DNA of 64,000 bases from an uncultured delta proteobacterium (GCA_963695875.1 CAVOID010000009.1:96001-160000), one strand, 5' to 3'; shown: positions 1-64,000, counted from the first letter of the stretch. Numbers and translations are program-made. Notes: a model not told the origin generated them from the letters alone.

Positions 1-383
1 ACCCAACCGAGATCAGTGAAACACTGAAAGCGGCAAAACAGGTATGGAAGGAAAAAATTATCGTTGTATTCCAACCCCATCGCTATACCCGGACAAAGGC
101 CCTTTTTAACGAATTTCTTACAGCTTTCCCCAACGCGGATGAACTGATTGTGACTGACATCTACGCGGCTAGTGAAGCTCCTATAAATGGGATAAATGCC
201 GAGAGCCTCTGTGAAGGGATACGCGGTCGCGGTCACAACAACGTTATCTATATGCATACCTTTGACGACATTGTAGATCACCTTCTTTCCATTGCAAAAC
301 CCACGGACGTTATTATCACACAAGGGGCTGGAAATGTATGGAAGATCGGTGAGGAATTCTTGAAAAGGGCCTCACAGAAGTGA
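1..383 (+). CDS. murC: UDP-N-acetylmuramate--L-alanine ligase, C-terminal part (5' truncated by window)
   Basis: Frame from nt 3 reads PTEI...VVFQPHRYTRT...TDIYAASE...QGAGNV, typical MurC C-terminal motifs; directly upstream of murB. Confidence 0.93.
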   Translation, partial: PTEISETLKAAKQVWKEKIIVVFQPHRYTRTKALFNEFLTAFPNADELIVTDIYAASEAPINGINAESLCEGIRGRGHNNVIYMHTFDDIVDHLLSIAKPTDVIITQGAGNVWKIGEEFLKRASQK

Positions 384-402
384 GGGTATCGAGGAAGACC
401 GT

Positions 403-1332
403 ATGCTTAAGGACAGCACGCTCCGCGAAAAGTTAAGAGATATTGTTTCCGGTAAGGTGTTGTTCAATGAACCTATGTCCCGCCACACGTCAATCGGAGT
501 AGGCGGGACGGCTGATGCATTGGTTTCTCCGGAAACCATGGAAGAATTAAGACAGACTATCACCTGTCTTAGACATTCTAAAATACCCTTCATTCCCGTC
601 GGCAACGGAACAAATCTAATAGTGCGGGACGGCGGTTACAGAGGTGTTATAATTTCCACTAAAGGTCTCAATAATATAACTTTGACTCAAAGAAGTGCCC
701 AGCAGGTGTCAATCCAGACGGGAGCAGGCGCTGCGCTTTCCGAGATTGTTCGCCTGACTGAAGAAGAATCTCTGACAGGCATGGAATTTTGTGCCGGTAT
801 CCCCGGCAGCGTGGGAGGGGCGGTTAAAATGAATGCCGGTGCTTATGGCAGAGAAATTAAGGACATCGTTGAAACAATCGAATTGATGGATAAAAGCGGA
901 GAAATCCGGGAATTAAAAAAAAACTCTCTAAAATTTGAATACAGGAATCTTGATCTGCCGGAGAGTACAATTATTACGGGTGCGTCGTTCCTCCTGACGA
1001 AGGGGACAAAGGAAAAAATTTGGGGGAGGATAAATGAAATTCTTGGAATGCGGAAGAATAAGCACCCCCTTGAATTTCGTAACTCAGGTTCCATATTCAA
1101 AAACCCCAAGGGAGGTGTCCCGGCCGGTCAAATCATTGATGAAATAGGGCTTAAGGGCAATCAGATAGGCAGTGCAAAAATATCAGAAAAACATGGAAAC
1201 TTCATCGTAAACCTGGGACAGGCAAAAGCAAGCGATATTATTGCGCTGATAAACATGGTTAAGAAAAAGGTTAAGGACGAACGCGGCATTATCCTGGAAG
1301 CAGAGGTTCGAATCATTGGGGAAGAAATATGA
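403..1332 (+). CDS. murB: UDP-N-acetylenolpyruvoylglucosamine reductase
   Basis: GIPGSVGGAVKMNAGAYG, SGSIFKNP and KHGNFIVN motifs; dcw context. Confidence 0.97.
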   Translation: MLKDSTLREKLRDIVSGKVLFNEPMSRHTSIGVGGTADALVSPETMEELRQTITCLRHSKIPFIPVGNGTNLIVRDGGYRGVIISTKGLNNITLTQRSAQQVSIQTGAGAALSEIVRLTEEESLTGMEFCAGIPGSVGGAVKMNAGAYGREIKDIVETIELMDKSGEIRELKKNSLKFEYRNLDLPESTIITGASFLLTKGTKEKIWGRINEILGMRKNKHPLEFRNSGSIFKNPKGGVPAGQIIDEIGLKGNQIGSAKISEKHGNFIVNLGQAKASDIIALINMVKKKVKDERGIILEAEVRIIGEEI

Positions 1333-2171
1333 AAAATCCCTTTAAATCGAAACTGGAAACACGGAAACACAGGCTGAAAAGACGTTCAAAGCAATTTATC
1401 CAAGAGATGTTGCATACAACTCTGTTGATAGGCGTTATTTTGACAATTACATCAGTGATGATCTTTGCTTACAATTTCATAATAACTTCCCCGTACTTTC
1501 AGATTAAAGAAACTGTTGTCCAGGGCTGCAAAGAACTTACGGAAAAAGAAGTCCTTTCACTGGCCGCAATCAGGCCATCTCAAAGTCTCCTGGCAATTAA
1601 TCCGGCTGCAATCGCCCGCAGAATAGAAGCAAATCCATGGGTCAAACAAGTTTTAATAGGGAAGGAGCTTCCCAACCGTTTGATTATAGAGGTACACGAA
1701 AGAACGGCGGTGGCCTTAGTTAAAAGTGATAACGGCATCAGCCTGCTGGATCTCGATGGGGTTACCTTTAAAAAGCTCGAAAACAGTGACGAAGCCGATA
1801 TCCCGGTGCTGAACGGATGTTATTCGGAGAGCAGCGATTCTGTGCTTTTTGCAAAATCCCTTGAACTCCTCCAATATCTTTCAACTGCGAAAGAGTTCCC
1901 GACTATAAAGAACATCTCTGAAATTCACGGTCACGATATATTCGGGCTTTCTCTTTTTACTGACAGCGGGCTGTGCATCCGGTTAGGCTTTGACAGTTAT
2001 GAAAATAAATTTAAACGACTGGCCACCGTTATGGCCGACCTGGAAAGAAGGAACATGAAATTGGGATTTTTGCTTATCGACCTTAACGATCCCGCTAAAA
2101 TTACTGTGCAGAAAAGAAATGTGCTAGGTCCCATGATACCGGCAGGTTCAAAGAAAAAATATAGAACATGA
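1329..2171 (+). CDS. ftsQ: Cell division protein FtsQ/DivIB (TM + POTRA)
   Basis: Basic N-terminus, single TM, PWVKQV...LPNRLIIEVHER POTRA signature; between murB and ftsA. Confidence 0.9.
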   Translation: MKNPFKSKLETRKHRLKRRSKQFIQEMLHTTLLIGVILTITSVMIFAYNFIITSPYFQIKETVVQGCKELTEKEVLSLAAIRPSQSLLAINPAAIARRIEANPWVKQVLIGKELPNRLIIEVHERTAVALVKSDNGISLLDLDGVTFKKLENSDEADIPVLNGCYSESSDSVLFAKSLELLQYLSTAKEFPTIKNISEIHGHDIFGLSLFTDSGLCIRLGFDSYENKFKRLATVMADLERRNMKLGFLLIDLNDPAKITVQKRNVLGPMIPAGSKKKYRT

Positions 2172-2224
2172 CATCCAGGATAACAGCTATGGTCCTAATG
2201 TAAATGAGGAAAGGTAAGTTAAGG

Positions 2225-3451
2225 ATGGCAAAGAAAGCACACGTAATTGTCGGCCTCGATTTAGGCACTACAAAAACCTGTGCCATAGTGGCTGAAATTA
2301 CGGATACGGGCATCGACATTATCGGGATAGGCTCCCATCCTTCGGAAGGTTTGAGAAAGGGCGTTGTAGTTAATATTGAAAGCACGGTAGAGGCAATCAG
2401 AAAGGCCGTTGAAGAAGCTGAACACATGTCAGGCTGTGAAATAAGCTCTGTACATGTGGGCATTGCCGGAGGGCACATAAAAGGACAAAACAGTCTCGGT
2501 ATCGTGGCCGTTAAAGGTCGCGAGGTTGATGAGGAAGATGTGCAGAGGGCGATTGAAGCATCAAAAGCCATCGCAATTCCCCTGGACAGGGAGATTTTGC
2601 ACACCCTGCCGCAGAATTATGTGGTTGACGACCAGAACGGCATCAGAGACCCGATCGGAATGTCCGGCGTTCGGCTTGAAGCTAAGGTACATATCGTAAC
2701 CGGTTCTGTTACGTCCGTACAGAATATTGTGAAATCGGTCAACCGCGTTGGACTGGAAATAGAAGACATTGTCCTTGAACAGCTTGCATCGAGTGAAGCG
2801 GTGCTTAGTGCCGATGAAAAGGATTTGGGAGTGGTCCTCTTGGACATCGGCGGCGGAACTACGGATATCGCTGTTTTTTCTGATGGAAGTATAAAGCATA
2901 CCGCCGTACTGCCGGTAGGGGGCAATTACGTCACAAGTGATATTGCAACCGGATTGAGAACACCTCTTACAGAAGCGGAAAAGATCAAAATAAAGTACGG
3001 ATGTTCCTTCACTTCTATGATACCGAAGGATGAGATCATAGAGGTTCCCAGTGTGGGCGGACGAGAACCGAGAGAAGTTACCCGTCAGATTCTCGGCAGG
3101 ATTATTGAGCCTCGGACCGAGGAGATCCTGAATTTGGCTTACAAGGAAATTATTAAATCAGGTTACGAAGACATTCTTGCTGCCGGTGTAGTTTTAACCG
3201 GAGGGACCTCCATCATGGAAGGAATCACAGAGTTGGCAGAGCACGTTTTTAATATGCCTGTAAGAAGGGGCTGTCCGACAGGAGTAGGAGGGTTGACAGA
3301 TGTAGTGAACTCTCCCATGTACGCAACAGGTGTGGGACTTGTTATTTATGGAAGTAAAACTCTATCCAAAGATACCCTGAGAAAGGCTGAAACAAATATA
3401 TTCAGCAAAACAACAAATAAAATTAAAAAATGGTTTTTAGAATTCTTTTAA
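2225..3451 (+). CDS. ftsA: Cell division protein FtsA
   Basis: GLDLGTTK, DIGGGTTD and VLTGG motifs; ATG at 2225 preferred over 2204. Confidence 0.97.
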   Translation: MAKKAHVIVGLDLGTTKTCAIVAEITDTGIDIIGIGSHPSEGLRKGVVVNIESTVEAIRKAVEEAEHMSGCEISSVHVGIAGGHIKGQNSLGIVAVKGREVDEEDVQRAIEASKAIAIPLDREILHTLPQNYVVDDQNGIRDPIGMSGVRLEAKVHIVTGSVTSVQNIVKSVNRVGLEIEDIVLEQLASSEAVLSADEKDLGVVLLDIGGGTTDIAVFSDGSIKHTAVLPVGGNYVTSDIATGLRTPLTEAEKIKIKYGCSFTSMIPKDEIIEVPSVGGREPREVTRQILGRIIEPRTEEILNLAYKEIIKSGYEDILAAGVVLTGGTSIMEGITELAEHVFNMPVRRGCPTGVGGLTDVVNSPMYATGVGLVIYGSKTLSKDTLRKAETNIFSKTTNKIKKWFLEFF

Positions 3452-3466
3452 AGAGGAGGTAGGGTC

Positions 3467-4615
3467 ATGTTTCAATTGATGGAGCCAGATACAATGAATT
3501 CGGCGAAGATTAAGGTAATCGGCATAGGAGGTGCGGGAGGCAATGCAGTGAACACCATGATTGCATGCAGCCTTAAAGGTGTCGACTTCATCGCGGCAAA
3601 TACAGACGCCCAAGCCTTAGGAGCATCCATTTCGCCCATCAAGATTCAGATCGGCGCTGAGGTCACCAAGGGACTAGGAGCCGGTTCAGATCCTGACGTA
3701 GGAAGAAGGTCGGCCATTGAAACAAAAGATCTATTAAGGGAGACCCTCGACAGGGCGGATATGGTCTTTATCACCGCCGGCCTGGGTGGCGGTACGGGTA
3801 CCGGTGGCGCACCCATAGTGGCAGAAATCGCCAAAGAACTCGGAATCCTCACCGTTGCCGTTGTTACAAAACCCTTCCTCTTTGAAGGCAAAAAAAGGAA
3901 TACGCAGGCGGAAGAAGGCATTACAGAATTGAGAAAGATTGTGGATACCCTCATCGTTGTTCCCAACCAAAGACTTCTCAGCCTGGGGGGGAAAAATCTT
4001 TCACTTCTGGAAGCCTTCAAGAAAGCGGATGATATTTTGTACCATGCTGTAAAGGGAATCTCTGATCTAATCATGATTCCCGGTCTGATCAACCTCGACT
4101 TCGCCGATGTAAAAACTATCATGTCTGAGATGGGAATGGCGCTAATGGGAACTGGAATTGCGAGAGGTGATAACAGGGCAGTGGAAGCCGCCCAGAAGGC
4201 AATATCTTCTCCGCTGCTTGAAGACAATACCATCCAGGGTGCTCACGGCATCCTTCTTAATATCACAGGAGGTGCCGACATGACTCTTTTTGAAATCAAT
4301 GAGGCATCATCTTTAATTCAGTCGGAAGCCCATGAGGATGCGAATATAATCTTCGGAACTGTCGTAGATGAGAATATGGGAGACGAAATACGTATCACCG
4401 TCATAGCAACGGGCTTCGAGGCAGAAAAACATAAGCCGGTGATGAAAAATGTCTCGCGCATGGGATCTCATAAAAGAGAGGATCTCTCCATGCCCGCCTA
4501 TCTGAGGCATGAAAAACCCATTGAGAATGTCAACGTGGTCAAAATGGGAATAGTCGATGACATAGATCATCTCGATCTTGAGATACCGACATTTCTGAGA
4601 AGACAGGCAGATTGA
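3467..4615 (+). CDS. ftsZ: Cell division protein FtsZ
   Basis: GGGTGTG tubulin signature, NLDFADV, C-terminal [19 protein letters not shown]. Confidence 0.99.
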
Positions 4616-4686
4616 AGGAGAAGACTTCTAATCCGTAATTGCAGAATCCTGAAAAATTAAGCTCGCTGCATTCATTTAGCGAGGTG

Positions 4687-4790
4687 AAAATACGAAATTC
4701 TAAACAATATCAAAAATCAAAAGGATCAAAGCATTTAGATTTTCAATTTTTTGAATTTGTTTAGGATTTAGAAATTAGGATTTTGGATTC
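4687..4790. repeat. AT-rich imperfect palindromic element with 7-nt periodic units
   Basis: AAATTCTAAACAA (4695-4707) pairs with TTGTTTAGGATTT (4757-4769); units ttaggat/ttagaaa/ttaggat/tttggat at 4761-4788. Confidence 0.55.
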
Positions 4791-4791
4791 T

Positions 4792-6496
4792 ATGTCCTGG
4801 AAACTTGAAAGAAAATATAATGATTTCTTAGCTGATGAAGACAGGACATCAGAAAAAGATCTGGGGAGAACTGCTCACAGTATGTCTTGCTTACCCGAGT
4901 TACTATCGAACAGGGATGTCTAACCTTGGGCTGCATACCATTTATTCATTGATAAACCATCAATCATCGTATCTTTGCGAACGAGCCTTTCTTCCCGAAC
5001 CCGGGGATGAAGCTTTATTCACTCTGGGATCAATCCCCCTCTTCAGCCTGGAGTCACAGAAGCCCCTCACCGAATTCGACATCATCGCTTTCTCAATCCC
5101 CTTTGAAAACGATTATCCCAACATTTTGAAAATGTTGACCATGGCGGGGATTGCCCTTTCTGCCCGGGAGAGAAGGGAAACGGAGCCATTAATCATCGGC
5201 GGCGGCGTTTCAGCAACCCTGAATCCGGAACCGCTGGCGGATTTTTTTGACCTTTTTTTACTGGGAGAGGGAGAAGAAGTTCTACCGGAATTTCTCACTC
5301 TCTTCGAAGATCACCGCCGACTCGGCCTCAACCGGAGTGAACTCCTCTTTCGCGTTCAGAAAGAGACAGAGGGAGCTTACGTTCCAAAGTATTATAAGGT
5401 AAATTACAAGGCAGACCATCTCATAGAAAATATTGAACCCGTAGATGCCTCATTCCCCGAAAAGATAAAGACAAGGCATATCTCAGACATCAACACCTTC
5501 ACGACCGATCAATGTATCAGCGCCCACATCGCGGAATTCAAGGAAGTATTTTTAACTGAAATAAGCCGCGGATGTCAGCGCGGATGCCGCTTTTGCGCGG
5601 CAGGATTCTTATATCGACCCGCAAGATTCAGAAACTTGGCGACACTCGAGTCATCATTTAACCGGGGAATAGAGGGGCAAAAAAAGATCGGGCTCCTTGG
5701 CACGGCGGTTTCCGATCATCCGGACCTGCATGCCCTTTGCCGTTATATTATTAATCATAAGGGTAATGTGGCTATCGGCTCGTTCAGACTGGATCGACTT
5801 GACAGCGAATTGGTTTCCCTGCTTCAAGAATTGCATGTCGAGACTTTGTCTCTGGCGCCGGAGGCAGGCAGCCAGCGTCTAAGAAATGTCATCCACAAGG
5901 GTATAACAGATGAAGACATCATGAACGCTGTTGGATTGCTCATTAAACATGGAATTGTCAATATCAGGCTTTATTTCATGGTCGGCCTGCCTACCGAAAC
6001 GGATGGAGATATTGAGGCCATCATTGATCTGATCAAAAAGATAAAACATCATGCCATGAAATTATCGGCGGGAAAAAGAAGGTTCAAAAGAATTACCCTT
6101 AGCATCAATCAGTTCATCCCCAAACCCGCTACACCTTTTCAGTGGCATCCCCTGGAAGAAATTAATATAGTAAGAAAGAAGCTGAGAAAAATTGATAGTA
6201 CCCTGCGCAAGGAACCGTCCGTGAAGGTTATTCACGATCTCCCGAAATGGAACTACATACAGGCGCTGTTTTCCCTCGGTGACAGAAAGGTCAGCGAGAT
6301 ACTTCTCTCAGCTCATAATAATAACGGCAACTGGCCGAAGGCTTTTAAAGAAGTAAACGTGAATCCGGACTTCTACGTCTATCGTTACAAGAATACTGAT
6401 GAGATACTGCCGTGGGACTTTATTGACCACGGAATCAGCAAACAGTACCTCATTGCACAGTACAAGAAAGCTATGGAAAACGGTACGCACCTGTAA
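4792..6496 (+). CDS. B12-binding-type radical SAM protein; probable true start 4792 with a +1 frameshift near 4840 (ORF track 4835..6496)
   Basis: RGCQRGCRFC CxxxCxxC motif, LAPEAGSQRLR, YFMVGLPTET, FIPKPATPFQW; MSWKLERKYNDFLADE joins TGHQKKIWG if one G is removed. Confidence 0.85.
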
Positions 6497-6614
6497 GGAA
6501 AACAATATGAAAAAACTTTCTATTCCGATTCCTGGTTCGTCAGCAGTGTATCTGGTCGGAGAAAATGTAATTCACAACCTCTGTAAACTGTGAATGAGTT
6601 TTAAGAGTGGCTTT

Positions 6615-7304
6615 ATGAAAAGGTTGTTTTTATACATCATTTGCGCTACCTGTTTTTTTTACACATCGTCATCAGGTGCACATGATAAATCTTCAGGCTG
6701 GTTAGACAAGGGCGTGGCACTAGTAATGGAGGGTAAGTATAATGAGGCAATAAAAGCCTTTGACAAAGCTATAGAGCTGAATCCCAGAGATGCAGTTGCT
6801 TACAATAACAGGGGAGCCGCCTATGGGCAAATAGGAAACTACAAGCAACAGATCGATGACTCCAATAAAGCCATTGAGTTAAATCCTAAAGACGCTGTGG
6901 CCTATAATAACCGTGGAGTTGCTTACGGGGAGCTGGGCAGCTATGAACAGGAAATTGAAGATTGCAGTAAAGCCATCGAGATCAATCCCAATCTGGCTGT
7001 TGCTTACTACCACAGGGGAATTGCCTATTATAAATTAGGCAACCGTAAACAAGCTGCAAAGGATAAAAACAAAGCTTATGCGCTGAATCCAAAAAGATCC
7101 TGGGGTAAGGTAGAGATCATGACATCTGAATCAATTGCACCGTCAAATGATGAAAGCAAAATCAAAGTAATCGGAAATCGTGACAGTAAGCGTTATCATC
7201 TTCCGGGAATGATGTACTATGACAAGGTCAAGGCCTATCACCGCGTTATATTCAACTCGGAAAAAGAAGCAATAAAGGCTGGATATCATAAGGCCAGCCA
7301 ATAA
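6615..7304 (+). CDS. Exported TPR protein with a small C-terminal domain (GN..SK.YHLPG...EAIKAGY, Ada metal-binding-like)
   Basis: Signal peptide MKRLFLY..., four TPR repeats (AYNNRG...KAIELNP). Confidence 0.85.
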   Translation: MKRLFLYIICATCFFYTSSSGAHDKSSGWLDKGVALVMEGKYNEAIKAFDKAIELNPRDAVAYNNRGAAYGQIGNYKQQIDDSNKAIELNPKDAVAYNNRGVAYGELGSYEQEIEDCSKAIEINPNLAVAYYHRGIAYYKLGNRKQAAKDKNKAYALNPKRSWGKVEIMTSESIAPSNDESKIKVIGNRDSKRYHLPGMMYYDKVKAYHRVIFNSEKEAIKAGYHKASQ

Positions 7305-7364
7305 TTAAATAGGCATTTTGCTCGGACTTACAGCTATCGTGCTGCTTACTTATAGGTCAATGCG

Positions 7365-8150
7365 ATGAACACCTTCAAGATTTCCACATACAACGTAAAT
7401 TCTATCAGATCGCGGCTTCACATCATCATTCCATGGCTTAAAAAAAATCGTCCTGATGTCCTTTGCATGCAGGAAACTAAGGTTGAAGACGGGAAATTTC
7501 CGGTCATTGAGTTTGAGGATGCCGGCTATCACATAATTTTTAAAGGAGAAAAACGTTATAATGGTGTGGCGGTTGCATCCCTGGAAAAACCAAAGGAAGT
7601 CTCTTTCGGCCTTGACGACGGCGGCCCTCCCGATAAGGACCGTCTGATCAAAGGTGTATTTTCAGGAATACCTGTATTGAATACCTATGTCCCCCAGGGG
7701 CATGACCGGGAAAGTCCGCAGTTTGCATACAAACTCAACTGGTTCAAGCGCCTAAGGACGTTTCTGGAAAAATCACATTCCTCCGATAAGCCGTTAATCT
7801 GGTGCGGCGATCTCAACGTGGCGCCGGAAGCCATAGACGTGCATAATCCCAAACGGCTGCTGGGCCATGTCTGTTTCACACCGGAGGTATGGGAGGCATT
7901 TGCTCTGGTAAAGTCATGGGGATTCACCGATCTTTTCAGAAAATTCCACCCCGGTGAAGCCGGCTACTATACATTCTTCGACTACCGTGTGCCAAAATCC
8001 GTTGAAAGAGGTCTGGGATGGCGGGTCGACCATATCCTCGCGACACTACCCCTGGCTGCAAAATCGGCAAACTGCTCAATCGATATGAACACAAGGCAAG
8101 CCGAGAAACCATCCGATCATACTTTGCTTGTCGCCGAATTCAAGCTATGA
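7365..8150 (+). CDS. xth: Exodeoxyribonuclease III
   Basis: [26 protein letters not shown] and SDH motifs. Confidence 0.96.
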
Positions 8151-8167
8151 CTAAGGAGAGAAGATAA

Positions 8168-8704
8168 ATGAAGGACAATGTTGAAATCCTGGAAAAAAAC
8201 GAAGAGATCGCCCGAAAATTCCAAAAGATCGAAGACAATATTCCCTCCTTCCTCAATGTGAAAGACCTGTTTGAAAAACTTATCATCCAGATCCAGGAGG
8301 AATTCACTATTCCGTTTGTATGGATTTCTATCGTCAATGAACGCGATTTATCAAGCCTGGTTCAGGCGCTGAAATCCTCACAAATTCTGAAGGAACGTTT
8401 AAACATCATAGAACGGAGCACGTTCTTAAATCTCGTCGCAAACAGCACGAAGCCCATGCTCGCCAATAATCACCTGCAATCTTTTTATAAACTCCTGCCG
8501 CTCAAAAGGAAATATTTTATCAAGTCCGTTGCCGTTGCCCCTATAACCCTCAACAACGAGATTATCGGCAGCATAAATTACGGGGATTCCTCCAGCCTCC
8601 GCTACCAGCCGGGTATGGACACATGCCTGCTTGAAAAAATGGTCTCGAATATATCCGCCCGCCTGTCAGGCATCATGACGGCTTCCAAGCAAAAGACGAA
8701 ATAA
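8168..8704 (+). CDS. GAF-like (DUF484-like) protein
   Basis: KSVAVAPI...IIGSINYGDSSSLRYQPGMDT GAF-like C-terminus. Confidence 0.6.
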   Translation: MKDNVEILEKNEEIARKFQKIEDNIPSFLNVKDLFEKLIIQIQEEFTIPFVWISIVNERDLSSLVQALKSSQILKERLNIIERSTFLNLVANSTKPMLANNHLQSFYKLLPLKRKYFIKSVAVAPITLNNEIIGSINYGDSSSLRYQPGMDTCLLEKMVSNISARLSGIMTASKQKTK

Positions 8705-8722
8705 GCAGAGCTGATCGATACC

Positions 8723-11063
8723 TTACTCATCCATCACACCCTTTAACAGCGGGGAAATGCCGTCATGGACAAAAGCCTCTATTTCATCGGCATCATCCAT
8801 CGAAAGCACGCGCGTCAGATCCTCCTTTGACTGCACCTGTTCTACGTTCCTGATCAGATGCTTGATAACCGGCACTGAAGGTGCATTCATGCTCAATTGG
8901 TCTATGCCCATCCCCATGTATAGGTAAGCACATTTGGGATTTGCTGCTGCTTCACCACAAATAACTACAGGCTTATCTTGTCTATTACAAACTGAAGCAA
9001 TCTCCAAAATAGTGGCTATCACGGCAGGATGGAGGGGGTTATATATCGGCGCTACCTTTTGATTATTTCTATCCACAGCCAGCACAAACTGGACCAAATC
9101 ATTTGTCCCGACACTGACAAAATCGGCATACCGAAGCAGCTTTTCCAAAATAACGACGGCTGCCGGCACCTCAAGAAGGATTCCTACTTTGATTGTATCA
9201 TTAAACGGAATGCGCCTTCTCCCGTAAACGCACCTTTTCTTCGTTTAAGATTGAATGAATATCTTTCATTTCTCTGACTGAGGATATCATGGGGAACAGT
9301 ACCTTTAAAGAGCCGAAGGGTGATGCCCTTAAAATGGCCCGTATCTGCTCCCTGAAAACATCTCTAAGCTCGAGGGACACCCGGATGGACCTCCAGCCCA
9401 GATAGGGGTTATCCTCTCTGGGATAATCCAGGTAGGACAGAAATTTGTCGCCACCCACGTCGAGTGTACGAATGGTGACTTCCTTCCCTTTGGCCGCCTC
9501 AAGAATCCGCTTGTACAGATCTACCTGCTCATCCTCAGAGGGAAAGCGCTCCCTTACCAGAAAGGGAAATTCTGTTCTGTAAAGGCCGATATGATCAGCC
9601 CCATATTTTTCAACTAGTTCAAAGTCGGATAAAAGTCCGATATTCGCACCAAGCTTGACTTCAAAACCATCCCGCGTCTGAGGCTTCAAGTGTTTTAGGA
9701 TTTCAAGTCTTCCGACCTGCCTTGACTTTTCATCTTCAAGCCGCCGATATTCCCGGATGATGATTTCCGACGGGTTATGGAAGATAAGACCTGATGTGCC
9801 GTCGACAATTAATAAATCATTCTCCTGAATCTCCCTGAACATCACCCTGGAAATAATGACCATAGGTATTTCAAAGGACCTTGCCAGAATTGCCACATGG
9901 GATGTTTCACCGCCTTTTGATAAGATAATGCCCTTAAGGTTCTCCTGCCTGAGCATGATCAGCTCACCGGGAGAAATGCTTGATGCAATTATGATAGTCT
10001 TTCTTGCAAATCTCCTGGGTTCATCATCTTCAAGACCGAGGAGATTTTTTAATATACGTCTCCCGACATTTTCGATATCGGAGCCCCTGTCCCGCAGATA
10101 GTGATCCTCTATTTTGGAAAAGACCCTTACATAGTCTAAAATGACCTCTTTTAAGGCATATTCTGCAGCGTACCTCTGTTTGATATAATTAATCACTTTG
10201 TTTTTCAGACCGCTATCACGGATATACATAAGGTACGTATGGAAGATATCTTCATCTCCGGAGGAGAGCTCGGATTTTACGTCATTGCACAGCCGCTCGA
10301 TCTGCGCTTCGGACCGTTTCAGGGCATTTTCAAGCCTGCTTATCTCATGATCCACATCATCGGCTTCATGAAAATATACATCGGAAAATCCGATTGAATC
10401 CCTAAGATAATGGGTGTGACCATCCCCGAATCCTGCAGACACAGGTATCCCTTTCAAGAGTTCCTTCTTTACTACTCTGGATGCCGTTTCTCTTCGTGAG
10501 CCTAAAAACCACTTCGATGTCTCGTCCGTTTTTTCGGTCTTATTTTTCATGTCTCTCAAAAGATTCGCATAGGCCGCCTCACTTGCTATCTGGGATGAGA
10601 TCATTGAAAATACGGAAATATCCAATTCGCCTATAGCAGTTTCCTCCACAGTCTGAATAACTAAAACTCCAAGGGCTTCACCATGATAAACAAGCGGAAG
10701 CCCCAGGAAACTATGGTACTTTTCTTCGCCGCTGCCTGCGAAATACTTGTATCTAGGATGACGCGCCGGATTTTTTACAAATACAGGCCTCATCTCCTCG
10801 ATGACGAGCCCGGTCAAGCCTTCGTTGAGATTCATGTATATCTTTCCTACCATTTCCTCGCTCAAACCAACTGTAGCAACGAGTGACAGACATTTCCTGT
10901 CTTTATCGAATACATAGATGGAACAAACATCAACGCAAAATTTTTCGGCAATAAGCCTGACAATTTTTCGAAGCGTCTCTGACGGACCGCTAGAACCGGT
11001 GATGATCCTCCCCACATCTTCGATTATAGATATGCCTCTCTCTTTAAACGCTTGTTTACTCAT
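8723..11063 (-). CDS. ptsP: GAF-domain PEP-protein phosphotransferase (EI-Ntr), split by a +1 frameshift near 9213
   Basis: N-terminal GAF, TSHVAILARS phospho-His, GLYRTEF and ENPYLGWRSIR-like motifs in 9201..11063; SVGTNDLVQF and ICGEAA in 8723..9169. Confidence 0.92.
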
Positions 11064-11244
11064 ATTTCAGATATCCATACATTCTTTTTTTGGCCATCAT
11101 CTCACGCCATTCTTTGAAAGCTAGCATGGGTAAAGGCATTTAACAATTACTTTTGACTGGCTCTGCTATAGTTATTGAAAGACAGGGAGTCATTGCCTTA
11201 TGCACTTGAAGGTTCCTGATAACAGTCGATAGTAATCTTCAAAT

Positions 11245-11424
11245 TTATCGTCCAAGAAAGAAAAGACAACTCACATCCCGGTCAATACACTCTTCTTTAT
11301 TTATCGGCATTAAATTCTTCCGATCCGTCCCTTTACCCATCTTTTCCAGTTTACCAATCCGGTAGTGCAATTCAGCAAGCTCTTTTAAAATCCGGCATCT
11401 CGCAAAACTTTCTTCTCCCATCAT
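11245..11424 (-). CDS. Possible small hypothetical protein (MMGEESF...)
   Basis: GAGG before ATG and amphipathic helix ILKELAELHYRIGKLEKM; no family recognised. Confidence 0.3.
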   Translation of the reverse strand: MMGEESFARCRILKELAELHYRIGKLEKMGKGTDRKNLMPINKEECIDRDVSCLFFLGR

Positions 11425-12114
11425 GCAAACCTCAAGAACATAAAAAATTTTTCGACAAACCACAAACAGCAATCCACCTGTAAATTTTAAGTGACTGAAT
11501 CTGACGGCATCGATCTTATTTGCAGACACTTTGTATCAGGATTTTAAGCAGAAACTGCAGGTGAAATTTCGCCGTGACGTTTATTAGCATCACTCAAGAA
11601 TTGCCTTTAAAATACCGTATGATAGTATTATAAAGAACTAAATCGTCGCTCTCTAATCTATATAGTTCATCTAAATTACCTTTAAAAAATTTATTATTAG
11701 CAGATAAAATTGAAGCTTCAAGAAAAATCGATGACTCCTTGTCCTTATTCAAAAACGTTTTATCAGCTTCCTGTCTCACGACTGCTCCTGTCTCTTAGTA
11801 TTCGCCTTATCCAGTTATGTGGAAGAAATTCCGACAACCATCAGATATTACTTTTTATGAATTTTATTTATATTAGATCAATTAAACTCTTTAATCAATA
11901 CGAATAGATTATATGTAAAATACGAGGTAAAACCTTGTATTGTAATAATATGAAATGTACCGTTGATAGCACAGGATTTCCCCGTCAGTAATATATTTAT
12001 GCAAGGAAAGCCCCGTGTATTATGCTCTCGGTTAATCAAGCAATCCTTTACCCTAAGGATAATTCGTGATACAAAAATTTAAAATAATTACGGAAAGGGC
12101 AATCAGCCGAAATA

Positions 12115-14195
12115 ATGAAGCGTCGCCACTCGAAGCGATTTACTAAAAATAAGTTTCACAGAAATCCTAAATCCCGCGATCATGCAAGATTACAGGCAGA
12201 CGCTGAACCGGTGCTGAAAGGGATCTTTGCAAAAATCGGAAAGCCCGTCTCGGCACCATTTGCCCCGGACATTTTTCAGCTTCGCGCACTGGAAGCCATC
12301 AGAAGGACTGATTGTCTCGTGGTTGCACCTACAGGTGCCGGGAAAACATGGATCGCCGAGCAGGCGATTCTGTCCGTCTTCAGCAGGGGCGGACGATGCT
12401 GGTATGCCTCTCCTCTGAAGGCACTGACCAATGCCAAATGGGTCGAATTCGGACTCCAGTTTGAAAGCCGGAATGTCGGCATCCTGACAGGCGACACCAA
12501 GGAAAACACCGATGCACCCATCATCGTCGGCACGACGGAAATCCTGAGAAACCAGCTCTATGATGTCATGCACCGCGGGGACGACCTGAATTGTGATCTT
12601 GTCATTCTCGATGAGGCACATTTTCTGGGAGATGACGACAGGGGCGTTGTGTGGGAGGAAGTCATGATCTACCTCCCTGTCAGGATAAATCTCCTCTTGC
12701 TGTCAGCCACCATCGGCAACGGCGATGAGATCGCCCAATGGCTTTCCACCATACGGGGAAAGGAATGCGTTGTCATTAGAGAAGAAAAGAGGCCGGTCCC
12801 TCTGTATCCCCTGTTTCTCCATCCCTCCGGGAGAATCATGCCGTACCTGGAAAAGAAAAGGCTTTTCAGGAAGATCAGCGAATTCCTCGATGAAAAACAG
12901 AACAGGAGACCATATCGCGGGAAGCCCCCTCATTTTGGGGAAATAATCAGAATTTTGGGGAAATTTCAGCTTCTGCCGGCCATCTTTTTCCTTAAATCAC
13001 GATCGGAGTGCGATGCTGCGCTGAAAACCTGCGGGAGGTTATCGGACATTGGACAAGACGATTCTTTTCATTATACCCTGGAAGAACTCATCTCCCGTTT
13101 CCCTTATCTGAAAAACCATAAACAGCTTCATTACCTTACAGACTCAAGGGTGGCCTCCCATCACGCGGGACAGCTCCCTTCCTGGAAATTTCTCGTGGAG
13201 ACAATGATGAAAAGGGGACATCTCCGCGCCATCTTCGCCACGTCCACCGTCGCGGCCGGCGTAAATTTCCCCGCAAGAACCATTGTCCTGTTCAACTCGG
13301 ATCTCTTCAACGGCCGCGAATTCAACCCTTTGACAGGGTACGGAATTTCATCAAATGACGGGAAGGGCCGGGAGGCGCGGCCAGGACAATATCGGCTTCA
13401 TGCTGGTGGTTCCCGGCAGGTTCATGGATATCCTGCATATCAGGCGTCTTCTCTTCAAGAGACCTGAAGATATTCTGAGCCAGATAAAGAATGATTTTTC
13501 CATGGTACTGAATCTCCTTTTATCCCAAACGCCGGAGGATATCAGGAGAATCTTCGAAAATTGCCTCGCGATGTATCAGCACACCCACAGAAAAAAGGGA
13601 GAATACGCGCAGACTGACAGCTCTGACCTGTGGGAAGATTTTCAGAGGCATCTGAATTTTCTCAAGGAAGAAGGATTCGTCGACGAAAATAATCGGCTTA
13701 CGGAAAACGGCTTCTGGGCATCCAAGTTGAGGCTGGATCAACCCCTGCTCATCGCCGAATGTCATAAAGCAGCAGTCTTTCCCGACCGATGATGAAAAAC
13801 TTCTGGCAGCAGTCATTGCCCCTTTTGTCTACGATGGCGATCAGAATATAAAAATGACCGAGCAAAAAACTCTCGCGAAAACTGATCCGGCTGTTACAAC
13901 CGGGTAATCACGACATTAAGGCCGCTCTCTGAACGTATGAAGGCCGCCGGATTTTCCTGTATCCCCACTCTACCTGTGGACATCTTCAGTGATTTATGAT
14001 TGGGCAAGAGGCGTTGACTGGGATGAAATCATCGAAACCGCAGGGATTTCTGACGGAGACATGGCAATGCTGGTTCTCCGAACCGCCGATAACTTACGGC
14101 AGATCACATCCCTGAAAGAAACACATCCTGAAATGGCGGAACTTGCTTTCAAGGCAAGAGAATCAATTCTGCGAGAACCGGTTATTTTCGAATAA
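12115..14195 (+). CDS. Ski2/HelY-like DEAD/DEAH-box helicase, broken by several frameshifts (~13338, ~13788, 13870-13960)
   Basis: APTGAGKT, SPLKAL, DEAH, LSAT, ATSTVAAGVNFPART, QMTGRAGRRG; C-terminal GDMAMLVLRTADNLRQ. Confidence 0.88.
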
Positions 14196-14250
14196 AGGGA
14201 AATTCTTCCCCAAAATCCAACATTATTTTCAAACCATTAAAAAATGCTAT

Positions 14251-14325
14251 TGCCATTTTAAAAAGCTCTACTCCTGTCATTTCGAAAAACATCACTCCTG
14301 TCATTTAGACCGGAGGGAGAAATCT
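14251..14325 (+). repeat. 24-bp tandem repeat ending in a REP-like unit
   Basis: tgccattttaaaaagctctactcc / tgtcatttcgaaaaacatcactcc / tgtcatttagaccggagggagaaatct. Confidence 0.6.
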
Positions 14326-14441
14326 TGAAACTGGCATGAAGTAATTGTTTTTCCAAAAGCCTCATATATTTGTTGCTTGACTTTTTCGTCAACAATAGGA
14401 TAAAAGGCACGATTCTTAAACAATTTCTTTTACACCTCAAC

Positions 14442-14517
14442 GTCCCCATCGTCTAGAGGCCTAGGACACCGGCCTTTCACGCCGGTAACCGGGGTTCGAA
14501 TCCCCGTGGGGACGCCA
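14442..14517 (+). tRNA. tRNA-Glu (TTC)
   Basis: 76-nt cloverleaf GTCCCCA...TGGGGAC-G-CCA; anticodon arm CCGGC-CT-TTC-AC-GCCGG; GGTTCGAATCC T-arm. Confidence 0.98.
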
Positions 14518-14845
14518 AGTAATGAATACAATTATTCATAAGTTTTTTCTTTAACCCATTTTACATTGGTATCCGATAAGACCCCACCATATACCCCACC
14601 AAGAAGATATAAATTGATAAATATTACAAACAGCGTCATGATAAATTTTTGCGCAGATGATCAGGTGCTATCCATGCCACCCCTCCTTCCTGAAATCGAT
14701 TAAACTGCCTTTATCGCGGGCATGCCTCCCTAGTAATATCAATGAACGGCCCTTATGTACCCCTTCCTTACTTTCAACAAGCTCTCACATGCGTATCAGT
14801 GGAAACCGAACAGCGATAATTGCCATATATAATAAGAAAATTTTC

Positions 14846-14874
14846 TTGACATTCAAAAAACCTGCCCTTATATT
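14846..14874 (+). promoter_or_regulatory. Sigma70-type promoter for the 14947 gene
   Basis: TTGACA (14846-14851), 17 bp, TATATT (14869-14874). Confidence 0.6.
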
Positions 14875-14946
14875 TCCCTAACGGAACGGCAATATATTAT
14901 CAATAAAGCATTACGGTAACGTTACTTGTAACATGGGAGTGTTCTT

Positions 14947-15363
14947 ATGGGAACGGGAAAAGAGCGGATTCGCAGATGGCGCGAACGAAATAAGACAGAG
15001 GGCAGGCAATCTGTCACAATTGTCATCTCTAAAAAGGCATATTATGTTCTAAGTAAAGAAAAAGAAAAGACAGGTGACAATTATGGTACCATAGTAGAAA
15101 AGGCACTCCTGAACATGAAAAGACATCCGTCTTTGATGGGTAACGTTACAAGTAACGTGTCGGGTAGTGTCGAAAGCAACGCGATTGTTCCGACTGTAAC
15201 TGTTACGACTAAGAAGCTCATTGATGAAGGCGATTACCCCACCAGCATAAATCATTCTCGATCCAGGAATGAAGGAATCATTTTCGACGGCGCAGAAACG
15301 CGGAATTATGGTTTTTTCACGCGTATTTTAAAAAATTCCAGAAGGAAACTCTTCATACGTTGA
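14947..15363 (+). CDS. Putative DNA-binding protein (ribbon-helix-helix-like N-terminus)
   Basis: RIRRWRERNK followed by alternating strand SVTIVIS and two helices; GGAG RBS. Confidence 0.55.
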   Translation: MGTGKERIRRWRERNKTEGRQSVTIVISKKAYYVLSKEKEKTGDNYGTIVEKALLNMKRHPSLMGNVTSNVSGSVESNAIVPTVTVTTKKLIDEGDYPTSINHSRSRNEGIIFDGAETRNYGFFTRILKNSRRKLFIR

Positions 15364-15439
15364 GGCACGTGTAAAACACAGCATGAGGGCAATCCTTGAC
15401 CCACCTGAGGTCTGTGACGCCCCCTTCTTGAAGACCTTG

Positions 15440-15979
15440 TCAGAATTTGGTCCGCGTTAATTTGATCACAGAATCTGATTTTTTCTCCCCCTTTTCATAA
15501 AGTGACCAAGTTTGAGTGATACTGTCTTTGCTGTCAAAAGAAATTTTGAGAGAGTGCATATGAGTTTCCTTTACCGAGGCAAGGTTTGGATACTTTTCGG
15601 AAAGGACAAACATCATATTGGTCTCACCGTGGTTCATGAGTTCCATACGAGGTTGGTTTCCCAGCGAGCAGTAGTGGGTCATGGTTAATTTGCCGTTGAA
15701 ATCATAATAAACCGTGACCATCTCATGGGGAAGTCCGACAAAGAGTCTCTCAAGGATGGCGCTTCCAGCCGAGGTAAGTTCATAAGTGGCCTTGATTGTC
15801 TGCGGTCCTTTTCCCATATCAGTTGTCCCTTGCCAAACACCAACGAGCTCTTTCATCTTTTCAAAGTCTCTGGAATGGGTAACGGCGTCCACCTTGTACT
15901 CTCCGGCTTCGCTCATCCAGACATGACTTAAAGGCACAATCAATCCCAGTATCAAAACAATCAAAAGAAATCTTTTCAT
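15440..15979 (-). CDS. Exported hypothetical protein (THYCSLGNQPRM motif)
   Basis: Signal peptide, strong AGGAGG RBS. Confidence 0.8.
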   Translation of the reverse strand: MKRFLLIVLILGLIVPLSHVWMSEAGEYKVDAVTHSRDFEKMKELVGVWQGTTDMGKGPQTIKATYELTSAGSAILERLFVGLPHEMVTVYYDFNGKLTMTHYCSLGNQPRMELMNHGETNMMFVLSEKYPNLASVKETHMHSLKISFDSKDSITQTWSLYEKGEKKSDSVIKLTRTKF

Positions 15980-16366
15980 CCTTATTCTCCTCCTTGTTTT
16001 TAATGAAGTCCCCGGAGGAATATTGAGAATATCAATCCTTCCTCCTTAATTATCCTATTAAAGAAACACACTGGTTGTTTGCAATAGTGGATAGCCTGAT
16101 ATTCGATTTCTAAATCCTTTAGAGAATAATCAGGGAATGGAGAATAGACATACTGGATCATAGGAGTGCGCTACATCTGACAGAAAGTTGTATGAAAAGC
16201 CAAAACTCGGTTTGCAATTTGTCGGGTAGGAGCCTACCGTAGGCATATACTACTAAACGTTTTAAAAAGTCTATATGTTACTGATTATAGAATCGTCGAC
16301 AAGCTTTTGATCAATCATATGGATTTTGCTGCCTTCTTATTTCCGTTCAGCAACTATGGACCATAT

Positions 16367-17323
16367 TCATACAAACCTGATTGCCAGTCTTTCGCAATGG
16401 GGTGCGCAGTATCCGCACAGGATACATAGTTCGTGGTCAACTTTCGCCTTCCCATCCATCAATGAGAGGGCCTGGTTATCACAATGTGCCAGGCATTCGC
16501 CGCAGCCGATACATACTATTTCCAATATGTTTAGCCGCTTAGTATTAAGAGAAGTCTTCTGCGACAATTCTTCACTTATGGAAAGGCCGGAAGCAAAGCG
16601 GACATTCCATTCAACCTCAAGCGGCGTTACCATACCCACCGCGACGGCATCTATCGCGCTCTGATCGAAAATAAATTGGAAAGCCTTCTCCCGTTCGGAG
16701 ACAAAATTTCCCCCAGCCAGGGATTTCATCGCATAGATAAACTTGCCCGCGGAATGAGCTTCCTGTATGACATGAAGCATTTCGTCGGCTGTCCCGTCTA
16801 TAATACCCATCCCTTTCATATTTATGAGCGGGTGAATGACATCAATTTCAGGGTGACGAGCCGCATCACGGACGCTTTGTATGGTATGCGAACTTATGCC
16901 TACCATCCCAATGAGTCCTTTTTGACGCGCTGTGACAAGAGCATCGAGAGTCGGCCCCCACAGTTCCTCTGTAAAAGGAGTACGTGCGCAATGGCACAGC
17001 ATTATATCTATCGTCTCACGACCAAGTTCCTTCAACGCAATCGCGATATGCTTTTCAGCTATGTCTCGATCTTTCTGGGCGTGCGTCTTTGTGGCTATGG
17101 TCACTATCCCCTTCCAACCTTTGAGTCCGCGGACAATGTGCTCATACGTACGGTACATAGTAGCGGTGTCAATAAAATTGATCCCGCTCTCAACGGCCGA
17201 CCGTACCACTTCGGCTCCCTGTTGCGGGGAAAGAGTGCGTTGAAGAGGGCCCATCGGCAGCGCACCCAAACCCAGGCGGGTGACAGACCTGCCCAATTTC
17301 GGTATGTAGCGGGTTTCAAGCAT
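16367..17323 (-). CDS. Aldo/keto reductase with C-terminal 2x[4Fe-4S] ferredoxin domain
   Basis: GINFIDTATMY, IATKT, GISSH, AMKSLAGG; CIGCGEC..C and CILCGYC..C; the ORF-track extension to 17458 lies in a repeat element. Confidence 0.9.
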   Translation of the reverse strand: MLETRYIPKLGRSVTRLGLGALPMGPLQRTLSPQQGAEVVRSAVESGINFIDTATMYRTYEHIVRGLKGWKGIVTIATKTHAQKDRDIAEKHIAIALKELGRETIDIMLCHCARTPFTEELWGPTLDALVTARQKGLIGMVGISSHTIQSVRDAARHPEIDVIHPLINMKGMGIIDGTADEMLHVIQEAHSAGKFIYAMKSLAGGNFVSEREKAFQFIFDQSAIDAVAVGMVTPLEVEWNVRFASGLSISEELSQKTSLNTKRLNILEIVCIGCGECLAHCDNQALSLMDGKAKVDHELCILCGYCAPHCERLAIRFV

Positions 17324-17340
17324 ATGTATCACTCTTCGAT

Positions 17341-17458
17341 TTGAAGCTCTCCGCAGTAAGCTGCGGAGAATCTTCGATCCACAAGGAATAATATTGTTCC
17401 CCATTCGCTCGCTTACCCCGCAGCAAGCTACGGAGAATGCGCTCGCTGCCGGATTCAA
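17341..17458. mobile_element. MITE-like element copy 1 (118 bp, TTGAA...TTCAA ends, two internal hairpins)
   Basis: Highly similar to 56393-56509; hairpins CTCCGCAG-taag-CTGCGGAG and CCGCAG-caag-CTACGG. Confidence 0.75.
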
Positions 17459-17750
17459 GATATCGTTTCAATACAAACCTGTAACTCTTTGGATACCATC
17501 CTGCATTGATTCGAGCAAACCGGTTTCTCCCGGTACTTCATTTTGATGTTTGTTTTAACGGCATTTAAAATCTTGCATACTTATCAGAATTCGTCAATTG
17601 AAGAGTTCAGGGCGCAAATTTTTCGAAGGCAGAATAAAATTTAAAATCGGTAGAATCAAAAAACTGAGATATACATTGTACCAGGCGCAGTGATATTATA
17701 TTGATCTGATCAGAGATAAAGATGCGTCAAAAAAAATAGGAGGACATGCG

Positions 17751-19316
17751 ATGCGTAGTACCATTATCATAGTAGGGGCCGGTCTCGCAGGTATGGTCGC
17801 AGCATATGTAGCTCAGCAAGGTGGAGCTGATGTGGTATTGGTAGACAGGGGACCAACCGGGATTGGAACCAACTCGTCTCTTGCAAACGGAGTTTTTGCC
17901 GGGCCAACTCATCACTATGGTATTAATGCATATGTACAGGATACACTAGAGACGGGGAGGCATATTAACAGCCAATCTGTCGTGAGGCTTGTCGCGCAAG
18001 AAGCTCCAGGCGCTTTTAAGTTCCTCCGTTCATTAGGCCTCGTCCTCAGGGAAACCTCTAACCACCATATTGTAGAATCCCCATTGCCAGGTGTCATCCC
18101 CGGGATCATACTGATGAAGAAGCTATCTGAAACCCTGAAAAGTCTGGAAAGGATACGTATCATAAAGGGCTTCTATGTAACTGAGATTCTGGTCAGAGAA
18201 AACCAGGCTCGCGGCGTAAAAGGCATCAACGGAAAAGGGGAAGAGATTTCAATCCCATCCCCGGCTGTTGTGCTGGCCGCAGGAGGCGCAGGGGCTATTT
18301 ATCTGAGAAACGACAATCAGAAGAAAATACTGGGACAAGGGTATTATTTGGCTGCCAAAACCGGCCTTCATTTATGGGACATGGAGTTCGTTCAGTTCTA
18401 TCCCCTGGTGATTGCCGAACCCGGTCTGCCTCAAATGCTTGTCTATCCACCTTACCCGGTTGAAGCAAGACTCATCAATGCATCCGGTGAAGACATAATA
18501 GGAAAATACAATCTTGGCGATATTAACAGAGCGATCAGAAAAAAAAGGGATGAAATTTCCGCGTTGCTTTTCGAAGAGAGTCAGATTGGTCCTATATATA
18601 TGGATTTTCGTGATGTCCCCGGGCCTTCATGGGAAACCCATCCTCTCAGCCTTCTGAAGAGAATAAGGTTTGATTTCCGTTCAAAACGCGTTGCCGTAGC
18701 ACCCGCCGCTCATTTTTTTATGGGGGGTGTGCGTACGGATAACAATGGACAGACTGATATAAAAGGCCTCTTCGCGTGCGGAGAAGTAGTTTGGGGGCTT
18801 CACGGCGCAAATAGAATGGGTGGAAACGCCCTTACAGAATGTGTGGCAACCGGCAGTATTGCAGGCAGGCACGCCGCACAGTACTGCCGAAACTTTCCGG
18901 TGGATTCTTTGCATCGTGAAGAGATTACGAAAGCTTCAGTTCCCCGGCGGCCGCCGTCAAAGGTTGATTTCAGAGGGCTACTAAGAATTACAAGAGAGAT
19001 CGCCTGGAATTATGCGGGAGTTGTACGATCTGAGGCATGCATGCAAGAAGGCATTGCAAAAGTTGCTGAGGCAAAGGGGCGATTTAGGGAAATGATCCCA
19101 AATAATCCGGCAGAAAGAATTCTCATGGAGGATCTGATGAGCGCTCTTTTTACGCTCGAAGCGATACTTGCAGCAAGTCTGGGCAGACAGGAAAGTCGTG
19201 GAAGCTTTATTCACAAGGATTTCCCTGATGAAGATAATGTCAACTGGCGCAAAAATTCTTGTCTGCGGTATTCTCCGGAAGAAGGAAGTTTTAGTGTAGA
19301 CTATTATGCGGGTTAG
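17751..19316 (+). CDS. FAD-dependent oxidoreductase, SdhA/FrdA/NadB flavoprotein family
   Basis: GAGLAG, DMEFVQFYP, HFFMGG, GLHGANRMGGNAL and RQESRG motifs; no adjacent Fe-S subunit. Confidence 0.85.
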   Translation: MRSTIIIVGAGLAGMVAAYVAQQGGADVVLVDRGPTGIGTNSSLANGVFAGPTHHYGINAYVQDTLETGRHINSQSVVRLVAQEAPGAFKFLRSLGLVLRETSNHHIVESPLPGVIPGIILMKKLSETLKSLERIRIIKGFYVTEILVRENQARGVKGINGKGEEISIPSPAVVLAAGGAGAIYLRNDNQKKILGQGYYLAAKTGLHLWDMEFVQFYPLVIAEPGLPQMLVYPPYPVEARLINASGEDIIGKYNLGDINRAIRKKRDEISALLFEESQIGPIYMDFRDVPGPSWETHPLSLLKRIRFDFRSKRVAVAPAAHFFMGGVRTDNNGQTDIKGLFACGEVVWGLHGANRMGGNALTECVATGSIAGRHAAQYCRNFPVDSLHREEITKASVPRRPPSKVDFRGLLRITREIAWNYAGVVRSEACMQEGIAKVAEAKGRFREMIPNNPAERILMEDLMSALFTLEAILAASLGRQESRGSFIHKDFPDEDNVNWRKNSCLRYSPEEGSFSVDYYAG

Positions 19317-19340
19317 CTAGGGACATGAATACCGCTGTCG

Positions 19341-19754
19341 TTATTTAATTTTTCCGGTACCCGACATGCTCAACGAGCCATGCTTGACTCCCTTGAGAGC
19401 TTTTAAGGTATCGGCAAGTTTGCTGACCTTCCCGTAATTTCCTTTTACGGCCACGATCTCCAGGCAGTTATGATGATCCAGATGAATATGCTGTGATGAT
19501 TGTATAATGTCCTGATGATCGTGCTGGACGTCAATAATTTTATTCAAGAGGTCCCGCTGATGATGGTCATAGATGAAGGTTATCGCGCCTGCGACTTCCC
19601 GGTCTTCTTCCAACTCTTTCTTCAGCAATTCCTGGCGGATCAAATCGCGAATGGCTTCCGACCGGTTTGTGTATTTTCGCCTCTTGATAAGGTTGTCGAA
19701 ATTGGCAAGCAAGGCCTTTTCCAAGGAGATCCCGAATCTGATTATGTCAGACAT
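19341..19754 (-). CDS. nikR: Nickel-responsive regulator NikR
   Basis: RFGISL ribbon, NRSEAIRDLIR, YDHH and HIHLDHHNCLE Ni ligands. Confidence 0.97.
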   Translation of the reverse strand: MSDIIRFGISLEKALLANFDNLIKRRKYTNRSEAIRDLIRQELLKKELEEDREVAGAITFIYDHHQRDLLNKIIDVQHDHQDIIQSSQHIHLDHHNCLEIVAVKGNYGKVSKLADTLKALKGVKHGSLSMSGTGKIK

Positions 19755-19765
19755 ATCTTACTCCG

Positions 19766-19792
19766 GTGTTGTTCATGGCTTATTCGTAATAC
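19766..19792. promoter_or_regulatory. Putative NikR box (autoregulation)
   Basis: GTGTTGT-N13-GTAATAC, same geometry as the perfect box at 45970; adjacent to the nikR RBS. Confidence 0.6.
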
Positions 19793-19995
19793 ATCCATGT
19801 CGGCCTGTCAAACGGTACTTGTATGACCATCAGTGCACACCATAACATTATTTCAACCGGCAGCCATTTTACTCTAAAGTATAATTCCTTAGTTTTCAAC
19901 GTCTAAATGTTACCCGTGGCAGCTTAAAGATGCGGGTTTTCATTGGTATAAAGAGGATAAATTGCGCATCAAACCTTATTTTATCCTTTTTATAA

Positions 19996-20063
19996 GTAGC
20001 TTATACCTACCATTGCACTACTATTTTATCATCATTGCCTTACATCGATAAGCACACTAATCT
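19996..20063 (+). promoter_or_regulatory. Conserved activator-dependent promoter copy A (usp-usp)
   Basis: GTAG-N7-CTACCATT-N8-ATTTTATC-ATC-A, -35 TTGCCT, N17, -10 TAATCT. Confidence 0.8.
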
Positions 20064-20142
20064 GCGACCAGAAGATTATTCCAAGGCATTTCGCATGATA
20101 AAATATGTTCTGGAAAAATTACTTTAACTAAAGAAGATAATT

Positions 20143-20595
20143 ATGTTTGTCCCAAAACGTATTCTTGTTCCGACGGACTTTTCCAATTACGCATCATACG
20201 CGCTGAAGCATGCCATTGATATTGCCAAACAGTATCAAGCGGAGATACACCTGCTTCACGTGATTGATGAGAAAATACAGCAGTGTCTCGTCGATTACTG
20301 CCTCAGCGATGCCATAATGGAGCAAATTGCGAAGGAAAGTGTAAAGACGTCTACTGAAAAACTCCAGCAGGAGGCACTCCGCGTGACTGATGCCAATCCG
20401 GGCGTGGAGATTTCCTACAATGTAAGGCAGGGGGTCCCCTATGAGGAGATCATGAACGAGCAGGAGGAGAAAAAAATAGATTTGATTGTGATTGCCTCCC
20501 ACGGCAAGACGGGAAGCCTGAAACATCTCATGGGCAGTGTTGCCGAAAAGGTTTTAAACGGAGCCAAGTCTCAGGTTCTCCTGGTCAAAAGTTGA
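20143..20595 (+). CDS. Universal stress protein
   Basis: ILVPTDFS, DLIVIASHG and MGSVAEKV USP motifs. Confidence 0.95.
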   Translation: MFVPKRILVPTDFSNYASYALKHAIDIAKQYQAEIHLLHVIDEKIQQCLVDYCLSDAIMEQIAKESVKTSTEKLQQEALRVTDANPGVEISYNVRQGVPYEEIMNEQEEKKIDLIVIASHGKTGSLKHLMGSVAEKVLNGAKSQVLLVKS

Positions 20596-20657
20596 AGGAT
20601 ATTTTAATTTCAGGAAAATAAAGATAGGCGCATACAAAATAAAAAAAGGGAAACGTT

Positions 20658-21110
20658 ATGTTTGAGCCTAAAAATATTTTAGTGCCGACGGATTTTTCCG
20701 CCTATGCTGACAAGGCGCTGAGAATAGCTGTCGAGATCGCAAAAAAGTATAACGCAAAGATTTACCTTCTGCATGTCATCAGTGAAGTATTGTATGAGTG
20801 CGGTGTTGATTATTGTCTGAGTAACGCGGATTTGCTGGAGATAGAACAGGTGAGTATGAAAACTTCTACAGATAAACTGCAGGAAGAAGTTAAGAGAATT
20901 AAAGCCTCTTCTGAAGGGTTAGATATAATCTTCGATATAAAGAGGGGGCACCCTTATGAGACGATATTAAACGAACAGGATGACAAAAAGATAGATCTGA
21001 TTGTGATTGCATCACACGGAAGAACCGGGCTCATGAAGCATCTCATCGGCAGTGTTGCCGAAAGGGTTTTAAGGGGAGCCAAGTGTAATGTCCTATTGGT
21101 TAAAAGTTGA
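20658..21110 (+). CDS. Universal stress protein (tandem paralog)
   Basis: ILVPTDFS, DLIVIASHG, IGSVAERV; same length as its neighbour. Confidence 0.95.
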   Translation: MFEPKNILVPTDFSAYADKALRIAVEIAKKYNAKIYLLHVISEVLYECGVDYCLSNADLLEIEQVSMKTSTDKLQEEVKRIKASSEGLDIIFDIKRGHPYETILNEQDDKKIDLIVIASHGRTGLMKHLIGSVAERVLRGAKCNVLLVKS

Positions 21111-21122
21111 CAAGCAGTTTGG

Positions 21123-21247
21123 GGATCATATCCGATGAAGCTGCCGGCATATCGAGGATTCAGGGAGTCAAGGATTCAACGGAATGGTTCAAAGATTTGA
21201 ACCCTCGAATACTGGAATCCTTTTTGTAACTGAATGTGAGAAGAACC
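21123..21247. mobile_element. Degenerate MITE-like element with GGATTCA repeats
   Basis: Right 51 bp (21197-21247) closely matches 39758-39808; imperfect terminal inverted repeat GGATCATATC...GAGAAGAACC. Confidence 0.5.
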
Positions 21248-21281
21248 TAAATTAATCTAAACTAAGTAAGAGGAGGTAATC

Positions 21282-21740
21282 ATGAGCAAGAAAGTCATAG
21301 ATTTATTAAACGCTGCGCGATCAAGAGAACTTACCGCTATCCTGCAGTATATGAACCAGCATTACGAATTGGAAGATAAAGACTTTGGCAAGCTCGCAAA
21401 AAAAATGAAAGAAATTGCCATCCAGGAAATGAAACATGCTGAAGCACTGGCTGAAAGGATTCTGTTTTTGAAAGGGACCCCCAATTACAAGCCCGATGCG
21501 GAAGTAGTGAAGGGGCAGGATATTACGGCCATGCTGGTTACAGATACGAAGCTGGAAAACTATGCCATCAAAATGTACAATGAGGCCTCCGCGATCTGTG
21601 CCGCCGAGAATGACCAGATCTCCAAAAATCTCTTTGAAAAACTTCTGGGTGAAGAGGAAGACCATCTCAACTTCTTTGAGAATACCGGAGAGCACGTGGA
21701 AAAACTTGGTGCGGCTTACGTGGCAACCTTGGCTGATTAA
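21282..21740 (+). CDS. bfr: Bacterioferritin
   Basis: ELTAILQYM, EMKHAE (heme Met, ExxH) and EEEDH ferroxidase motifs. Confidence 0.9.
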   Translation: MSKKVIDLLNAARSRELTAILQYMNQHYELEDKDFGKLAKKMKEIAIQEMKHAEALAERILFLKGTPNYKPDAEVVKGQDITAMLVTDTKLENYAIKMYNEASAICAAENDQISKNLFEKLLGEEEDHLNFFENTGEHVEKLGAAYVATLAD

Positions 21741-21783
21741 TCACGAAGTTCTATCAGTTGATATCCGAAATAATCTATCTACG

Positions 21784-21822
21784 GAGTATATTCTGTGGCT
21801 ATAAAAGCCACAGGGTATACTC
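21784..21822 (+). terminator. Hairpin after bfr
   Basis: GAGTATATTCTGTGGCT-ataaa-AGCCACAGGGTATACTC followed by T-rich sequence. Confidence 0.55.
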
Positions 21823-21912
21823 TTATATCTCTTCTTTGTCTGTACCAAGAAATGACAGAGAATCATTAAAATATAATGTAGAAGAGGAAACTCTTATCAA
21901 ACGGAGAAATTC

Positions 21913-23541
21913 ATGGAATTCAATGTCGTTATCGGCGGAGAGGCGGGACAGGGTGTTTTTTCTGTTGAACTGGAACTCACAGAAATCCTGTCAAAACTCA
22001 ATTATTATTTTTTCGCCACCAAGAACTACATGTCCAGGATCCGGGGCGGACACAACTTCCACATGGTCCGCATAGCCGAGCAGCCCGTCCATGCCCTGAG
22101 CGGCGGAAAGTGGGACATGGTCATCGCCCTCGACAATGAGACGGACAAGCGGCATAAACCGAACCTCCATGAAAAAGGCATCTATCTTTCCCGGGATCTG
22201 ACGAAAGAGGTTGAAAAAGAGGCCCGTGAAAAATTCAAGGACGTCAAAACCGCCAATTCGATACTGGTTGGTATTGTTCTTTCCGTCATCGGTGTAAGTC
22301 CCGAAAAAACGGCAGAGGCCGCCGAATCTGCAAACGCCCCATACCTGAAGAACGGCTTCGATCTCGCTTCCCGGTGGAAACTTGCAGGCGCCTTCCCTGT
22401 TTCACCCAGGGCGGGGGACCATTGTAAATTCGACGGAAATCAGGCTATCACCCTCGGTTCCCTCCTGGGCGGCTGTCAGTTCATGGCCGGTTACCCAATG
22501 ACGCCGGCTACTTCCATCATGCACTACTTCGCTGAGGCCGCCCAGGAGATGCCGGTACATTTTGAGCAGGCCGAGGATGAGATCTCGGCCATCAACATGG
22601 CCCTGGGTGCATCCTATGCTGGCGTCCGGTCGATGGCGGCCACCTCCGGCGGCGGTTTCGCGCTCATGCAGGAAGGGGTGTCACTGGCAGGCATGACGGA
22701 AACGCCTGTCGTCATCATCGTAGCCCAGCGGCCCGGCCCGGCCACAGGGCTTCCCACCCGGACAGAACAGGGGGATCTCAACTTTGTCCTCCATGCCGGC
22801 CACGGAGAATTCCCCCGGATTATTTTCGCCCCCGGCTCCATCGATGAAACCATCGCTCTCGCCCAAAAGAGCTTCGAACTGGCCGACCGTTATCAGATCC
22901 CTGTTTTTCTCATGACGGATCAGTATTTTGCCGACTCCGTCCATATTATCGAGGATGATATCACGACGGAAGCCCGGAGACGCGAATACAGCATCTTCGA
23001 CAATACCTACAAGAGGTACCGTCTGACGGAGAACGGGATTTCACCGTTAACTTTCCCCGGCCTTTCCGACGCGCTGGTCAAGCTAGATTCCGATGAGCAC
23101 GACGAAGAGGGGAAAATCACGGAGGACCTGAACCTGAGGATCAGGATGGTGGACAAACGCCTGAAGAAATTCGATCTCCTGCGGAAAGATGCCGTACCGC
23201 CCACATTATACGGTGACGCGAAAGCGGCGTCGATAATTCTGTGCTGGGGTTCCAACAAGCTCATTGTGCAAGAAGCCGTGGAAAGGCTTACAGGCGAGGG
23301 GATCAGGACCGGCGCTCTCCATTTCGGACAGGTTTACCCTCTGACGGCGGAAATGATCACACCCTACGGGCTGGAATCGAAGAAGCTTATTTGCGTGGAA
23401 AATAATGCGAGAGGCCAGTTCGCCGGTCTTTTGAAACGGGAATTGGGGCTTAACGTGGCTCATCCGGTGCTGAAATACGACGGTGAATGTTTCACCGTGG
23501 AAGAACTCTATCGGACATTGAAAGACTTAGTACAAAAATAG
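21913..23541 (+). CDS. 2-oxoacid:ferredoxin oxidoreductase alpha subunit (gamma-alpha fusion)
   Basis: GGEAGQG, SRIRGGHN, GYPMTPAT, EDEISA, QRPGPATGLPT. Confidence 0.93.
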   Translation: MEFNVVIGGEAGQGVFSVELELTEILSKLNYYFFATKNYMSRIRGGHNFHMVRIAEQPVHALSGGKWDMVIALDNETDKRHKPNLHEKGIYLSRDLTKEVEKEAREKFKDVKTANSILVGIVLSVIGVSPEKTAEAAESANAPYLKNGFDLASRWKLAGAFPVSPRAGDHCKFDGNQAITLGSLLGGCQFMAGYPMTPATSIMHYFAEAAQEMPVHFEQAEDEISAINMALGASYAGVRSMAATSGGGFALMQEGVSLAGMTETPVVIIVAQRPGPATGLPTRTEQGDLNFVLHAGHGEFPRIIFAPGSIDETIALAQKSFELADRYQIPVFLMTDQYFADSVHIIEDDITTEARRREYSIFDNTYKRYRLTENGISPLTFPGLSDALVKLDSDEHDEEGKITEDLNLRIRMVDKRLKKFDLLRKDAVPPTLYGDAKAASIILCWGSNKLIVQEAVERLTGEGIRTGALHFGQVYPLTAEMITPYGLESKKLICVENNARGQFAGLLKRELGLNVAHPVLKYDGECFTVEELYRTLKDLVQK

Positions 23542-23667
23542 AATCAGAGGGCTGTCCAAAGCTGGCGGGATGCTGGGGGTGGTCCTGTAGTCGTGAAAGT
23601 CCCTCTGAGATCGTCCGTTTGACTAAAGGGAGACTGAAAGGAATGCACTTCTCAGAGGAGTTGAAAC

Positions 23668-24494
23668 ATGATGGCAAGAACCGATACCGCCTGGTGTCCC
23701 GGCTGCGGCAATTTTCCCATCCGGGACGTTCTGGAAAAAGCCTTACAGGAACTCCCTGTTCCCAAGAAAGACATCGTCCTCACATCGGGTATCGGGCAGG
23801 CCGCCAAGATGCCCCATTACCTGGATGTGAATTTTTTCAACGGGCTCCACGGCCGCGTCCCTGCCGCTTGCCGTCGGGATCAAGCTGGCCAGGCCGGACC
23901 TCACTGTCATTACATACTCCGGTGACGGCTGCAACTACGGCGAAGGAGGAAATCATTTCATCCACACCATACGAAGGCGTTTGGATATCACGATATTGAC
24001 CTCCAATAACCAGGTCTACGGCCTGACCAAGGGGCAAAGCTCTCCCACGACTGACTTCTCCGTGAAGAATGACCTGGCCCCACAGGGAAATCAGAACATC
24101 CCCTTGAACCCTGTCGCCCTGGCCATCAGCCATGGGAGCCCCCTTCGTGGCCCGTGGTTTTGCCGGTGAAAGGGAGCACCTGAAGGAACTGATCAAGGAA
24201 GCCATCCTCTTCAAGGGGACAGCTCTCGTGGATATCCTTTCACCCTGTGTCACCTTCAACAAGATCGATACCTACCAGTGGTACAAAGAAAGGGCCTTCA
24301 AGCTGGAGCATCCGCTGACAGACCGTTATGAAGCACTGAGGATGGCCGATCTCTGGGGCGATAAGATCCCCATCGGAGTCATATACCGGGATGAAAAAAT
24401 GGCATTGCGGGAAGTGAAGAATATTTTCCGGGAGCAGTTAACGGAAGAGGATATTGCGTGCCAGCTCAAGATGAGATGTGTCATGATGAGATGA
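23668..24494 (+). CDS. 2-oxoacid:ferredoxin oxidoreductase beta subunit, two +1 frameshifts (~23857, ~24131)
   Basis: [36 protein letters not shown] and SPCVTFN motifs spread over three frames. Confidence 0.88.
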
Positions 24495-24576
24495 CAGCGT
24501 TTCCATCTACATATTCTATTTCGTCTGATCCGTTGGTTCAAATCCAATGCAAATCCGGTGTGATACCCTCCCTTAT

Positions 24577-24645
24577 GGTAGTTTTTACCTACCAATCAGC
24601 TTACAATTAATCACTGTTGTTTTAACCCCCTCCGTCACCTAGTGT
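24577..24645 (+). promoter_or_regulatory. Conserved activator-dependent promoter copy G (wrbA and possibly the downstream signalling genes)
   Basis: GGTAG-N7-CTACCAAT-N8-AATTAATC-ACT-G, -35 TTGTTT, N17, -10 TAGTGT. Confidence 0.7.
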
Positions 24646-24741
24646 TTTAAATCAGTATACACGAATGAAGGTGTATGCCGTCAATATCAGAAATGATTTC
24701 AACACGGAAAAATATATCACGCAATCGAGGGGAGGCATACC

Positions 24742-25359
24742 ATGAAGGTTCTGATTGTATACTATTCCATGTACGGCCATATTCACCGGATGGCGGAAGC
24801 CGTGGCGGAAGGTGCAAAGGGGGTTAAAGGTGCTGATGTTTCCATGTATCGTGTCCCCGAGACGCTCACCGAAGAAGCTCTGAAAAAAATGGGCGCCCTC
24901 GAGGCCCAGAAAAGTTTTGCCCATGTCCCTGTCTGCAAGGTTGACGATCTCGCTTCGGCGGACGCGATAATCTTCGGCACACCGACGCGATTCGGCAATA
25001 TGTGCGGGCAGATGCGCCAGTTCCTCGACGCGACCGGAGGCCTGTGGGTCAAAGGCGCCCTTGTCGGAAAGGTAGGAAGCGTCTTCGCAAGCAGCGCAAC
25101 CCAGCACGGCGGCCAGGAATCCACGATTCTCACTTTCCACACCTTTTTACTGCATCAAGGCATGATCATTGCCGGCCTGCCCTATGCCTTTGAAGGACAA
25201 ATGCGCATCGACGAGATCACGGGCGGTTCCCCATACGGGGCATCCACGATTGCCGGGACCAAAGGCGACCGCATGCCCAGCGAAAACGAACTGAATGCAG
25301 CCCGGTTCCAGGGCAAATTCGTGGCGGAGATCGCGGCGAAACTTTCCCGTCAGGCGTAG
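24742..25359 (+). CDS. wrbA: NAD(P)H:quinone oxidoreductase WrbA
   Basis: [31 protein letters not shown]. Confidence 0.96.
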
Positions 25360-25374
25360 AGGAATAAAGGAGGG

Positions 25375-25596
25375 ATGGAAATGGATCACTCCTCAGTAGA
25401 TGAGGCATGGCAAAGATTACAGGCCCGCATCGAGCAACTGCTTCATCCCATGTTCAGAATTATTCTGATCCTCGACGTCTTTGAGCATGCCTATTACATC
25501 GATTACAAAAATGACCGGGCTAAATTTGTCGATGCGTTCTGGAACATCATAAACTGGAGCAAAGCAGGCAAGAGGCTGGAAGAGTTATTGAGCTGA
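25375..25596 (+). pseudogene. C-terminal fragment of Fe/Mn superoxide dismutase
   Basis: [29 protein letters not shown] matches the SOD DxWEHAYY region; N-terminal His ligands absent. Confidence 0.75.
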
Positions 25597-27753
25597 GTGG
25601 AGTATAACCATACCAATTTTCAGTTAGCAGCCATGACAAAAAAAGGGCCCAATATAAAGTATAGTTTTGATCTCCGTGGGCAGGCGGAAAAAAGAATACC
25701 CAATTCAATGGAGAGCTTAGCGGATATGTCTGTTCTCGAAGTCCGGAAGATTGTTCACGAGCTGCATGTTCACCAGATAGAGTTGGAAATGCAGAATGAT
25801 GAATTGCGTAAGACGCAGATGGAGCTTACGGAATCACACCACAAGTATACCGACCTTTACGATTTCGCCCCCGTCGGGTATTTCACATTAGACAAAAAGG
25901 GTCATATCATCGAGACGAATGTGACGGGTGCCGCCTTACTCGGCTCAGAAAAGCGATCTCTCATCAGACAGCCTTTCCATCGTTTTATCATGCCCGGCCA
26001 TTTCAGTATCTTCCAGTCCCATCTCCAGATGACCATTGAGATTAAAAGCAAGCAGACCTGCAAACTGAAGCTCACCCGGAAGGACGGGAGTATGTTCGAT
26101 GCGCTGATCGATACCACAGCGGTGACGGATGGCGGCGGTAATTTTGATCACTACCGGTCTTCGGTAACCGACATCACGGATATCACTAAGGCAGAGGAGT
26201 CTCTGATAAGAGCCCATGCAGAGATGGAGGAACGGGTCAGGGAGCGTACTGCTCAACTCGATATGGCAAACAGAGAAGCACAGAGACATTCCCAATTATT
26301 GGATTTGGCAAATGACGCTATCCTGATTTGCGACCTGTACGGCAACATAACGTACTGGAATAAAGGTGCGGAAAAACTTTACGGATGGTCGAGAAATGAG
26401 GCGATAGGGCAAAATATTCTAAGCCTGTTGCAGACGGAACCCTTGCTGAAATCGAAAGACATACGTGAGAGATTTTTCCGCGATGGTTATTGGGAAGGAG
26501 AACGTTTACACACAAAGAAGGACGGCAGAAAAGTAACGGTGCACAGCCGCTGGACATTACAGCGCGATGACAAGAAGAAGCCTGTTGCTTTCTCGGAGAT
26601 CAACCGCGATATTACCGAACTCAAGCGAAAGGAAAAAGAGCTTCACGACACAGCCTTATACTCCCGCAGACTTATTGAGGCAAGCCTCGACCCCCTCGTC
26701 ACAATCAGTGCCAGGGGCAAGATTATGGATGTGAACAAAGCTGCGGAAGATGCTACGGGTATACCGAGAAAGAGGCTCATCGGAAGCGATTTCTCCGATT
26801 ATTTCACCGACCCGGAGAAAGCAAGAGCAGGGTACGAAATGGTATTTTCGCAGGGCTTCGTTAAAGACTACCCTCTGGCCATCCGCCATACATCAGGCCG
26901 GACGATGGAGGTCCTGTATAACGCAACGACCTATAAAAATGATGCAGGAGAGGTGGTGGGCGTTTTTGCAGCCGCCCGCGACATTACCGAACTCAGAACA
27001 GCGCAGAAAGCCTTACAGGAATCCCATGACGATTTGGAGCGCCGGGTTGCGGAACGGACAGCCAAACTTGAAGCTGTAAACAAGGAACTGGAAAGCTTCA
27101 GCTACTCTGTCTCCCACGACCTCCGCGCCCCCCTGCGTGCCATTGACGGCTACGCACGCATGATCCTCAAAAAACAAGGGGATAAATTCGATGAAGACAC
27201 ACTCTCTAAATTTAATGTAATAAGATCGAGTGCGCATATGATGGGCCAGCTTATCGACGATCTCCTGACCTTTTCCCGCCTTGGCAGGAAGGAGATTTCC
27301 ATGTCGAAGCTGGACATGCATGCTCTTATCAATGATGTATGGAAAGAACTGCGCATCATCAATCCGGACAGGAACATGTTCCTGACTCTTCAAGGCCTTC
27401 CTTCCGGATATGGAGACAGGTCACTCGTTAAACAGGTGTATTCCAACCTTCTGGGGAACGCCGTCAAATTTACCAAATACCGGGAGGCCGCATATATCGA
27501 AGCAGGTGGATACACAGATGGAAACGAGGGCGTCTATTACATTAAAGACAATGGTGTCGGCTTCGACATGACGTACTATGATAAGTTGTTCGGCGTGTTT
27601 CAGCGTCTTCACAGCACCGATGATTTTGAGGGCACAGGTGTCGGCCTGGCGACTGTCCAGCGCATCATACGCAGGCATGGCGGGCGCGTATGGGCGGAAG
27701 GCGGAACGGACAGGGGCGCGACCTTCTATTTTACACTACGCGGAAAGGAGTAA
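25597..27753 (+). CDS. Cytoplasmic multi-PAS sensor histidine kinase
   Basis: ELHVHQIELEMQN coil, three PAS domains, SVSHDLRAPL H-box, NLLGNAVKF, DNGVGF, GTGVGLA; start may be ATG 25633. Confidence 0.93.
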   Translation: MEYNHTNFQLAAMTKKGPNIKYSFDLRGQAEKRIPNSMESLADMSVLEVRKIVHELHVHQIELEMQNDELRKTQMELTESHHKYTDLYDFAPVGYFTLDKKGHIIETNVTGAALLGSEKRSLIRQPFHRFIMPGHFSIFQSHLQMTIEIKSKQTCKLKLTRKDGSMFDALIDTTAVTDGGGNFDHYRSSVTDITDITKAEESLIRAHAEMEERVRERTAQLDMANREAQRHSQLLDLANDAILICDLYGNITYWNKGAEKLYGWSRNEAIGQNILSLLQTEPLLKSKDIRERFFRDGYWEGERLHTKKDGRKVTVHSRWTLQRDDKKKPVAFSEINRDITELKRKEKELHDTALYSRRLIEASLDPLVTISARGKIMDVNKAAEDATGIPRKRLIGSDFSDYFTDPEKARAGYEMVFSQGFVKDYPLAIRHTSGRTMEVLYNATTYKNDAGEVVGVFAAARDITELRTAQKALQESHDDLERRVAERTAKLEAVNKELESFSYSVSHDLRAPLRAIDGYARMILKKQGDKFDEDTLSKFNVIRSSAHMMGQLIDDLLTFSRLGRKEISMSKLDMHALINDVWKELRIINPDRNMFLTLQGLPSGYGDRSLVKQVYSNLLGNAVKFTKYREAAYIEAGGYTDGNEGVYYIKDNGVGFDMTYYDKLFGVFQRLHSTDDFEGTGVGLATVQRIIRRHGGRVWAEGGTDRGATFYFTLRGKE

Positions 27754-27762
27754 ATTGTTATT

Positions 27763-28206
27763 ATGGATGGAGTTGATATTCTCGTCATTGAAGATAATCG
27801 TCACGATGTTGAGATGATTCTCGAAACCATTAGTGAGCAAGATATCAGTGATACCGTTCATGTCATAAATGATGGTGCGGAAGCAATCGACTATTTTTTC
27901 GGCCCGCAAGGATGCGTCGAGGATGTTTCCTGTCATCTTCCCAAATTGATACTGCTCGATTTAAAACTTCCCAAAGTCAGCGGCCTTGAGGTTCTGAAAA
28001 GCATCAGATCCGATGAACGGACAAGGTATATCCCGACTGTCGTTTTTACTTCATCCAATGAAGCGCGGGACAGAATAGAAAGCTACCTGCTTGGGGCCAA
28101 CAGTTATATTGTAAAGCCCATGGATGCTGATAAATTTTCACGTTTTGTCGCGGAGATCGGATCATACTGGGTATTTATGAACAAATCAACCTACGACGGT
28201 GCATAG
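27763..28206 (+). CDS. Single-domain response regulator (Rcp1-like)
   Basis: LVIEDN, LILLDLKLPKVSG, GANSYIVKP. Confidence 0.93.
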   Translation: MDGVDILVIEDNRHDVEMILETISEQDISDTVHVINDGAEAIDYFFGPQGCVEDVSCHLPKLILLDLKLPKVSGLEVLKSIRSDERTRYIPTVVFTSSNEARDRIESYLLGANSYIVKPMDADKFSRFVAEIGSYWVFMNKSTYDGA

Positions 28207-28240
28207 ACTCGTACAATGAAGATTCAATTCCCGGGAGAGG

Positions 28241-29497
28241 ATGGAGGCTAATACCATGAGCAAGGAATTAAGAATATTGATTCTTGAGGATGTTCCTACG
28301 GATGCCGAATTGATGGAAGACGAACTTAAAGAGTCAGGCATGACCTTCATATCGAAGCGCGTCGCCGCAAGAACGGCTTTTATCAACGCGATTAATGGCT
28401 TTTGCCCGGACATTATCCTTTCAGATTATTCCCTGCCTTCATTTGACGGTCAGTCCGCATTAAAGATTGCCATGGAAAAATGCCCCGATACTCCCTTCAT
28501 TTTTGTTTCCGGGGCGTTGGGTGAAGAAATGGCGATTGAACTGCTCAAAAAGGGAGCAACCGATTATGTCTTGAAAAATAGGCTGTCACGCCTCGGGCCC
28601 GCCGTTTCCCGGGCACTGAACGAGGTCGAAGAACGGAACGAGCGAAAACGTTTTGAAGATGCACTGAAGGAATCGGAGGTAAGATACAGGACAATTTTTG
28701 AAAACACGGGAACGGCGACTATTATAATCGATGAAGATACAACGATCATTCTTGCCAACAGACAGTTTGAAAGACTGTCCGGTTTTTCAAGGTCTGAGAT
28801 TGAGGGCAAAAAAAACTGGACGGAATTTGTTATTAAAGATGATCTGGTAAAAGTAAACGACCTCAAGCAGCCATGGAGGAAGCATTTCAAACTGCCGTCG
28901 GACGGCTATGAATTCAGTCTTACCGGCAGGCAGGGGAACATACGAAATGTTCTGGCGAATATTGCGCTGATGCCGTCAACGAAGAGAACCGTCATGTCCC
29001 TTCTGGACATCACAGAACGGAAAGCGGCCGAGGAAGCCCTGAAAAAAAGGGAACAGGAACTTGAGTTAAAATCACAAAGTCTTCAGGAGGCCAATACGGC
29101 ATTAAAGGTCCTGCTGAAACATAGGGAAGAAGATAAGACCACTCTGGAAGAGCAAGTGCTGGCCAATGTTAAGAAGCTAGTTCTGCCCTACCTGGAAAAA
29201 TTAAAGAATCTTAAGTTAGATAAAAACCAGCTGGTCCATGTGGAGATCATAGAGGCGCATCTGAACGACATTATTTCACCATTTTTGCGCAATCTGACCT
29301 CGGCATACCTCAACCTGACACCCAGGGAAATTGAAGTAGCCAGCCTGGTCAAGGAAGGTAAGACGACAAAAGAAATAACCGAGCTGCTTAACATATCGGC
29401 AACAGCGGTGGACTTCCACAGAAAAAACCTTCGTTCAAAATTTGGCATAAAGAGCAAAAAAACAAATCTCAGGTCATATCTAACGTCCGTCTCTTGA
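28241..29497 (+). CDS. REC-PAS-LuxR/NarL-type HTH response regulator
   Basis: REC (LILED, LSDYSLP, YVLK), PAS, C-terminal LTPREIEVASLVKEGKTTKEITELLNISATAVDFHRKNLRSKFG. Confidence 0.92.
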   Translation: MEANTMSKELRILILEDVPTDAELMEDELKESGMTFISKRVAARTAFINAINGFCPDIILSDYSLPSFDGQSALKIAMEKCPDTPFIFVSGALGEEMAIELLKKGATDYVLKNRLSRLGPAVSRALNEVEERNERKRFEDALKESEVRYRTIFENTGTATIIIDEDTTIILANRQFERLSGFSRSEIEGKKNWTEFVIKDDLVKVNDLKQPWRKHFKLPSDGYEFSLTGRQGNIRNVLANIALMPSTKRTVMSLLDITERKAAEEALKKREQELELKSQSLQEANTALKVLLKHREEDKTTLEEQVLANVKKLVLPYLEKLKNLKLDKNQLVHVEIIEAHLNDIISPFLRNLTSAYLNLTPREIEVASLVKEGKTTKEITELLNISATAVDFHRKNLRSKFGIKSKKTNLRSYLTSVS

Positions 29498-29499
29498 TA

Positions 29500-29567
29500 G
29501 GAGATTATACCTACCATTGAGCTGTCATTTTATCCTCATTGCTCCGCCCCAATGAGCACACTAGTAT
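29500..29567 (+). promoter_or_regulatory. Conserved activator-dependent promoter copy B (pal)
   Basis: GGAG-N7-CTACCATT-N8-ATTTTATC-CTC-A, -35 TTGCTC, N17, -10 TAGTAT. Confidence 0.8.
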
Positions 29568-29767
29568 TCTAATTGGATAAATGAAATACATTACATATTA
29601 TGGCAGTATGCATTCAATCGCACACCATTCCGCTCAGCAGAAGGGGGATATTAGTGTGATTGATTGTTATTTTCAAAAATCTTAATCGACAAACGGGGAT
29701 TATGTTGCTTTAAGCATAGCGCTGGTGACTCCACCGAATAAGAAATGAAGGAAGAAAGGAGAGAAAA

Positions 29768-30385
29768 ATGAGAAGACAGAAATTTTTTATGACATTAGTT
29801 TTGGCAGCCATTCTTCTTGTATTTATTCTGCCCATAGGATGTGCAAAAAAAGCTGTCACGAAAGAGGAGGCCGTGGAAAAACAGGCGCCCGCACAACCTA
29901 CGGAAACAGCCAAGGAAAAGGAGCTGGAGGACGCTTTGGCTAAGGAGAAGGCAAAAGAAAGAGCTGCGGAAGAACAGTTGGCGAGGGAGCAGGCCGGTGA
30001 AGAGGCGGCTGCTGTGGAGGCGGCTGCTAATGCGGCAAGAGAAGCATCACAGTTTGAAGACATCCATTTTGCCTTTGACCGTTTTGACCTGAGGCCCGAT
30101 GCAAGAGAGATCTTAGATATGCACGCAAAGTGGCTTAAGGCACATCCCGAATATGTTGTGCGTATAGAGGGAAATTGTGATGACCGGGGTACGGTAGAAT
30201 ACAACCTCGCCCTTGGTGATAGACGGGCGAAGACTGCCATGACATACTTGGTCGATCTCGGCATTAATAAAGCAAGAATTAGCACGATAAGCTACGGGAA
30301 GGAGCAACCTCTTGATCCGGAGCATAATGAAGAGGCCTGGGCAAAGAATAGAAGAGATCATTTCGTCGTGACAAAGAAAAAATGA
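29768..30385 (+). CDS. pal: Peptidoglycan-associated lipoprotein
   Basis: Lipobox IGC, IHFAFD, EGNCDDRGTVEYNLALGDRRA, AWAKNRR. Confidence 0.93.
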   Translation: MRRQKFFMTLVLAAILLVFILPIGCAKKAVTKEEAVEKQAPAQPTETAKEKELEDALAKEKAKERAAEEQLAREQAGEEAAAVEAAANAAREASQFEDIHFAFDRFDLRPDAREILDMHAKWLKAHPEYVVRIEGNCDDRGTVEYNLALGDRRAKTAMTYLVDLGINKARISTISYGKEQPLDPEHNEEAWAKNRRDHFVVTKKK

Positions 30386-30445
30386 AAATCTCCCTTTTCG
30401 CCCTTCACTTCTTCCCATACTATTGTAAGGTGTGAAGGGCGGAAT

Positions 30446-30925
30446 TTACGGGGTAGAGAGGATCGTTTCGAGCTCCTCCAGCAGGCCGATCTGGCCTTTC
30501 AGGATTTTTTCTTTGGCAGTGTTCAGCGAAAACCAGCCGGCTCGGTCTATTTCCGGGTATTCCCGCTCGACGCCTGAATGCGGCGGCCATTCCATGGAGA
30601 AGTAATTGCTCCTCACAGCCGAGGCATCCAAGTCTCCTTCGAGTGCCCACGCATACACGAGCTTGCCGCCCGGCTGTCTGACCGGCGTGAGTGTTACAAA
30701 TCGTCCATCCACTTTAAAACCCGTCTCCTCATCAAATTCCCTCATGGCGGCGGAAAGTGGTTCTTCTTCGGGTCCGATCTCCCCTTTGGGGATGGACCAT
30801 ACCCCGATATCCTTGTTAGCCCCGAACGGGCCGCCCGGATGAACAAGAAATACCTCCAGGACGCCATCATGATACCGATACAGCAGTATTCCCGCGCTTT
30901 TCTTTTCCACCTTTCGATTCCCCAA
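30446..30925 (-). CDS. NUDIX hydrolase
   Basis: LVHPGGPF, WSIPKGE...AAMREFDEETG Nudix box. Confidence 0.9.
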   Translation of the reverse strand: MGNRKVEKKSAGILLYRYHDGVLEVFLVHPGGPFGANKDIGVWSIPKGEIGPEEEPLSAAMREFDEETGFKVDGRFVTLTPVRQPGGKLVYAWALEGDLDASAVRSNYFSMEWPPHSGVEREYPEIDRAGWFSLNTAKEKILKGQIGLLEELETILSTP

Positions 30926-31075
30926 TATCTCCTGCTTGTATGATAAGAGTATTTATTCCGCGGCAATCCGTGCAACCCTTGCAAGTATCAGAGCCGGTTA
31001 TATTAAGGCGCATGCCTATGATTCAATGGTTTTCATGGCCTGTTTTAACTTTTGTCTTGGCTGCAAAGTAGGTGC

Positions 31076-32470
31076 TTAACGTATTTTGCCTCTCGCCAGA
31101 GAAGCGAAAATGCCGCCGAAGCACAGAAGGCAGAGGATTATCAGCGAGCTGTGCATGCTTACCATGAACGAGGGATATTCCTCGGGTGTGATGGGGGCAT
31201 CTCCGATATGAAGTGTAAAAACCAGCATGACGATCCCCATGCTCAGCATCTGCCCCGTAAGCCGCATTGTGGCAAGTGTTCCGGATGCGACACCATAAAA
31301 CCGGTCTTCTACGGAACTCATTATGGCATTTGTGTTCGGTGATGAGAAGAGCGCGAAGCCAAGCCCCAGTATAAAAAGGACAGCGACAATGAAGAGAATG
31401 GATGCCCGGTTGTTAAGGAGGATCAAGAGTCCCAGGCCGAGGGCGGTGAGACTCATGCCTATCGAGGCGACAATCCGCGGCTCAATCCGGTCGGAAAGCC
31501 TCCCGGCAAAGGGTGAGAAAAAGGCCTGTATGACCGGCTGTACAACAAGGATCAAGCCGGAATGGAGCGGGCTGAATCCTTTGATATATTGCAGGTAGAG
31601 GCTAAGCAGAAAGGACACGGCGAAAGTGGCGCTATAATTGATCAGTGCCGCCAGGTTGGAGAAGACGAAGGCCGAATTATGGCGAAACAAAGTGATATCG
31701 AGAAGAGGATTCAGGACCTTCCTTTCCCGTAGCATGAATGTAATAATCAGGATAAGACCAATGATGATAAGCCAGATCCCGGGGGGTCGCGTGAGGGAAG
31801 ATATTCCATACATGATTGCTGCAAGCGCGCCCATGTAAAGGAAGGCACCCTTATAGTCGAAACGCTCATTTCTTGCCACGGCCCATTCTCCCCTAATCTT
31901 CCACAGGACGAGGACCAGAATGATGGCGCCGAGGGGAACATTGATCAGGAATATACTCCGCCAGCCAAAATGCTCGGTCAGGAACCCGCCCAAAAAGGGC
32001 CCGGCGGAAAGGCCCAGATAGACCGAGGCGACATTGATTCCAAGGGCGCGTCCCCTCTCCCCGGCCGGAAAGACGGAGCTCAGGATGGCGATGGATGTTC
32101 CGAAAATCATTGCACCACCTGCGCCCTGCAGCAGCCTGAAGGCAATAAGAGAATAAGAAGAGTTGGCCGCTGTACAGAACAAGGAAGACAAAGTGTATAT
32201 AACTAATCCGGAAGAGAATATCCGCTTCCTTCCCCAGATGTCGGCAATCCTGCCGATAGGGACAAGGACGGTGGCGGCCGCAAGGAGGAAGGAATAAGCA
32301 ACCCAACCCAGGAGGATAGCGCTCATGGAGAATTCATACCCGATGGATGGGAGGGCGATATTGACTGACGACCCCATAAATGGTGTGAGAAAAGAGGCCG
32401 CCGTTGTTACAAACAGGGTAATCTTTTTACTCACATCGAGGGTCTTTTTCGCTGTTGTATCCTCACTCAT
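31076..32470 (-). CDS. MFS transporter (DHA2/EmrB-like)
   Basis: VNIALPSI, GRIADIWGRKR motif A, many TM segments; start MSEDTT at 32470. Confidence 0.92.
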   Translation of the reverse strand: MSEDTTAKKTLDVSKKITLFVTTAASFLTPFMGSSVNIALPSIGYEFSMSAILLGWVAYSFLLAAATVLVPIGRIADIWGRKRIFSSGLVIYTLSSLFCTAANSSYSLIAFRLLQGAGGAMIFGTSIAILSSVFPAGERGRALGINVASVYLGLSAGPFLGGFLTEHFGWRSIFLINVPLGAIILVLVLWKIRGEWAVARNERFDYKGAFLYMGALAAIMYGISSLTRPPGIWLIIIGLILIITFMLRERKVLNPLLDITLFRHNSAFVFSNLAALINYSATFAVSFLLSLYLQYIKGFSPLHSGLILVVQPVIQAFFSPFAGRLSDRIEPRIVASIGMSLTALGLGLLILLNNRASILFIVAVLFILGLGFALFSSPNTNAIMSSVEDRFYGVASGTLATMRLTGQMLSMGIVMLVFTLHIGDAPITPEEYPSFMVSMHSSLIILCLLCFGGIFASLARGKIR

Positions 32471-32622
32471 CAACCACACCCGCGGTAGACTCCGCCATTC
32501 ATTCCCCGTCAAATTCAGCCAATCTATTCGGACTGACATTTTAGAGAAGCGCTTCGCACAATACTCATCCGGTCTCAGGTATATGCAAGACATTGTGTAT
32601 AATTAACCATAAACCAATTGTC

Positions 32623-32649
32623 AAGCTTTCCGCCTGCAAGGCGGGGCTT
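32623..32649. repeat. REP-like hairpin, related copy at 39690-39716
   Basis: AAGCTTTCCGCCTGCAAGGCGGGGCTT vs AAGCTCCCCACCCACAGGGCGAGACTT. Confidence 0.5.
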
Positions 32650-33012
32650 GCGGGATGTGCTCCCGGTCAATTCCCAATTGGAAATGATCAACTGAAGTTC
32701 CGGTGCAGCATCTTCGGGATGATGAGCAAAACGCGCCGATGAGTTTGCCCCGTAAGATGTTGTGATAAAGTATTTTGACGACAATCCCCGATGTGTGATA
32801 ACAAATACATTATGGAAGCTTCTCCAACCCGGAGAGGCTTCCTGTTTCTTCTGCTGGGACAGATATTTCCGGATGTTAAAGAAAAAAATCCTGGTGCCAT
32901 AAATCCGCAGACTGGTGAGTATTATCCCCCTTCCGGCAAGCTGATTATTAATCCCAGAACCGGCGAATATTATCCACCCAGCGGTACTATCCGGGCATTG
33001 ACAGGGGCAGCC

Positions 33013-35721
33013 ATGACCAAGATTCACAGAAATCCGAGACGAATTTCAGGAATCATCCTTATTTTTCTGATTTTCACATTCATTTTTATTTCCGTCTTAT
33101 CATCGGCCCAGGCGTTAGATGAGGCACCAAAGCGGGACGACGGTGTTTTAAGAGCTGCGCTGGAGAATGGATTGCGGGTTGTCATTGTCCGAAATACCCG
33201 GGCTCCTGTCGTAACAATAATGGTGAATTACCTTGTTGGCTCCAACGAGGCGCCGGATGGGTTTCCCGGCATGGCCCATGCCCAGGAACACATGATGTTC
33301 AGGGGCAGCCCGGGCCTCTCAGCGGATCAGCTTGCAGACATTATCGCCCTGACGGGCGGCATGTTCAACGCCGACACGCAACAGACGGTTACACAGTACT
33401 TCCTTACCGTACCTGCGGAGGATTTGGAAGTGGCCTTACGCATCGAAGCAATCCGGATGACCGATGTTCTCGACAGTGAAAGCTTATGGGAACAGGAAAG
33501 AGGAGCTATTGAACAGGAAGTAGCCCAGGATCTCTCCAATCCCGAATTTATTTTTTACGAAAGGCTTCTTGCTGATATGTTCAAGGGCACGCCTTATGCG
33601 CGCTCACCTCTGGGTACTGCCAAATCCTTCGATAAGACAACAGGAGCAATGCTCAAGAAGTTTTATGACACCTGGTATGCACCAAACAATGCAATCATGG
33701 TAATTGTAGGTGATGTCAAACTTCAGACAGCATTGGATCAGGTCAGAAAACATTTCTCCGGAATCCCCTCCAGGAAGATTCCAAAACACCCCGTCATACA
33801 GCTTGAACCCCTGAAGCCGAAGACCTTCACCCTCAAGACGGACCAATCCTATGGGATGGTGGCAATTTCCTTCCGTATGCCCGGTTACAACAGCCAGGAT
33901 TATCCGGCAAGTGAAGTGCTTGCCGATGTATTGAGCAGCCAGCGAGGCAGTCTGTTCAATCTCGTGGTAGATGGAAAGGCTCTTGATATCGAGTTCAGTT
34001 TAAACACCCTGCCTGCGGCGGGTCTGGGTTATGTGACAGCTTCTTTTCCTAAGGGTGCTGACCCGTTGCCTTTGATCAAAGAAATCAAGAAAACACTTGC
34101 GAAGGACGTAAAGTCAGGATTTTCAGAGGATCTCGTTGAAGCTTCCAAGCGTAACAGGTTGACGAAAGCGGAACTGCGGAAGAACTCGGTATCTGATCTG
34201 GCCATGGCCTGGTCGCAGGCACTGGCAGTGGAGGGACATCAATCTCCGGACGATACCGAAAAAGCGATCCAGCAGGTTTCTCTAGCTGATGTCAACAAAG
34301 TGGCAAAGAAATGCCTGAAGTTCGACCAGGCTATAGAGGCCATTCTTATACCAGAAGCCACAGGGAAACCGGTCGCCGCCAAACCTCGCGGCAAAATGGA
34401 ATCCTTCGCCCCGAAACTGACAAAGGCCGTTAACCTTCCCGATTGGGCAGAGAAAGCATTGAGTCGACTCTCCACACCTATTTCCACAGTGAATCCTGTA
34501 GTCACAGTTTTTCAAAACGGACTCAAGCTTATCATACAGTACGAATCCGTCAGCGACACTGTAAGCGTATACGGCCACGTGAAAAACAATCCGGACATGG
34601 AGGCCCCTCCCGAAAAGGAAGGGGTGAGTCTTATACTGAACCCTCTCTTTTCTTTCGGCACAACCTCGCTGGACCGGCTTGCTTTTCAGAAAGCTCTTGA
34701 TGACATCGGGGCAGAAGTATCTGTTGAAACTGATTTCTCCCTGCAGGTTCTGGCCGGGCACTTTGATCGCGGCGTGCAACTGTTGGCGGATAACCTGCTT
34801 CATCCCGCGTTCCCTGAAGAAGCCTTTAAAATATTACAGAAGCAGGTTGCAGATGAAGTGGCGGGTGAACTTGAAAGTCCCAATTATCTGACAAGCAGAA
34901 CCCTCAAAGCCTCCCTCTTTCCTAGTGATGACGTCACACTGCGACAGGCCACGCCGTCATCCATTTCTTCGCTCACGCTTGAAGACGTGAAATCTTATTA
35001 TCAAAAGGTTTTTCGCCCTGATTTGACGACCATTGTGGTTATCGGTAAGGTGAAACCGGAGAAGGCCAGGGAGGTAATCGAGAAACACTTCGGATTATGG
35101 AAGGCAACGGGACCTAAGCCGGAAACCTTCCTGCCTTCAGTTCCACCAAACAAGCCATCCGCGACAGCCGTCCCGGATCTCAGCCGGACCCAGGTGAAGG
35201 TGATTCTTGCTGAAACGCTCGGTTTAACCAGGACCCATCCGGATTACTATGCCCTGGAATTAGGTAACCATGTGCTGGGTGGTGCATTCTACTCAACATG
35301 GCTTTACCGTGATCTGAGAGAGGATGCAGGACTCGTTTATTACGTTTCGTCATCCTTCGATGTAGGTCGTACACGGTCTCTCTATGAAGTCAGGTATGCT
35401 TGCGATCCCGGTAATGTGTCTAAAGCCAGGGCAATCATTGAGCATGATCTGAAAAAGATGCAGGACGAACCCGTCTCGCCTGATGAACTGAGAAAGGCAA
35501 AAGCTCTTTTGCTGCGGGAAATCCCTCTTGCGGAGGCGAGTGCCGAAAGCATTGCGTTGGGGCTTATTTACAGGGCCGCTAATGAACTGCCTCTCGATGA
35601 GCCTGTCCTAGCTGCCGGGAAGTACATGAAGCTAACCCCCGAGGAAGTAAGGGCCGCTTTCTCAAAGTGGCTTCGTATCGGTGATTTTGTTCAGGTAACT
35701 CAAGGGGCGCATCCACGGTAG
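33013..35721 (+). CDS. Exported M16 family zinc peptidase (two fused halves)
   Basis: Inverted zincin HAQEHMMFRG, WYAPNNA, second half FRPDLTTIVVIG; signal peptide from ATG 33013; frame open from 32791. Confidence 0.92.
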   Translation: MTKIHRNPRRISGIILIFLIFTFIFISVLSSAQALDEAPKRDDGVLRAALENGLRVVIVRNTRAPVVTIMVNYLVGSNEAPDGFPGMAHAQEHMMFRGSPGLSADQLADIIALTGGMFNADTQQTVTQYFLTVPAEDLEVALRIEAIRMTDVLDSESLWEQERGAIEQEVAQDLSNPEFIFYERLLADMFKGTPYARSPLGTAKSFDKTTGAMLKKFYDTWYAPNNAIMVIVGDVKLQTALDQVRKHFSGIPSRKIPKHPVIQLEPLKPKTFTLKTDQSYGMVAISFRMPGYNSQDYPASEVLADVLSSQRGSLFNLVVDGKALDIEFSLNTLPAAGLGYVTASFPKGADPLPLIKEIKKTLAKDVKSGFSEDLVEASKRNRLTKAELRKNSVSDLAMAWSQALAVEGHQSPDDTEKAIQQVSLADVNKVAKKCLKFDQAIEAILIPEATGKPVAAKPRGKMESFAPKLTKAVNLPDWAEKALSRLSTPISTVNPVVTVFQNGLKLIIQYESVSDTVSVYGHVKNNPDMEAPPEKEGVSLILNPLFSFGTTSLDRLAFQKALDDIGAEVSVETDFSLQVLAGHFDRGVQLLADNLLHPAFPEEAFKILQKQVADEVAGELESPNYLTSRTLKASLFPSDDVTLRQATPSSISSLTLEDVKSYYQKVFRPDLTTIVVIGKVKPEKAREVIEKHFGLWKATGPKPETFLPSVPPNKPSATAVPDLSRTQVKVILAETLGLTRTHPDYYALELGNHVLGGAFYSTWLYRDLREDAGLVYYVSSSFDVGRTRSLYEVRYACDPGNVSKARAIIEHDLKKMQDEPVSPDELRKAKALLLREIPLAEASAESIALGLIYRAANELPLDEPVLAAGKYMKLTPEEVRAAFSKWLRIGDFVQVTQGAHPR

Positions 35722-35736
35722 CGGTTCCACCTTCTA

Positions 35737-36426
35737 TTACTCCCGAATGTATCTCCATACATCAATATCATCCCCGGATTTCTTCCGGAGCTTTTCCGCC
35801 GCGGTCCGCACTATGATCCTCGCCACGTCTGCCGGGTCGGCCCCACGGTAATCCGTCATTCTTGTCGCCGTCATTCCGGGGTTGACGCAATAGACCCTCA
35901 CTCTCTCAGGAAGTTCCAGGGCAATAGCCCGTGTGAAACCCCTCACTCCCCACTTTGTTGCGCAGTACACAGTTAGTTCCGGCAACACTTCTTTAGCAAG
36001 CCCGCTTGCAATGTTGACAATCACCGCTTCCTTCTGTTTATAAAGCAGAGGCAGGAATGACCGCGTGACGTTGATGAGACCCAGCAAATTTACGCCAACC
36101 TGATTTGCCGTATCTTCCGCCGACTGCTCGATGAGAGGTTTATCCGAGACGACGCCGGCGACGTTGATTAGAACATCCAGGCGGGAGAATTCATCGGTTA
36201 TCGATTTCACGAGACGCCTTAACGACCTGTCATCACGAACATCCACGTGATAGAGGGCGGCCTTACCGTATTTCAGGCATTCTTTGAGGACATCTTTGCC
36301 GGCCGCCTCGCCTTCGAAATAGGTCACTATGACCTTGCACTTTTCCCGGGCAAGCTGAAGAACTGTCTCTCTTCCGATCCCGGAACTTGAGCCAGTGACA
36401 AGAATTGTCTTACCTTCCAGATTCAT
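35737..36426 (-). CDS. Short-chain dehydrogenase/reductase
   Basis: TGSSSGIG, INVAG, YCATK (YxxxK), VNPG. Confidence 0.93.
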   Translation of the reverse strand: MNLEGKTILVTGSSSGIGRETVLQLAREKCKVIVTYFEGEAAGKDVLKECLKYGKAALYHVDVRDDRSLRRLVKSITDEFSRLDVLINVAGVVSDKPLIEQSAEDTANQVGVNLLGLINVTRSFLPLLYKQKEAVIVNIASGLAKEVLPELTVYCATKWGVRGFTRAIALELPERVRVYCVNPGMTATRMTDYRGADPADVARIIVRTAAEKLRKKSGDDIDVWRYIRE

Positions 36427-36455
36427 GGGTCTTGTCCTTTTTCCCCCTTCTCACA

Positions 36456-38996
36456 TTACCGATACCAGAGAATCTGTGGCGCCTCCAGCGGCACCATGGC
36501 GCCACTAAGGGCAGGAATCACGCGTGGTGTAAAGTCAGTAGGCGGTCTCTGAGTCTCAATCCTCGTTTCATAGAAATATGTATTCCTGGCCGCATCCAAA
36601 AGGCCGGCTCGTGCCATTACGTGAATCTCAGGCGGCCCGGCACCCGGGACATCCGCATAAAGCTGCACCTCTATGGTGCCGGGATTAACCGCACCAAGCG
36701 TAACCTCTACCTTGAATGCATACAGGCTGTTGCCTAGATTCTTGACGTCCAGATTCCGCATTTTCAGGTGCGGCCACAGGGCTTCGATTGACTTGCACCA
36801 CTGATTGATCTGCCTCGCCATTTGGGCGTCATTCGCTGCACGCTTGCGAAAAGCCTCAATCGCCGGCAGGTAAAGCCTTTCCACATATTCCCGCAGCATT
36901 CTGTTGGAGCTGAAGGCCGGCGTCAATTCTGCCATACTCGCCCGCATAAGCGCCACCCAGGATGAAGGAATGCCATCGGCATTCCTTTCATAGAAGCAGG
37001 GAACAACCTCTGTTTCCAAAAGACGGTATAACTCTTCAGCTTCATAGGAATCCCAGTCCGGATCGTCTCCATGTTCGTGGCCGTCACCAAGGGCCCACCC
37101 TACCTCAGGGCAATACGCCTCGGCCCACCAGCCGTCAAGTTCAGACAGATTCAAGCCCCCGTTGACGAGCACCTTCATGCCGCTCGTCCCGCAAGCCTCC
37201 CACGGGCGGCGGGGCGTGTTGATCCACAGGTCAACCCCCTGCACAAGTTTCTGTGCCAGAGTCATGTCATAGTCAGCAAGAAACACCACGTGGGGTCTCA
37301 CTTCCGGGCGACTCATAAAGTGCGTCCATGCCCGGATCATCTCCTTACCATTGATGTCAAGCGGATGGGCCTTGCCGGCTATAATAAGCTGCACGGGCCT
37401 TTCCGGGTTGGTGAGAAGCCGGACCAGGCGTTCAGGATCGTGAAGCAGGAGATTCGGCCTCTTGTAGCCGGTGAACCGCCGGGCGAAACCCATGGTCAGA
37501 CAATCAGGATCAAGGAGCTGCTCACATTCATGTATGTTCTGCCGCGGTGCGCCTGCGGCAGCTAGTTGCCTTGCCAGCCTCTCCCTTGCGTACCTAATCA
37601 ATTCTTTTATGCTGGCTAAACGGAAGGCCCACAGATTCTCTTCCGGCACTTCCTTCAAATTCTGTTCAATCAACTCCAGTGTACCTTGCCATCGCGCATC
37701 GCCGCAGAAGTCAGTCCAGAGAGTATCGGCTGCCGCAGAATCCCAGGACGGCACATGAACTCCATTGGTGACATGAGTGATCGGCACTTCTCTCTCAGGT
37801 ATGCGTGGGAAAAGGGGTTGAAATATCCGGCGGCTGACCTCTCCATGCACATGGCTCACGGCATTAACCGCTCCTGATCCCCTGACGGCGAGATAGGCCA
37901 TATTGAGCGGCTCGTTGTCATCCGTCGGATTTTTGCGCCCCAGCGCAAGCAGGCTCCCCAGGCTTATCCCCAGCTTATTGGCGTAGGAAGCCAGATAGTG
38001 CTCTACCATGAACGGAGGAAATCGATCGAAGCCGGCCTCGACTGGGGTGTGAGTCGTAAAGACGTTGCCGCTGCGCGTCGCAGTCAGCGCAGCCTCGAAG
38101 GATTGCCCATGTGACGTCATAAAATCTCGTGCCCTCTCCAATATAGCCAGTGCAGCATGGCCCTCATTGAGATGACAGATCTCCGGTTCAATACCAAGCT
38201 TGGAGAGGACTCGCCACCCGCCGATGCCAAGGGCAATCTCCTGCTGCAGGCGCAGTTCCGGCCCACCGCCATACAGCTCGCTGGTGATGCCTCTGTCGGC
38301 AGCGCTATTGATAAGATCGTTACTATCAAGGAGATACAGCTTCACCTGCCCCACCGTAGCTTCCCAGACACGCAAACGCGATATACGTCCCGGAAAGTCA
38401 ACTTCTACGTGCAGCCATTCTCCTTCTTGATCGCGGACGGGCACGACAGGCAGTTGGGTCGGATCGTTATAGGGAAAGACCTCCCTCTGGCCGCCATCTG
38501 CGTCCAATGTCTGGCGGAAATAACCCTGCTGGTATAGAAGACCTATTCCCACGGCCGATACGCCGAGGTCGCTCGCTGTCTTGAGGTAATCACCCGCAAG
38601 TATTCCGAGTCCTCCCGAGTATATGGGAAGGGCTTCCCCGAGGCCATACTCCATGCTGAAATATGCAACCGTCACTGGTGACAGGGGATAAGCCTGCTGA
38701 AACCATCTGATGGTCTGCATAGATTCCCGGTGTCCCGCCACATATTTGTCCATCAGTTCGCGAAACTTCTGATCGGCTTTTAGTGCCTCAAGCCGGGTTC
38801 GTGACACTGTCTGCAGGATTACCCATGGGTTGCCGGTAATCCGCCAGAGATCCAGATCGATGTATTCCCATAAAGGATCTGCTGTATGGCTCCATGACCA
38901 TCGTAGGTTGAGGGCCAGTTCCGTCAGCCCTTCCAACCCTTCAGGCATGGTTGGTAAAAAGTAATTTGCAGGTGCAGTAGCCATTTTGTTCTCCAA
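36456..38996 (-). CDS. glgP: Alpha-glucan (glycogen) phosphorylase
   Basis: YFSMEYG, YSGGLGILAGD, HLNEGH, EACGTSGMK PLP-lysine motif; start may be ATG 38984. Confidence 0.96.
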   Translation of the reverse strand: MENKMATAPANYFLPTMPEGLEGLTELALNLRWSWSHTADPLWEYIDLDLWRITGNPWVILQTVSRTRLEALKADQKFRELMDKYVAGHRESMQTIRWFQQAYPLSPVTVAYFSMEYGLGEALPIYSGGLGILAGDYLKTASDLGVSAVGIGLLYQQGYFRQTLDADGGQREVFPYNDPTQLPVVPVRDQEGEWLHVEVDFPGRISRLRVWEATVGQVKLYLLDSNDLINSAADRGITSELYGGGPELRLQQEIALGIGGWRVLSKLGIEPEICHLNEGHAALAILERARDFMTSHGQSFEAALTATRSGNVFTTHTPVEAGFDRFPPFMVEHYLASYANKLGISLGSLLALGRKNPTDDNEPLNMAYLAVRGSGAVNAVSHVHGEVSRRIFQPLFPRIPEREVPITHVTNGVHVPSWDSAAADTLWTDFCGDARWQGTLELIEQNLKEVPEENLWAFRLASIKELIRYARERLARQLAAAGAPRQNIHECEQLLDPDCLTMGFARRFTGYKRPNLLLHDPERLVRLLTNPERPVQLIIAGKAHPLDINGKEMIRAWTHFMSRPEVRPHVVFLADYDMTLAQKLVQGVDLWINTPRRPWEACGTSGMKVLVNGGLNLSELDGWWAEAYCPEVGWALGDGHEHGDDPDWDSYEAEELYRLLETEVVPCFYERNADGIPSSWVALMRASMAELTPAFSSNRMLREYVERLYLPAIEAFRKRAANDAQMARQINQWCKSIEALWPHLKMRNLDVKNLGNSLYAFKVEVTLGAVNPGTIEVQLYADVPGAGPPEIHVMARAGLLDAARNTYFYETRIETQRPPTDFTPRVIPALSGAMVPLEAPQILWYR

Positions 38997-39111
38997 TCAA
39001 TATTAACTTTCTGGTAAGCCGTTGCCCGGGATTCACCCAAGAACGGTTCGTCGCTATTAGTTATAAATTAGGATCCGAGTATACCAGCAACTTATCTCAG
39101 CTATGATTAAA

Positions 39112-39232
39112 AAATTAATTCATGCAAAGGTTATATACAATGAGGATAAAATGGCTGTGAAATAGGAGGAAATAGCTACTATTATTCTTCCATTTAATGC
39201 TTATTGCTTTACGCAGTTAAGAACATTAGTTT
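39112..39232. promoter_or_regulatory. Divergent pair of conserved promoters (copy F towards glgP, copy E towards 39268) sharing one palindrome
   Basis: AATAGGAG-N7-CTACTATT (39161-39183); plus: ATTTAATG, TTGCTT-N17-TAGTTT; minus: ATTTTATC, TTGTAT-N17-TAATTT. Confidence 0.78.
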
Positions 39233-39267
39233 TATATCAATCATTCTTAAAAATATGGAGGTGCATA

Positions 39268-39651
39268 ATGATACGTAGAGCCGGGTCTTTGACCTTTGCA
39301 TGGGGCGTTATTTTAATTTTAGTAACGGTTTGTTGTTTATATCCTCAGACGTCTTTTGCCACTTCACCCAAAGACGTAAAACTTGAATATGATGCGAATA
39401 CGCAGATGTTGACGGTCACTATCACCCATAAAACTTCCTCACCCAATTATCACTATATAAAGTATGTCGAGATTAAAAAGGGAGAAGCAGTTGTCAGCAA
39501 TAACAAATATGAAAATCAGCCCGACCCGGAAATCTTTACATACAAATATAAAGTACCGGCGGCCGAAGGTGAGACGATAGAGGTCACCGCCACGTGCAGT
39601 ATTATGGGATCCAAGACGGTGACCATGACCGTAGGCAAGGCAGCGCAGTGA
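39268..39651 (+). CDS. Exported small beta protein, superoxide-reductase/desulfoferrodoxin-like pattern
   Basis: Signal peptide; VTITH...HYIKYVEI...ATCSIMG resembles the SOR H..HYI..CxxHG arrangement. Confidence 0.55.
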   Translation: MIRRAGSLTFAWGVILILVTVCCLYPQTSFATSPKDVKLEYDANTQMLTVTITHKTSSPNYHYIKYVEIKKGEAVVSNNKYENQPDPEIFTYKYKVPAAEGETIEVTATCSIMGSKTVTMTVGKAAQ

Positions 39652-39831
39652 AAAAGGGCCCAAAAGATAAGTGCCTTTGACCCATCGTGAAGCTCCCCAC
39701 CCACAGGGCGAGACTTCTCGGCAAGGTGCTGGTGATTCAATGAAATTGTTCATGCGCTTGAACCCTCGAATCCTCGGATCCTTTTTGCTACTGGATGGAA
39801 GAATAACCATTAACAATGTAGGACCTTTGTC

Positions 39832-40191
39832 ATGACCGCATTTCTGTACATGTTGCTGGGACTAGTGGCAGGCATTCTTAGCGGTCTCATCGGCATTGGG
39901 GGAGGGACGATTATCGTCCCGGCACTGGTTCTATTTTTTGGCATTTCACAACACATGGCTCAGGGGACAACCTTGGCCTTACTGGTTCCGCCAATCGGCA
40001 TCCTTGCGGCATGGACATATTACAGGCAGGGCTATGTAGATTTACATATTGCAGGCTTCATGTGCCTGGGTTTCTTTATTGGCGGTCTCGTAGGCGCAAA
40101 AATAGCCACAAGTCTGTCGAATATAGTCCTGGAGAGGATATTCGGGGCAGCACTTCTTCTGATTTCATTGAAGATGATATTTGCAAAATAA
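39832..40191 (+). CDS. TauE/SafE (TSUP) family transporter, half-size
   Basis: GILSGLIGIGGGTIIVPAL...QHMAQGTTL. Confidence 0.9.
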   Translation: MTAFLYMLLGLVAGILSGLIGIGGGTIIVPALVLFFGISQHMAQGTTLALLVPPIGILAAWTYYRQGYVDLHIAGFMCLGFFIGGLVGAKIATSLSNIVLERIFGAALLLISLKMIFAK

Positions 40192-40239
40192 CGCAAAGAT
40201 CCCTTTTTATCTCGAATATATGTTTCAGTCTTCTTCTTA

Positions 40240-40308
40240 GGTAGCTTATACCTACCATTATTCTTCTATTTTATCATCATTGCCTTCCTCTGCTAAACAT
40301 ACTATTTT
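40240..40308 (+). promoter_or_regulatory. Conserved activator-dependent promoter copy C (SAP-domain gene cluster)
   Basis: GGTAG-N7-CTACCATT-N8-ATTTTATC-ATC-A, -35 TTGCCT, N17, -10 TATTTT. Confidence 0.8.
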
Positions 40309-40350
40309 GCCTCTGTAAAACGTATAATATACAAACTTTGGGGGATTAAG

Positions 40351-40530
40351 ATGAATATGAAAGAAGTACGTGAGATAGCAAAGAAAAAGGGCGTTGACAT
40401 CAGGGTCGGCCGTTCCAAGGAAAACATCATCCGTGATTATCAAATGATTGAAGGCTATTCACCATGCTTTCATACAAAAAACTCATGTGCTGAAGATTGC
40501 CTCTGGAAGGAAGACTGCCTGAACGTCTAA
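40351..40530 (+). CDS. 59-aa SAP/Rho-N-like helix protein with C-terminal 4-Cys motif (absent from ORF track)
   Basis: MNMKEVREIAKKKGVDIRVGRSKENIIRDYQMIEGYSPCFHTKNSCAEDCLWKEDCLNV; GGGGA RBS. Confidence 0.8.
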   Translation: MNMKEVREIAKKKGVDIRVGRSKENIIRDYQMIEGYSPCFHTKNSCAEDCLWKEDCLNV

Positions 40531-40650
40531 TGAACTTAACTGTCTCCGGCATGAAAGATCATGCGGAATGAGAATAAAATAATAGAAACTTGGGGGTATC
40601 TCCGAGATGATTGATCCTTTTACGGCGGGAAAGGGTATAGGAAAAGTTAT

Positions 40651-40884
40651 ATGGAAGAGCTCGACGGACTGAAGAATATAGAACACTTGAAACGTTCTCT
40701 TGAAGAGGCTGAGATAATTAAAACCGGCATGAAGCTGGTCTTGATGAACCCATCTTTAAATTCAGAGTGCAAGGGAAAGTATGAGATAGCATTCTCGAAG
40801 TTAAGAGATGAGATCAGAGAGTTAAAAACGATGATGAGCGCTGTAAGAAACGGAACATATCCCCGGTCTATTGAAAAAAATTAG
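40651..40884 (+). CDS. Small helical hypothetical protein
   Basis: AGGA RBS, coiled-coil-like, co-oriented within the cluster. Confidence 0.5.
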   Translation: MEELDGLKNIEHLKRSLEEAEIIKTGMKLVLMNPSLNSECKGKYEIAFSKLRDEIRELKTMMSAVRNGTYPRSIEKN

Positions 40885-40905
40885 ATGTAAAAGGAATAAT
40901 GTTTG

Positions 40906-41619
40906 ATGGGCAAGCTACATATTATATCAAGGAGCAGCCAGCCCTTCCCAGACAGAAGAGAGGCGGGCATACTCTTAGGCAATGAATTAAAAACTCTCGA
41001 ACTCGAAAGAGAAAATCCGATTGTTGTAGCTATTCTGCGCGGAGGGATAATTGTTGCCAGTCAGGTTGCACTTATATTGAACTGTGATCTGGATATTGCG
41101 CTTTCTCGGAAACTCGGCGCCCCTTTCAATCCGGAATTGGCCATAGGCGCAATAAGTGAAAATGGCACCTTATTTTTAAATGAAATGATAGCGGCCCAGG
41201 TCGGCGCAACGGATTTTTATATCAAAAGGGAAGTAGCTGAACAATCGGAAGTGATCGCCGAACGCATTAAATATTTTCGCAAGGACTTCCCTAAAATAAA
41301 CTTAAAGGGGAGATATGTCATAATCGTAGATGATGGCATAGCAACCGGAGCGACTATGCAGGCGACGCTCTGGTCTATCAATCAGGAAAATCCGCGGAAG
41401 TTGATGGTGGCCCTGCCGGTGGGACCCGAAGACAGTTTAAGGAGACTATCAAAAGACGCTGATGATGTAATATGCCTGCGGGTGCCGGAATTCTTTTCGG
41501 CTGTCGGACAATTCTATTTTAAATTTGAGCAAACCGAGGATGAAGAAGTCTTACAGATTTTAAATGACGAGAAAGCTCGAGCCGGAGATGAAAACAGAAT
41601 TATTAAAAAAGTCGGTTGA
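40906..41619 (+). CDS. Phosphoribosyltransferase family protein
   Basis: FPDRREAG, RKLGAPFNPELAIGA, IIVDDGIATGATM PRPP loop, AVGQFY. Confidence 0.92.
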   Translation: MGKLHIISRSSQPFPDRREAGILLGNELKTLELERENPIVVAILRGGIIVASQVALILNCDLDIALSRKLGAPFNPELAIGAISENGTLFLNEMIAAQVGATDFYIKREVAEQSEVIAERIKYFRKDFPKINLKGRYVIIVDDGIATGATMQATLWSINQENPRKLMVALPVGPEDSLRRLSKDADDVICLRVPEFFSAVGQFYFKFEQTEDEEVLQILNDEKARAGDENRIIKKVG

Positions 41620-41998
41620 ACTTTCTGAGAAGACCCGGCATGTTTTTATTGCGACCGTAAACGAGGAAGGCATACCCCATATAGCAGCCTCAAAGAGACT
41701 CTCTCTTGCCTCGAGAAATAACGTTGTTCTTACCGAGTGGTTTTGTCCCGGGACTATGGCAAACCTGCTGGGGAAGAATCATAATCTGACAATTGTTGTG
41801 TGGGATTCGAAAACAGACACCGGTTATCAGTTAGTCGGAGTAGCAGAGAAAGAAGAGGACATGGCTTATTTAAACGGTTATTCACCTGATTTGAAGAAGC
41901 AAAATACTGTACCTCAAATTCAGAGAAAAGTGACAGTTCGAATCGACAAGATTATAGATTTTAAATTATCACCGCATACGGATATTGAAAGGAGATGA
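41588..41998 (+). CDS. Pyridoxamine 5'-phosphate oxidase-like FMN-binding protein
   Basis: FIATVNEEGIPH...TMANL...GYQLVG split-barrel pattern. Confidence 0.75.
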   Translation: MKTELLKKSVELSEKTRHVFIATVNEEGIPHIAASKRLSLASRNNVVLTEWFCPGTMANLLGKNHNLTIVVWDSKTDTGYQLVGVAEKEEDMAYLNGYSPDLKKQNTVPQIQRKVTVRIDKIIDFKLSPHTDIERR

Positions 41999-42001
41999 AG
42001 A

Positions 42002-42262
42002 ATGATTGATTGGAAGGACAGGCTTATTTGCGCTTCCGAATGCGCGAGGTGCCACAGAAAGTTGAAAGCGGCGGATAAAAGGATTTTATCCAGCTACGAT
42101 CATGAGGCCATATGTGTAAAGTGTAAAAGTGATGAAGAAAAACGCCCTGATTATGAAGAGGTATCGAAAAGAATGATTGGACAGTGCCAGGCAGAAACAG
42201 ATTTGAAGCAAAGTGATCCGGAGGGATTTTGCTTCAATCACTTTTACGCTTACAAGTGCTGA
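42002..42262 (+). CDS. Small Cys-rich (zinc-finger-like) protein
   Basis: CARC...ICVKC plus additional Cys; starts 3 nt after the previous stop. Confidence 0.7.
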   Translation: MIDWKDRLICASECARCHRKLKAADKRILSSYDHEAICVKCKSDEEKRPDYEEVSKRMIGQCQAETDLKQSDPEGFCFNHFYAYKC

Positions 42263-42644
42263 TCTATAAATGGTTAATGTTAAGGATGGTCGCGTGACAA
42301 GAAGAGTTACATTTCTTCCCGTCATCTGCTTGCCGCTACAGATAACGTGGCACATGACGGCCATCCGTTTTTCGACGGACTTTCGGATAACCTCATCCTG
42401 TAGCTACCATTTTCTATTTCTTCTCTTCGAGTGGCGGAGGGTGTCGCCTCTTCATCTTCCGCCACACATTTTTGATGTGCGGCATCTGAGACCGGAGGCA
42501 CCGGCATTCTCGCTCCACACAGTTCTGAATACGAATGGCATACGAAATTAAATGGAGGTGATAAGGCACTATGGATGAAATGGATATCGCCCGGGCTGGT
42601 GGCGGGAAACCGACTTGCCACGTTCCGATTGTGGGGGAGATGCC

Positions 42645-42893
42645 ATGAGGTATGTGATCATATTCCTTATCGTGGCGCTGTTCTGCCAGGTGATTATCCA
42701 TTGGCCGATCCGGCAGGAACAGAGGGGCGCGGTCATATGGCGATCAGCGCAGGAAAAGAGGGACTTTTATAGACTGTTGCGGAAACACGGGCAGCATAAC
42801 CAGATATCCGCAATTTTTTACGACGGATCGAAGGCGTATTTTATCAGCGAGAACCGTCAGAAGTCCCTCTTTGAGTGGAAGGGAAACGGATAA
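42645..42893 (+). CDS. Small membrane-anchored hypothetical protein
   Basis: GGGGAG RBS, hydrophobic N-terminus MRYVIIFLIVALFC. Confidence 0.45.
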   Translation: MRYVIIFLIVALFCQVIIHWPIRQEQRGAVIWRSAQEKRDFYRLLRKHGQHNQISAIFYDGSKAYFISENRQKSLFEWKGNG

Positions 42894-42951
42894 TAGAGGG
42901 AAAGTGTTGCGCGCCGAATAAATATATCTTAATGCGTAAGGAATCACAACC

Positions 42952-43602
42952 ATGGCTAAAACCCTGGAAAAGGAAGTTGTCATACCTGCCGGGAAAATAA
43001 GGCTGCAAGGAATACTAGGCCTGCCTCCGGAGGCGGTCGGTGCGATTGCATTTGCACACGGCAGCGGGAGCGGCAGGCTTAGCCCCAGGAACAATTATGT
43101 CGCCCGGATGTTACAGGACGCCGGTTTAGCAACACTCCTTTTTGATCTTCTGGAAGAATACGAAGAAACGGATCGCAGAAAGGTGTTCGACATCGGGCTT
43201 CTTGCCGAGCGCCTCCTTATCGGTACCCATTGGCTGCAAAATTCACCCGGAACGCGCGGATTAAAGCTGGGCTACTTCGGGGCAAGTACGGGCGCGGCTG
43301 CCGCCCTTCAGGCAGCGGCGCGTGAGCCGGAAGACATCTCTGCCATCGTCTCGCGGGGAGGCCGTCCGGATCTTGCAACAGATTATCTCGACAATGTTAA
43401 AGCCCCCACATTGCTTATCGTGGGAGGCGAAGACAGGCCGGTCATAGCCATGAATAAGGAAGCCTTTAAAAGTCTCAGGGGTGTCAAGGATCTTGTGATC
43501 GTACCGGGAGCGTCACATCTCTTTGAGGAACCCGGCACTCTTGATAAGGCTGCAAGGCTAGCTGTGGATTGGTTTCTAAAATACATAAGTCCAAAGAAAT
43601 GA
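42952..43602 (+). CDS. Alpha/beta hydrolase (dienelactone hydrolase-like)
   Basis: HGSGSGRLSPRN, YFGASTGAA, VSRGGRPDLA, PGASHLFEE. Confidence 0.92.
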   Translation: MAKTLEKEVVIPAGKIRLQGILGLPPEAVGAIAFAHGSGSGRLSPRNNYVARMLQDAGLATLLFDLLEEYEETDRRKVFDIGLLAERLLIGTHWLQNSPGTRGLKLGYFGASTGAAAALQAAAREPEDISAIVSRGGRPDLATDYLDNVKAPTLLIVGGEDRPVIAMNKEAFKSLRGVKDLVIVPGASHLFEEPGTLDKAARLAVDWFLKYISPKK

Positions 43603-43608
43603 ATCCTC

Positions 43609-44844
43609 ATGCGTTTCATTGCAGACCTTCACATCCATTCAAAATATTCAATAGCGACCAGCAAGGATTTATCACCCGAAAATATCTGGAAATGGGCACA
43701 ACTGAAAGGAATCACCGTTATTGGCACAGGGGATTTCACGCATCCTGTCTGGCTTAAGGAATTGAAAGAAAAAATCGAGCCGGCAGGCGATGGATTGTTT
43801 TGCCTGAAAAAAAAGTATCGGTCAAATGACATTCCTGATTCCTGCAATGCCGATGTCGTCTTTCTCCTTTCCGGAGAGATAAGCTGCATTTACAGTAAAA
43901 AGGGGAAGACGCGGAAAATTCACTCCATTATTTTCGTCCGAGACTTTGCGGATGCCGCAAAATTAAATACGGCTCTTTCGAAAATAGGAACCCTTACCGC
44001 TGACGGAAGACCCATACTGAGACTGGATGTGAAAGAACTCTTAAAGATAGCGCTGGATTCATCCGCAGACACCATGCTTGTACCCGCTCATGCATGGACT
44101 CCGCATTTCTCCGTATTCAGCTCAGGATCAGGATTTGATTCCCTTGAAGAATGCTTTGAGGAATTGACACCTAATGTTTACGCCGTGGAAACAGGGCTCT
44201 CCTCAGACCCGGCAATGAACTGGAGACTTTCATTTCTCAAAAGAATAACCCTGATATCCAATTCAGACGCCCATTCACCAAACAAGATAGGACGTGAGGC
44301 AAACATATTTGATACGGAAATCTCTTACAGTGCAATAATGGAAGCGATAAGAACAAGAAGAGGTTTTACAGGCACTATCGAATTCTTCCCGGAAGAAGGG
44401 AAATACTACTACGACGGCCACCGCTCATGCGGGATAAGCATGAATCCTAAAGAAACGGTAAAGCATAACTACCTCTGTCCCGTTTGCGGAAAGAAATTGA
44501 CTGTCGGCGTAATGCACAGGATCGAAATACTTGCAGACAGGAAAAGCGGTTTTAAACCAAAAGGCTCGCCTCTTTTCTATTCCATAATCCCTCTTGATGA
44601 GATTATTGCAGAAACCCTTGATCTTGGCGTAAAGAGCAGGACCGTGAAAAATGAATACATGAAATTGTTACAAAAACTCGGCAGTGAACTAAAAATTCTC
44701 ATGGACCTACCGCTGAAAGACATAGGGGATGCCGGCTCGCCTATTCTTCAGGCAGCAGTCTCGCGCATGCGAGCGGGAAAAGTAAATATCAACCCGGGTT
44801 TTGATGGAGAATACGGGAAAATAGAAATCTTTGACTCATCATAA
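43609..44844 (+). CDS. Endonuclease Q family protein (PHP domain)
   Basis: DLHIHSKYS, GTGDFTHP, PAHAWTP, ETGLSSD, SNSDAHS, CPVCGK, PGFDGEYG. Confidence 0.9.
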   Translation: MRFIADLHIHSKYSIATSKDLSPENIWKWAQLKGITVIGTGDFTHPVWLKELKEKIEPAGDGLFCLKKKYRSNDIPDSCNADVVFLLSGEISCIYSKKGKTRKIHSIIFVRDFADAAKLNTALSKIGTLTADGRPILRLDVKELLKIALDSSADTMLVPAHAWTPHFSVFSSGSGFDSLEECFEELTPNVYAVETGLSSDPAMNWRLSFLKRITLISNSDAHSPNKIGREANIFDTEISYSAIMEAIRTRRGFTGTIEFFPEEGKYYYDGHRSCGISMNPKETVKHNYLCPVCGKKLTVGVMHRIEILADRKSGFKPKGSPLFYSIIPLDEIIAETLDLGVKSRTVKNEYMKLLQKLGSELKILMDLPLKDIGDAGSPILQAAVSRMRAGKVNINPGFDGEYGKIEIFDSS

Positions 44845-44846
44845 CG

Positions 44847-44931
44847 CCCCCTTTTGTAAAGGGGGACTGAGGGGGATTTTTCAATTGGGGTTGAAATAAA
44901 ATCCCCCCTGCCCTCCTTCTAAAAAAGGGTG
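44847..44931. repeat. REP-like inverted repeat pair
   Basis: CCCCCTTTTGTAAAGGGGG-actga-GGGGGATTTT ... AAAATCCCCC-ctg-CCCTCCTTCTAAAAAAGGG. Confidence 0.6.
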
Positions 44932-44966
44932 ACAAACATATAGACAATGAATGAAGGGCACTTGAT

Positions 44967-45623
44967 ATGATTTTCTTTAAGAACAGGCTTGATGCAGGTG
45001 AAAGACTTTCTGCAAAAATTCATCTCAGTGAGGATGACAAAAATCCTATCGTTCTTGGTATCCCGAGAGGCGGGATTTCCGTCGGTTATCCTATCGCGCG
45101 GAAATTGAATTGTCTCTTAGAGCCTATAACGCTCCGCAAGCTGCCTATACCTCAAAATGATCAAATGGGCTTTGGGGCCGTCACCTTAGATAGACATGTA
45201 ATACTAAATAGAAGATTGATCGATTCTGGTTATGTATCAGAAAGAGAAATCGATGCAATCGTGGATGAAGTGTATGAGGAGGTCCTGCGCAGGGATAAAT
45301 TATACCGAGGGTCAAGACCTTTCCCGGAATTGAAAGATCGCTGCGTTGTCATAGTCGACGACGGGCTGGCTACAGGATTTACCATGCTTGCCGCCATACA
45401 GTTCGCAAAAGAGAAAGAAGCCGTGAAAATATTATGTGCAGTTCCTGTTGCCCATGAAAATTCATACCATATGGTCAAGCGGGAGGTCGATTCGATTATA
45501 TGCCTTCATATCGATAGAGGTTACTCCTTTGCAGTCGCATCTTTTTATCAAAGTTTTCCCGATATGCAGGATTCAGAGGTTATCTCGATATTAAAAAAGA
45601 TACATCATGAGGACGTGAAGTGA
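44967..45623 (+). CDS. Phosphoribosyltransferase family protein (second paralog)
   Basis: FKNRLDAG, GIPRGG, IVDDGLATGFTM, AVASFY. Confidence 0.92.
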   Translation: MIFFKNRLDAGERLSAKIHLSEDDKNPIVLGIPRGGISVGYPIARKLNCLLEPITLRKLPIPQNDQMGFGAVTLDRHVILNRRLIDSGYVSEREIDAIVDEVYEEVLRRDKLYRGSRPFPELKDRCVVIVDDGLATGFTMLAAIQFAKEKEAVKILCAVPVAHENSYHMVKREVDSIICLHIDRGYSFAVASFYQSFPDMQDSEVISILKKIHHEDVK

Positions 45624-45969
45624 TGTTCCGGTCCAAATTATTTCATATCCATCTTGTTTAACGATACACCATGTTGCGGGTTCAAATATCACTATTACAG
45701 CCACCGTAATATTTTCTAGATTCTTCTGAATGAACGTATGTTGAAAGGCATCGCCCGCAACTAGACAACTAGCCCTACCGGAATAAATCAGCTGTATTGA
45801 ACCCGGGGCAAGCCCCGGAGCAAATTCCCACGCGAGCCCCCATTAAAAATGAATCAAAGACCCTTTGGTTTTTTTCATCAGCTCATGGTCAGTGCCGTAC
45901 TTATAAGTGAGGACTTCATCAGAAGGAGAGCTAAGCCATAAAAAATTCACTTGACAGAATAATCGGTAT

Positions 45970-45996
45970 GTGTTACTAATATATATATCGTAACAC
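45970..45996. promoter_or_regulatory. NikR operator overlapping the promoter of the Ni-uptake operon
   Basis: Perfect palindrome GTGTTAC-N13-GTAACAC; TTGACA at 45951; extra half-site GTGTTAC at 46021. Confidence 0.85.
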
Positions 45997-46201
45997 GATT
46001 GCTGTATACATTTGATAATCGTGTTACTGATCTCATCCGCTCGGCTATTTCTTATTATTTATGCCCGGAGGTACGGTTGACATTATCTCCAAAGCATAAT
46101 CTTGATATTAGTAAAATTGCGGTGCAGGGAATGTTCACCAAATGTTTTTTCATGTCTGCGAGTTGGTTCTCTGAGCAGATGACAGATACAGGGGTTTACT
46201 A

Positions 46202-47611
46202 ATGCACATACCGGATGGTTATTTGGGACCTGCTACATATGGAACGATGTTTGGTATCATGGTTCCTCTCTGGGCGATCGCATCGAAAAAAGTGAAACAA
46301 GCGGTTAAAGCGGCGCAGGTACCTTACCTGGCAATGGGGGCGGTATTCAGCCTGGTGATTATGATGTTTGCCCTGCCGATACCGGGCGGTACAACGGGAC
46401 ATATGTCGGGGGCTACGCTCGTCGCTATCCTTTTGGGACCATGGTCGGCACTGATGGCAGTCTCTATCTCATTGATTATCCAGGCCCTTGTCATGGGGGA
46501 TGGGGGAATCACGGCGATCGGGGCAAACTGCTTCAATATCGCCTTCATCGGTTCGTTCGTCGGATTTTGGATATACAAACTCATCACCAAGACCGGAGAG
46601 TTTGCCACTGTTGGAAAGGTACTTGACTCTAAAGAAAGGGCCGGCCCTTCTCTCCTTCTGCGTCTATTCGCTGCCGGGACGGCATCGTATCTTGCCCTTA
46701 ACCTTGGCGCCCTCGCTGCGGCAGTGCAGCTTGGCATCCAGCCTCTGCTGTATGCCGGATCCGCAACAGGCGCCTTTTACTTCCCGTACCCACTGAAGTA
46801 TACCCTACCGGCTTTGATGATCCCCCACCTTACGATGGTCGGCGCGCTGGAGGTAACGGGTACCGTACTTGTCCTGATATTCTTGAGCAAAACGGAGGCG
46901 TACATGAAAGGAATCACGAAACTGACTATGTTCTGTATATTAGCGACGGCAATCCTGGCCGCCAGCGCGGCATTGGCTCATGACTACTGGATAGAAAAGA
47001 AGGGAAATGGTTACGTCGTAGTATACGGCCATGGCGAGCAGCGAACAGAATATGATCCTTCCACCGTGAAGAAGGTTACTGTTCTTAACGCCGACGGCAA
47101 ACCCGTCGAATTCAGGAAAGAGACGCAGGGAAAAGTCCTTATGATACAGCCCTCAGGGCCTGCCGCACTGATCCTCGTGGACCTCGACAGCGGCTATTGG
47201 TCGAAGACCATCTATGGCTGGAAGAATCTGCCCAAGCGAAAGGCGTCCCGGGTAGTAGAGGCGCTTCGTTCCTACCACTACTCCAAGTCCATCATCTCTT
47301 GGGGAGAATATGTCCGGAAACCGGTAGCGGGGGTTAAGCTTGACATCGTTCCTCAAAAGAACCCTTTTGATTTCACAACAGGAGGAGTGCTGCCGTTGAA
47401 GGTGTACTTCGGCGACAAGCCTTTGGCCGGAGCAACGATTGAGGGAGACCACGAGATAGTGGCCGTCACCGATAAAGATGGCATGGCGAAGGTGCCCATC
47501 AGGAAAGGTCGTCAGCTCCTTACCGTTGAGCATAAGGAGCCGATCAAGGGCGACCCGGATGCGGACTTTATGTCCGTCACTACCACTCTAACCTTCGAGG
47601 TGAAAAAATGA
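46202..47611 (+). CDS. cbiM: ECF-type Ni/Co S component CbiM/NikM fused in frame to an exported DUF4198-like protein (internal start 46904)
   Basis: N-terminal MHIPDGYL, GTTGHMSG, GDGGITAIGAN; second module with its own GGAGG, signal peptide and AHDYWI. Confidence 0.85.
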   Translation: MHIPDGYLGPATYGTMFGIMVPLWAIASKKVKQAVKAAQVPYLAMGAVFSLVIMMFALPIPGGTTGHMSGATLVAILLGPWSALMAVSISLIIQALVMGDGGITAIGANCFNIAFIGSFVGFWIYKLITKTGEFATVGKVLDSKERAGPSLLLRLFAAGTASYLALNLGALAAAVQLGIQPLLYAGSATGAFYFPYPLKYTLPALMIPHLTMVGALEVTGTVLVLIFLSKTEAYMKGITKLTMFCILATAILAASAALAHDYWIEKKGNGYVVVYGHGEQRTEYDPSTVKKVTVLNADGKPVEFRKETQGKVLMIQPSGPAALILVDLDSGYWSKTIYGWKNLPKRKASRVVEALRSYHYSKSIISWGEYVRKPVAGVKLDIVPQKNPFDFTTGGVLPLKVYFGDKPLAGATIEGDHEIVAVTDKDGMAKVPIRKGRQLLTVEHKEPIKGDPDADFMSVTTTLTFEVKK

Positions 47612-48084
47612 ACAGGCTGCCTTCATATACATTCCTGATTATCGTCCTTCTCGTCATGGGCATCTCTGTCCAGGCAGAAGCTCATTCCATCAACTATCTC
47701 GTCGAGCAGAAAGGTATGGCTATCAGGGCCTATTACTCTGAGAATGACCCCGCAGCTTACTCTCAGTATGAGCTATACGGGCCCGGCGATAAGGAACCGC
47801 ATCAGACAGGACGTACGGACAAAAACGGCTACGTCGCCTTCGTGCCGGATCGTCCGGGGATCTGGAAACTTCAGGTATGGGGGGAATCGAGCCATGGCTA
47901 CCATGGCGTGACTACGGAGATCAATGTAGATAAGAACCTGGGCCTCGAGTCTTTCAGCAAACCGCTCGTCGCGACATACACGAAATTCGTGACGGGCATC
48001 AGTCTCATCATCGGTCTCTTCGGGCTGTATGCCTTATGGCTGTCCCGCAGACGGAAATCAGCGCAGGACACCGGTAATCAATAA
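47608..48084 (+). CDS. CbiL/NikL-like accessory protein
   Basis: Signal peptide with mature His (AEA-HSI), QTGRTDKNG..FVPDRPG.W, C-terminal TM. Confidence 0.7.
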   Translation: MNRLPSYTFLIIVLLVMGISVQAEAHSINYLVEQKGMAIRAYYSENDPAAYSQYELYGPGDKEPHQTGRTDKNGYVAFVPDRPGIWKLQVWGESSHGYHGVTTEINVDKNLGLESFSKPLVATYTKFVTGISLIIGLFGLYALWLSRRRKSAQDTGNQ

Positions 48085-48103
48085 ATAAGAAGGAGTTTAA
48101 TTA

Positions 48104-49099
48104 TTGAAGAAGAGAATTGTTATGAAGAAATGGTTCATGATCACCGCCTTCAGCCTGCTTCTTGGTCCAGCGAATGCCTGGGCGCACCACGGAGGAGTCT
48201 CCCTGGCCTTTGGTCCCGGCAGCCCGATTGAAACCAGCTCCCCTCTTACCCTTCCCGAAGGAGGTTTCGTCACCGGAGCTCGTTTGGAGCAGGTGGAGTG
48301 GAATAAATATGACTTTGCGGAGCCGAACAACAAGTCATCCTTCACGTTTCTCAATGTGAACATGAGCTACGGTTTCACTCCTGCCTTTATGGGCACGGTG
48401 ATTGTTCCGTATTACATCAAACGTCAGGACGGTTTCGGTGAGAACGAGGGGCTTGCAGACATTAAGTTGCAGGGCACCTACGGTTTCCATTACGACCCGG
48501 GGGTCGGGTTCTCACGAAACAGGGCTGAAGATACGGCCGTTACACTTGAAGGGAAGAAGCGGATCTACATGGCCGTTTCCTTCATGATGAGCTTGCCAAC
48601 CGGCGCCTACCACAAACAACTTGGCGGCGAGGTTGATCCGGCAATGCAGCCCGGTTTCGGCGCTCCCTCCTACACCCTGAATGTTTCAGCGGCCCGGGCT
48701 TTTGGCTCCTTAACACTAAACGCGGATTTGGGAGCCGACTTCTTCACTGCGCGGGAAAATTTCCAGTTCGGCACGGAGATGCGGGCCAATCTGGCCGGCG
48801 TTTATGAGCTGTACGGCAATACGAGCAGTTTTCTCTCTAAGCTGGACGGCATCCTGGAGCTGAACTTCCTGCACCTCGAACGGGATCAGGAAAACGGCAT
48901 AGGTGTGGAAGCGTCAGGGGGGAACATCCTCTATCTCTCACCCGGGGTGCGTCTTTCCTTCCCATCACTCCAAAACGCCAATCTGGGACTGCTGGTGAAG
49001 CTGCCGGTATGGAAAAATCTGAAAGAGCAGGATCAGCAGCAGGGTTCCGAGGGTCTCGAAAAGTACAGGCTCATCGTAACCCTGTCGTTCTACTTCTAA
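48104..49099 (+). CDS. Putative outer-membrane beta-barrel channel with mature N-terminal HHGG
   Basis: Signal peptide ANAWA-HHGG, amphipathic strands, LPTG motif, terminal SFYF. Confidence 0.7.
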   Translation: MKKRIVMKKWFMITAFSLLLGPANAWAHHGGVSLAFGPGSPIETSSPLTLPEGGFVTGARLEQVEWNKYDFAEPNNKSSFTFLNVNMSYGFTPAFMGTVIVPYYIKRQDGFGENEGLADIKLQGTYGFHYDPGVGFSRNRAEDTAVTLEGKKRIYMAVSFMMSLPTGAYHKQLGGEVDPAMQPGFGAPSYTLNVSAARAFGSLTLNADLGADFFTARENFQFGTEMRANLAGVYELYGNTSSFLSKLDGILELNFLHLERDQENGIGVEASGGNILYLSPGVRLSFPSLQNANLGLLVKLPVWKNLKEQDQQQGSEGLEKYRLIVTLSFYF

Positions 49100-49243
49100 C
49101 GGTATCAGGCCGGGCTGTACCGGTTCTCAGAACAGAAAAATGAAATAACACGCCATGATCAAAAAAAGTCTTCTTAGGCGACATCAAGGAATTGGAAAAA
49201 GAAGTAGATCGTCTATCCTGCTTATTGCTCGGCATAAAAAGTA

Positions 49244-50092
49244 TCAAGACTTAAGGTAGCTGTGGAGGCCGGGCAGGTAATTGACGCCAAGGTATGTGAA
49301 CAGCACACAGGCAAACCCGATGATGGCCATAAGGGCTATGCGTTTGCCCCGCCACTCTCTCACTAATCGTACATGCAGCATGGTCGCATAGACAAGCCAT
49401 GTAATCAATGACCATGTCTCTTTCGGATCCCAGCTCCAGTAAGACCCCCACGCATAATGGGCCCAGACAGACCCCGTTATAATCCCCAACGTCAAAAGAA
49501 CGAATCCAAGAGCCGTGCTCTGATAGATAAGTTCATCCAGAATGCTCCTTGCCGGCAGAAAGCGAAGCATTGACCCTGAGCGACTTCCCGCATGCCGATC
49601 AAGATTCTTTATAAAATACATGATACCAAGGCCGCATGCGATGGCAAAAGCGGCATATCCCATGAAACAGGTCATTACATGGCTTGTAAGCCAGTTACTC
49701 TGGAGCGCCGGGATCAGTGGCTGTATCCGGCTGTTTATATTGGGTGACAGGGAAGCAAAGGCCATGGCAAGAAATGCAACGGGAACAACAAATGTGCCCA
49801 GGCTTTTGTTTTTGATCCGCCACTCGAAAACCAGATAGAGCAGGACAATGGACCATGCAAAAAAAATCAAAGATTCATAGAAATTGGACAGGGGTGCATG
49901 ACCGATTCCCATTCTGTAGGATTCCATCCATCGAAGGATGAGTGCCACTGTCTGTGCCGTAAGACCAACAAAAGCTGTAATTGACGCCAGACGGCCCCAG
50001 ATATCCTCACCCCTGATCATCCTGATGAAGTATAAAACAAAGGCTGCAAGATAGATGAAGGTAACCCAGCTTAGAATGGCGGTATTGATCAT
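49244..50092 (-). CDS. ccsA: System II cytochrome c biogenesis protein CcsA/ResC
   Basis: WAHYAWGSYWSWDPKETW WWD motif, PALQSNWL, GLHSY. Confidence 0.95.
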   Translation of the reverse strand: MINTAILSWVTFIYLAAFVLYFIRMIRGEDIWGRLASITAFVGLTAQTVALILRWMESYRMGIGHAPLSNFYESLIFFAWSIVLLYLVFEWRIKNKSLGTFVVPVAFLAMAFASLSPNINSRIQPLIPALQSNWLTSHVMTCFMGYAAFAIACGLGIMYFIKNLDRHAGSRSGSMLRFLPARSILDELIYQSTALGFVLLTLGIITGSVWAHYAWGSYWSWDPKETWSLITWLVYATMLHVRLVREWRGKRIALMAIIGFACVLFTYLGVNYLPGLHSYLKS

Positions 50093-51533
50093 GAATTCGA
50101 CACTCCTGAATTTTGTATCTCTTCAATCAGGCTTGTTATTTCCCGTTCAAGACCGACCGGATCTTTATTGGTTTTACCGGCGATGCTGATTCGCGTGTTT
50201 GGTCCCTGTCTGTCGATCCTGATCCAAACCTGCCGGTGAGCATAAAAAAAGACAGTCATAAAACCGATAACAAGAAGGAAAGAACCGGCAATAACAACAG
50301 GGACACCCGGGTCCCGTGTTACCTGCAACCCCGTATAATATTTCGTTTGAATCATGGCAAGGGAAAAGACATACGGGGCAAAAATGCCCGGATTAAATAT
50401 CGGTACACGGTCTATGAGGCCGGGATTTTCCTCTATGATCTGTTCGATGTTCTGGAAAACCCATAATTGGAATTTTCCCTTTGCCGACTTTATATCGATC
50501 TTAACCGCGGGTCCGATCCGCATGAAGTTTTCCTCCATGCGGATAATCTTCGCTTTTCCATCCTTTCCCGGCAGATCAAACTCTGTACCAATACGAACCC
50601 TGATTACATGCGCCTTTTCGCGTCCTTTATCGGATGCCGATGACCGCATCACCCGATGGCATCGTACCGAAATTTGCCTGATAAAACCGGATTCCTTCAA
50701 TGGTTGCGGGATGATTGACAAATATCGGCCCCTGCTGAAGAATACTGCCGTTCCGTGAAAAAGTGAGGTCCGAACGATACATCTTTCGGCGTGCCATCCT
50801 CATAATAGTCTATGGAAAAGCGATCACAGCGTACGGCAAAATCAAGTTTTTTAAAACCCGTTTCTCCCTTGAGCTGAACTTTATCTGCCGAGTCCCCTTC
50901 AGCAATCTCAACGTAGGCATCAAAACCGAAGAGGAACCCGATGATTATGCCTGTCAGAATAATCAGAACACTGAAATGAACCAGATAGACCCCGAAATAC
51001 GAAAAATTTCCCTTTTCGCCGGTTATGAAGGTGCCTTCTTCCGTATCCTCTCTACATATACCTTTATATTTCTTCTTCAAAAGATTCTGGAGTCTCAGTG
51101 CCTCCTCATTGCGAGGTTTTTCGACGAGAATGACCCGGTCTGAAGGCAGGTCCCTGAAAATCTCTGTTTCATCGGGGACGGATGTTTTGCGGGAAAGCTT
51201 CCAGGAAGCAGGCAGTCGATTCGCCGAACAGACAATCAGATTAACGGAAAGGAGTATCATGAGGCTGACAAACCACGTGGAATGGAAAATATTGAACAAT
51301 TGCAGCTCCCGAAAAACGGCGACCATACCGGGACTGAGATGGCTGGTAAATATATCAGCCTCCTGCTGAGGTATTATGGTGCCTAAAATAGAGGCAATGG
51401 ATATGATGATTAACAGTACAATTGTCAGTTTTACGGAGGATAAAAGAGACCGGAAACTTATTTTTCGTCTTCGCATTACTGAATTCCTCGCCTGCATTTG
51501 CTCCCGTATTAATCTGTTGCCGTGTTCATTCAA
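50089..51533 (-). CDS. resB: Cytochrome c biogenesis protein ResB/Ccs1, two +1 frameshifts (~50781, ~50630)
   Basis: LSSVKLTI..GTIIPQ, FHSTWF, YLVHFSV, VNHP (shifted frame), YTGLQVTRDPG. Confidence 0.88.
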
Positions 51534-51758
51534 GGATATTTCACGGCTATTGGAGATTGATTACATCCGGAAGAATCATTCTTGCTTTTATTACATCTTG
51601 TTAAAAAAATCGACGATCTTTTTTCGATTCATCCGTTCTCTTATCCATACTAAGACATTTTGATGTTCAAAATCAGTAATTTCACGGATTGTGTATATTT
51701 AAAGTATAGAATAACTATGACAATGAGGTTTTGTACGAAAAGAAAGGAGAAGGTTTAT

Positions 51759-52725
51759 ATGAAGAAAAGATTATCTTTAATACAGGTTATAATATTCGCT
51801 GTTAGTATGTCTATGCTGATAATACCGGCAATGATTCATGCCCAATCAGAGGGTCCGCCGCCGATAGGACAGCAATTAGTCCGTGAAGGCACTTTCGCAG
51901 TCAGGCTGGAGTTCACATTAGGCGTGGGAACAAGCAGAAGATGAGGTTGAAGCCGAGAGCCGGCTCGGAGAGGTAGGTATCACACCGCGAAACGGTTGGA
52001 TTGCCGATTACCCGGTTACACCCGATATCCTCGGCGAGTTACAGAAAGCGGTAAGCGATGCCGCAGAAGCCAACAAGTTATCAATGAGCAAGGACGAGGC
52101 TCTAAAAAGATTTAATGAGGTTGCCGCTGATTTCACCTTACCGGTCATCCCCCATGCAGAAGGCCAAACCTACGGAACCGAAACCTCCGGTGCTGAAAAT
52201 TATCCGGATCCAACAGAAATAAACAATTATTATAAGGATGAAGGACCGCCGGTGGTAACATACTATGTTCCACCGCCCGATTACTATTACTTGTATGCCT
52301 GGGTCCCTTATCCGTTCTGGTGCTGCGGTTTCTGGTTTCCCGGATTTTTTGTCCTGCATGATTTCCACAGGCACATTATCGTGAACGGGAGAGGGTTCTT
52401 TGTTTCAAATCATTTCAATGATATCAACAGGCACAGGGTTTTCCGGATTGACCCTGTGACGAGATTTAGCGGCAGAACCTTTGCCGGCATCGGGGTATCT
52501 CGTACAAAGGGTTTTATCTCTACGGGCGTTCCAGGAAGCGCCAGAACAATCTTTCATGCACCACGTGAACGGATGGCGCCAGGCGGCAGAATGGTCAGCC
52601 CGTCCTCCCGCGGCGGCAAAATAGTCAAACGGCCCTCGGGTGGCGGCAGAACGTCCAGTCCGCATACCGGTGAAAGCCGATCGTTCAGCCCACCCGGTGG
52701 TGGTGGCGGCGGCATGAGAAGATAA
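51759..52725 (+). CDS. Exported protein with Tyr/Pro-rich motif and Gly/Arg-rich tail, +1 frameshift near 51937
   Basis: Signal peptide after AGGAG; continues EVEAESRLGEVGITPRNGWIADYPVTPD into ORF 52084..52725. Confidence 0.7.
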
Positions 52726-52753
52726 CAAGCGGACATTATGCCTGATATCAATC

Positions 52754-52782
52754 GCAGAAGCGCCGGGATATGGCGCTTCTGC
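52754..52782. terminator. Hairpin between convergent genes
   Basis: GCAGAAGCGCC-N7-GGCGCTTCTGC. Confidence 0.6.
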
Positions 52783-52795
52783 CCTGTGTTTTATG

Positions 52796-53602
52796 CTATT
52801 TCGCGAAAATCTGTTTCAAGAACTTCTTTAGTTCCTCCCACGATTTTTTATCGGCTTCACGGTTGTACGCGATCGGCATTTTGAACTTCTTGCCTAATTC
52901 ATCCGCGTCCGGATTAGTGAAGCTGTGAACAGCTCCCGGATAGGAGATAAACCGGAAATCGACGCCGGCATTTTTCATCTCCTGTTTGAAAGCCTCAATC
53001 TGTTCTTTCGTTATGAACTTATCATCAGCACCATTAAGAACCAGGACCTTTGCCTTGACAGAGCCGGGCTGAGCAGGCTTGACGGCGGTCAGACCCCCGT
53101 GAAAGCTTGCAACCCCCCTGAGATCAACTCCCTGCCGTGCCATGTTGAGCACAACGCCGCCGCCAAAGCAGTAGCCAATGGCTGCGATCCGCGTGGGGTC
53201 GACGGTGGGCTCACTTTTCAGCAGGTTCATTCCTGCAATGAAGCGTTCCTTTCCGACATCAAAATTTTTCATTAGCTCTGATGAAAATTTTCCTGCATCA
53301 TCGGGATGTGCCGCCGTCTTTCCCTCACCATACATGTCCAGGGCAAGGGCGGTATATCCCAGCTCTGCCAGCATCCGTGCCCGCTTGCGGGCATAGTCAT
53401 TGAGTCCCCACCATTCATGAACCACCAAAACTCCGGGGCGTTTGCCTTCGATATTCTCATCGTAGGCCAGGTAACCCTTCATTTGTACATCCTGTACATT
53501 ATACTTTACGTCCATCCCTTTAATTTTGGCTTCCGCGGCAGCAAAACCCGCCATGCCCAAAATCAATGCAGAAACAATAAGCATCCTTGATAACCTTTTC
53601 AT
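52796..53602 (-). CDS. Exported dienelactone hydrolase family protein
   Basis: HEWWGLN, GYCFGG nucleophile, YPGAVHSF; signal peptide. Confidence 0.93.
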   Translation of the reverse strand: MKRLSRMLIVSALILGMAGFAAAEAKIKGMDVKYNVQDVQMKGYLAYDENIEGKRPGVLVVHEWWGLNDYARKRARMLAELGYTALALDMYGEGKTAAHPDDAGKFSSELMKNFDVGKERFIAGMNLLKSEPTVDPTRIAAIGYCFGGGVVLNMARQGVDLRGVASFHGGLTAVKPAQPGSVKAKVLVLNGADDKFITKEQIEAFKQEMKNAGVDFRFISYPGAVHSFTNPDADELGKKFKMPIAYNREADKKSWEELKKFLKQIFAK

Positions 53603-53729
53603 GGCATCCTCCTTTTGGTTTAATTCAATAAGATTTGGACTTTTTTGCGGCGACGCCTCAAAAAGAGGCCTTAGTCGAATTGACCCTGAGTGAACAAAGC
53701 GAGTCGCAGGGCCTTATGTCCTCGCCGAT

Positions 53730-54947
53730 TTAAAACAAAACATTCAGTACACGATCTATCTCCTTCAATACGCCCAGGACATCCGCGGCCTCACCCGGTT
53801 TCAGTATTTCAGGATTGATCGCCGATAACAGAACCTGCACCGCATCAACTGCTTTTCTCAGATTTAGGTCGTCGTCCATATGATCGCCAAACGCCTTCCT
53901 GAGGCGAATTGCCATCTTGAAGCGGGCCTGTGGCTCACCGCGTGCTCTGCCCCTGATATTGTTTGCCAGGCGCTTGAGCTCTTTAAGCCCTGCCGCAGCC
54001 TTCCTCATATTCTTTTCCGAATAATTGATCCTTTCTCGGTAATGATTGCAGATCAGGAAAAACCTGATTTCGGAAGGACTGTATCCCTCTTTGATTAATG
54101 TATCCGTATAGTAGATATTACCTTTGCTTTTGGACATCTTCCGGCCATTTACAAACAGATGTTCACAATGGAGCCAGAACCTGGCCATGGGATAAGACCT
54201 GACTGATTCGAGGATGGCGCGCGTGTAGTCGTGATGGCGCACCAGGTTATCGATTCCACCGCAATAGATAGAAAGGGGCTCATGGAAATACCGGTTGACC
54301 ATGCCTGCATCCTGAATATTCCATGCGGGCCTGCCCGCCCCTATTTTTGTATCCCAGTAATCCCTTTCTCCGACTTTGCGGCCGTGCCAGAGAATAAAAT
54401 CACCAAGATTCCAGCGCATACCCGGATAGGTATCTTTGCTGAAGCGTTTTTTTGTTTTTGGCCATCGCGACATGTCGAGACCGTAGATTTTTCCGAAGCC
54501 GGAAAATTTTAACGGATCGAAATATACATCACCTTTATGCCAGTATGCCACTCCGCGAGCGATCAGTTGTTCTATGATGCCGACTGCCTCATCCACTGCC
54601 TGGGAGGCGCGGGGAAGGTAGTCCGGTCTTTTCATCTTCAATAGGAACGCCTCATCAAGAAAAGATCTAATATTAACTTCTGTCAGGCGTTTTACCGTCT
54701 TATGCCTTTTTACAGCTTCGATTACAGCCTTGTCCTCGATATCGGTAAAATTCATGCCGCGCTTCACCTTGTAGCCGGAAAATTCCAGATATTTCACCAG
54801 GACATCTTCAAACAAAAAAGTCCGGAAATTGCCGATATGTGCCTTCTGGTAGACCGAAGGGCCGCAGGTGAATATGTTCACGATATTAGGATTGACAGGC
54901 CTGAATGCCTGCAATCGTTTCCCCATTGAATTGTAAAGGCGAAGCAT
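53730..54947 (-). CDS. Cysteinyl-tRNA synthetase-like protein (divergent, short)
   Basis: TCGPSVY, HIGN, NFTDIEDK, DFILW, KMSKSKGN; Zn ligands altered; 405 aa. Confidence 0.85.
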   Translation of the reverse strand: MLRLYNSMGKRLQAFRPVNPNIVNIFTCGPSVYQKAHIGNFRTFLFEDVLVKYLEFSGYKVKRGMNFTDIEDKAVIEAVKRHKTVKRLTEVNIRSFLDEAFLLKMKRPDYLPRASQAVDEAVGIIEQLIARGVAYWHKGDVYFDPLKFSGFGKIYGLDMSRWPKTKKRFSKDTYPGMRWNLGDFILWHGRKVGERDYWDTKIGAGRPAWNIQDAGMVNRYFHEPLSIYCGGIDNLVRHHDYTRAILESVRSYPMARFWLHCEHLFVNGRKMSKSKGNIYYTDTLIKEGYSPSEIRFFLICNHYRERINYSEKNMRKAAAGLKELKRLANNIRGRARGEPQARFKMAIRLRKAFGDHMDDDLNLRKAVDAVQVLLSAINPEILKPGEAADVLGVLKEIDRVLNVLF

Positions 54948-54962
54948 TTATCCTTGTCTCCT

Positions 54963-56330
54963 TTATTGTAATTTAAGTCTTTTCCATTTCCCCCGGTGAA
55001 ACCACCAGGCCATCATGATACCCTGGCAGATCATCGAGATAACCATGGCCGACCAGACGCCTGGTGCCCCGAATCCCATAAAAAGAGCGAGGAATGAAGC
55101 AAGGGGTAGCCGGATAAGCCACATCGATATGATAATCACCCACATGGTTCCCTTTGTATCCCCCGCCCCCTGGAGGCCGCCTCCCATTACCGTACTCAAG
55201 GCCAGAAAGGGTTCGGAAAGCATATTGAATCTTATATACCGCGTCGTTTCCGCAAGAACAGAGGGTTCTCCGGTCAGGATGGATGCGAAGCCCTCCGCCC
55301 AGATAAAAATGACAAGAGCCATGATACTGGTGATCCCTATGCCGGCGCCGGCAACCTTCCAGCCCATCTTTTCAGCCCTCTGCGGATCTCCGGCGCCCAG
55401 ATTCTGGCCCACAATCACGGATGCAGCCATATTCAGGGCAAAGGCGGGAAGGAAAATAATCGCCTCAATCCTCAAACCGTTAGCAATAGATGCGAGAGCG
55501 GTAATGCTCGATTCTTTCAGTCTCCCAAGAATATTAAACAGGATAATGCTAGCCATGTTCCACGCTATCTGTAGGAATGCAGCCGGCCAGCCAATGTTAA
55601 AAATGATTTTTATCGTCTCAAAAGACAGGGTTCTGGGCTTTGAATAAACAGTTCGCCACTTGTGACTAAACCCAAGAAAGATCAGATTCATGACTGTTCC
55701 CAATAAGGTGGCAATGGCTGTTGAAAATGCAATACCCACATAACCAAGTTTCGGAAAGGGGGGTATGCCGAAAACGAGAAAGAAATCGAGCGCTATATTT
55801 GTCAGGCTGAATACGAGCATTGTCGCAAGGGGCTTTTTTACCTCGGCATTTGCCCTGAAAATAGCATTTGAAATGACAAGCAGGTAATTAGGTCCCAGAG
55901 CGAACGCAAAAATCTTAAGAAAATTTTCTGCAATATCCCTGATTTGCGGCGGGAAGCCGGCCAGAAAAATAATACCGCGATAAAATAAAAAACAGACCGC
56001 CGTAAAGACAACAGAAATCAGGAATCCGAGAATAAGCGACTGCTTGGCAACATCAACGGCCCGTTGTGTTTCTCCTGCGCCGATAGCCCTCGAGATCACG
56101 GCCAGCGTGCCTATACTGATGGCATTTGCGACAATAATGACAAGGAAATATATCTGGGTGATGAAACCGACTGCCGCCTGGACATCCGGACTTATGAGGC
56201 CGGCAACGTAGACATCGGTGAAGCCGACAAAGAAACCGAAGATCATCATGATAAGCATCGGCCAGGAAAGTCCCCATATAGCGGTCCAGATACTTCCCGT
56301 GGTCACATCAATGATCCGGTCTTTGAACAT
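54963..56330 (-). CDS. MATE family efflux transporter
   Basis: LSWPM, ISRAIGAG, VGQNLGAG, GAGDTK; ~12 TM. Confidence 0.93.
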   Translation of the reverse strand: MFKDRIIDVTTGSIWTAIWGLSWPMLIMMIFGFFVGFTDVYVAGLISPDVQAAVGFITQIYFLVIIVANAISIGTLAVISRAIGAGETQRAVDVAKQSLILGFLISVVFTAVCFLFYRGIIFLAGFPPQIRDIAENFLKIFAFALGPNYLLVISNAIFRANAEVKKPLATMLVFSLTNIALDFFLVFGIPPFPKLGYVGIAFSTAIATLLGTVMNLIFLGFSHKWRTVYSKPRTLSFETIKIIFNIGWPAAFLQIAWNMASIILFNILGRLKESSITALASIANGLRIEAIIFLPAFALNMAASVIVGQNLGAGDPQRAEKMGWKVAGAGIGITSIMALVIFIWAEGFASILTGEPSVLAETTRYIRFNMLSEPFLALSTVMGGGLQGAGDTKGTMWVIIISMWLIRLPLASFLALFMGFGAPGVWSAMVISMICQGIMMAWWFHRGKWKRLKLQ

Positions 56331-56392
56331 TGCTGTTTATCTCATGCGTGAATGCATCTTTTCAATGAATATAAAAACACAGACAAAAGAAA

Positions 56393-56509
56393 TTGAAGCT
56401 CTCCGCAGTGAACTACGAGAATCTGCGATCCATAAGGAATAATAATGTTCCCCATTCACTCGCTTAGCCCGCAGCGAGCTACGGGGAATGTGCTCGCTGC
56501 CGGATTCAA
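56393..56509. mobile_element. MITE-like element copy 2 (117 bp)
   Basis: TTGAAGCTCTCCGCAG...GCTCGCTGCCGGATTCAA, homologous to 17341-17458. Confidence 0.75.
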
Positions 56510-56515
56510 TGAAAT

Positions 56516-57503
56516 CTATGCTAATGAATTAGTCAGATATTTCTGGAGGGTTTTATAGCTCTCAATATCAGTATCCACTAAAGAAGCTCCTATGTATGTC
56601 TCACTATTGGAACTGAGCACATATTGGGGCAGGCATTCAATCGTGACCGGCATTTTACTGTTGGGCAATGTGAAGGTAATCGAAATATTGCATGTCATTC
56701 CTGTCTTCCCCTGTCTCGAACTTATGAGCACCAGGTATTGAAATCTGTACGCCGCCGAGAGAGACGTCCAATACCAGCCCGGGTTGTAATGATGCTTTGT
56801 CACCATCTGATGTGCTGACTAAAGCAGAGAAAGAAACCTTTTTCCTCGGATAATGTCGTTTTTCCTCTTCTACCTTTTTTTTATAAAAATCGGGATACAG
56901 CTGTTTTGCGCAACCCGGACATATGCTGTGCGTAAAATTCAGGTCGGAATGATCTTTCAGATACGACTCAACCTGCATCCAGTATCCATCATCAGATCGT
57001 ATATTCTTGCAGTTGGCACAAATCGGAAGCAGCCCCCTTAACGTTTTTACATTTTCCAGCGCTTCTTTCAGCTCTTTTATCAATCTTTCCTTCTCTGTCA
57101 AATTGTGAAAACGCTCAATGGAATATTTTAAAGAACGCAAAAGCAGCATGCTGTTTATCTGATTTTTATTTAAATAGTCCTGAACACCACCCTGCAAGGC
57201 CTTTATAGCGACATTCTCATCATCAAGACCTGTCAAGACAATAATTGGCGTATTCTTTTCCTGCTCCACCATTTTTTTGACAGTGTCCAGGCCGTTGCTG
57301 TCGGGAAGCGACAAGTCCAGTAAAATTACATCCACTTTATTTTCAGCCAGATATTTCAAAGCATTTTCACATGTTTCCTTGTGTATTAATTCAAGATGGA
57401 CATCACCCGCATCTTTTATGACGTCCTCATAAATCATTCCTTTTATCAAAGCAGTATCGTTCTTATTATCCTCAACGAGAAGTATTTTTAATATTTTGGA
57501 CAT
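56516..57503 (-). CDS. Response regulator (REC + CxxC module + PilZ), +1 frameshift near 56710
   Basis: LLVED, LLDLSLPDS; LLPICANCKNIR..THSICPGC; PilZ EKRHYPR and DVSLGG. Confidence 0.8.
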
Positions 57504-57711
57504 GTTACTCTCCTTTTTGCGGCGTAACGACAATATCCAACTTCCGCCTCGAAATTTCGATCTGCAAACATATTATAATATTGTATACATAAAACATAAA
57601 ATAACTAACAATCGGGATTTTCCTGATTTATAGCTTCGAAAACCATTATAATGAACCTCTAAAATCCCGATTGATGAGAGTGCATAAACCGATATTGTTA
57701 TACATAAATTG

Positions 57712-57771
57712 TACCTACCATTATTCTTCCATTTAATCCCCATTGCGCTTCATCGATAAGGGCATTAAGCT
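57712..57771 (+). promoter_or_regulatory. Conserved activator-dependent promoter copy D (glgA-like)
   Basis: TACCTACCATT-N8-ATTTAATC-CCC-A, -35 TTGCGC, N17, -10 TAAGCT; left half-site degenerate. Confidence 0.78.
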
Positions 57772-57872
57772 CAACGCCAAGGACAAACCGGTAAACCACA
57801 TATTTTAACTTACCCACTCCAGGGCGGGGCATATCTATACAAAAAGAAAATTAAAGATGCAGAGGATTATTT

Positions 57873-59537
57873 GTGGAAAGAAGACTGCATAAACCTCAAA
57901 TGAATTCACCTTCCGGTTTCAAGGCGGACAGATTGCCAGGGATTCCCGCAAAAGACCGGAGCCGGCGGCGTCACAGGAGCCATCCGTTGAAGGGGATGAG
58001 GAATGTGAAGAAGTTTGAGCTCCTTAAGGGGGCGGAGAAGACGGCCGTGTTGATTGTAGCTCCGGAGACCGGCAGGCTGCCGGAAGAGATGGGTCATCTT
58101 GCCAGATACATTTCCGGCAAGGCAGGCGGCCTCGGGGAGGTGGTTTCCGCGTTGTGTGAAGGACTGAGGGCGAGGGGGGTCAACTGTCACCTGGCAACGC
58201 TGAATCTGAAGAAGAGATTCCAGAGAGAGAGCAAAATGGATGAGCATGAATGGAGGGAAATAAGGTATAAAGTTGATCCTGACAAAGTCCACCTGGTGAG
58301 TTCATCTGTTTTTGCCAACCTTCCCTGCGCATATGCAGGCAACCCGCTTTTGAATGCCGCTGAATTTCAGAAGGAACTGGTCAACAACATCATCAAGACT
58401 GTCCGGGCCAAGAATGAGGGGAGGCTGATTCTGCACAGTCATGACTGGATGGCGGGCGGTGCGGTCACTGCCTACGCGAAATCCAGGGGTTGTCCCGTAT
58501 TGCATACCGTTCACAACGTCCACACCGGCCATATTCCCGTGGATATGCTTTTCGGCGTTGATGTTGACAGCCTCACGTGGAATATCTATTTTTCCGAGGC
58601 ATATGGGAGGCGATGCATCGATTCTCAGGCTACAGCCATCAAGAGCGCCACGCTGGTCAATTTTGTGGGCGAGAAGTTTCTCGAGGAGGTTATAGAGGAT
58701 TATTTTCTGGACAGGTCATTTATACCGCCGAGTGTAAGGCAGGAGGTAAAGGCGAAGTATTATAACGGTGCGGCGATGAGCATCATGAATGCCATGTCCC
58801 CCAGAATGTATCCGGAGAACTGCGAACATCTTGTAAGAAGGTATGATTATGATAATGACGTTATGGCGGCAAAGAGTGATAACCTGATGGAATTTCAAGG
58901 GAGGACCGGGCTGATTATTAATCCTGATGCGATCCTTCTTTACTGGCCGTCCAGGTTGGATCCGTCACAGAAGGGCGTTGAGCTTCTCGAGGATATAGCC
59001 CTCAGGTTTGTCATAGAGCATAGTGACGTACAGATTGCTGTTGTGGGGAACGGAGTCGAGGATGATCACACCCATGAGGATATTTTAGGGAGCATCGCGT
59101 GGGCCTCAGGCGGAAAGATAACGTACCAGCGTTTCAGCGAGTCCATCTCTATGCTTGGTTACGCCGCTGCCAGTGATGTATTTGGCGCTTCTCTGTATGA
59201 GCCATGCGGGCAGGTCGACCAGATAGGAAACATCTTTGGAGCTACGGCAACGAATCGTGACACCGGCGGCTACCATGACAAGATAAAAGATATGAGATTG
59301 AAGGCTGATGGTGCTCCTCATGATGAGGGGAACGGATTTCTTTTTCAGAATTATGATCCCGGCGGGCTGTGGTACGGATTATCCAGGAGTGTGCAGTTTC
59401 ACAGGAAATCACCGGGGATAAGGGAACAGCAGATCAAGAGGATCATGAGAGAAGCGAGGCAGAAGTATGATTTAAACAATATGGTTGATAAGTACGTAAA
59501 GGTATATGAGAGGCTCAACGGCAGGCCTCTGTTTTAA
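57873..59537 (+). CDS. glgA: Glycogen/starch synthase-like GT5 glycosyltransferase
   Basis: KAGGLGEV, HSHDW, HTVHN, SRLDPSQKG, YEPCG, TGG motifs; start uncertain (57873 or 57996). Confidence 0.8.
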   Translation: MERRLHKPQMNSPSGFKADRLPGIPAKDRSRRRHRSHPLKGMRNVKKFELLKGAEKTAVLIVAPETGRLPEEMGHLARYISGKAGGLGEVVSALCEGLRARGVNCHLATLNLKKRFQRESKMDEHEWREIRYKVDPDKVHLVSSSVFANLPCAYAGNPLLNAAEFQKELVNNIIKTVRAKNEGRLILHSHDWMAGGAVTAYAKSRGCPVLHTVHNVHTGHIPVDMLFGVDVDSLTWNIYFSEAYGRRCIDSQATAIKSATLVNFVGEKFLEEVIEDYFLDRSFIPPSVRQEVKAKYYNGAAMSIMNAMSPRMYPENCEHLVRRYDYDNDVMAAKSDNLMEFQGRTGLIINPDAILLYWPSRLDPSQKGVELLEDIALRFVIEHSDVQIAVVGNGVEDDHTHEDILGSIAWASGGKITYQRFSESISMLGYAAASDVFGASLYEPCGQVDQIGNIFGATATNRDTGGYHDKIKDMRLKADGAPHDEGNGFLFQNYDPGGLWYGLSRSVQFHRKSPGIREQQIKRIMREARQKYDLNNMVDKYVKVYERLNGRPLF

Positions 59538-59634
59538 ATATTCATAAATTTCCTAAGTCTAAAAAAACGCTTATTCAGAAAAACAGTATAAACTACTATG
59601 AACAGAGCGAATACATATTATATTAGGTGGTCTT

Positions 59635-60795
59635 ATGAATGAACCTGGATTAAATGACGGGAGACTGACAAGCTCCCTGCTGAAGCGATCTAAAGCAGCG
59701 ATGGATCATGTAACTGAGGTAGACCATACCTTTTACAGTACGCACCACTTTCACCACATGCTCCGAATTGAAAGGAAAAGAACGGAGCGATCCAAAAAGC
59801 CCTTCCTCCTCATGCTTATTGACCTCTCAGGACTGCATAAGAAACATCGAAACGGTTACATGTATGAGAAAATAAAACCGGTCCTTGTCTCCTGTTCAAG
59901 AGAGACGGATATCAGGGGATGGTACGAACACAACAAGGTCATGGGCGCCATCTTCACAGAAATGGCTGCTGTCGATGAGCAATCGATAGAAAAAATCTTC
60001 CGCAAGCTGCACAGCGTGGTTGGCGAGACCCTTGATGCGGAATGGGTAAAAAAAATCAAAATATCATTCCATGTATTCCCCGAGGAAAATGGAAACTCCT
60101 CAATCAATAATGGAATGTTTAACATAGCCTTCTATCCGGATCTCTCGAAGCCTAGTGTTTCCAGACAGGCAACATCATCCATAAAGAAGCTTATGGATAT
60201 TACGGGAAGCTTACTTGCCCTTCTGCTTTTTTCCCCGATCCTTATGATCATTGCGGCAGCAGTCAAACTGACCTCCGAAGGACCTGTTTTTTTCAAGCAG
60301 GAAAGAATGGGTCTGAACGGTGAGACATTCACCTTCCTGAAATTCCGCTCCATGTATACGAACAGCGATCATAACCGCCACAAGGATTATATTAAAAAAC
60401 TTATCAAAGAGGGCAAAGATGACGCGAATGCACCGGGGGTTTATAAATTAAGCAATGACCCGCGCATTACGCCTCTCGGCGGATTCTTGAGAAAAACCAG
60501 CCTCGATGAACTCCCGCAGTTCATCAATGTACTGAAGGGCGAAATGTCACTCGTCGGGCCAAGACCTCCTATTCCTTATGAGTGTGAACTATACGATATC
60601 TGGCACAGGCGGAGATTGCTCTCCGTTAAGCCGGGAATCACAGGGCTGTGGCAGGTCACAGGCAGGAGCAGAACCACGTTTGATGAAATGGTGCGCCTCG
60701 ATCTCAAATACATCAATGAGTGGTCGCTGTGGCTTGATATTAAGCTTCTTCTCAAGACACCTTGGGTGATAATAACCGGCAAGGGGGCGTATTAA
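59635..60795 (+). CDS. Polyprenyl-phosphate sugar phosphotransferase with N-terminal degenerate GGDEF-like domain
   Basis: GPVFFKQER, KFRSM, DPRIT, SLDELPQ, GPRP, KPGITGLWQV. Confidence 0.92.
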   Translation: MNEPGLNDGRLTSSLLKRSKAAMDHVTEVDHTFYSTHHFHHMLRIERKRTERSKKPFLLMLIDLSGLHKKHRNGYMYEKIKPVLVSCSRETDIRGWYEHNKVMGAIFTEMAAVDEQSIEKIFRKLHSVVGETLDAEWVKKIKISFHVFPEENGNSSINNGMFNIAFYPDLSKPSVSRQATSSIKKLMDITGSLLALLLFSPILMIIAAAVKLTSEGPVFFKQERMGLNGETFTFLKFRSMYTNSDHNRHKDYIKKLIKEGKDDANAPGVYKLSNDPRITPLGGFLRKTSLDELPQFINVLKGEMSLVGPRPPIPYECELYDIWHRRRLLSVKPGITGLWQVTGRSRTTFDEMVRLDLKYINEWSLWLDIKLLLKTPWVIITGKGAY

Positions 60796-60829
60796 GGGAG
60801 TGTATAAGACAGGCGAGATACCAGTCCTA

Positions 60830-61789
60830 TTACTTAACATTTTTCCCCTTCAAGACCAGTTCCGGTTTTTTCAGAAATACTTCCGTATCAGGCGGCACCG
60901 AATCGGTAATCCAGACATTCCCGCCGATTACCGAACGGGCTCCGATTACAGTCTTCCCGCCCAGCACAGTGGCATTTGCATAAATGATGACGTCATCTTC
61001 AATGGTAGGATGACGTTTTTGATTTCTTAGAGATTCCACTTCCTCACGGCTGAGCGAGAGGGCTCCCAGCGTTACACCCTGATAGAGCCTGACGCGCTTG
61101 CCGATAATGGTCGTCTCGCCAATTACTACGCCTGTACCATGGTCGATAAAGAAGCGTTCTCCGATCCGGGCGCCGGGGTGAATATCTATCCCCGTTTTGC
61201 CATGGGCGTATTCCGTCATGATACGCGGTATCAGGGGGATGCCGTGTTGATGCAACTGGTTTGCAATGCGATACACCGTGATAGCGAAAAGTCCCGGATA
61301 ACTGAAGATGATTTCGTCGAAGCTTTTGGCCGCCGGATCTCCTTCATGTGCCGCCTGGATATCCGAAGCAAGCAGAACACGTAATTGAGCCATGCCGCGT
61401 AAAAAATCGATGGCAGCCTGCTGGCCCCGTTCATCGCAGTTTGTACAGGGCTGATTGTGGCGTATGCAGTCATGCCGTATCGCCAGCATAAGCTGTTCGG
61501 AGAGGGCTTCAAAAAGACTGGTCACTTCCTGACCGAAATAGTAGCCGACATTCATCTGATCCAGACGTGTACGGATGAAATAACCGGGATAAAGGATGCG
61601 GCTTGCCGTGTGCAGGATATCGATTACAGCCTCGCGGGAGGGAATCGGTTCCGGGCCCACGTGGTCAAAACAATCATTACGGCCGCAGGATAATACAAGC
61701 TCATCAACAACAGCAGGGATTTCTTCGCGAAAGTTCCGGGTGATGTCAATATCAGTCCTGCATTGGTCCATTTTTGATTTGTCATCCAC
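60830..61789 (-). CDS. cysE: Serine O-acetyltransferase
   Basis: GDPAA, GIDIHPGA, FIDHGTGVVIGET, KRHPTI; GTG start after AGGAGG. Confidence 0.93.
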   Translation of the reverse strand: MDDKSKMDQCRTDIDITRNFREEIPAVVDELVLSCGRNDCFDHVGPEPIPSREAVIDILHTASRILYPGYFIRTRLDQMNVGYYFGQEVTSLFEALSEQLMLAIRHDCIRHNQPCTNCDERGQQAAIDFLRGMAQLRVLLASDIQAAHEGDPAAKSFDEIIFSYPGLFAITVYRIANQLHQHGIPLIPRIMTEYAHGKTGIDIHPGARIGERFFIDHGTGVVIGETTIIGKRVRLYQGVTLGALSLSREEVESLRNQKRHPTIEDDVIIYANATVLGGKTVIGARSVIGGNVWITDSVPPDTEVFLKKPELVLKGKNVK

Positions 61790-61805
61790 GTTTATTTCAC
61801 CTCCT

Positions 61806-62987
61806 TTACTGGACTGTACATGCCTGATCGCCCAAGTTCCAGTAGGGGGACAAGCCGCGCAACTTTTCAATAATTGACGGTAGCTTCTCAACGACGAAGT
61901 TTATTTCCTCCTCGGTGTTGTAGATGCTCAGGCTGAACCTGATAGACCCGTGGGCCATGGTGAATGGAACACCCATGGCACGAAGCACATGGGAAGGCTG
62001 CAGAGACCCTGAGGTACAAGCTGAACCTGAGGATGCACAGATGCCGAACTCGTCCATCAGAAGGAGGATGGCTTCACCTTCGACAAATTCAAAGCTGATG
62101 TTCGTTGTATTGGGAAGCCGGTATAATCGCGTTCCATTTACGCGGCTATTTGGAATACGCGCCAGGAGCTCTGTTTCAAGCTTATCCCGCAATTTTTTCA
62201 CAGTGGTGTTCTCTGTTTCCATGTTGCGCGCCGCCAGTTCGCAGGCCTTTCCCAGCCCGATGATGCTGGGTGTGTTCTCCGTACCGCCCCGGCGCTCCTT
62301 CTCCTGGTGCCCCCCGATCAGGAAAGGTGAGAACTTCGTACCCTTACGTACATACAGGACACCTATACCCTTTGGCGCATGAAGCTTGTGTCCGGATATG
62401 GAGAGCATATCAATGACATTTGTCTTCATATTTATCGGGATCTTTCCAACTGCCTGGACAGCATCCGTATGAAACAGAACGCCCCTTTCGTGAGCAAGCT
62501 CTGCCGCCTTTTCCACGGGGAACAAGGCCCCGGTTTCGTTGTTGGCCCACATGAGGCTGACAACAGCAGTATCCGGTGTCAGACTTCTTTCGAACTGATT
62601 CATATCCAGGAGGCCGTCTTTATCTACCGGCAGTTCCGTTACGCGATATCCCTGCCTCGACAGATGAGCACAAAGTGACTTAATGGCGGGATGCTCAACC
62701 CTGCTTGTCAAAATATGACGCTTGTCGGGATGAGTTGCCAGGGCCGACCGGATTGCGGCATTGTCACTTTCCGTCCCGCAACTGGTGAAGATGATTTCAT
62801 CAGACGTGGCCCCGATGAGCGCTGCTGCCTGTCCGCGGGCCTCGCGTATCTTTCGTGCAACCTGCCCTCCAAAGGAATGCATGCTGGACGGATTTCCATA
62901 AAGAATGCGGAAGTAGGGAAGCATGGCATCCATAACCTCTGCGGCAACCTGGGAAGTCGCATTGTTATCCAGATAAATAGTTGTCAT
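61806..62987 (-). CDS. nifS: Cysteine desulfurase NifS
   Basis: YLDNNAT, SGHKLH, SSGSACTSGSL.PSHV. Confidence 0.96.
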   Translation of the reverse strand: MTTIYLDNNATSQVAAEVMDAMLPYFRILYGNPSSMHSFGGQVARKIREARGQAAALIGATSDEIIFTSCGTESDNAAIRSALATHPDKRHILTSRVEHPAIKSLCAHLSRQGYRVTELPVDKDGLLDMNQFERSLTPDTAVVSLMWANNETGALFPVEKAAELAHERGVLFHTDAVQAVGKIPINMKTNVIDMLSISGHKLHAPKGIGVLYVRKGTKFSPFLIGGHQEKERRGGTENTPSIIGLGKACELAARNMETENTTVKKLRDKLETELLARIPNSRVNGTRLYRLPNTTNISFEFVEGEAILLLMDEFGICASSGSACTSGSLQPSHVLRAMGVPFTMAHGSIRFSLSIYNTEEEINFVVEKLPSIIEKLRGLSPYWNLGDQACTVQ

Positions 62988-63811
62988 GGTGTCACCTCTT
63001 CAATTACAAGCTCAGGCGACACGAGATCCCGGAGCTTTAATTCAACAAAATGCTTCAGCGTGATATCGGCCGCTTTGCAGGCAGCACAGGCGCCCCGTGT
63101 AGCAACAAGGACGCGATTGCCGATTACATCGATGAGCTCGATATCGCCCCCGTCGTTCTTCAAGGATGGCCTGATTTCACGTTCGATGGTTTCCTCGATC
63201 ATTTTTATCTTCTGAATGTTGGACAGCTTCGGCTTGACGACCGGTGCAGTAGCGCCGGCCCGGACCCTCTCGATAATCTCCCTGATGGCGTCATGACAAC
63301 CTCCGCAGCCGCCGCCGGCCTTGGTGTAGTTCGTCACCTCTTCAACCGTGGCAAGGTTATTCTCCCTGACTGCCTGCTCAATTTCTTGTTCCGTGACGCC
63401 AAAGCACTCGCATATAATCTTCGCTTCCGGTTCTTTTGAAGGGCCGCCCCGATAATATTCTATAGCCTTTTCCAGGGCCTGCTTTCCCATAACGGAACAG
63501 TGCATCTTCTCCTGGGGTAGGCCGCCCAGGTAAGCCGCGATATCCTGGTTTGTCACTTTCATGGCCTCTTCCAGAGACAGCCCCTTAACCATCTCGGTCA
63601 GTGCAGAGGAGGTCGCGATCGCGCTGGCACAGCCAAAGGTTTTGAATTTGACATCTTTGATCTTCTTATTCTCATCTAATTTAAATGAAAGTTTGAGGGC
63701 ATCTCCGCAGGCAATGGAACCTACCTCAGCCACTCCATCCGGATTCTCGACTTCCCCGACGTTACGGGGATTAAGGAAGTGCTCCTTGACTTTATCCGTA
63801 TATTCCCACAT
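62984..63811 (-). CDS. nifU: Fe-S scaffold NifU (IscU + BFD + Nfu domains)
   Basis: MWEYTDKV, CGD, FGCASA, KMHCS, CECFG...CGGC, DGGDIEL..GACAAC. Confidence 0.97.
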   Translation of the reverse strand: MWEYTDKVKEHFLNPRNVGEVENPDGVAEVGSIACGDALKLSFKLDENKKIKDVKFKTFGCASAIATSSALTEMVKGLSLEEAMKVTNQDIAAYLGGLPQEKMHCSVMGKQALEKAIEYYRGGPSKEPEAKIICECFGVTEQEIEQAVRENNLATVEEVTNYTKAGGGCGGCHDAIREIIERVRAGATAPVVKPKLSNIQKIKMIEETIEREIRPSLKNDGGDIELIDVIGNRVLVATRGACAACKAADITLKHFVELKLRDLVSPELVIEEVTP

Positions 63812-63914
63812 AAGCTTGCTCCTTCTATTGTTTTTGGCCGAAAAGAATTATATCCATCTTTGCAAATTATTTCCATTTTTGCAAGAAACTACTGATTTTT
63901 GATGGCGGCAGCAT

Positions 63915-64000
63915 CTACCTCGTTTTTCCGCCGACCATCTTCTCAGGCCTAACCCATTCATCAAATTGTTCACCAGTGACATAACCAAGCGAGACTGCTG
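63915..64000 (-). CDS. fumC: Class II fumarase C-terminus (truncated by window end)
   Basis: Reads AVSLGYVTGEQFDEWVRPEKMVGGKTR*, the typical FumC terminus. Confidence 0.7.
   Translation of the reverse strand, partial: AVSLGYVTGEQFDEWVRPEKMVGGKTR

Follow-up and report, generated by a model that had tools for sequence, protein, structure and literature searches.

Members of sigma-factor general stress responses include pfpI, wrbA, bfr, sodC, cfa, usp and the glycogen genes. The DosR system of Mycobacterium tuberculosis is composed of a two-domain REC-HTH regulator and haem-GAF sensor kinases. In published descriptions of stress regulons, csbD and ytxH are SigB members (PMC7824861), csbD and osmC are EcfG members (PMC7083833), and yjbJ, a CsbD-like gene, appears under sigma-S (PMC5437024). 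Published work also describes primary and secondary DosR sites near -63.5 and -42.5, common to divergent promoters, and a Dev box that is an 18-bp palindrome with GGGAC half-sites (PMC3177182); a ComA promoter in which an inverted repeat and a direct repeat, the latter less well conserved and with an 11-bp period, precede the -35 and each contribute to activation (PMC4797271); and NarL activation from about -43.5, with sites that are 7-2-7 palindromes and with Val189 and Lys192 as base-contacting residues (PMC10853779). In LvrA and LvrB of Leptospira, the receiver precedes a coiled coil by which the output is controlled; in LvrB that output is a kinase with an anti-sigma factor as its target (PMC13269768).

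The window, i.e. the whole stretch of 64,000 nucleotides analysed here, belongs to the genome of an uncultured anaerobic Syntrophales bacterium (G000) and contains seven copies of a promoter box that the initial annotation had attributed to a DosR-like hypoxia/oxidative/starvation regulon. Judging from the sequence, the box is most likely the binding site of a LuxR-type regulator encoded at 28241-29497, which would activate a stress and carbon-storage regulon. In the main texts of the freely available papers searched, no description of the motif, the regulator or its family was found.

Architecture of the box

The box takes up 45 bp, made of inverted and direct repeats, and lies upstream of a core promoter with the normal 17-bp spacing. 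An inverted pair of CTACCATT half-sites with a 7-bp centre lies at about -67, followed downstream by two weaker direct repeats in an 11-bp phase that reach the -35; their mean match to CTACCATT was 5.7/8 at +11 bp and 4.3/8 at +22 bp. The core promoters are weak, with conservation limited to TTG and TA..T. The seven copies are:

19992-20063, + strand: site 1, inverted pair centred at 20003, direct repeats at 20018-20025 and 20029-20036, -35 at 20035-20040, -10 at 20058-20063; upstream of usp-usp-bfr
24574-24645, + strand: site 2, centre 24585, -10 at 24640-24645; upstream of wrbA
29496-29567, + strand: site 3, centre 29507; upstream of pal (degP-pal in relatives)
39161-39232, + strand: site 4, -10 at 39227-39232; upstream of a secreted 127-aa protein and tauE
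39112-39183, - strand: site 5, -10 at 39117-39112; upstream of glgP
40237-40308, + strand: site 6, centre 40248; upstream of a 59-aa protein and a PRT/PNPOx/hydrolase cluster
57700-57771, + strand: site 7, with three direct repeats preserved and a degenerate left arm; upstream of a glgA-like glycosyltransferase

All seven sites reported by the initial annotation were present, each with a TTG and with the TAnnnT named for it 17 bp past the -35 hexamer. Its literal consensus was recovered at 20004, 29508, 40249 and 57712 (4/7) and was off by two to three letters at 24586, 39173 (+) and 39171 (-). The upstream palindrome claimed for every copy was found in general, with the left arm degenerate or missing at 57712, and the downstream part, for which the annotation gave a degenerate second half-site 22 bp away, is now refined to direct repeats at +11 and +22. 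Sites 4 and 5 have one palindrome, centred at 39172, in common, with the direct repeats of site 5 on the opposite side, a sharing between divergent promoters also described for DosR; the left arm of site 3 runs into the regulator gene's stop codon.

The combination of an inverted repeat with direct repeats of 11-bp period is the layout used by ComA of Bacillus subtilis, a NarL-family protein with a tetrahelical HTH. Unlike ComA, which serves quorum sensing in Bacillota and has a TTGCGG half-site with a 4-nt centre, the box presents CTACCATT around a 7-nt centre, ahead of stress genes in Syntrophales. From the DosR likeness suggested earlier, the positions (about -67 and -43) and the HTH superfamily of the likely binder were retained, whereas membership of a DosR-type regulon was not: the half-site CTACCATT is not a GGGAC-containing Dev box, and the proximal site is a direct repeat, not part of a tandem palindrome. 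A second palindrome at +22, giving two of DosR type, was ruled out (2.05/8 for the candidate left arm).

The last direct repeat covers the -35 hexamer at its first two positions, as would suit a regulator that binds the box and represses by covering the -35 edge. This is highly improbable, given the weak core promoters, the location of the box, which in almost every copy precedes the -35 in a single constant phase, and the activation by ComA, NarL and DosR from such positions in the work cited above.

Genome-wide distribution and conservation

The genome contains 19-25 intergenic copies, including the seven of the window. The genome scan proposed in the initial annotation, run on 2.86 Mb with a matrix built without the TTG and -10 columns, yielded 19 sites above 34 bits, 12 of them outside the window, with the next best at 19.8; 1.5 Mb of fourth-order Markov sequence peaked at 9.5 on the same matrix, indicating that the seven sites are not due to chance. 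Outside the window, TTG was present in 11/12 sites and TAnnnT at 17 bp in 8/12. With a broader matrix 25 sites exceeded 20 bits, and none of the 25 lay within long ORFs, although these occupy 73% of the genome. Pooling this genome with its relatives gave 117 distinct sites, of which 106 had the TTG, and TAnnnT was spaced at 17 bp in 67, 18 bp in 10 and 16 bp in 7 (0-4 for other spacings).

Identity among copies was 0.70-0.87 in the repeats, 0.36 in the -35/-10 spacer and 0.26-0.29, equal to background, in the flanks. Some spacer letters are in common (identity 0.36-0.6), and this genome also has other dispersed intergenic repeats, which would fit a dispersed repeat or mobile promoter; the copies are, however, not alike over their whole length, spacers and ends included, and orthologous promoters keep the box as their flanks drift. 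An alternative sigma promoter is at odds with 45 bp of repeats ahead of a core with normal 17-bp spacing, and the sigma factors found in this 82.6% complete genome were limited to RpoD, RpoH-like, FliA-like and one ECF (SigB and EcfG were looked for via PF04542 only, in this genome alone). Either version of this explanation is barely credible, and the original proposal, a site of activator type that binds a protein and keeps a constant phase relative to a sigma-70-type promoter, is supported.

The candidate regulator and its partners

Three adjacent genes, conserved as a triad with the regulator last, were identified behind wrbA:

25597-27753, + strand: histidine kinase with three PAS domains, HisKA and HATPase, conserved upstream of the regulator; putative phosphate donor
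27763-28206, + strand: single-domain receiver between kinase and regulator; putative phosphate sink or relay
28241-29497, + strand: regulator of 418 aa with receiver, PAS, helical module and LuxR/GerE HTH; putative cognate activator

The initial annotation named no regulator, though this gene lies inside its own coordinates. The triad is probably on the same transcript as wrbA, behind site 2, and site 2 may thus mediate its autoregulation. A scan of 24400-30000 for consensus promoters missed the predicted ones, whose weakness put them below its threshold; on the plus strand it gave no terminator from wrbA to the kinase.

The receiver domain of the regulator has its Asp/Ser/Lys intact, and its recognition helix is SATAVDFHRKN. 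The C-terminal tetrahelical HTH (PF00196) scored 51.3 bits against a Pfam GerE cut-off of 23.5, placing it among LuxR/NarL/GerE proteins, and its fold matched VqmA, DegU, NarL, DosR and GerE at Z 8.3-9.2 (NarL of Escherichia coli, Z 8.9, rmsd 1.8 over 61 residues; DosR, which thus resembles it in NarL-family fold, Z 8.4, rmsd 2.0 over 63 residues). The match to ComA was weak (E 0.017), the protein is not a ComA orthologue reading TTGCGG, and ComA is without the PAS domain and the helical module that are both present here. The REC-PAS-helical-HTH layout and the PAS plus HisKA class of the kinase, which gave no GAF match in the Pfam search, also separate the system from DosR and argue against the regulon type first assigned. 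In the ESM Atlas only GerE clusters were matched, all unnamed and most commonly from Thermodesulfobacteriota (best 0.89). Two OmpR-type regulators occur in this genome, and binders of this type were considered because of the 11-bp repeats until the LuxR link came to light.

The helical module, of about 100 aa, is family-specific. Its fold matches (ERS1 and the RetS/GacS DHp, Z 7.2-7.3) were at the noise level for helical hairpins, and its profile matched only the ten family proteins of this genome; neither gave a DHp origin any support above noise. The best NCBIfam matches of the kinase core and of the regulator receiver were LvrA/LvrB, both far below cut-off; a receiver of this kind with a coiled coil behind it, coupled to a kinase output in LvrB, here drives an HTH. 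On contig C8, the same kind of receiver drives a HisKA_3 kinase.

Association between sites and regulator

A strict pattern, searched in 401 genomes of the phylum, was too strict, matching only this genome and 3/13 order genomes; a relaxed pattern matched 0/214 genomes of other orders. With one mismatch, the pattern was found in 11/71 order genomes (reversed control, 0), and a regulator HTH orthologue (at least 75%; next match 69%) in 11 of the same 71. Both occurred together in 10/71 genomes and neither in 59/71, the counts including kin, which are not independent. The site pattern is patchy within families. In G426, which has the orthologue and no pattern match, one site was detected 6 bp behind the orthologue at two mismatches, and G456 (90% complete, 280 contigs) had one site and no orthologue. 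An HTH at 75% or above was absent from 117 genomes of other orders.

Orthologue-clade genes had a site no more than 400 bp past the stop codon in 22/38 cases, leaving 16/38 without one directly behind, and anywhere in the locus in 34/38; the same search gave 1/43 and 1/43 for paralogues, at least one of which was present in 57/71 order genomes. A sequence-blind test of the geometry behind the stop codon was positive for 37/91 family genes (54/91 failed) versus 16/1898 other gene ends. In a second gene set, 26/80 genes had a geometry site (21/73 once duplicates were removed); in 17 of these 26 it lay at precisely +9.

The letters of the paralogue sites track the recognition helix. Mutual information between site and HTH, computed on a set that anchoring had reduced by two rows (L155, L163), peaked at helix T29, F33, K36 and N37, of which F33 and K36 correspond in the alignment to NarL Val189 and Lys192. 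Specificity would lie at equivalent helix positions in both proteins, although the contact residues here are Asp, Phe and Lys and those of NarL are Lys188, Val189 and Lys192. With the rest of the HTH controlled, the partial correlation between site and helix was 0.36 for the whole helix and 0.43 for four positions chosen on the same data, compared with a mean of 0.03 (maximum 0.31) for random non-helix quartets. Phe33 was paired with C at base 1 in 40/40 half-sites. A tree-based independent-pair test on 35 representatives, from which L199 was removed as a GC-rich chance palindrome, was underpowered and gave one supported pair only. Two genes of another order with a DFHRKN helix had CTRCC-type arms behind the stop, as read by eye, and no genome-wide regulon (0-1 matches at three mismatches; controls, 0-4).

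A NarL-type response regulator on contig C8 (219415-220065) might bind the box in place of the window regulator: its own operon has a site, relatives (at least 77%) are present in 8/11 motif genomes, and the REC-PAS input of its kinase matches that of the window regulator at 76%. It is nevertheless very improbable as the binder, since it was not found in G082 (7 sites, 100% complete), G418 (5 sites) or G456, matches of 55-73% occur in 14 genomes without the pattern, no geometry site lies behind its gene, and the family-wide covariation would be left unexplained. Geometry, intergenic placement, conservation, orthologue co-occurrence and recognition-helix covariation are observed, and they make the window regulator the likely binder of the box.

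Targets and kind of regulon

The genes downstream of the seven sites are:

20143-21740, + strand: usp, usp and a bacterioferritin-like gene
24742-25359, + strand: wrbA, NAD(P)H:quinone oxidoreductase
29768-30385, + strand: pal lipoprotein
36456-38996, - strand: glgP, alpha-glucan phosphorylase
39268-40191, + strand: secreted 127-aa protein (no Pfam match) and TauE/SafE-like membrane protein
40351-45623, + strand: 59-aa protein, PRT, PNPOx-like, small ORFs, dienelactone-hydrolase-like, TIGR00375-like and second PRT genes; presumed operon extent
57873-59537, + strand: glgA-like glycosyltransferase (below the TIGR02095 cut-off)

The gene labels given previously (usp, usp, bfr, wrbA, pal, glgP, TauE, PRT, PNPOx and glgA-like) were confirmed, except that 'SOR-like' (39268) and 'SAP' (40351) had no such Pfam match at E 0.1. 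Hallmark general stress targets were found genome-wide, with ytxH, pfpI, sodC and cfa in this genome, and csbD (twice), osmC and ytxH in relatives. Taken together, the predicted targets (usp, bfr, wrbA, pfpI, sodC, cfa, ytxH, csbD, osmC and glycogen genes) resemble a general stress regulon, in agreement with the original proposal that the sites mark stress genes; several other predicted targets (ABC and RND exporters, PFK, transketolase and ETF) are not stress genes by annotation.

The same regulator and sites could instead serve a narrow oxygen/redox stimulon, DosR-like in its dormancy character. The usp-type targets are shared with DosR and the site positions resemble those of DosR; PRT and PNPOx genes, the PAS domains of the kinase, and targets for oxygen, peroxide, NO and iron (sodC, bfr/ferritin, hcp, desulfoferrodoxin, osmC, cydA, wrbA) point the same way. 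We consider this unlikely, because csbD, ytxH, pfpI, cfa, degP and the glycogen genes are broader, and csbD and ytxH belong to SigB, csbD and osmC to EcfG, and yjbJ to sigma-S. The fuller set of targets (csbD, ytxH, pfpI, osmC, sodC, cfa, bfr, cydA) points to general or oxidative stress and not to hypoxia.

A general stress regulon of this kind would share csbD, ytxH and osmC with the RpoS, SigB and EcfG responses, and would differ from them in its RpoD-like promoters with an upstream activator-type site. No RpoS-like sigma factor was found in ten multi-site genomes (two single-contig), three of which lacked an RpoD match as well. A second RpoD/RpoS-type sigma was also missing in 52/61 other order genomes; the absence of RpoS is the norm of the order and therefore does not by itself prove replacement.

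Proposed mechanism and significance

In the proposed mechanism, the three-PAS kinase (25597) would phosphorylate the receiver of the regulator, with the single receiver (27763) acting as a buffer. One regulator dimer would occupy the inverted pair near -67 and a second, in contact with the -35, the direct repeats near -43; together they would recruit RpoD polymerase to the weak TTGnnn-17-TAnnnT promoters in a ComA-like manner, the site before wrbA providing positive feedback on the triad. The most likely kind of signal is a cue from the cytoplasm (energy, redox or oxygen) sensed by PAS domains. Family members would usually activate only the gene behind them, and the clade of this regulator may have gained many sites, forming a regulon for general or oxidative stress and carbon storage in Syntrophales of soil, peat and sediment.

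A wider reading, offered tentatively and at somewhat under even chances, is that the Desulfobacterota have a large family of sensor-LuxR proteins, hitherto uncharacterised, that work as self-addressing switches, and that one receiver-fused member became a master regulator of general stress. At the end of each gene would stand a promoter site of its own, constant in geometry, with the site letters set by three or four helix residues, amounting to a readable natural recognition code, and these RpoS-less syntrophs would mount their stress response through an activator and the housekeeping sigma, with no alternative sigma.

Key steps of methanogenic carbon turnover fall to Syntrophales (Syntrophus, Smithella and uncultured lineages from soil and peat), and to our knowledge little is known of how they survive oxygen, drying and starvation. 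The finding yields 25 promoters together with their site, a candidate regulator and its kinase, so that tests in a reporter host are possible without culturing the organism, and would assign many small proteins of no known role to stress survival. The helix-site link may allow target prediction for paralogues whose PAS ligands are unknown, as well as orthogonal activator-promoter pairs, and the inverted-plus-direct-repeat mode of ComA would extend to a second, distant family.

Conserved sites in the source genome

The seven boxes (20004, 24586, 29508, 39173 (+), 39171 (-), 40249 and 57712) were all found in the window sequence where the initial annotation had placed them, each with the TTG and, 17 bp past the -35 hexamer, the TAnnnT. 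The literal consensus fitted four of them, the other three differing by 2-3 letters, and the upstream palindrome lacked its left arm at 57712. The source genome assembly (2.86 Mb, 16 contigs, 82.6% complete; Syntrophales MAGs are the nearest named relatives of its genes) was scanned with a matrix built without the TTG and -10 columns. Nineteen sites scored above 34 bits and the next score was 19.8, the background maximum of this matrix being 9.5 in 1.5 Mb of Markov sequence. The 12 sites beyond the window carried the TTG in 11 cases and TAnnnT at 17 bp in eight. A second matrix, trained on 117 sites from the source genome and its relatives, gave 25 genomic sites above 20 bits, none within a long ORF, though ORFs cover 73% of the genome; across the 117 sites, TAnnnT lay at 17 bp in 67, at 18 bp in 10, at 16 bp in seven and at any other spacing in 0-4.

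Several genes were split into 2-3 ORFs, probably by assembly indels: ptsP-like, 2-oxoacid oxidoreductase beta, resB, hcp and glutamyl-tRNA synthetase (window 8723-11063, 21913-24494 and 50089-51533; hcp and gltX regions of fetched locus L086).

Across the 19 copies the repeats had identities of 0.87 and 0.70, against 0.36 for the core-promoter spacer and 0.26-0.29 for the flanks, and in eight orthologous glgP intergenic regions the box was kept while the flanks diverged. These contrasts rule out a mobile repeat and bear out the earlier reading of a site kept by selection; the box is a predicted, selected binding site.

Anatomy of the box (positions from the palindrome centre; mean match to CTACCATT)
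-11 to -4: inverted arm, 6.3/8
+4 to +11: CTACCATT arm, 7.1/8
+15 to +22: direct repeat, 5.7/8
+26 to +33: weaker direct repeat, its last bases starting the -35, 4.3/8
+55 to +60: -10

The degenerate second half-site proposed against the -35 does correspond to a repeat, but the repeats there are direct; a second palindrome at +22 was rejected, its required arm matching CTACCATT at only 2.05/8. With a start 7 nt after the -10, the predicted positions would be about -67 for the inverted pair and about -43 for the direct one. The palindrome at 39172 is common to two divergent promoters, each with separate direct repeats.

This layout resembles that of ComA, in which an inverted repeat is combined with a direct repeat of 11-bp period, both upstream of the -35 (PMC4797271). 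The suggested DosR-like regulon holds for site position and some targets, but the regulon belongs to neither system.

A candidate regulator and its co-occurrence with the site

Site 29508 begins within the stop codon of the third gene of a triad:
25597-27753: kinase
27763-28206: single receiver
28241-29497 (+): REC-PAS-LuxR regulator

The phosphorylation residues of the regulator are intact, and the triad is conserved in most orthologous loci of sufficient length, the PAS domain being optional among orthologues. A helical module of ~100 aa precedes the HTH (window 29000-29300) in all ten family members of the source genome; long helices and a hairpin are predicted, and no Pfam model was found for it. 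A 73-aa ORF that follows wrbA ahead of the kinase (25420-25650), its front like that of 53-59-aa proteins behind relatives' sites, may represent a small gene.

Among 80 loci fetched with the regulator protein, 38 genes carried the signature [AT][AS]VDFHRK in the helix and were taken as orthologues; a site followed the stop by no more than 400 bp in 22/38 and lay anywhere in the locus in 34/38; for the other paralogues both counts were 1/43. Across 71 genomes of the order, with orthologues called at an HTH identity of at least 75% (next match 69%), the pattern occurred in 11 (control pattern in 0) and the orthologue in 11, with both in 10 and neither in 59; presence and absence alternate inside five families, related genomes not being independent. 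Genome G426 had the orthologue but no pattern match, with one site directly behind the gene, and G456 had a single site, the orthologue not being found. The pattern was absent from the 214 genomes of other orders searched.

Helix and site across the family

In paralogues with other recognition helices, the gene's own stop codon was directly followed by a site that kept the geometry but had other letters.

Examples of recognition helix and site
Helix ending DFHRKN: CTACCATT
Helix ending DFHRNN: CTTATATT
Helix ending EFHREN: CTGGTATT
Helix ending EIHRYH: TAAAGGTT
Helix ending NICRHR: GTAATATT

A sequence-blind geometry test (palindrome 6/8 plus TTG at +32) was passed by 37/91 family genes versus 16/1898 other gene ends, and in a second set by 26/80 (21/73 once duplicates were dropped), with 17 of the 26 lying exactly at +9. 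Helix-site mutual information in 35 representatives was highest at HTH positions 29, 33, 36 and 37, which share a face of the recognition helix; in the alignment, 33 and 36 correspond to Val189 and Lys192 of NarL, which touch bases (PMC10853779). With the rest of the HTH controlled, the site-helix correlation was 0.43 for these four positions, themselves selected from the same data, 0.36 for the whole helix and at most 0.31 for random quartets; a tree-based pair test of covariation had too few pairs. In five paralogues of genome G118, outside the order, with Lys at position 36, base 4 was C in 7/10 arms, versus 3/64 among the representatives lacking that Lys. Two DFHRKN-helix genes outside the order had CTRCC-type arms behind the stop, read by eye, without the TTG and without a regulon. 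This rule, which on comparative evidence appears family-wide, is the strongest argument that the window protein would read the window box.

In the source genome, paralogue-specific sites of the same geometry follow other family genes at C11:34367 (+) and near C5 143400, C7 72200 and C8 73950. They look local, since just one non-CTACC site turned up when the whole genome was scanned sequence-blind.

Proposed mechanism and a rival binder

The PAS kinase would phosphorylate the receiver, and two regulator dimers would fill the inverted and direct pairs, recruiting RpoD polymerase to weak promoters, as ComA does from its own inverted and direct repeats (PMC4797271). A positive loop would close via the site before wrbA and, in one relative, via a site immediately ahead of the receiver gene.

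One REC-PAS input module stands on two outputs, the LuxR regulator and a HisKA_3 kinase:
C8:220037-221542 (L087:1538-3043, minus): HisKA_3 kinase, its REC-PAS front matching window 28241-29030

The two fronts are 76% identical over 262 aa, the match ending sharply after PAS. Since the input is shared and the C8 kinase, with a box in its operon, is itself a target, a second layer fed by the regulator's phosphate donor is suggested. The main rival to the window regulator is the NarL protein partnering this kinase, which might bind the box instead: its close relatives occur in 8/11 motif genomes, but were not found in G082 and G418.

Targets and sigma factors

Predicted targets in the source genome
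usp-usp-bfr, wrbA, pal, glgP, glgA-like, PRT cluster, pfpI, cfa, ytxH
Further: small membrane protein with sodC, hcp-hemerythrin, DUF1499, receiver proteins
Further: REC-PAS-HisKA_3 kinase with NarL-type regulator, ABC and RND exporters
Further: glyoxalase-like cluster, flavin reductase

In relatives, the first genes behind 109 sites, counted near the regulator and so biased to that cluster, included wrbA (12 loci), glgP (11), a 127-aa protein (10), degP (9) and usp (6); sites elsewhere preceded csbD (twice), ytxH, pfpI, osmC, ferritins, desulfoferrodoxin, cydA, transketolase and PFK. Published work places csbD and ytxH in the SigB regulon (PMC7824861), csbD and osmC in the EcfG regulon (PMC7083833) and a CsbD-like gene under sigma-S (PMC5437024).

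The secreted 127-aa protein (window 39268-39651; no Pfam match), among the most constant targets, has conserved His, His and Cys, and in five distant relatives a further His after the Cys, missing in the window copy. A family of small membrane proteins of ~115 aa, also without a Pfam match, recurs in first position after the box (C4:114110, C5:57288; L113), once ahead of sodC. degP/htrA lies between the regulator-end site and pal in the relatives' loci L001, L002, L003, L005 and L007, and is missing there in the source genome (window 29575-29768).

The source genome encodes RpoD, RpoH-like, FliA-like and one ECF sigma factor. No second RpoD/RpoS-type match was found in the ten genomes with at least two sites, two being single contigs; it was also missing in 52/61 remaining genomes, so that replacement of RpoS is a hypothesis only. 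RpoS-like matches occurred in G426, G420, G444 and G458; G426 (L123), a single case, is the only orthologue holder among them, its one local site lying before usp.

Our search of the main texts of open-access papers found nothing on the motif, regulator or family. The result is a real, apparently undescribed regulon, a well-supported candidate for its regulator in the window protein, and a putative family-wide rule of helix-site recognition.
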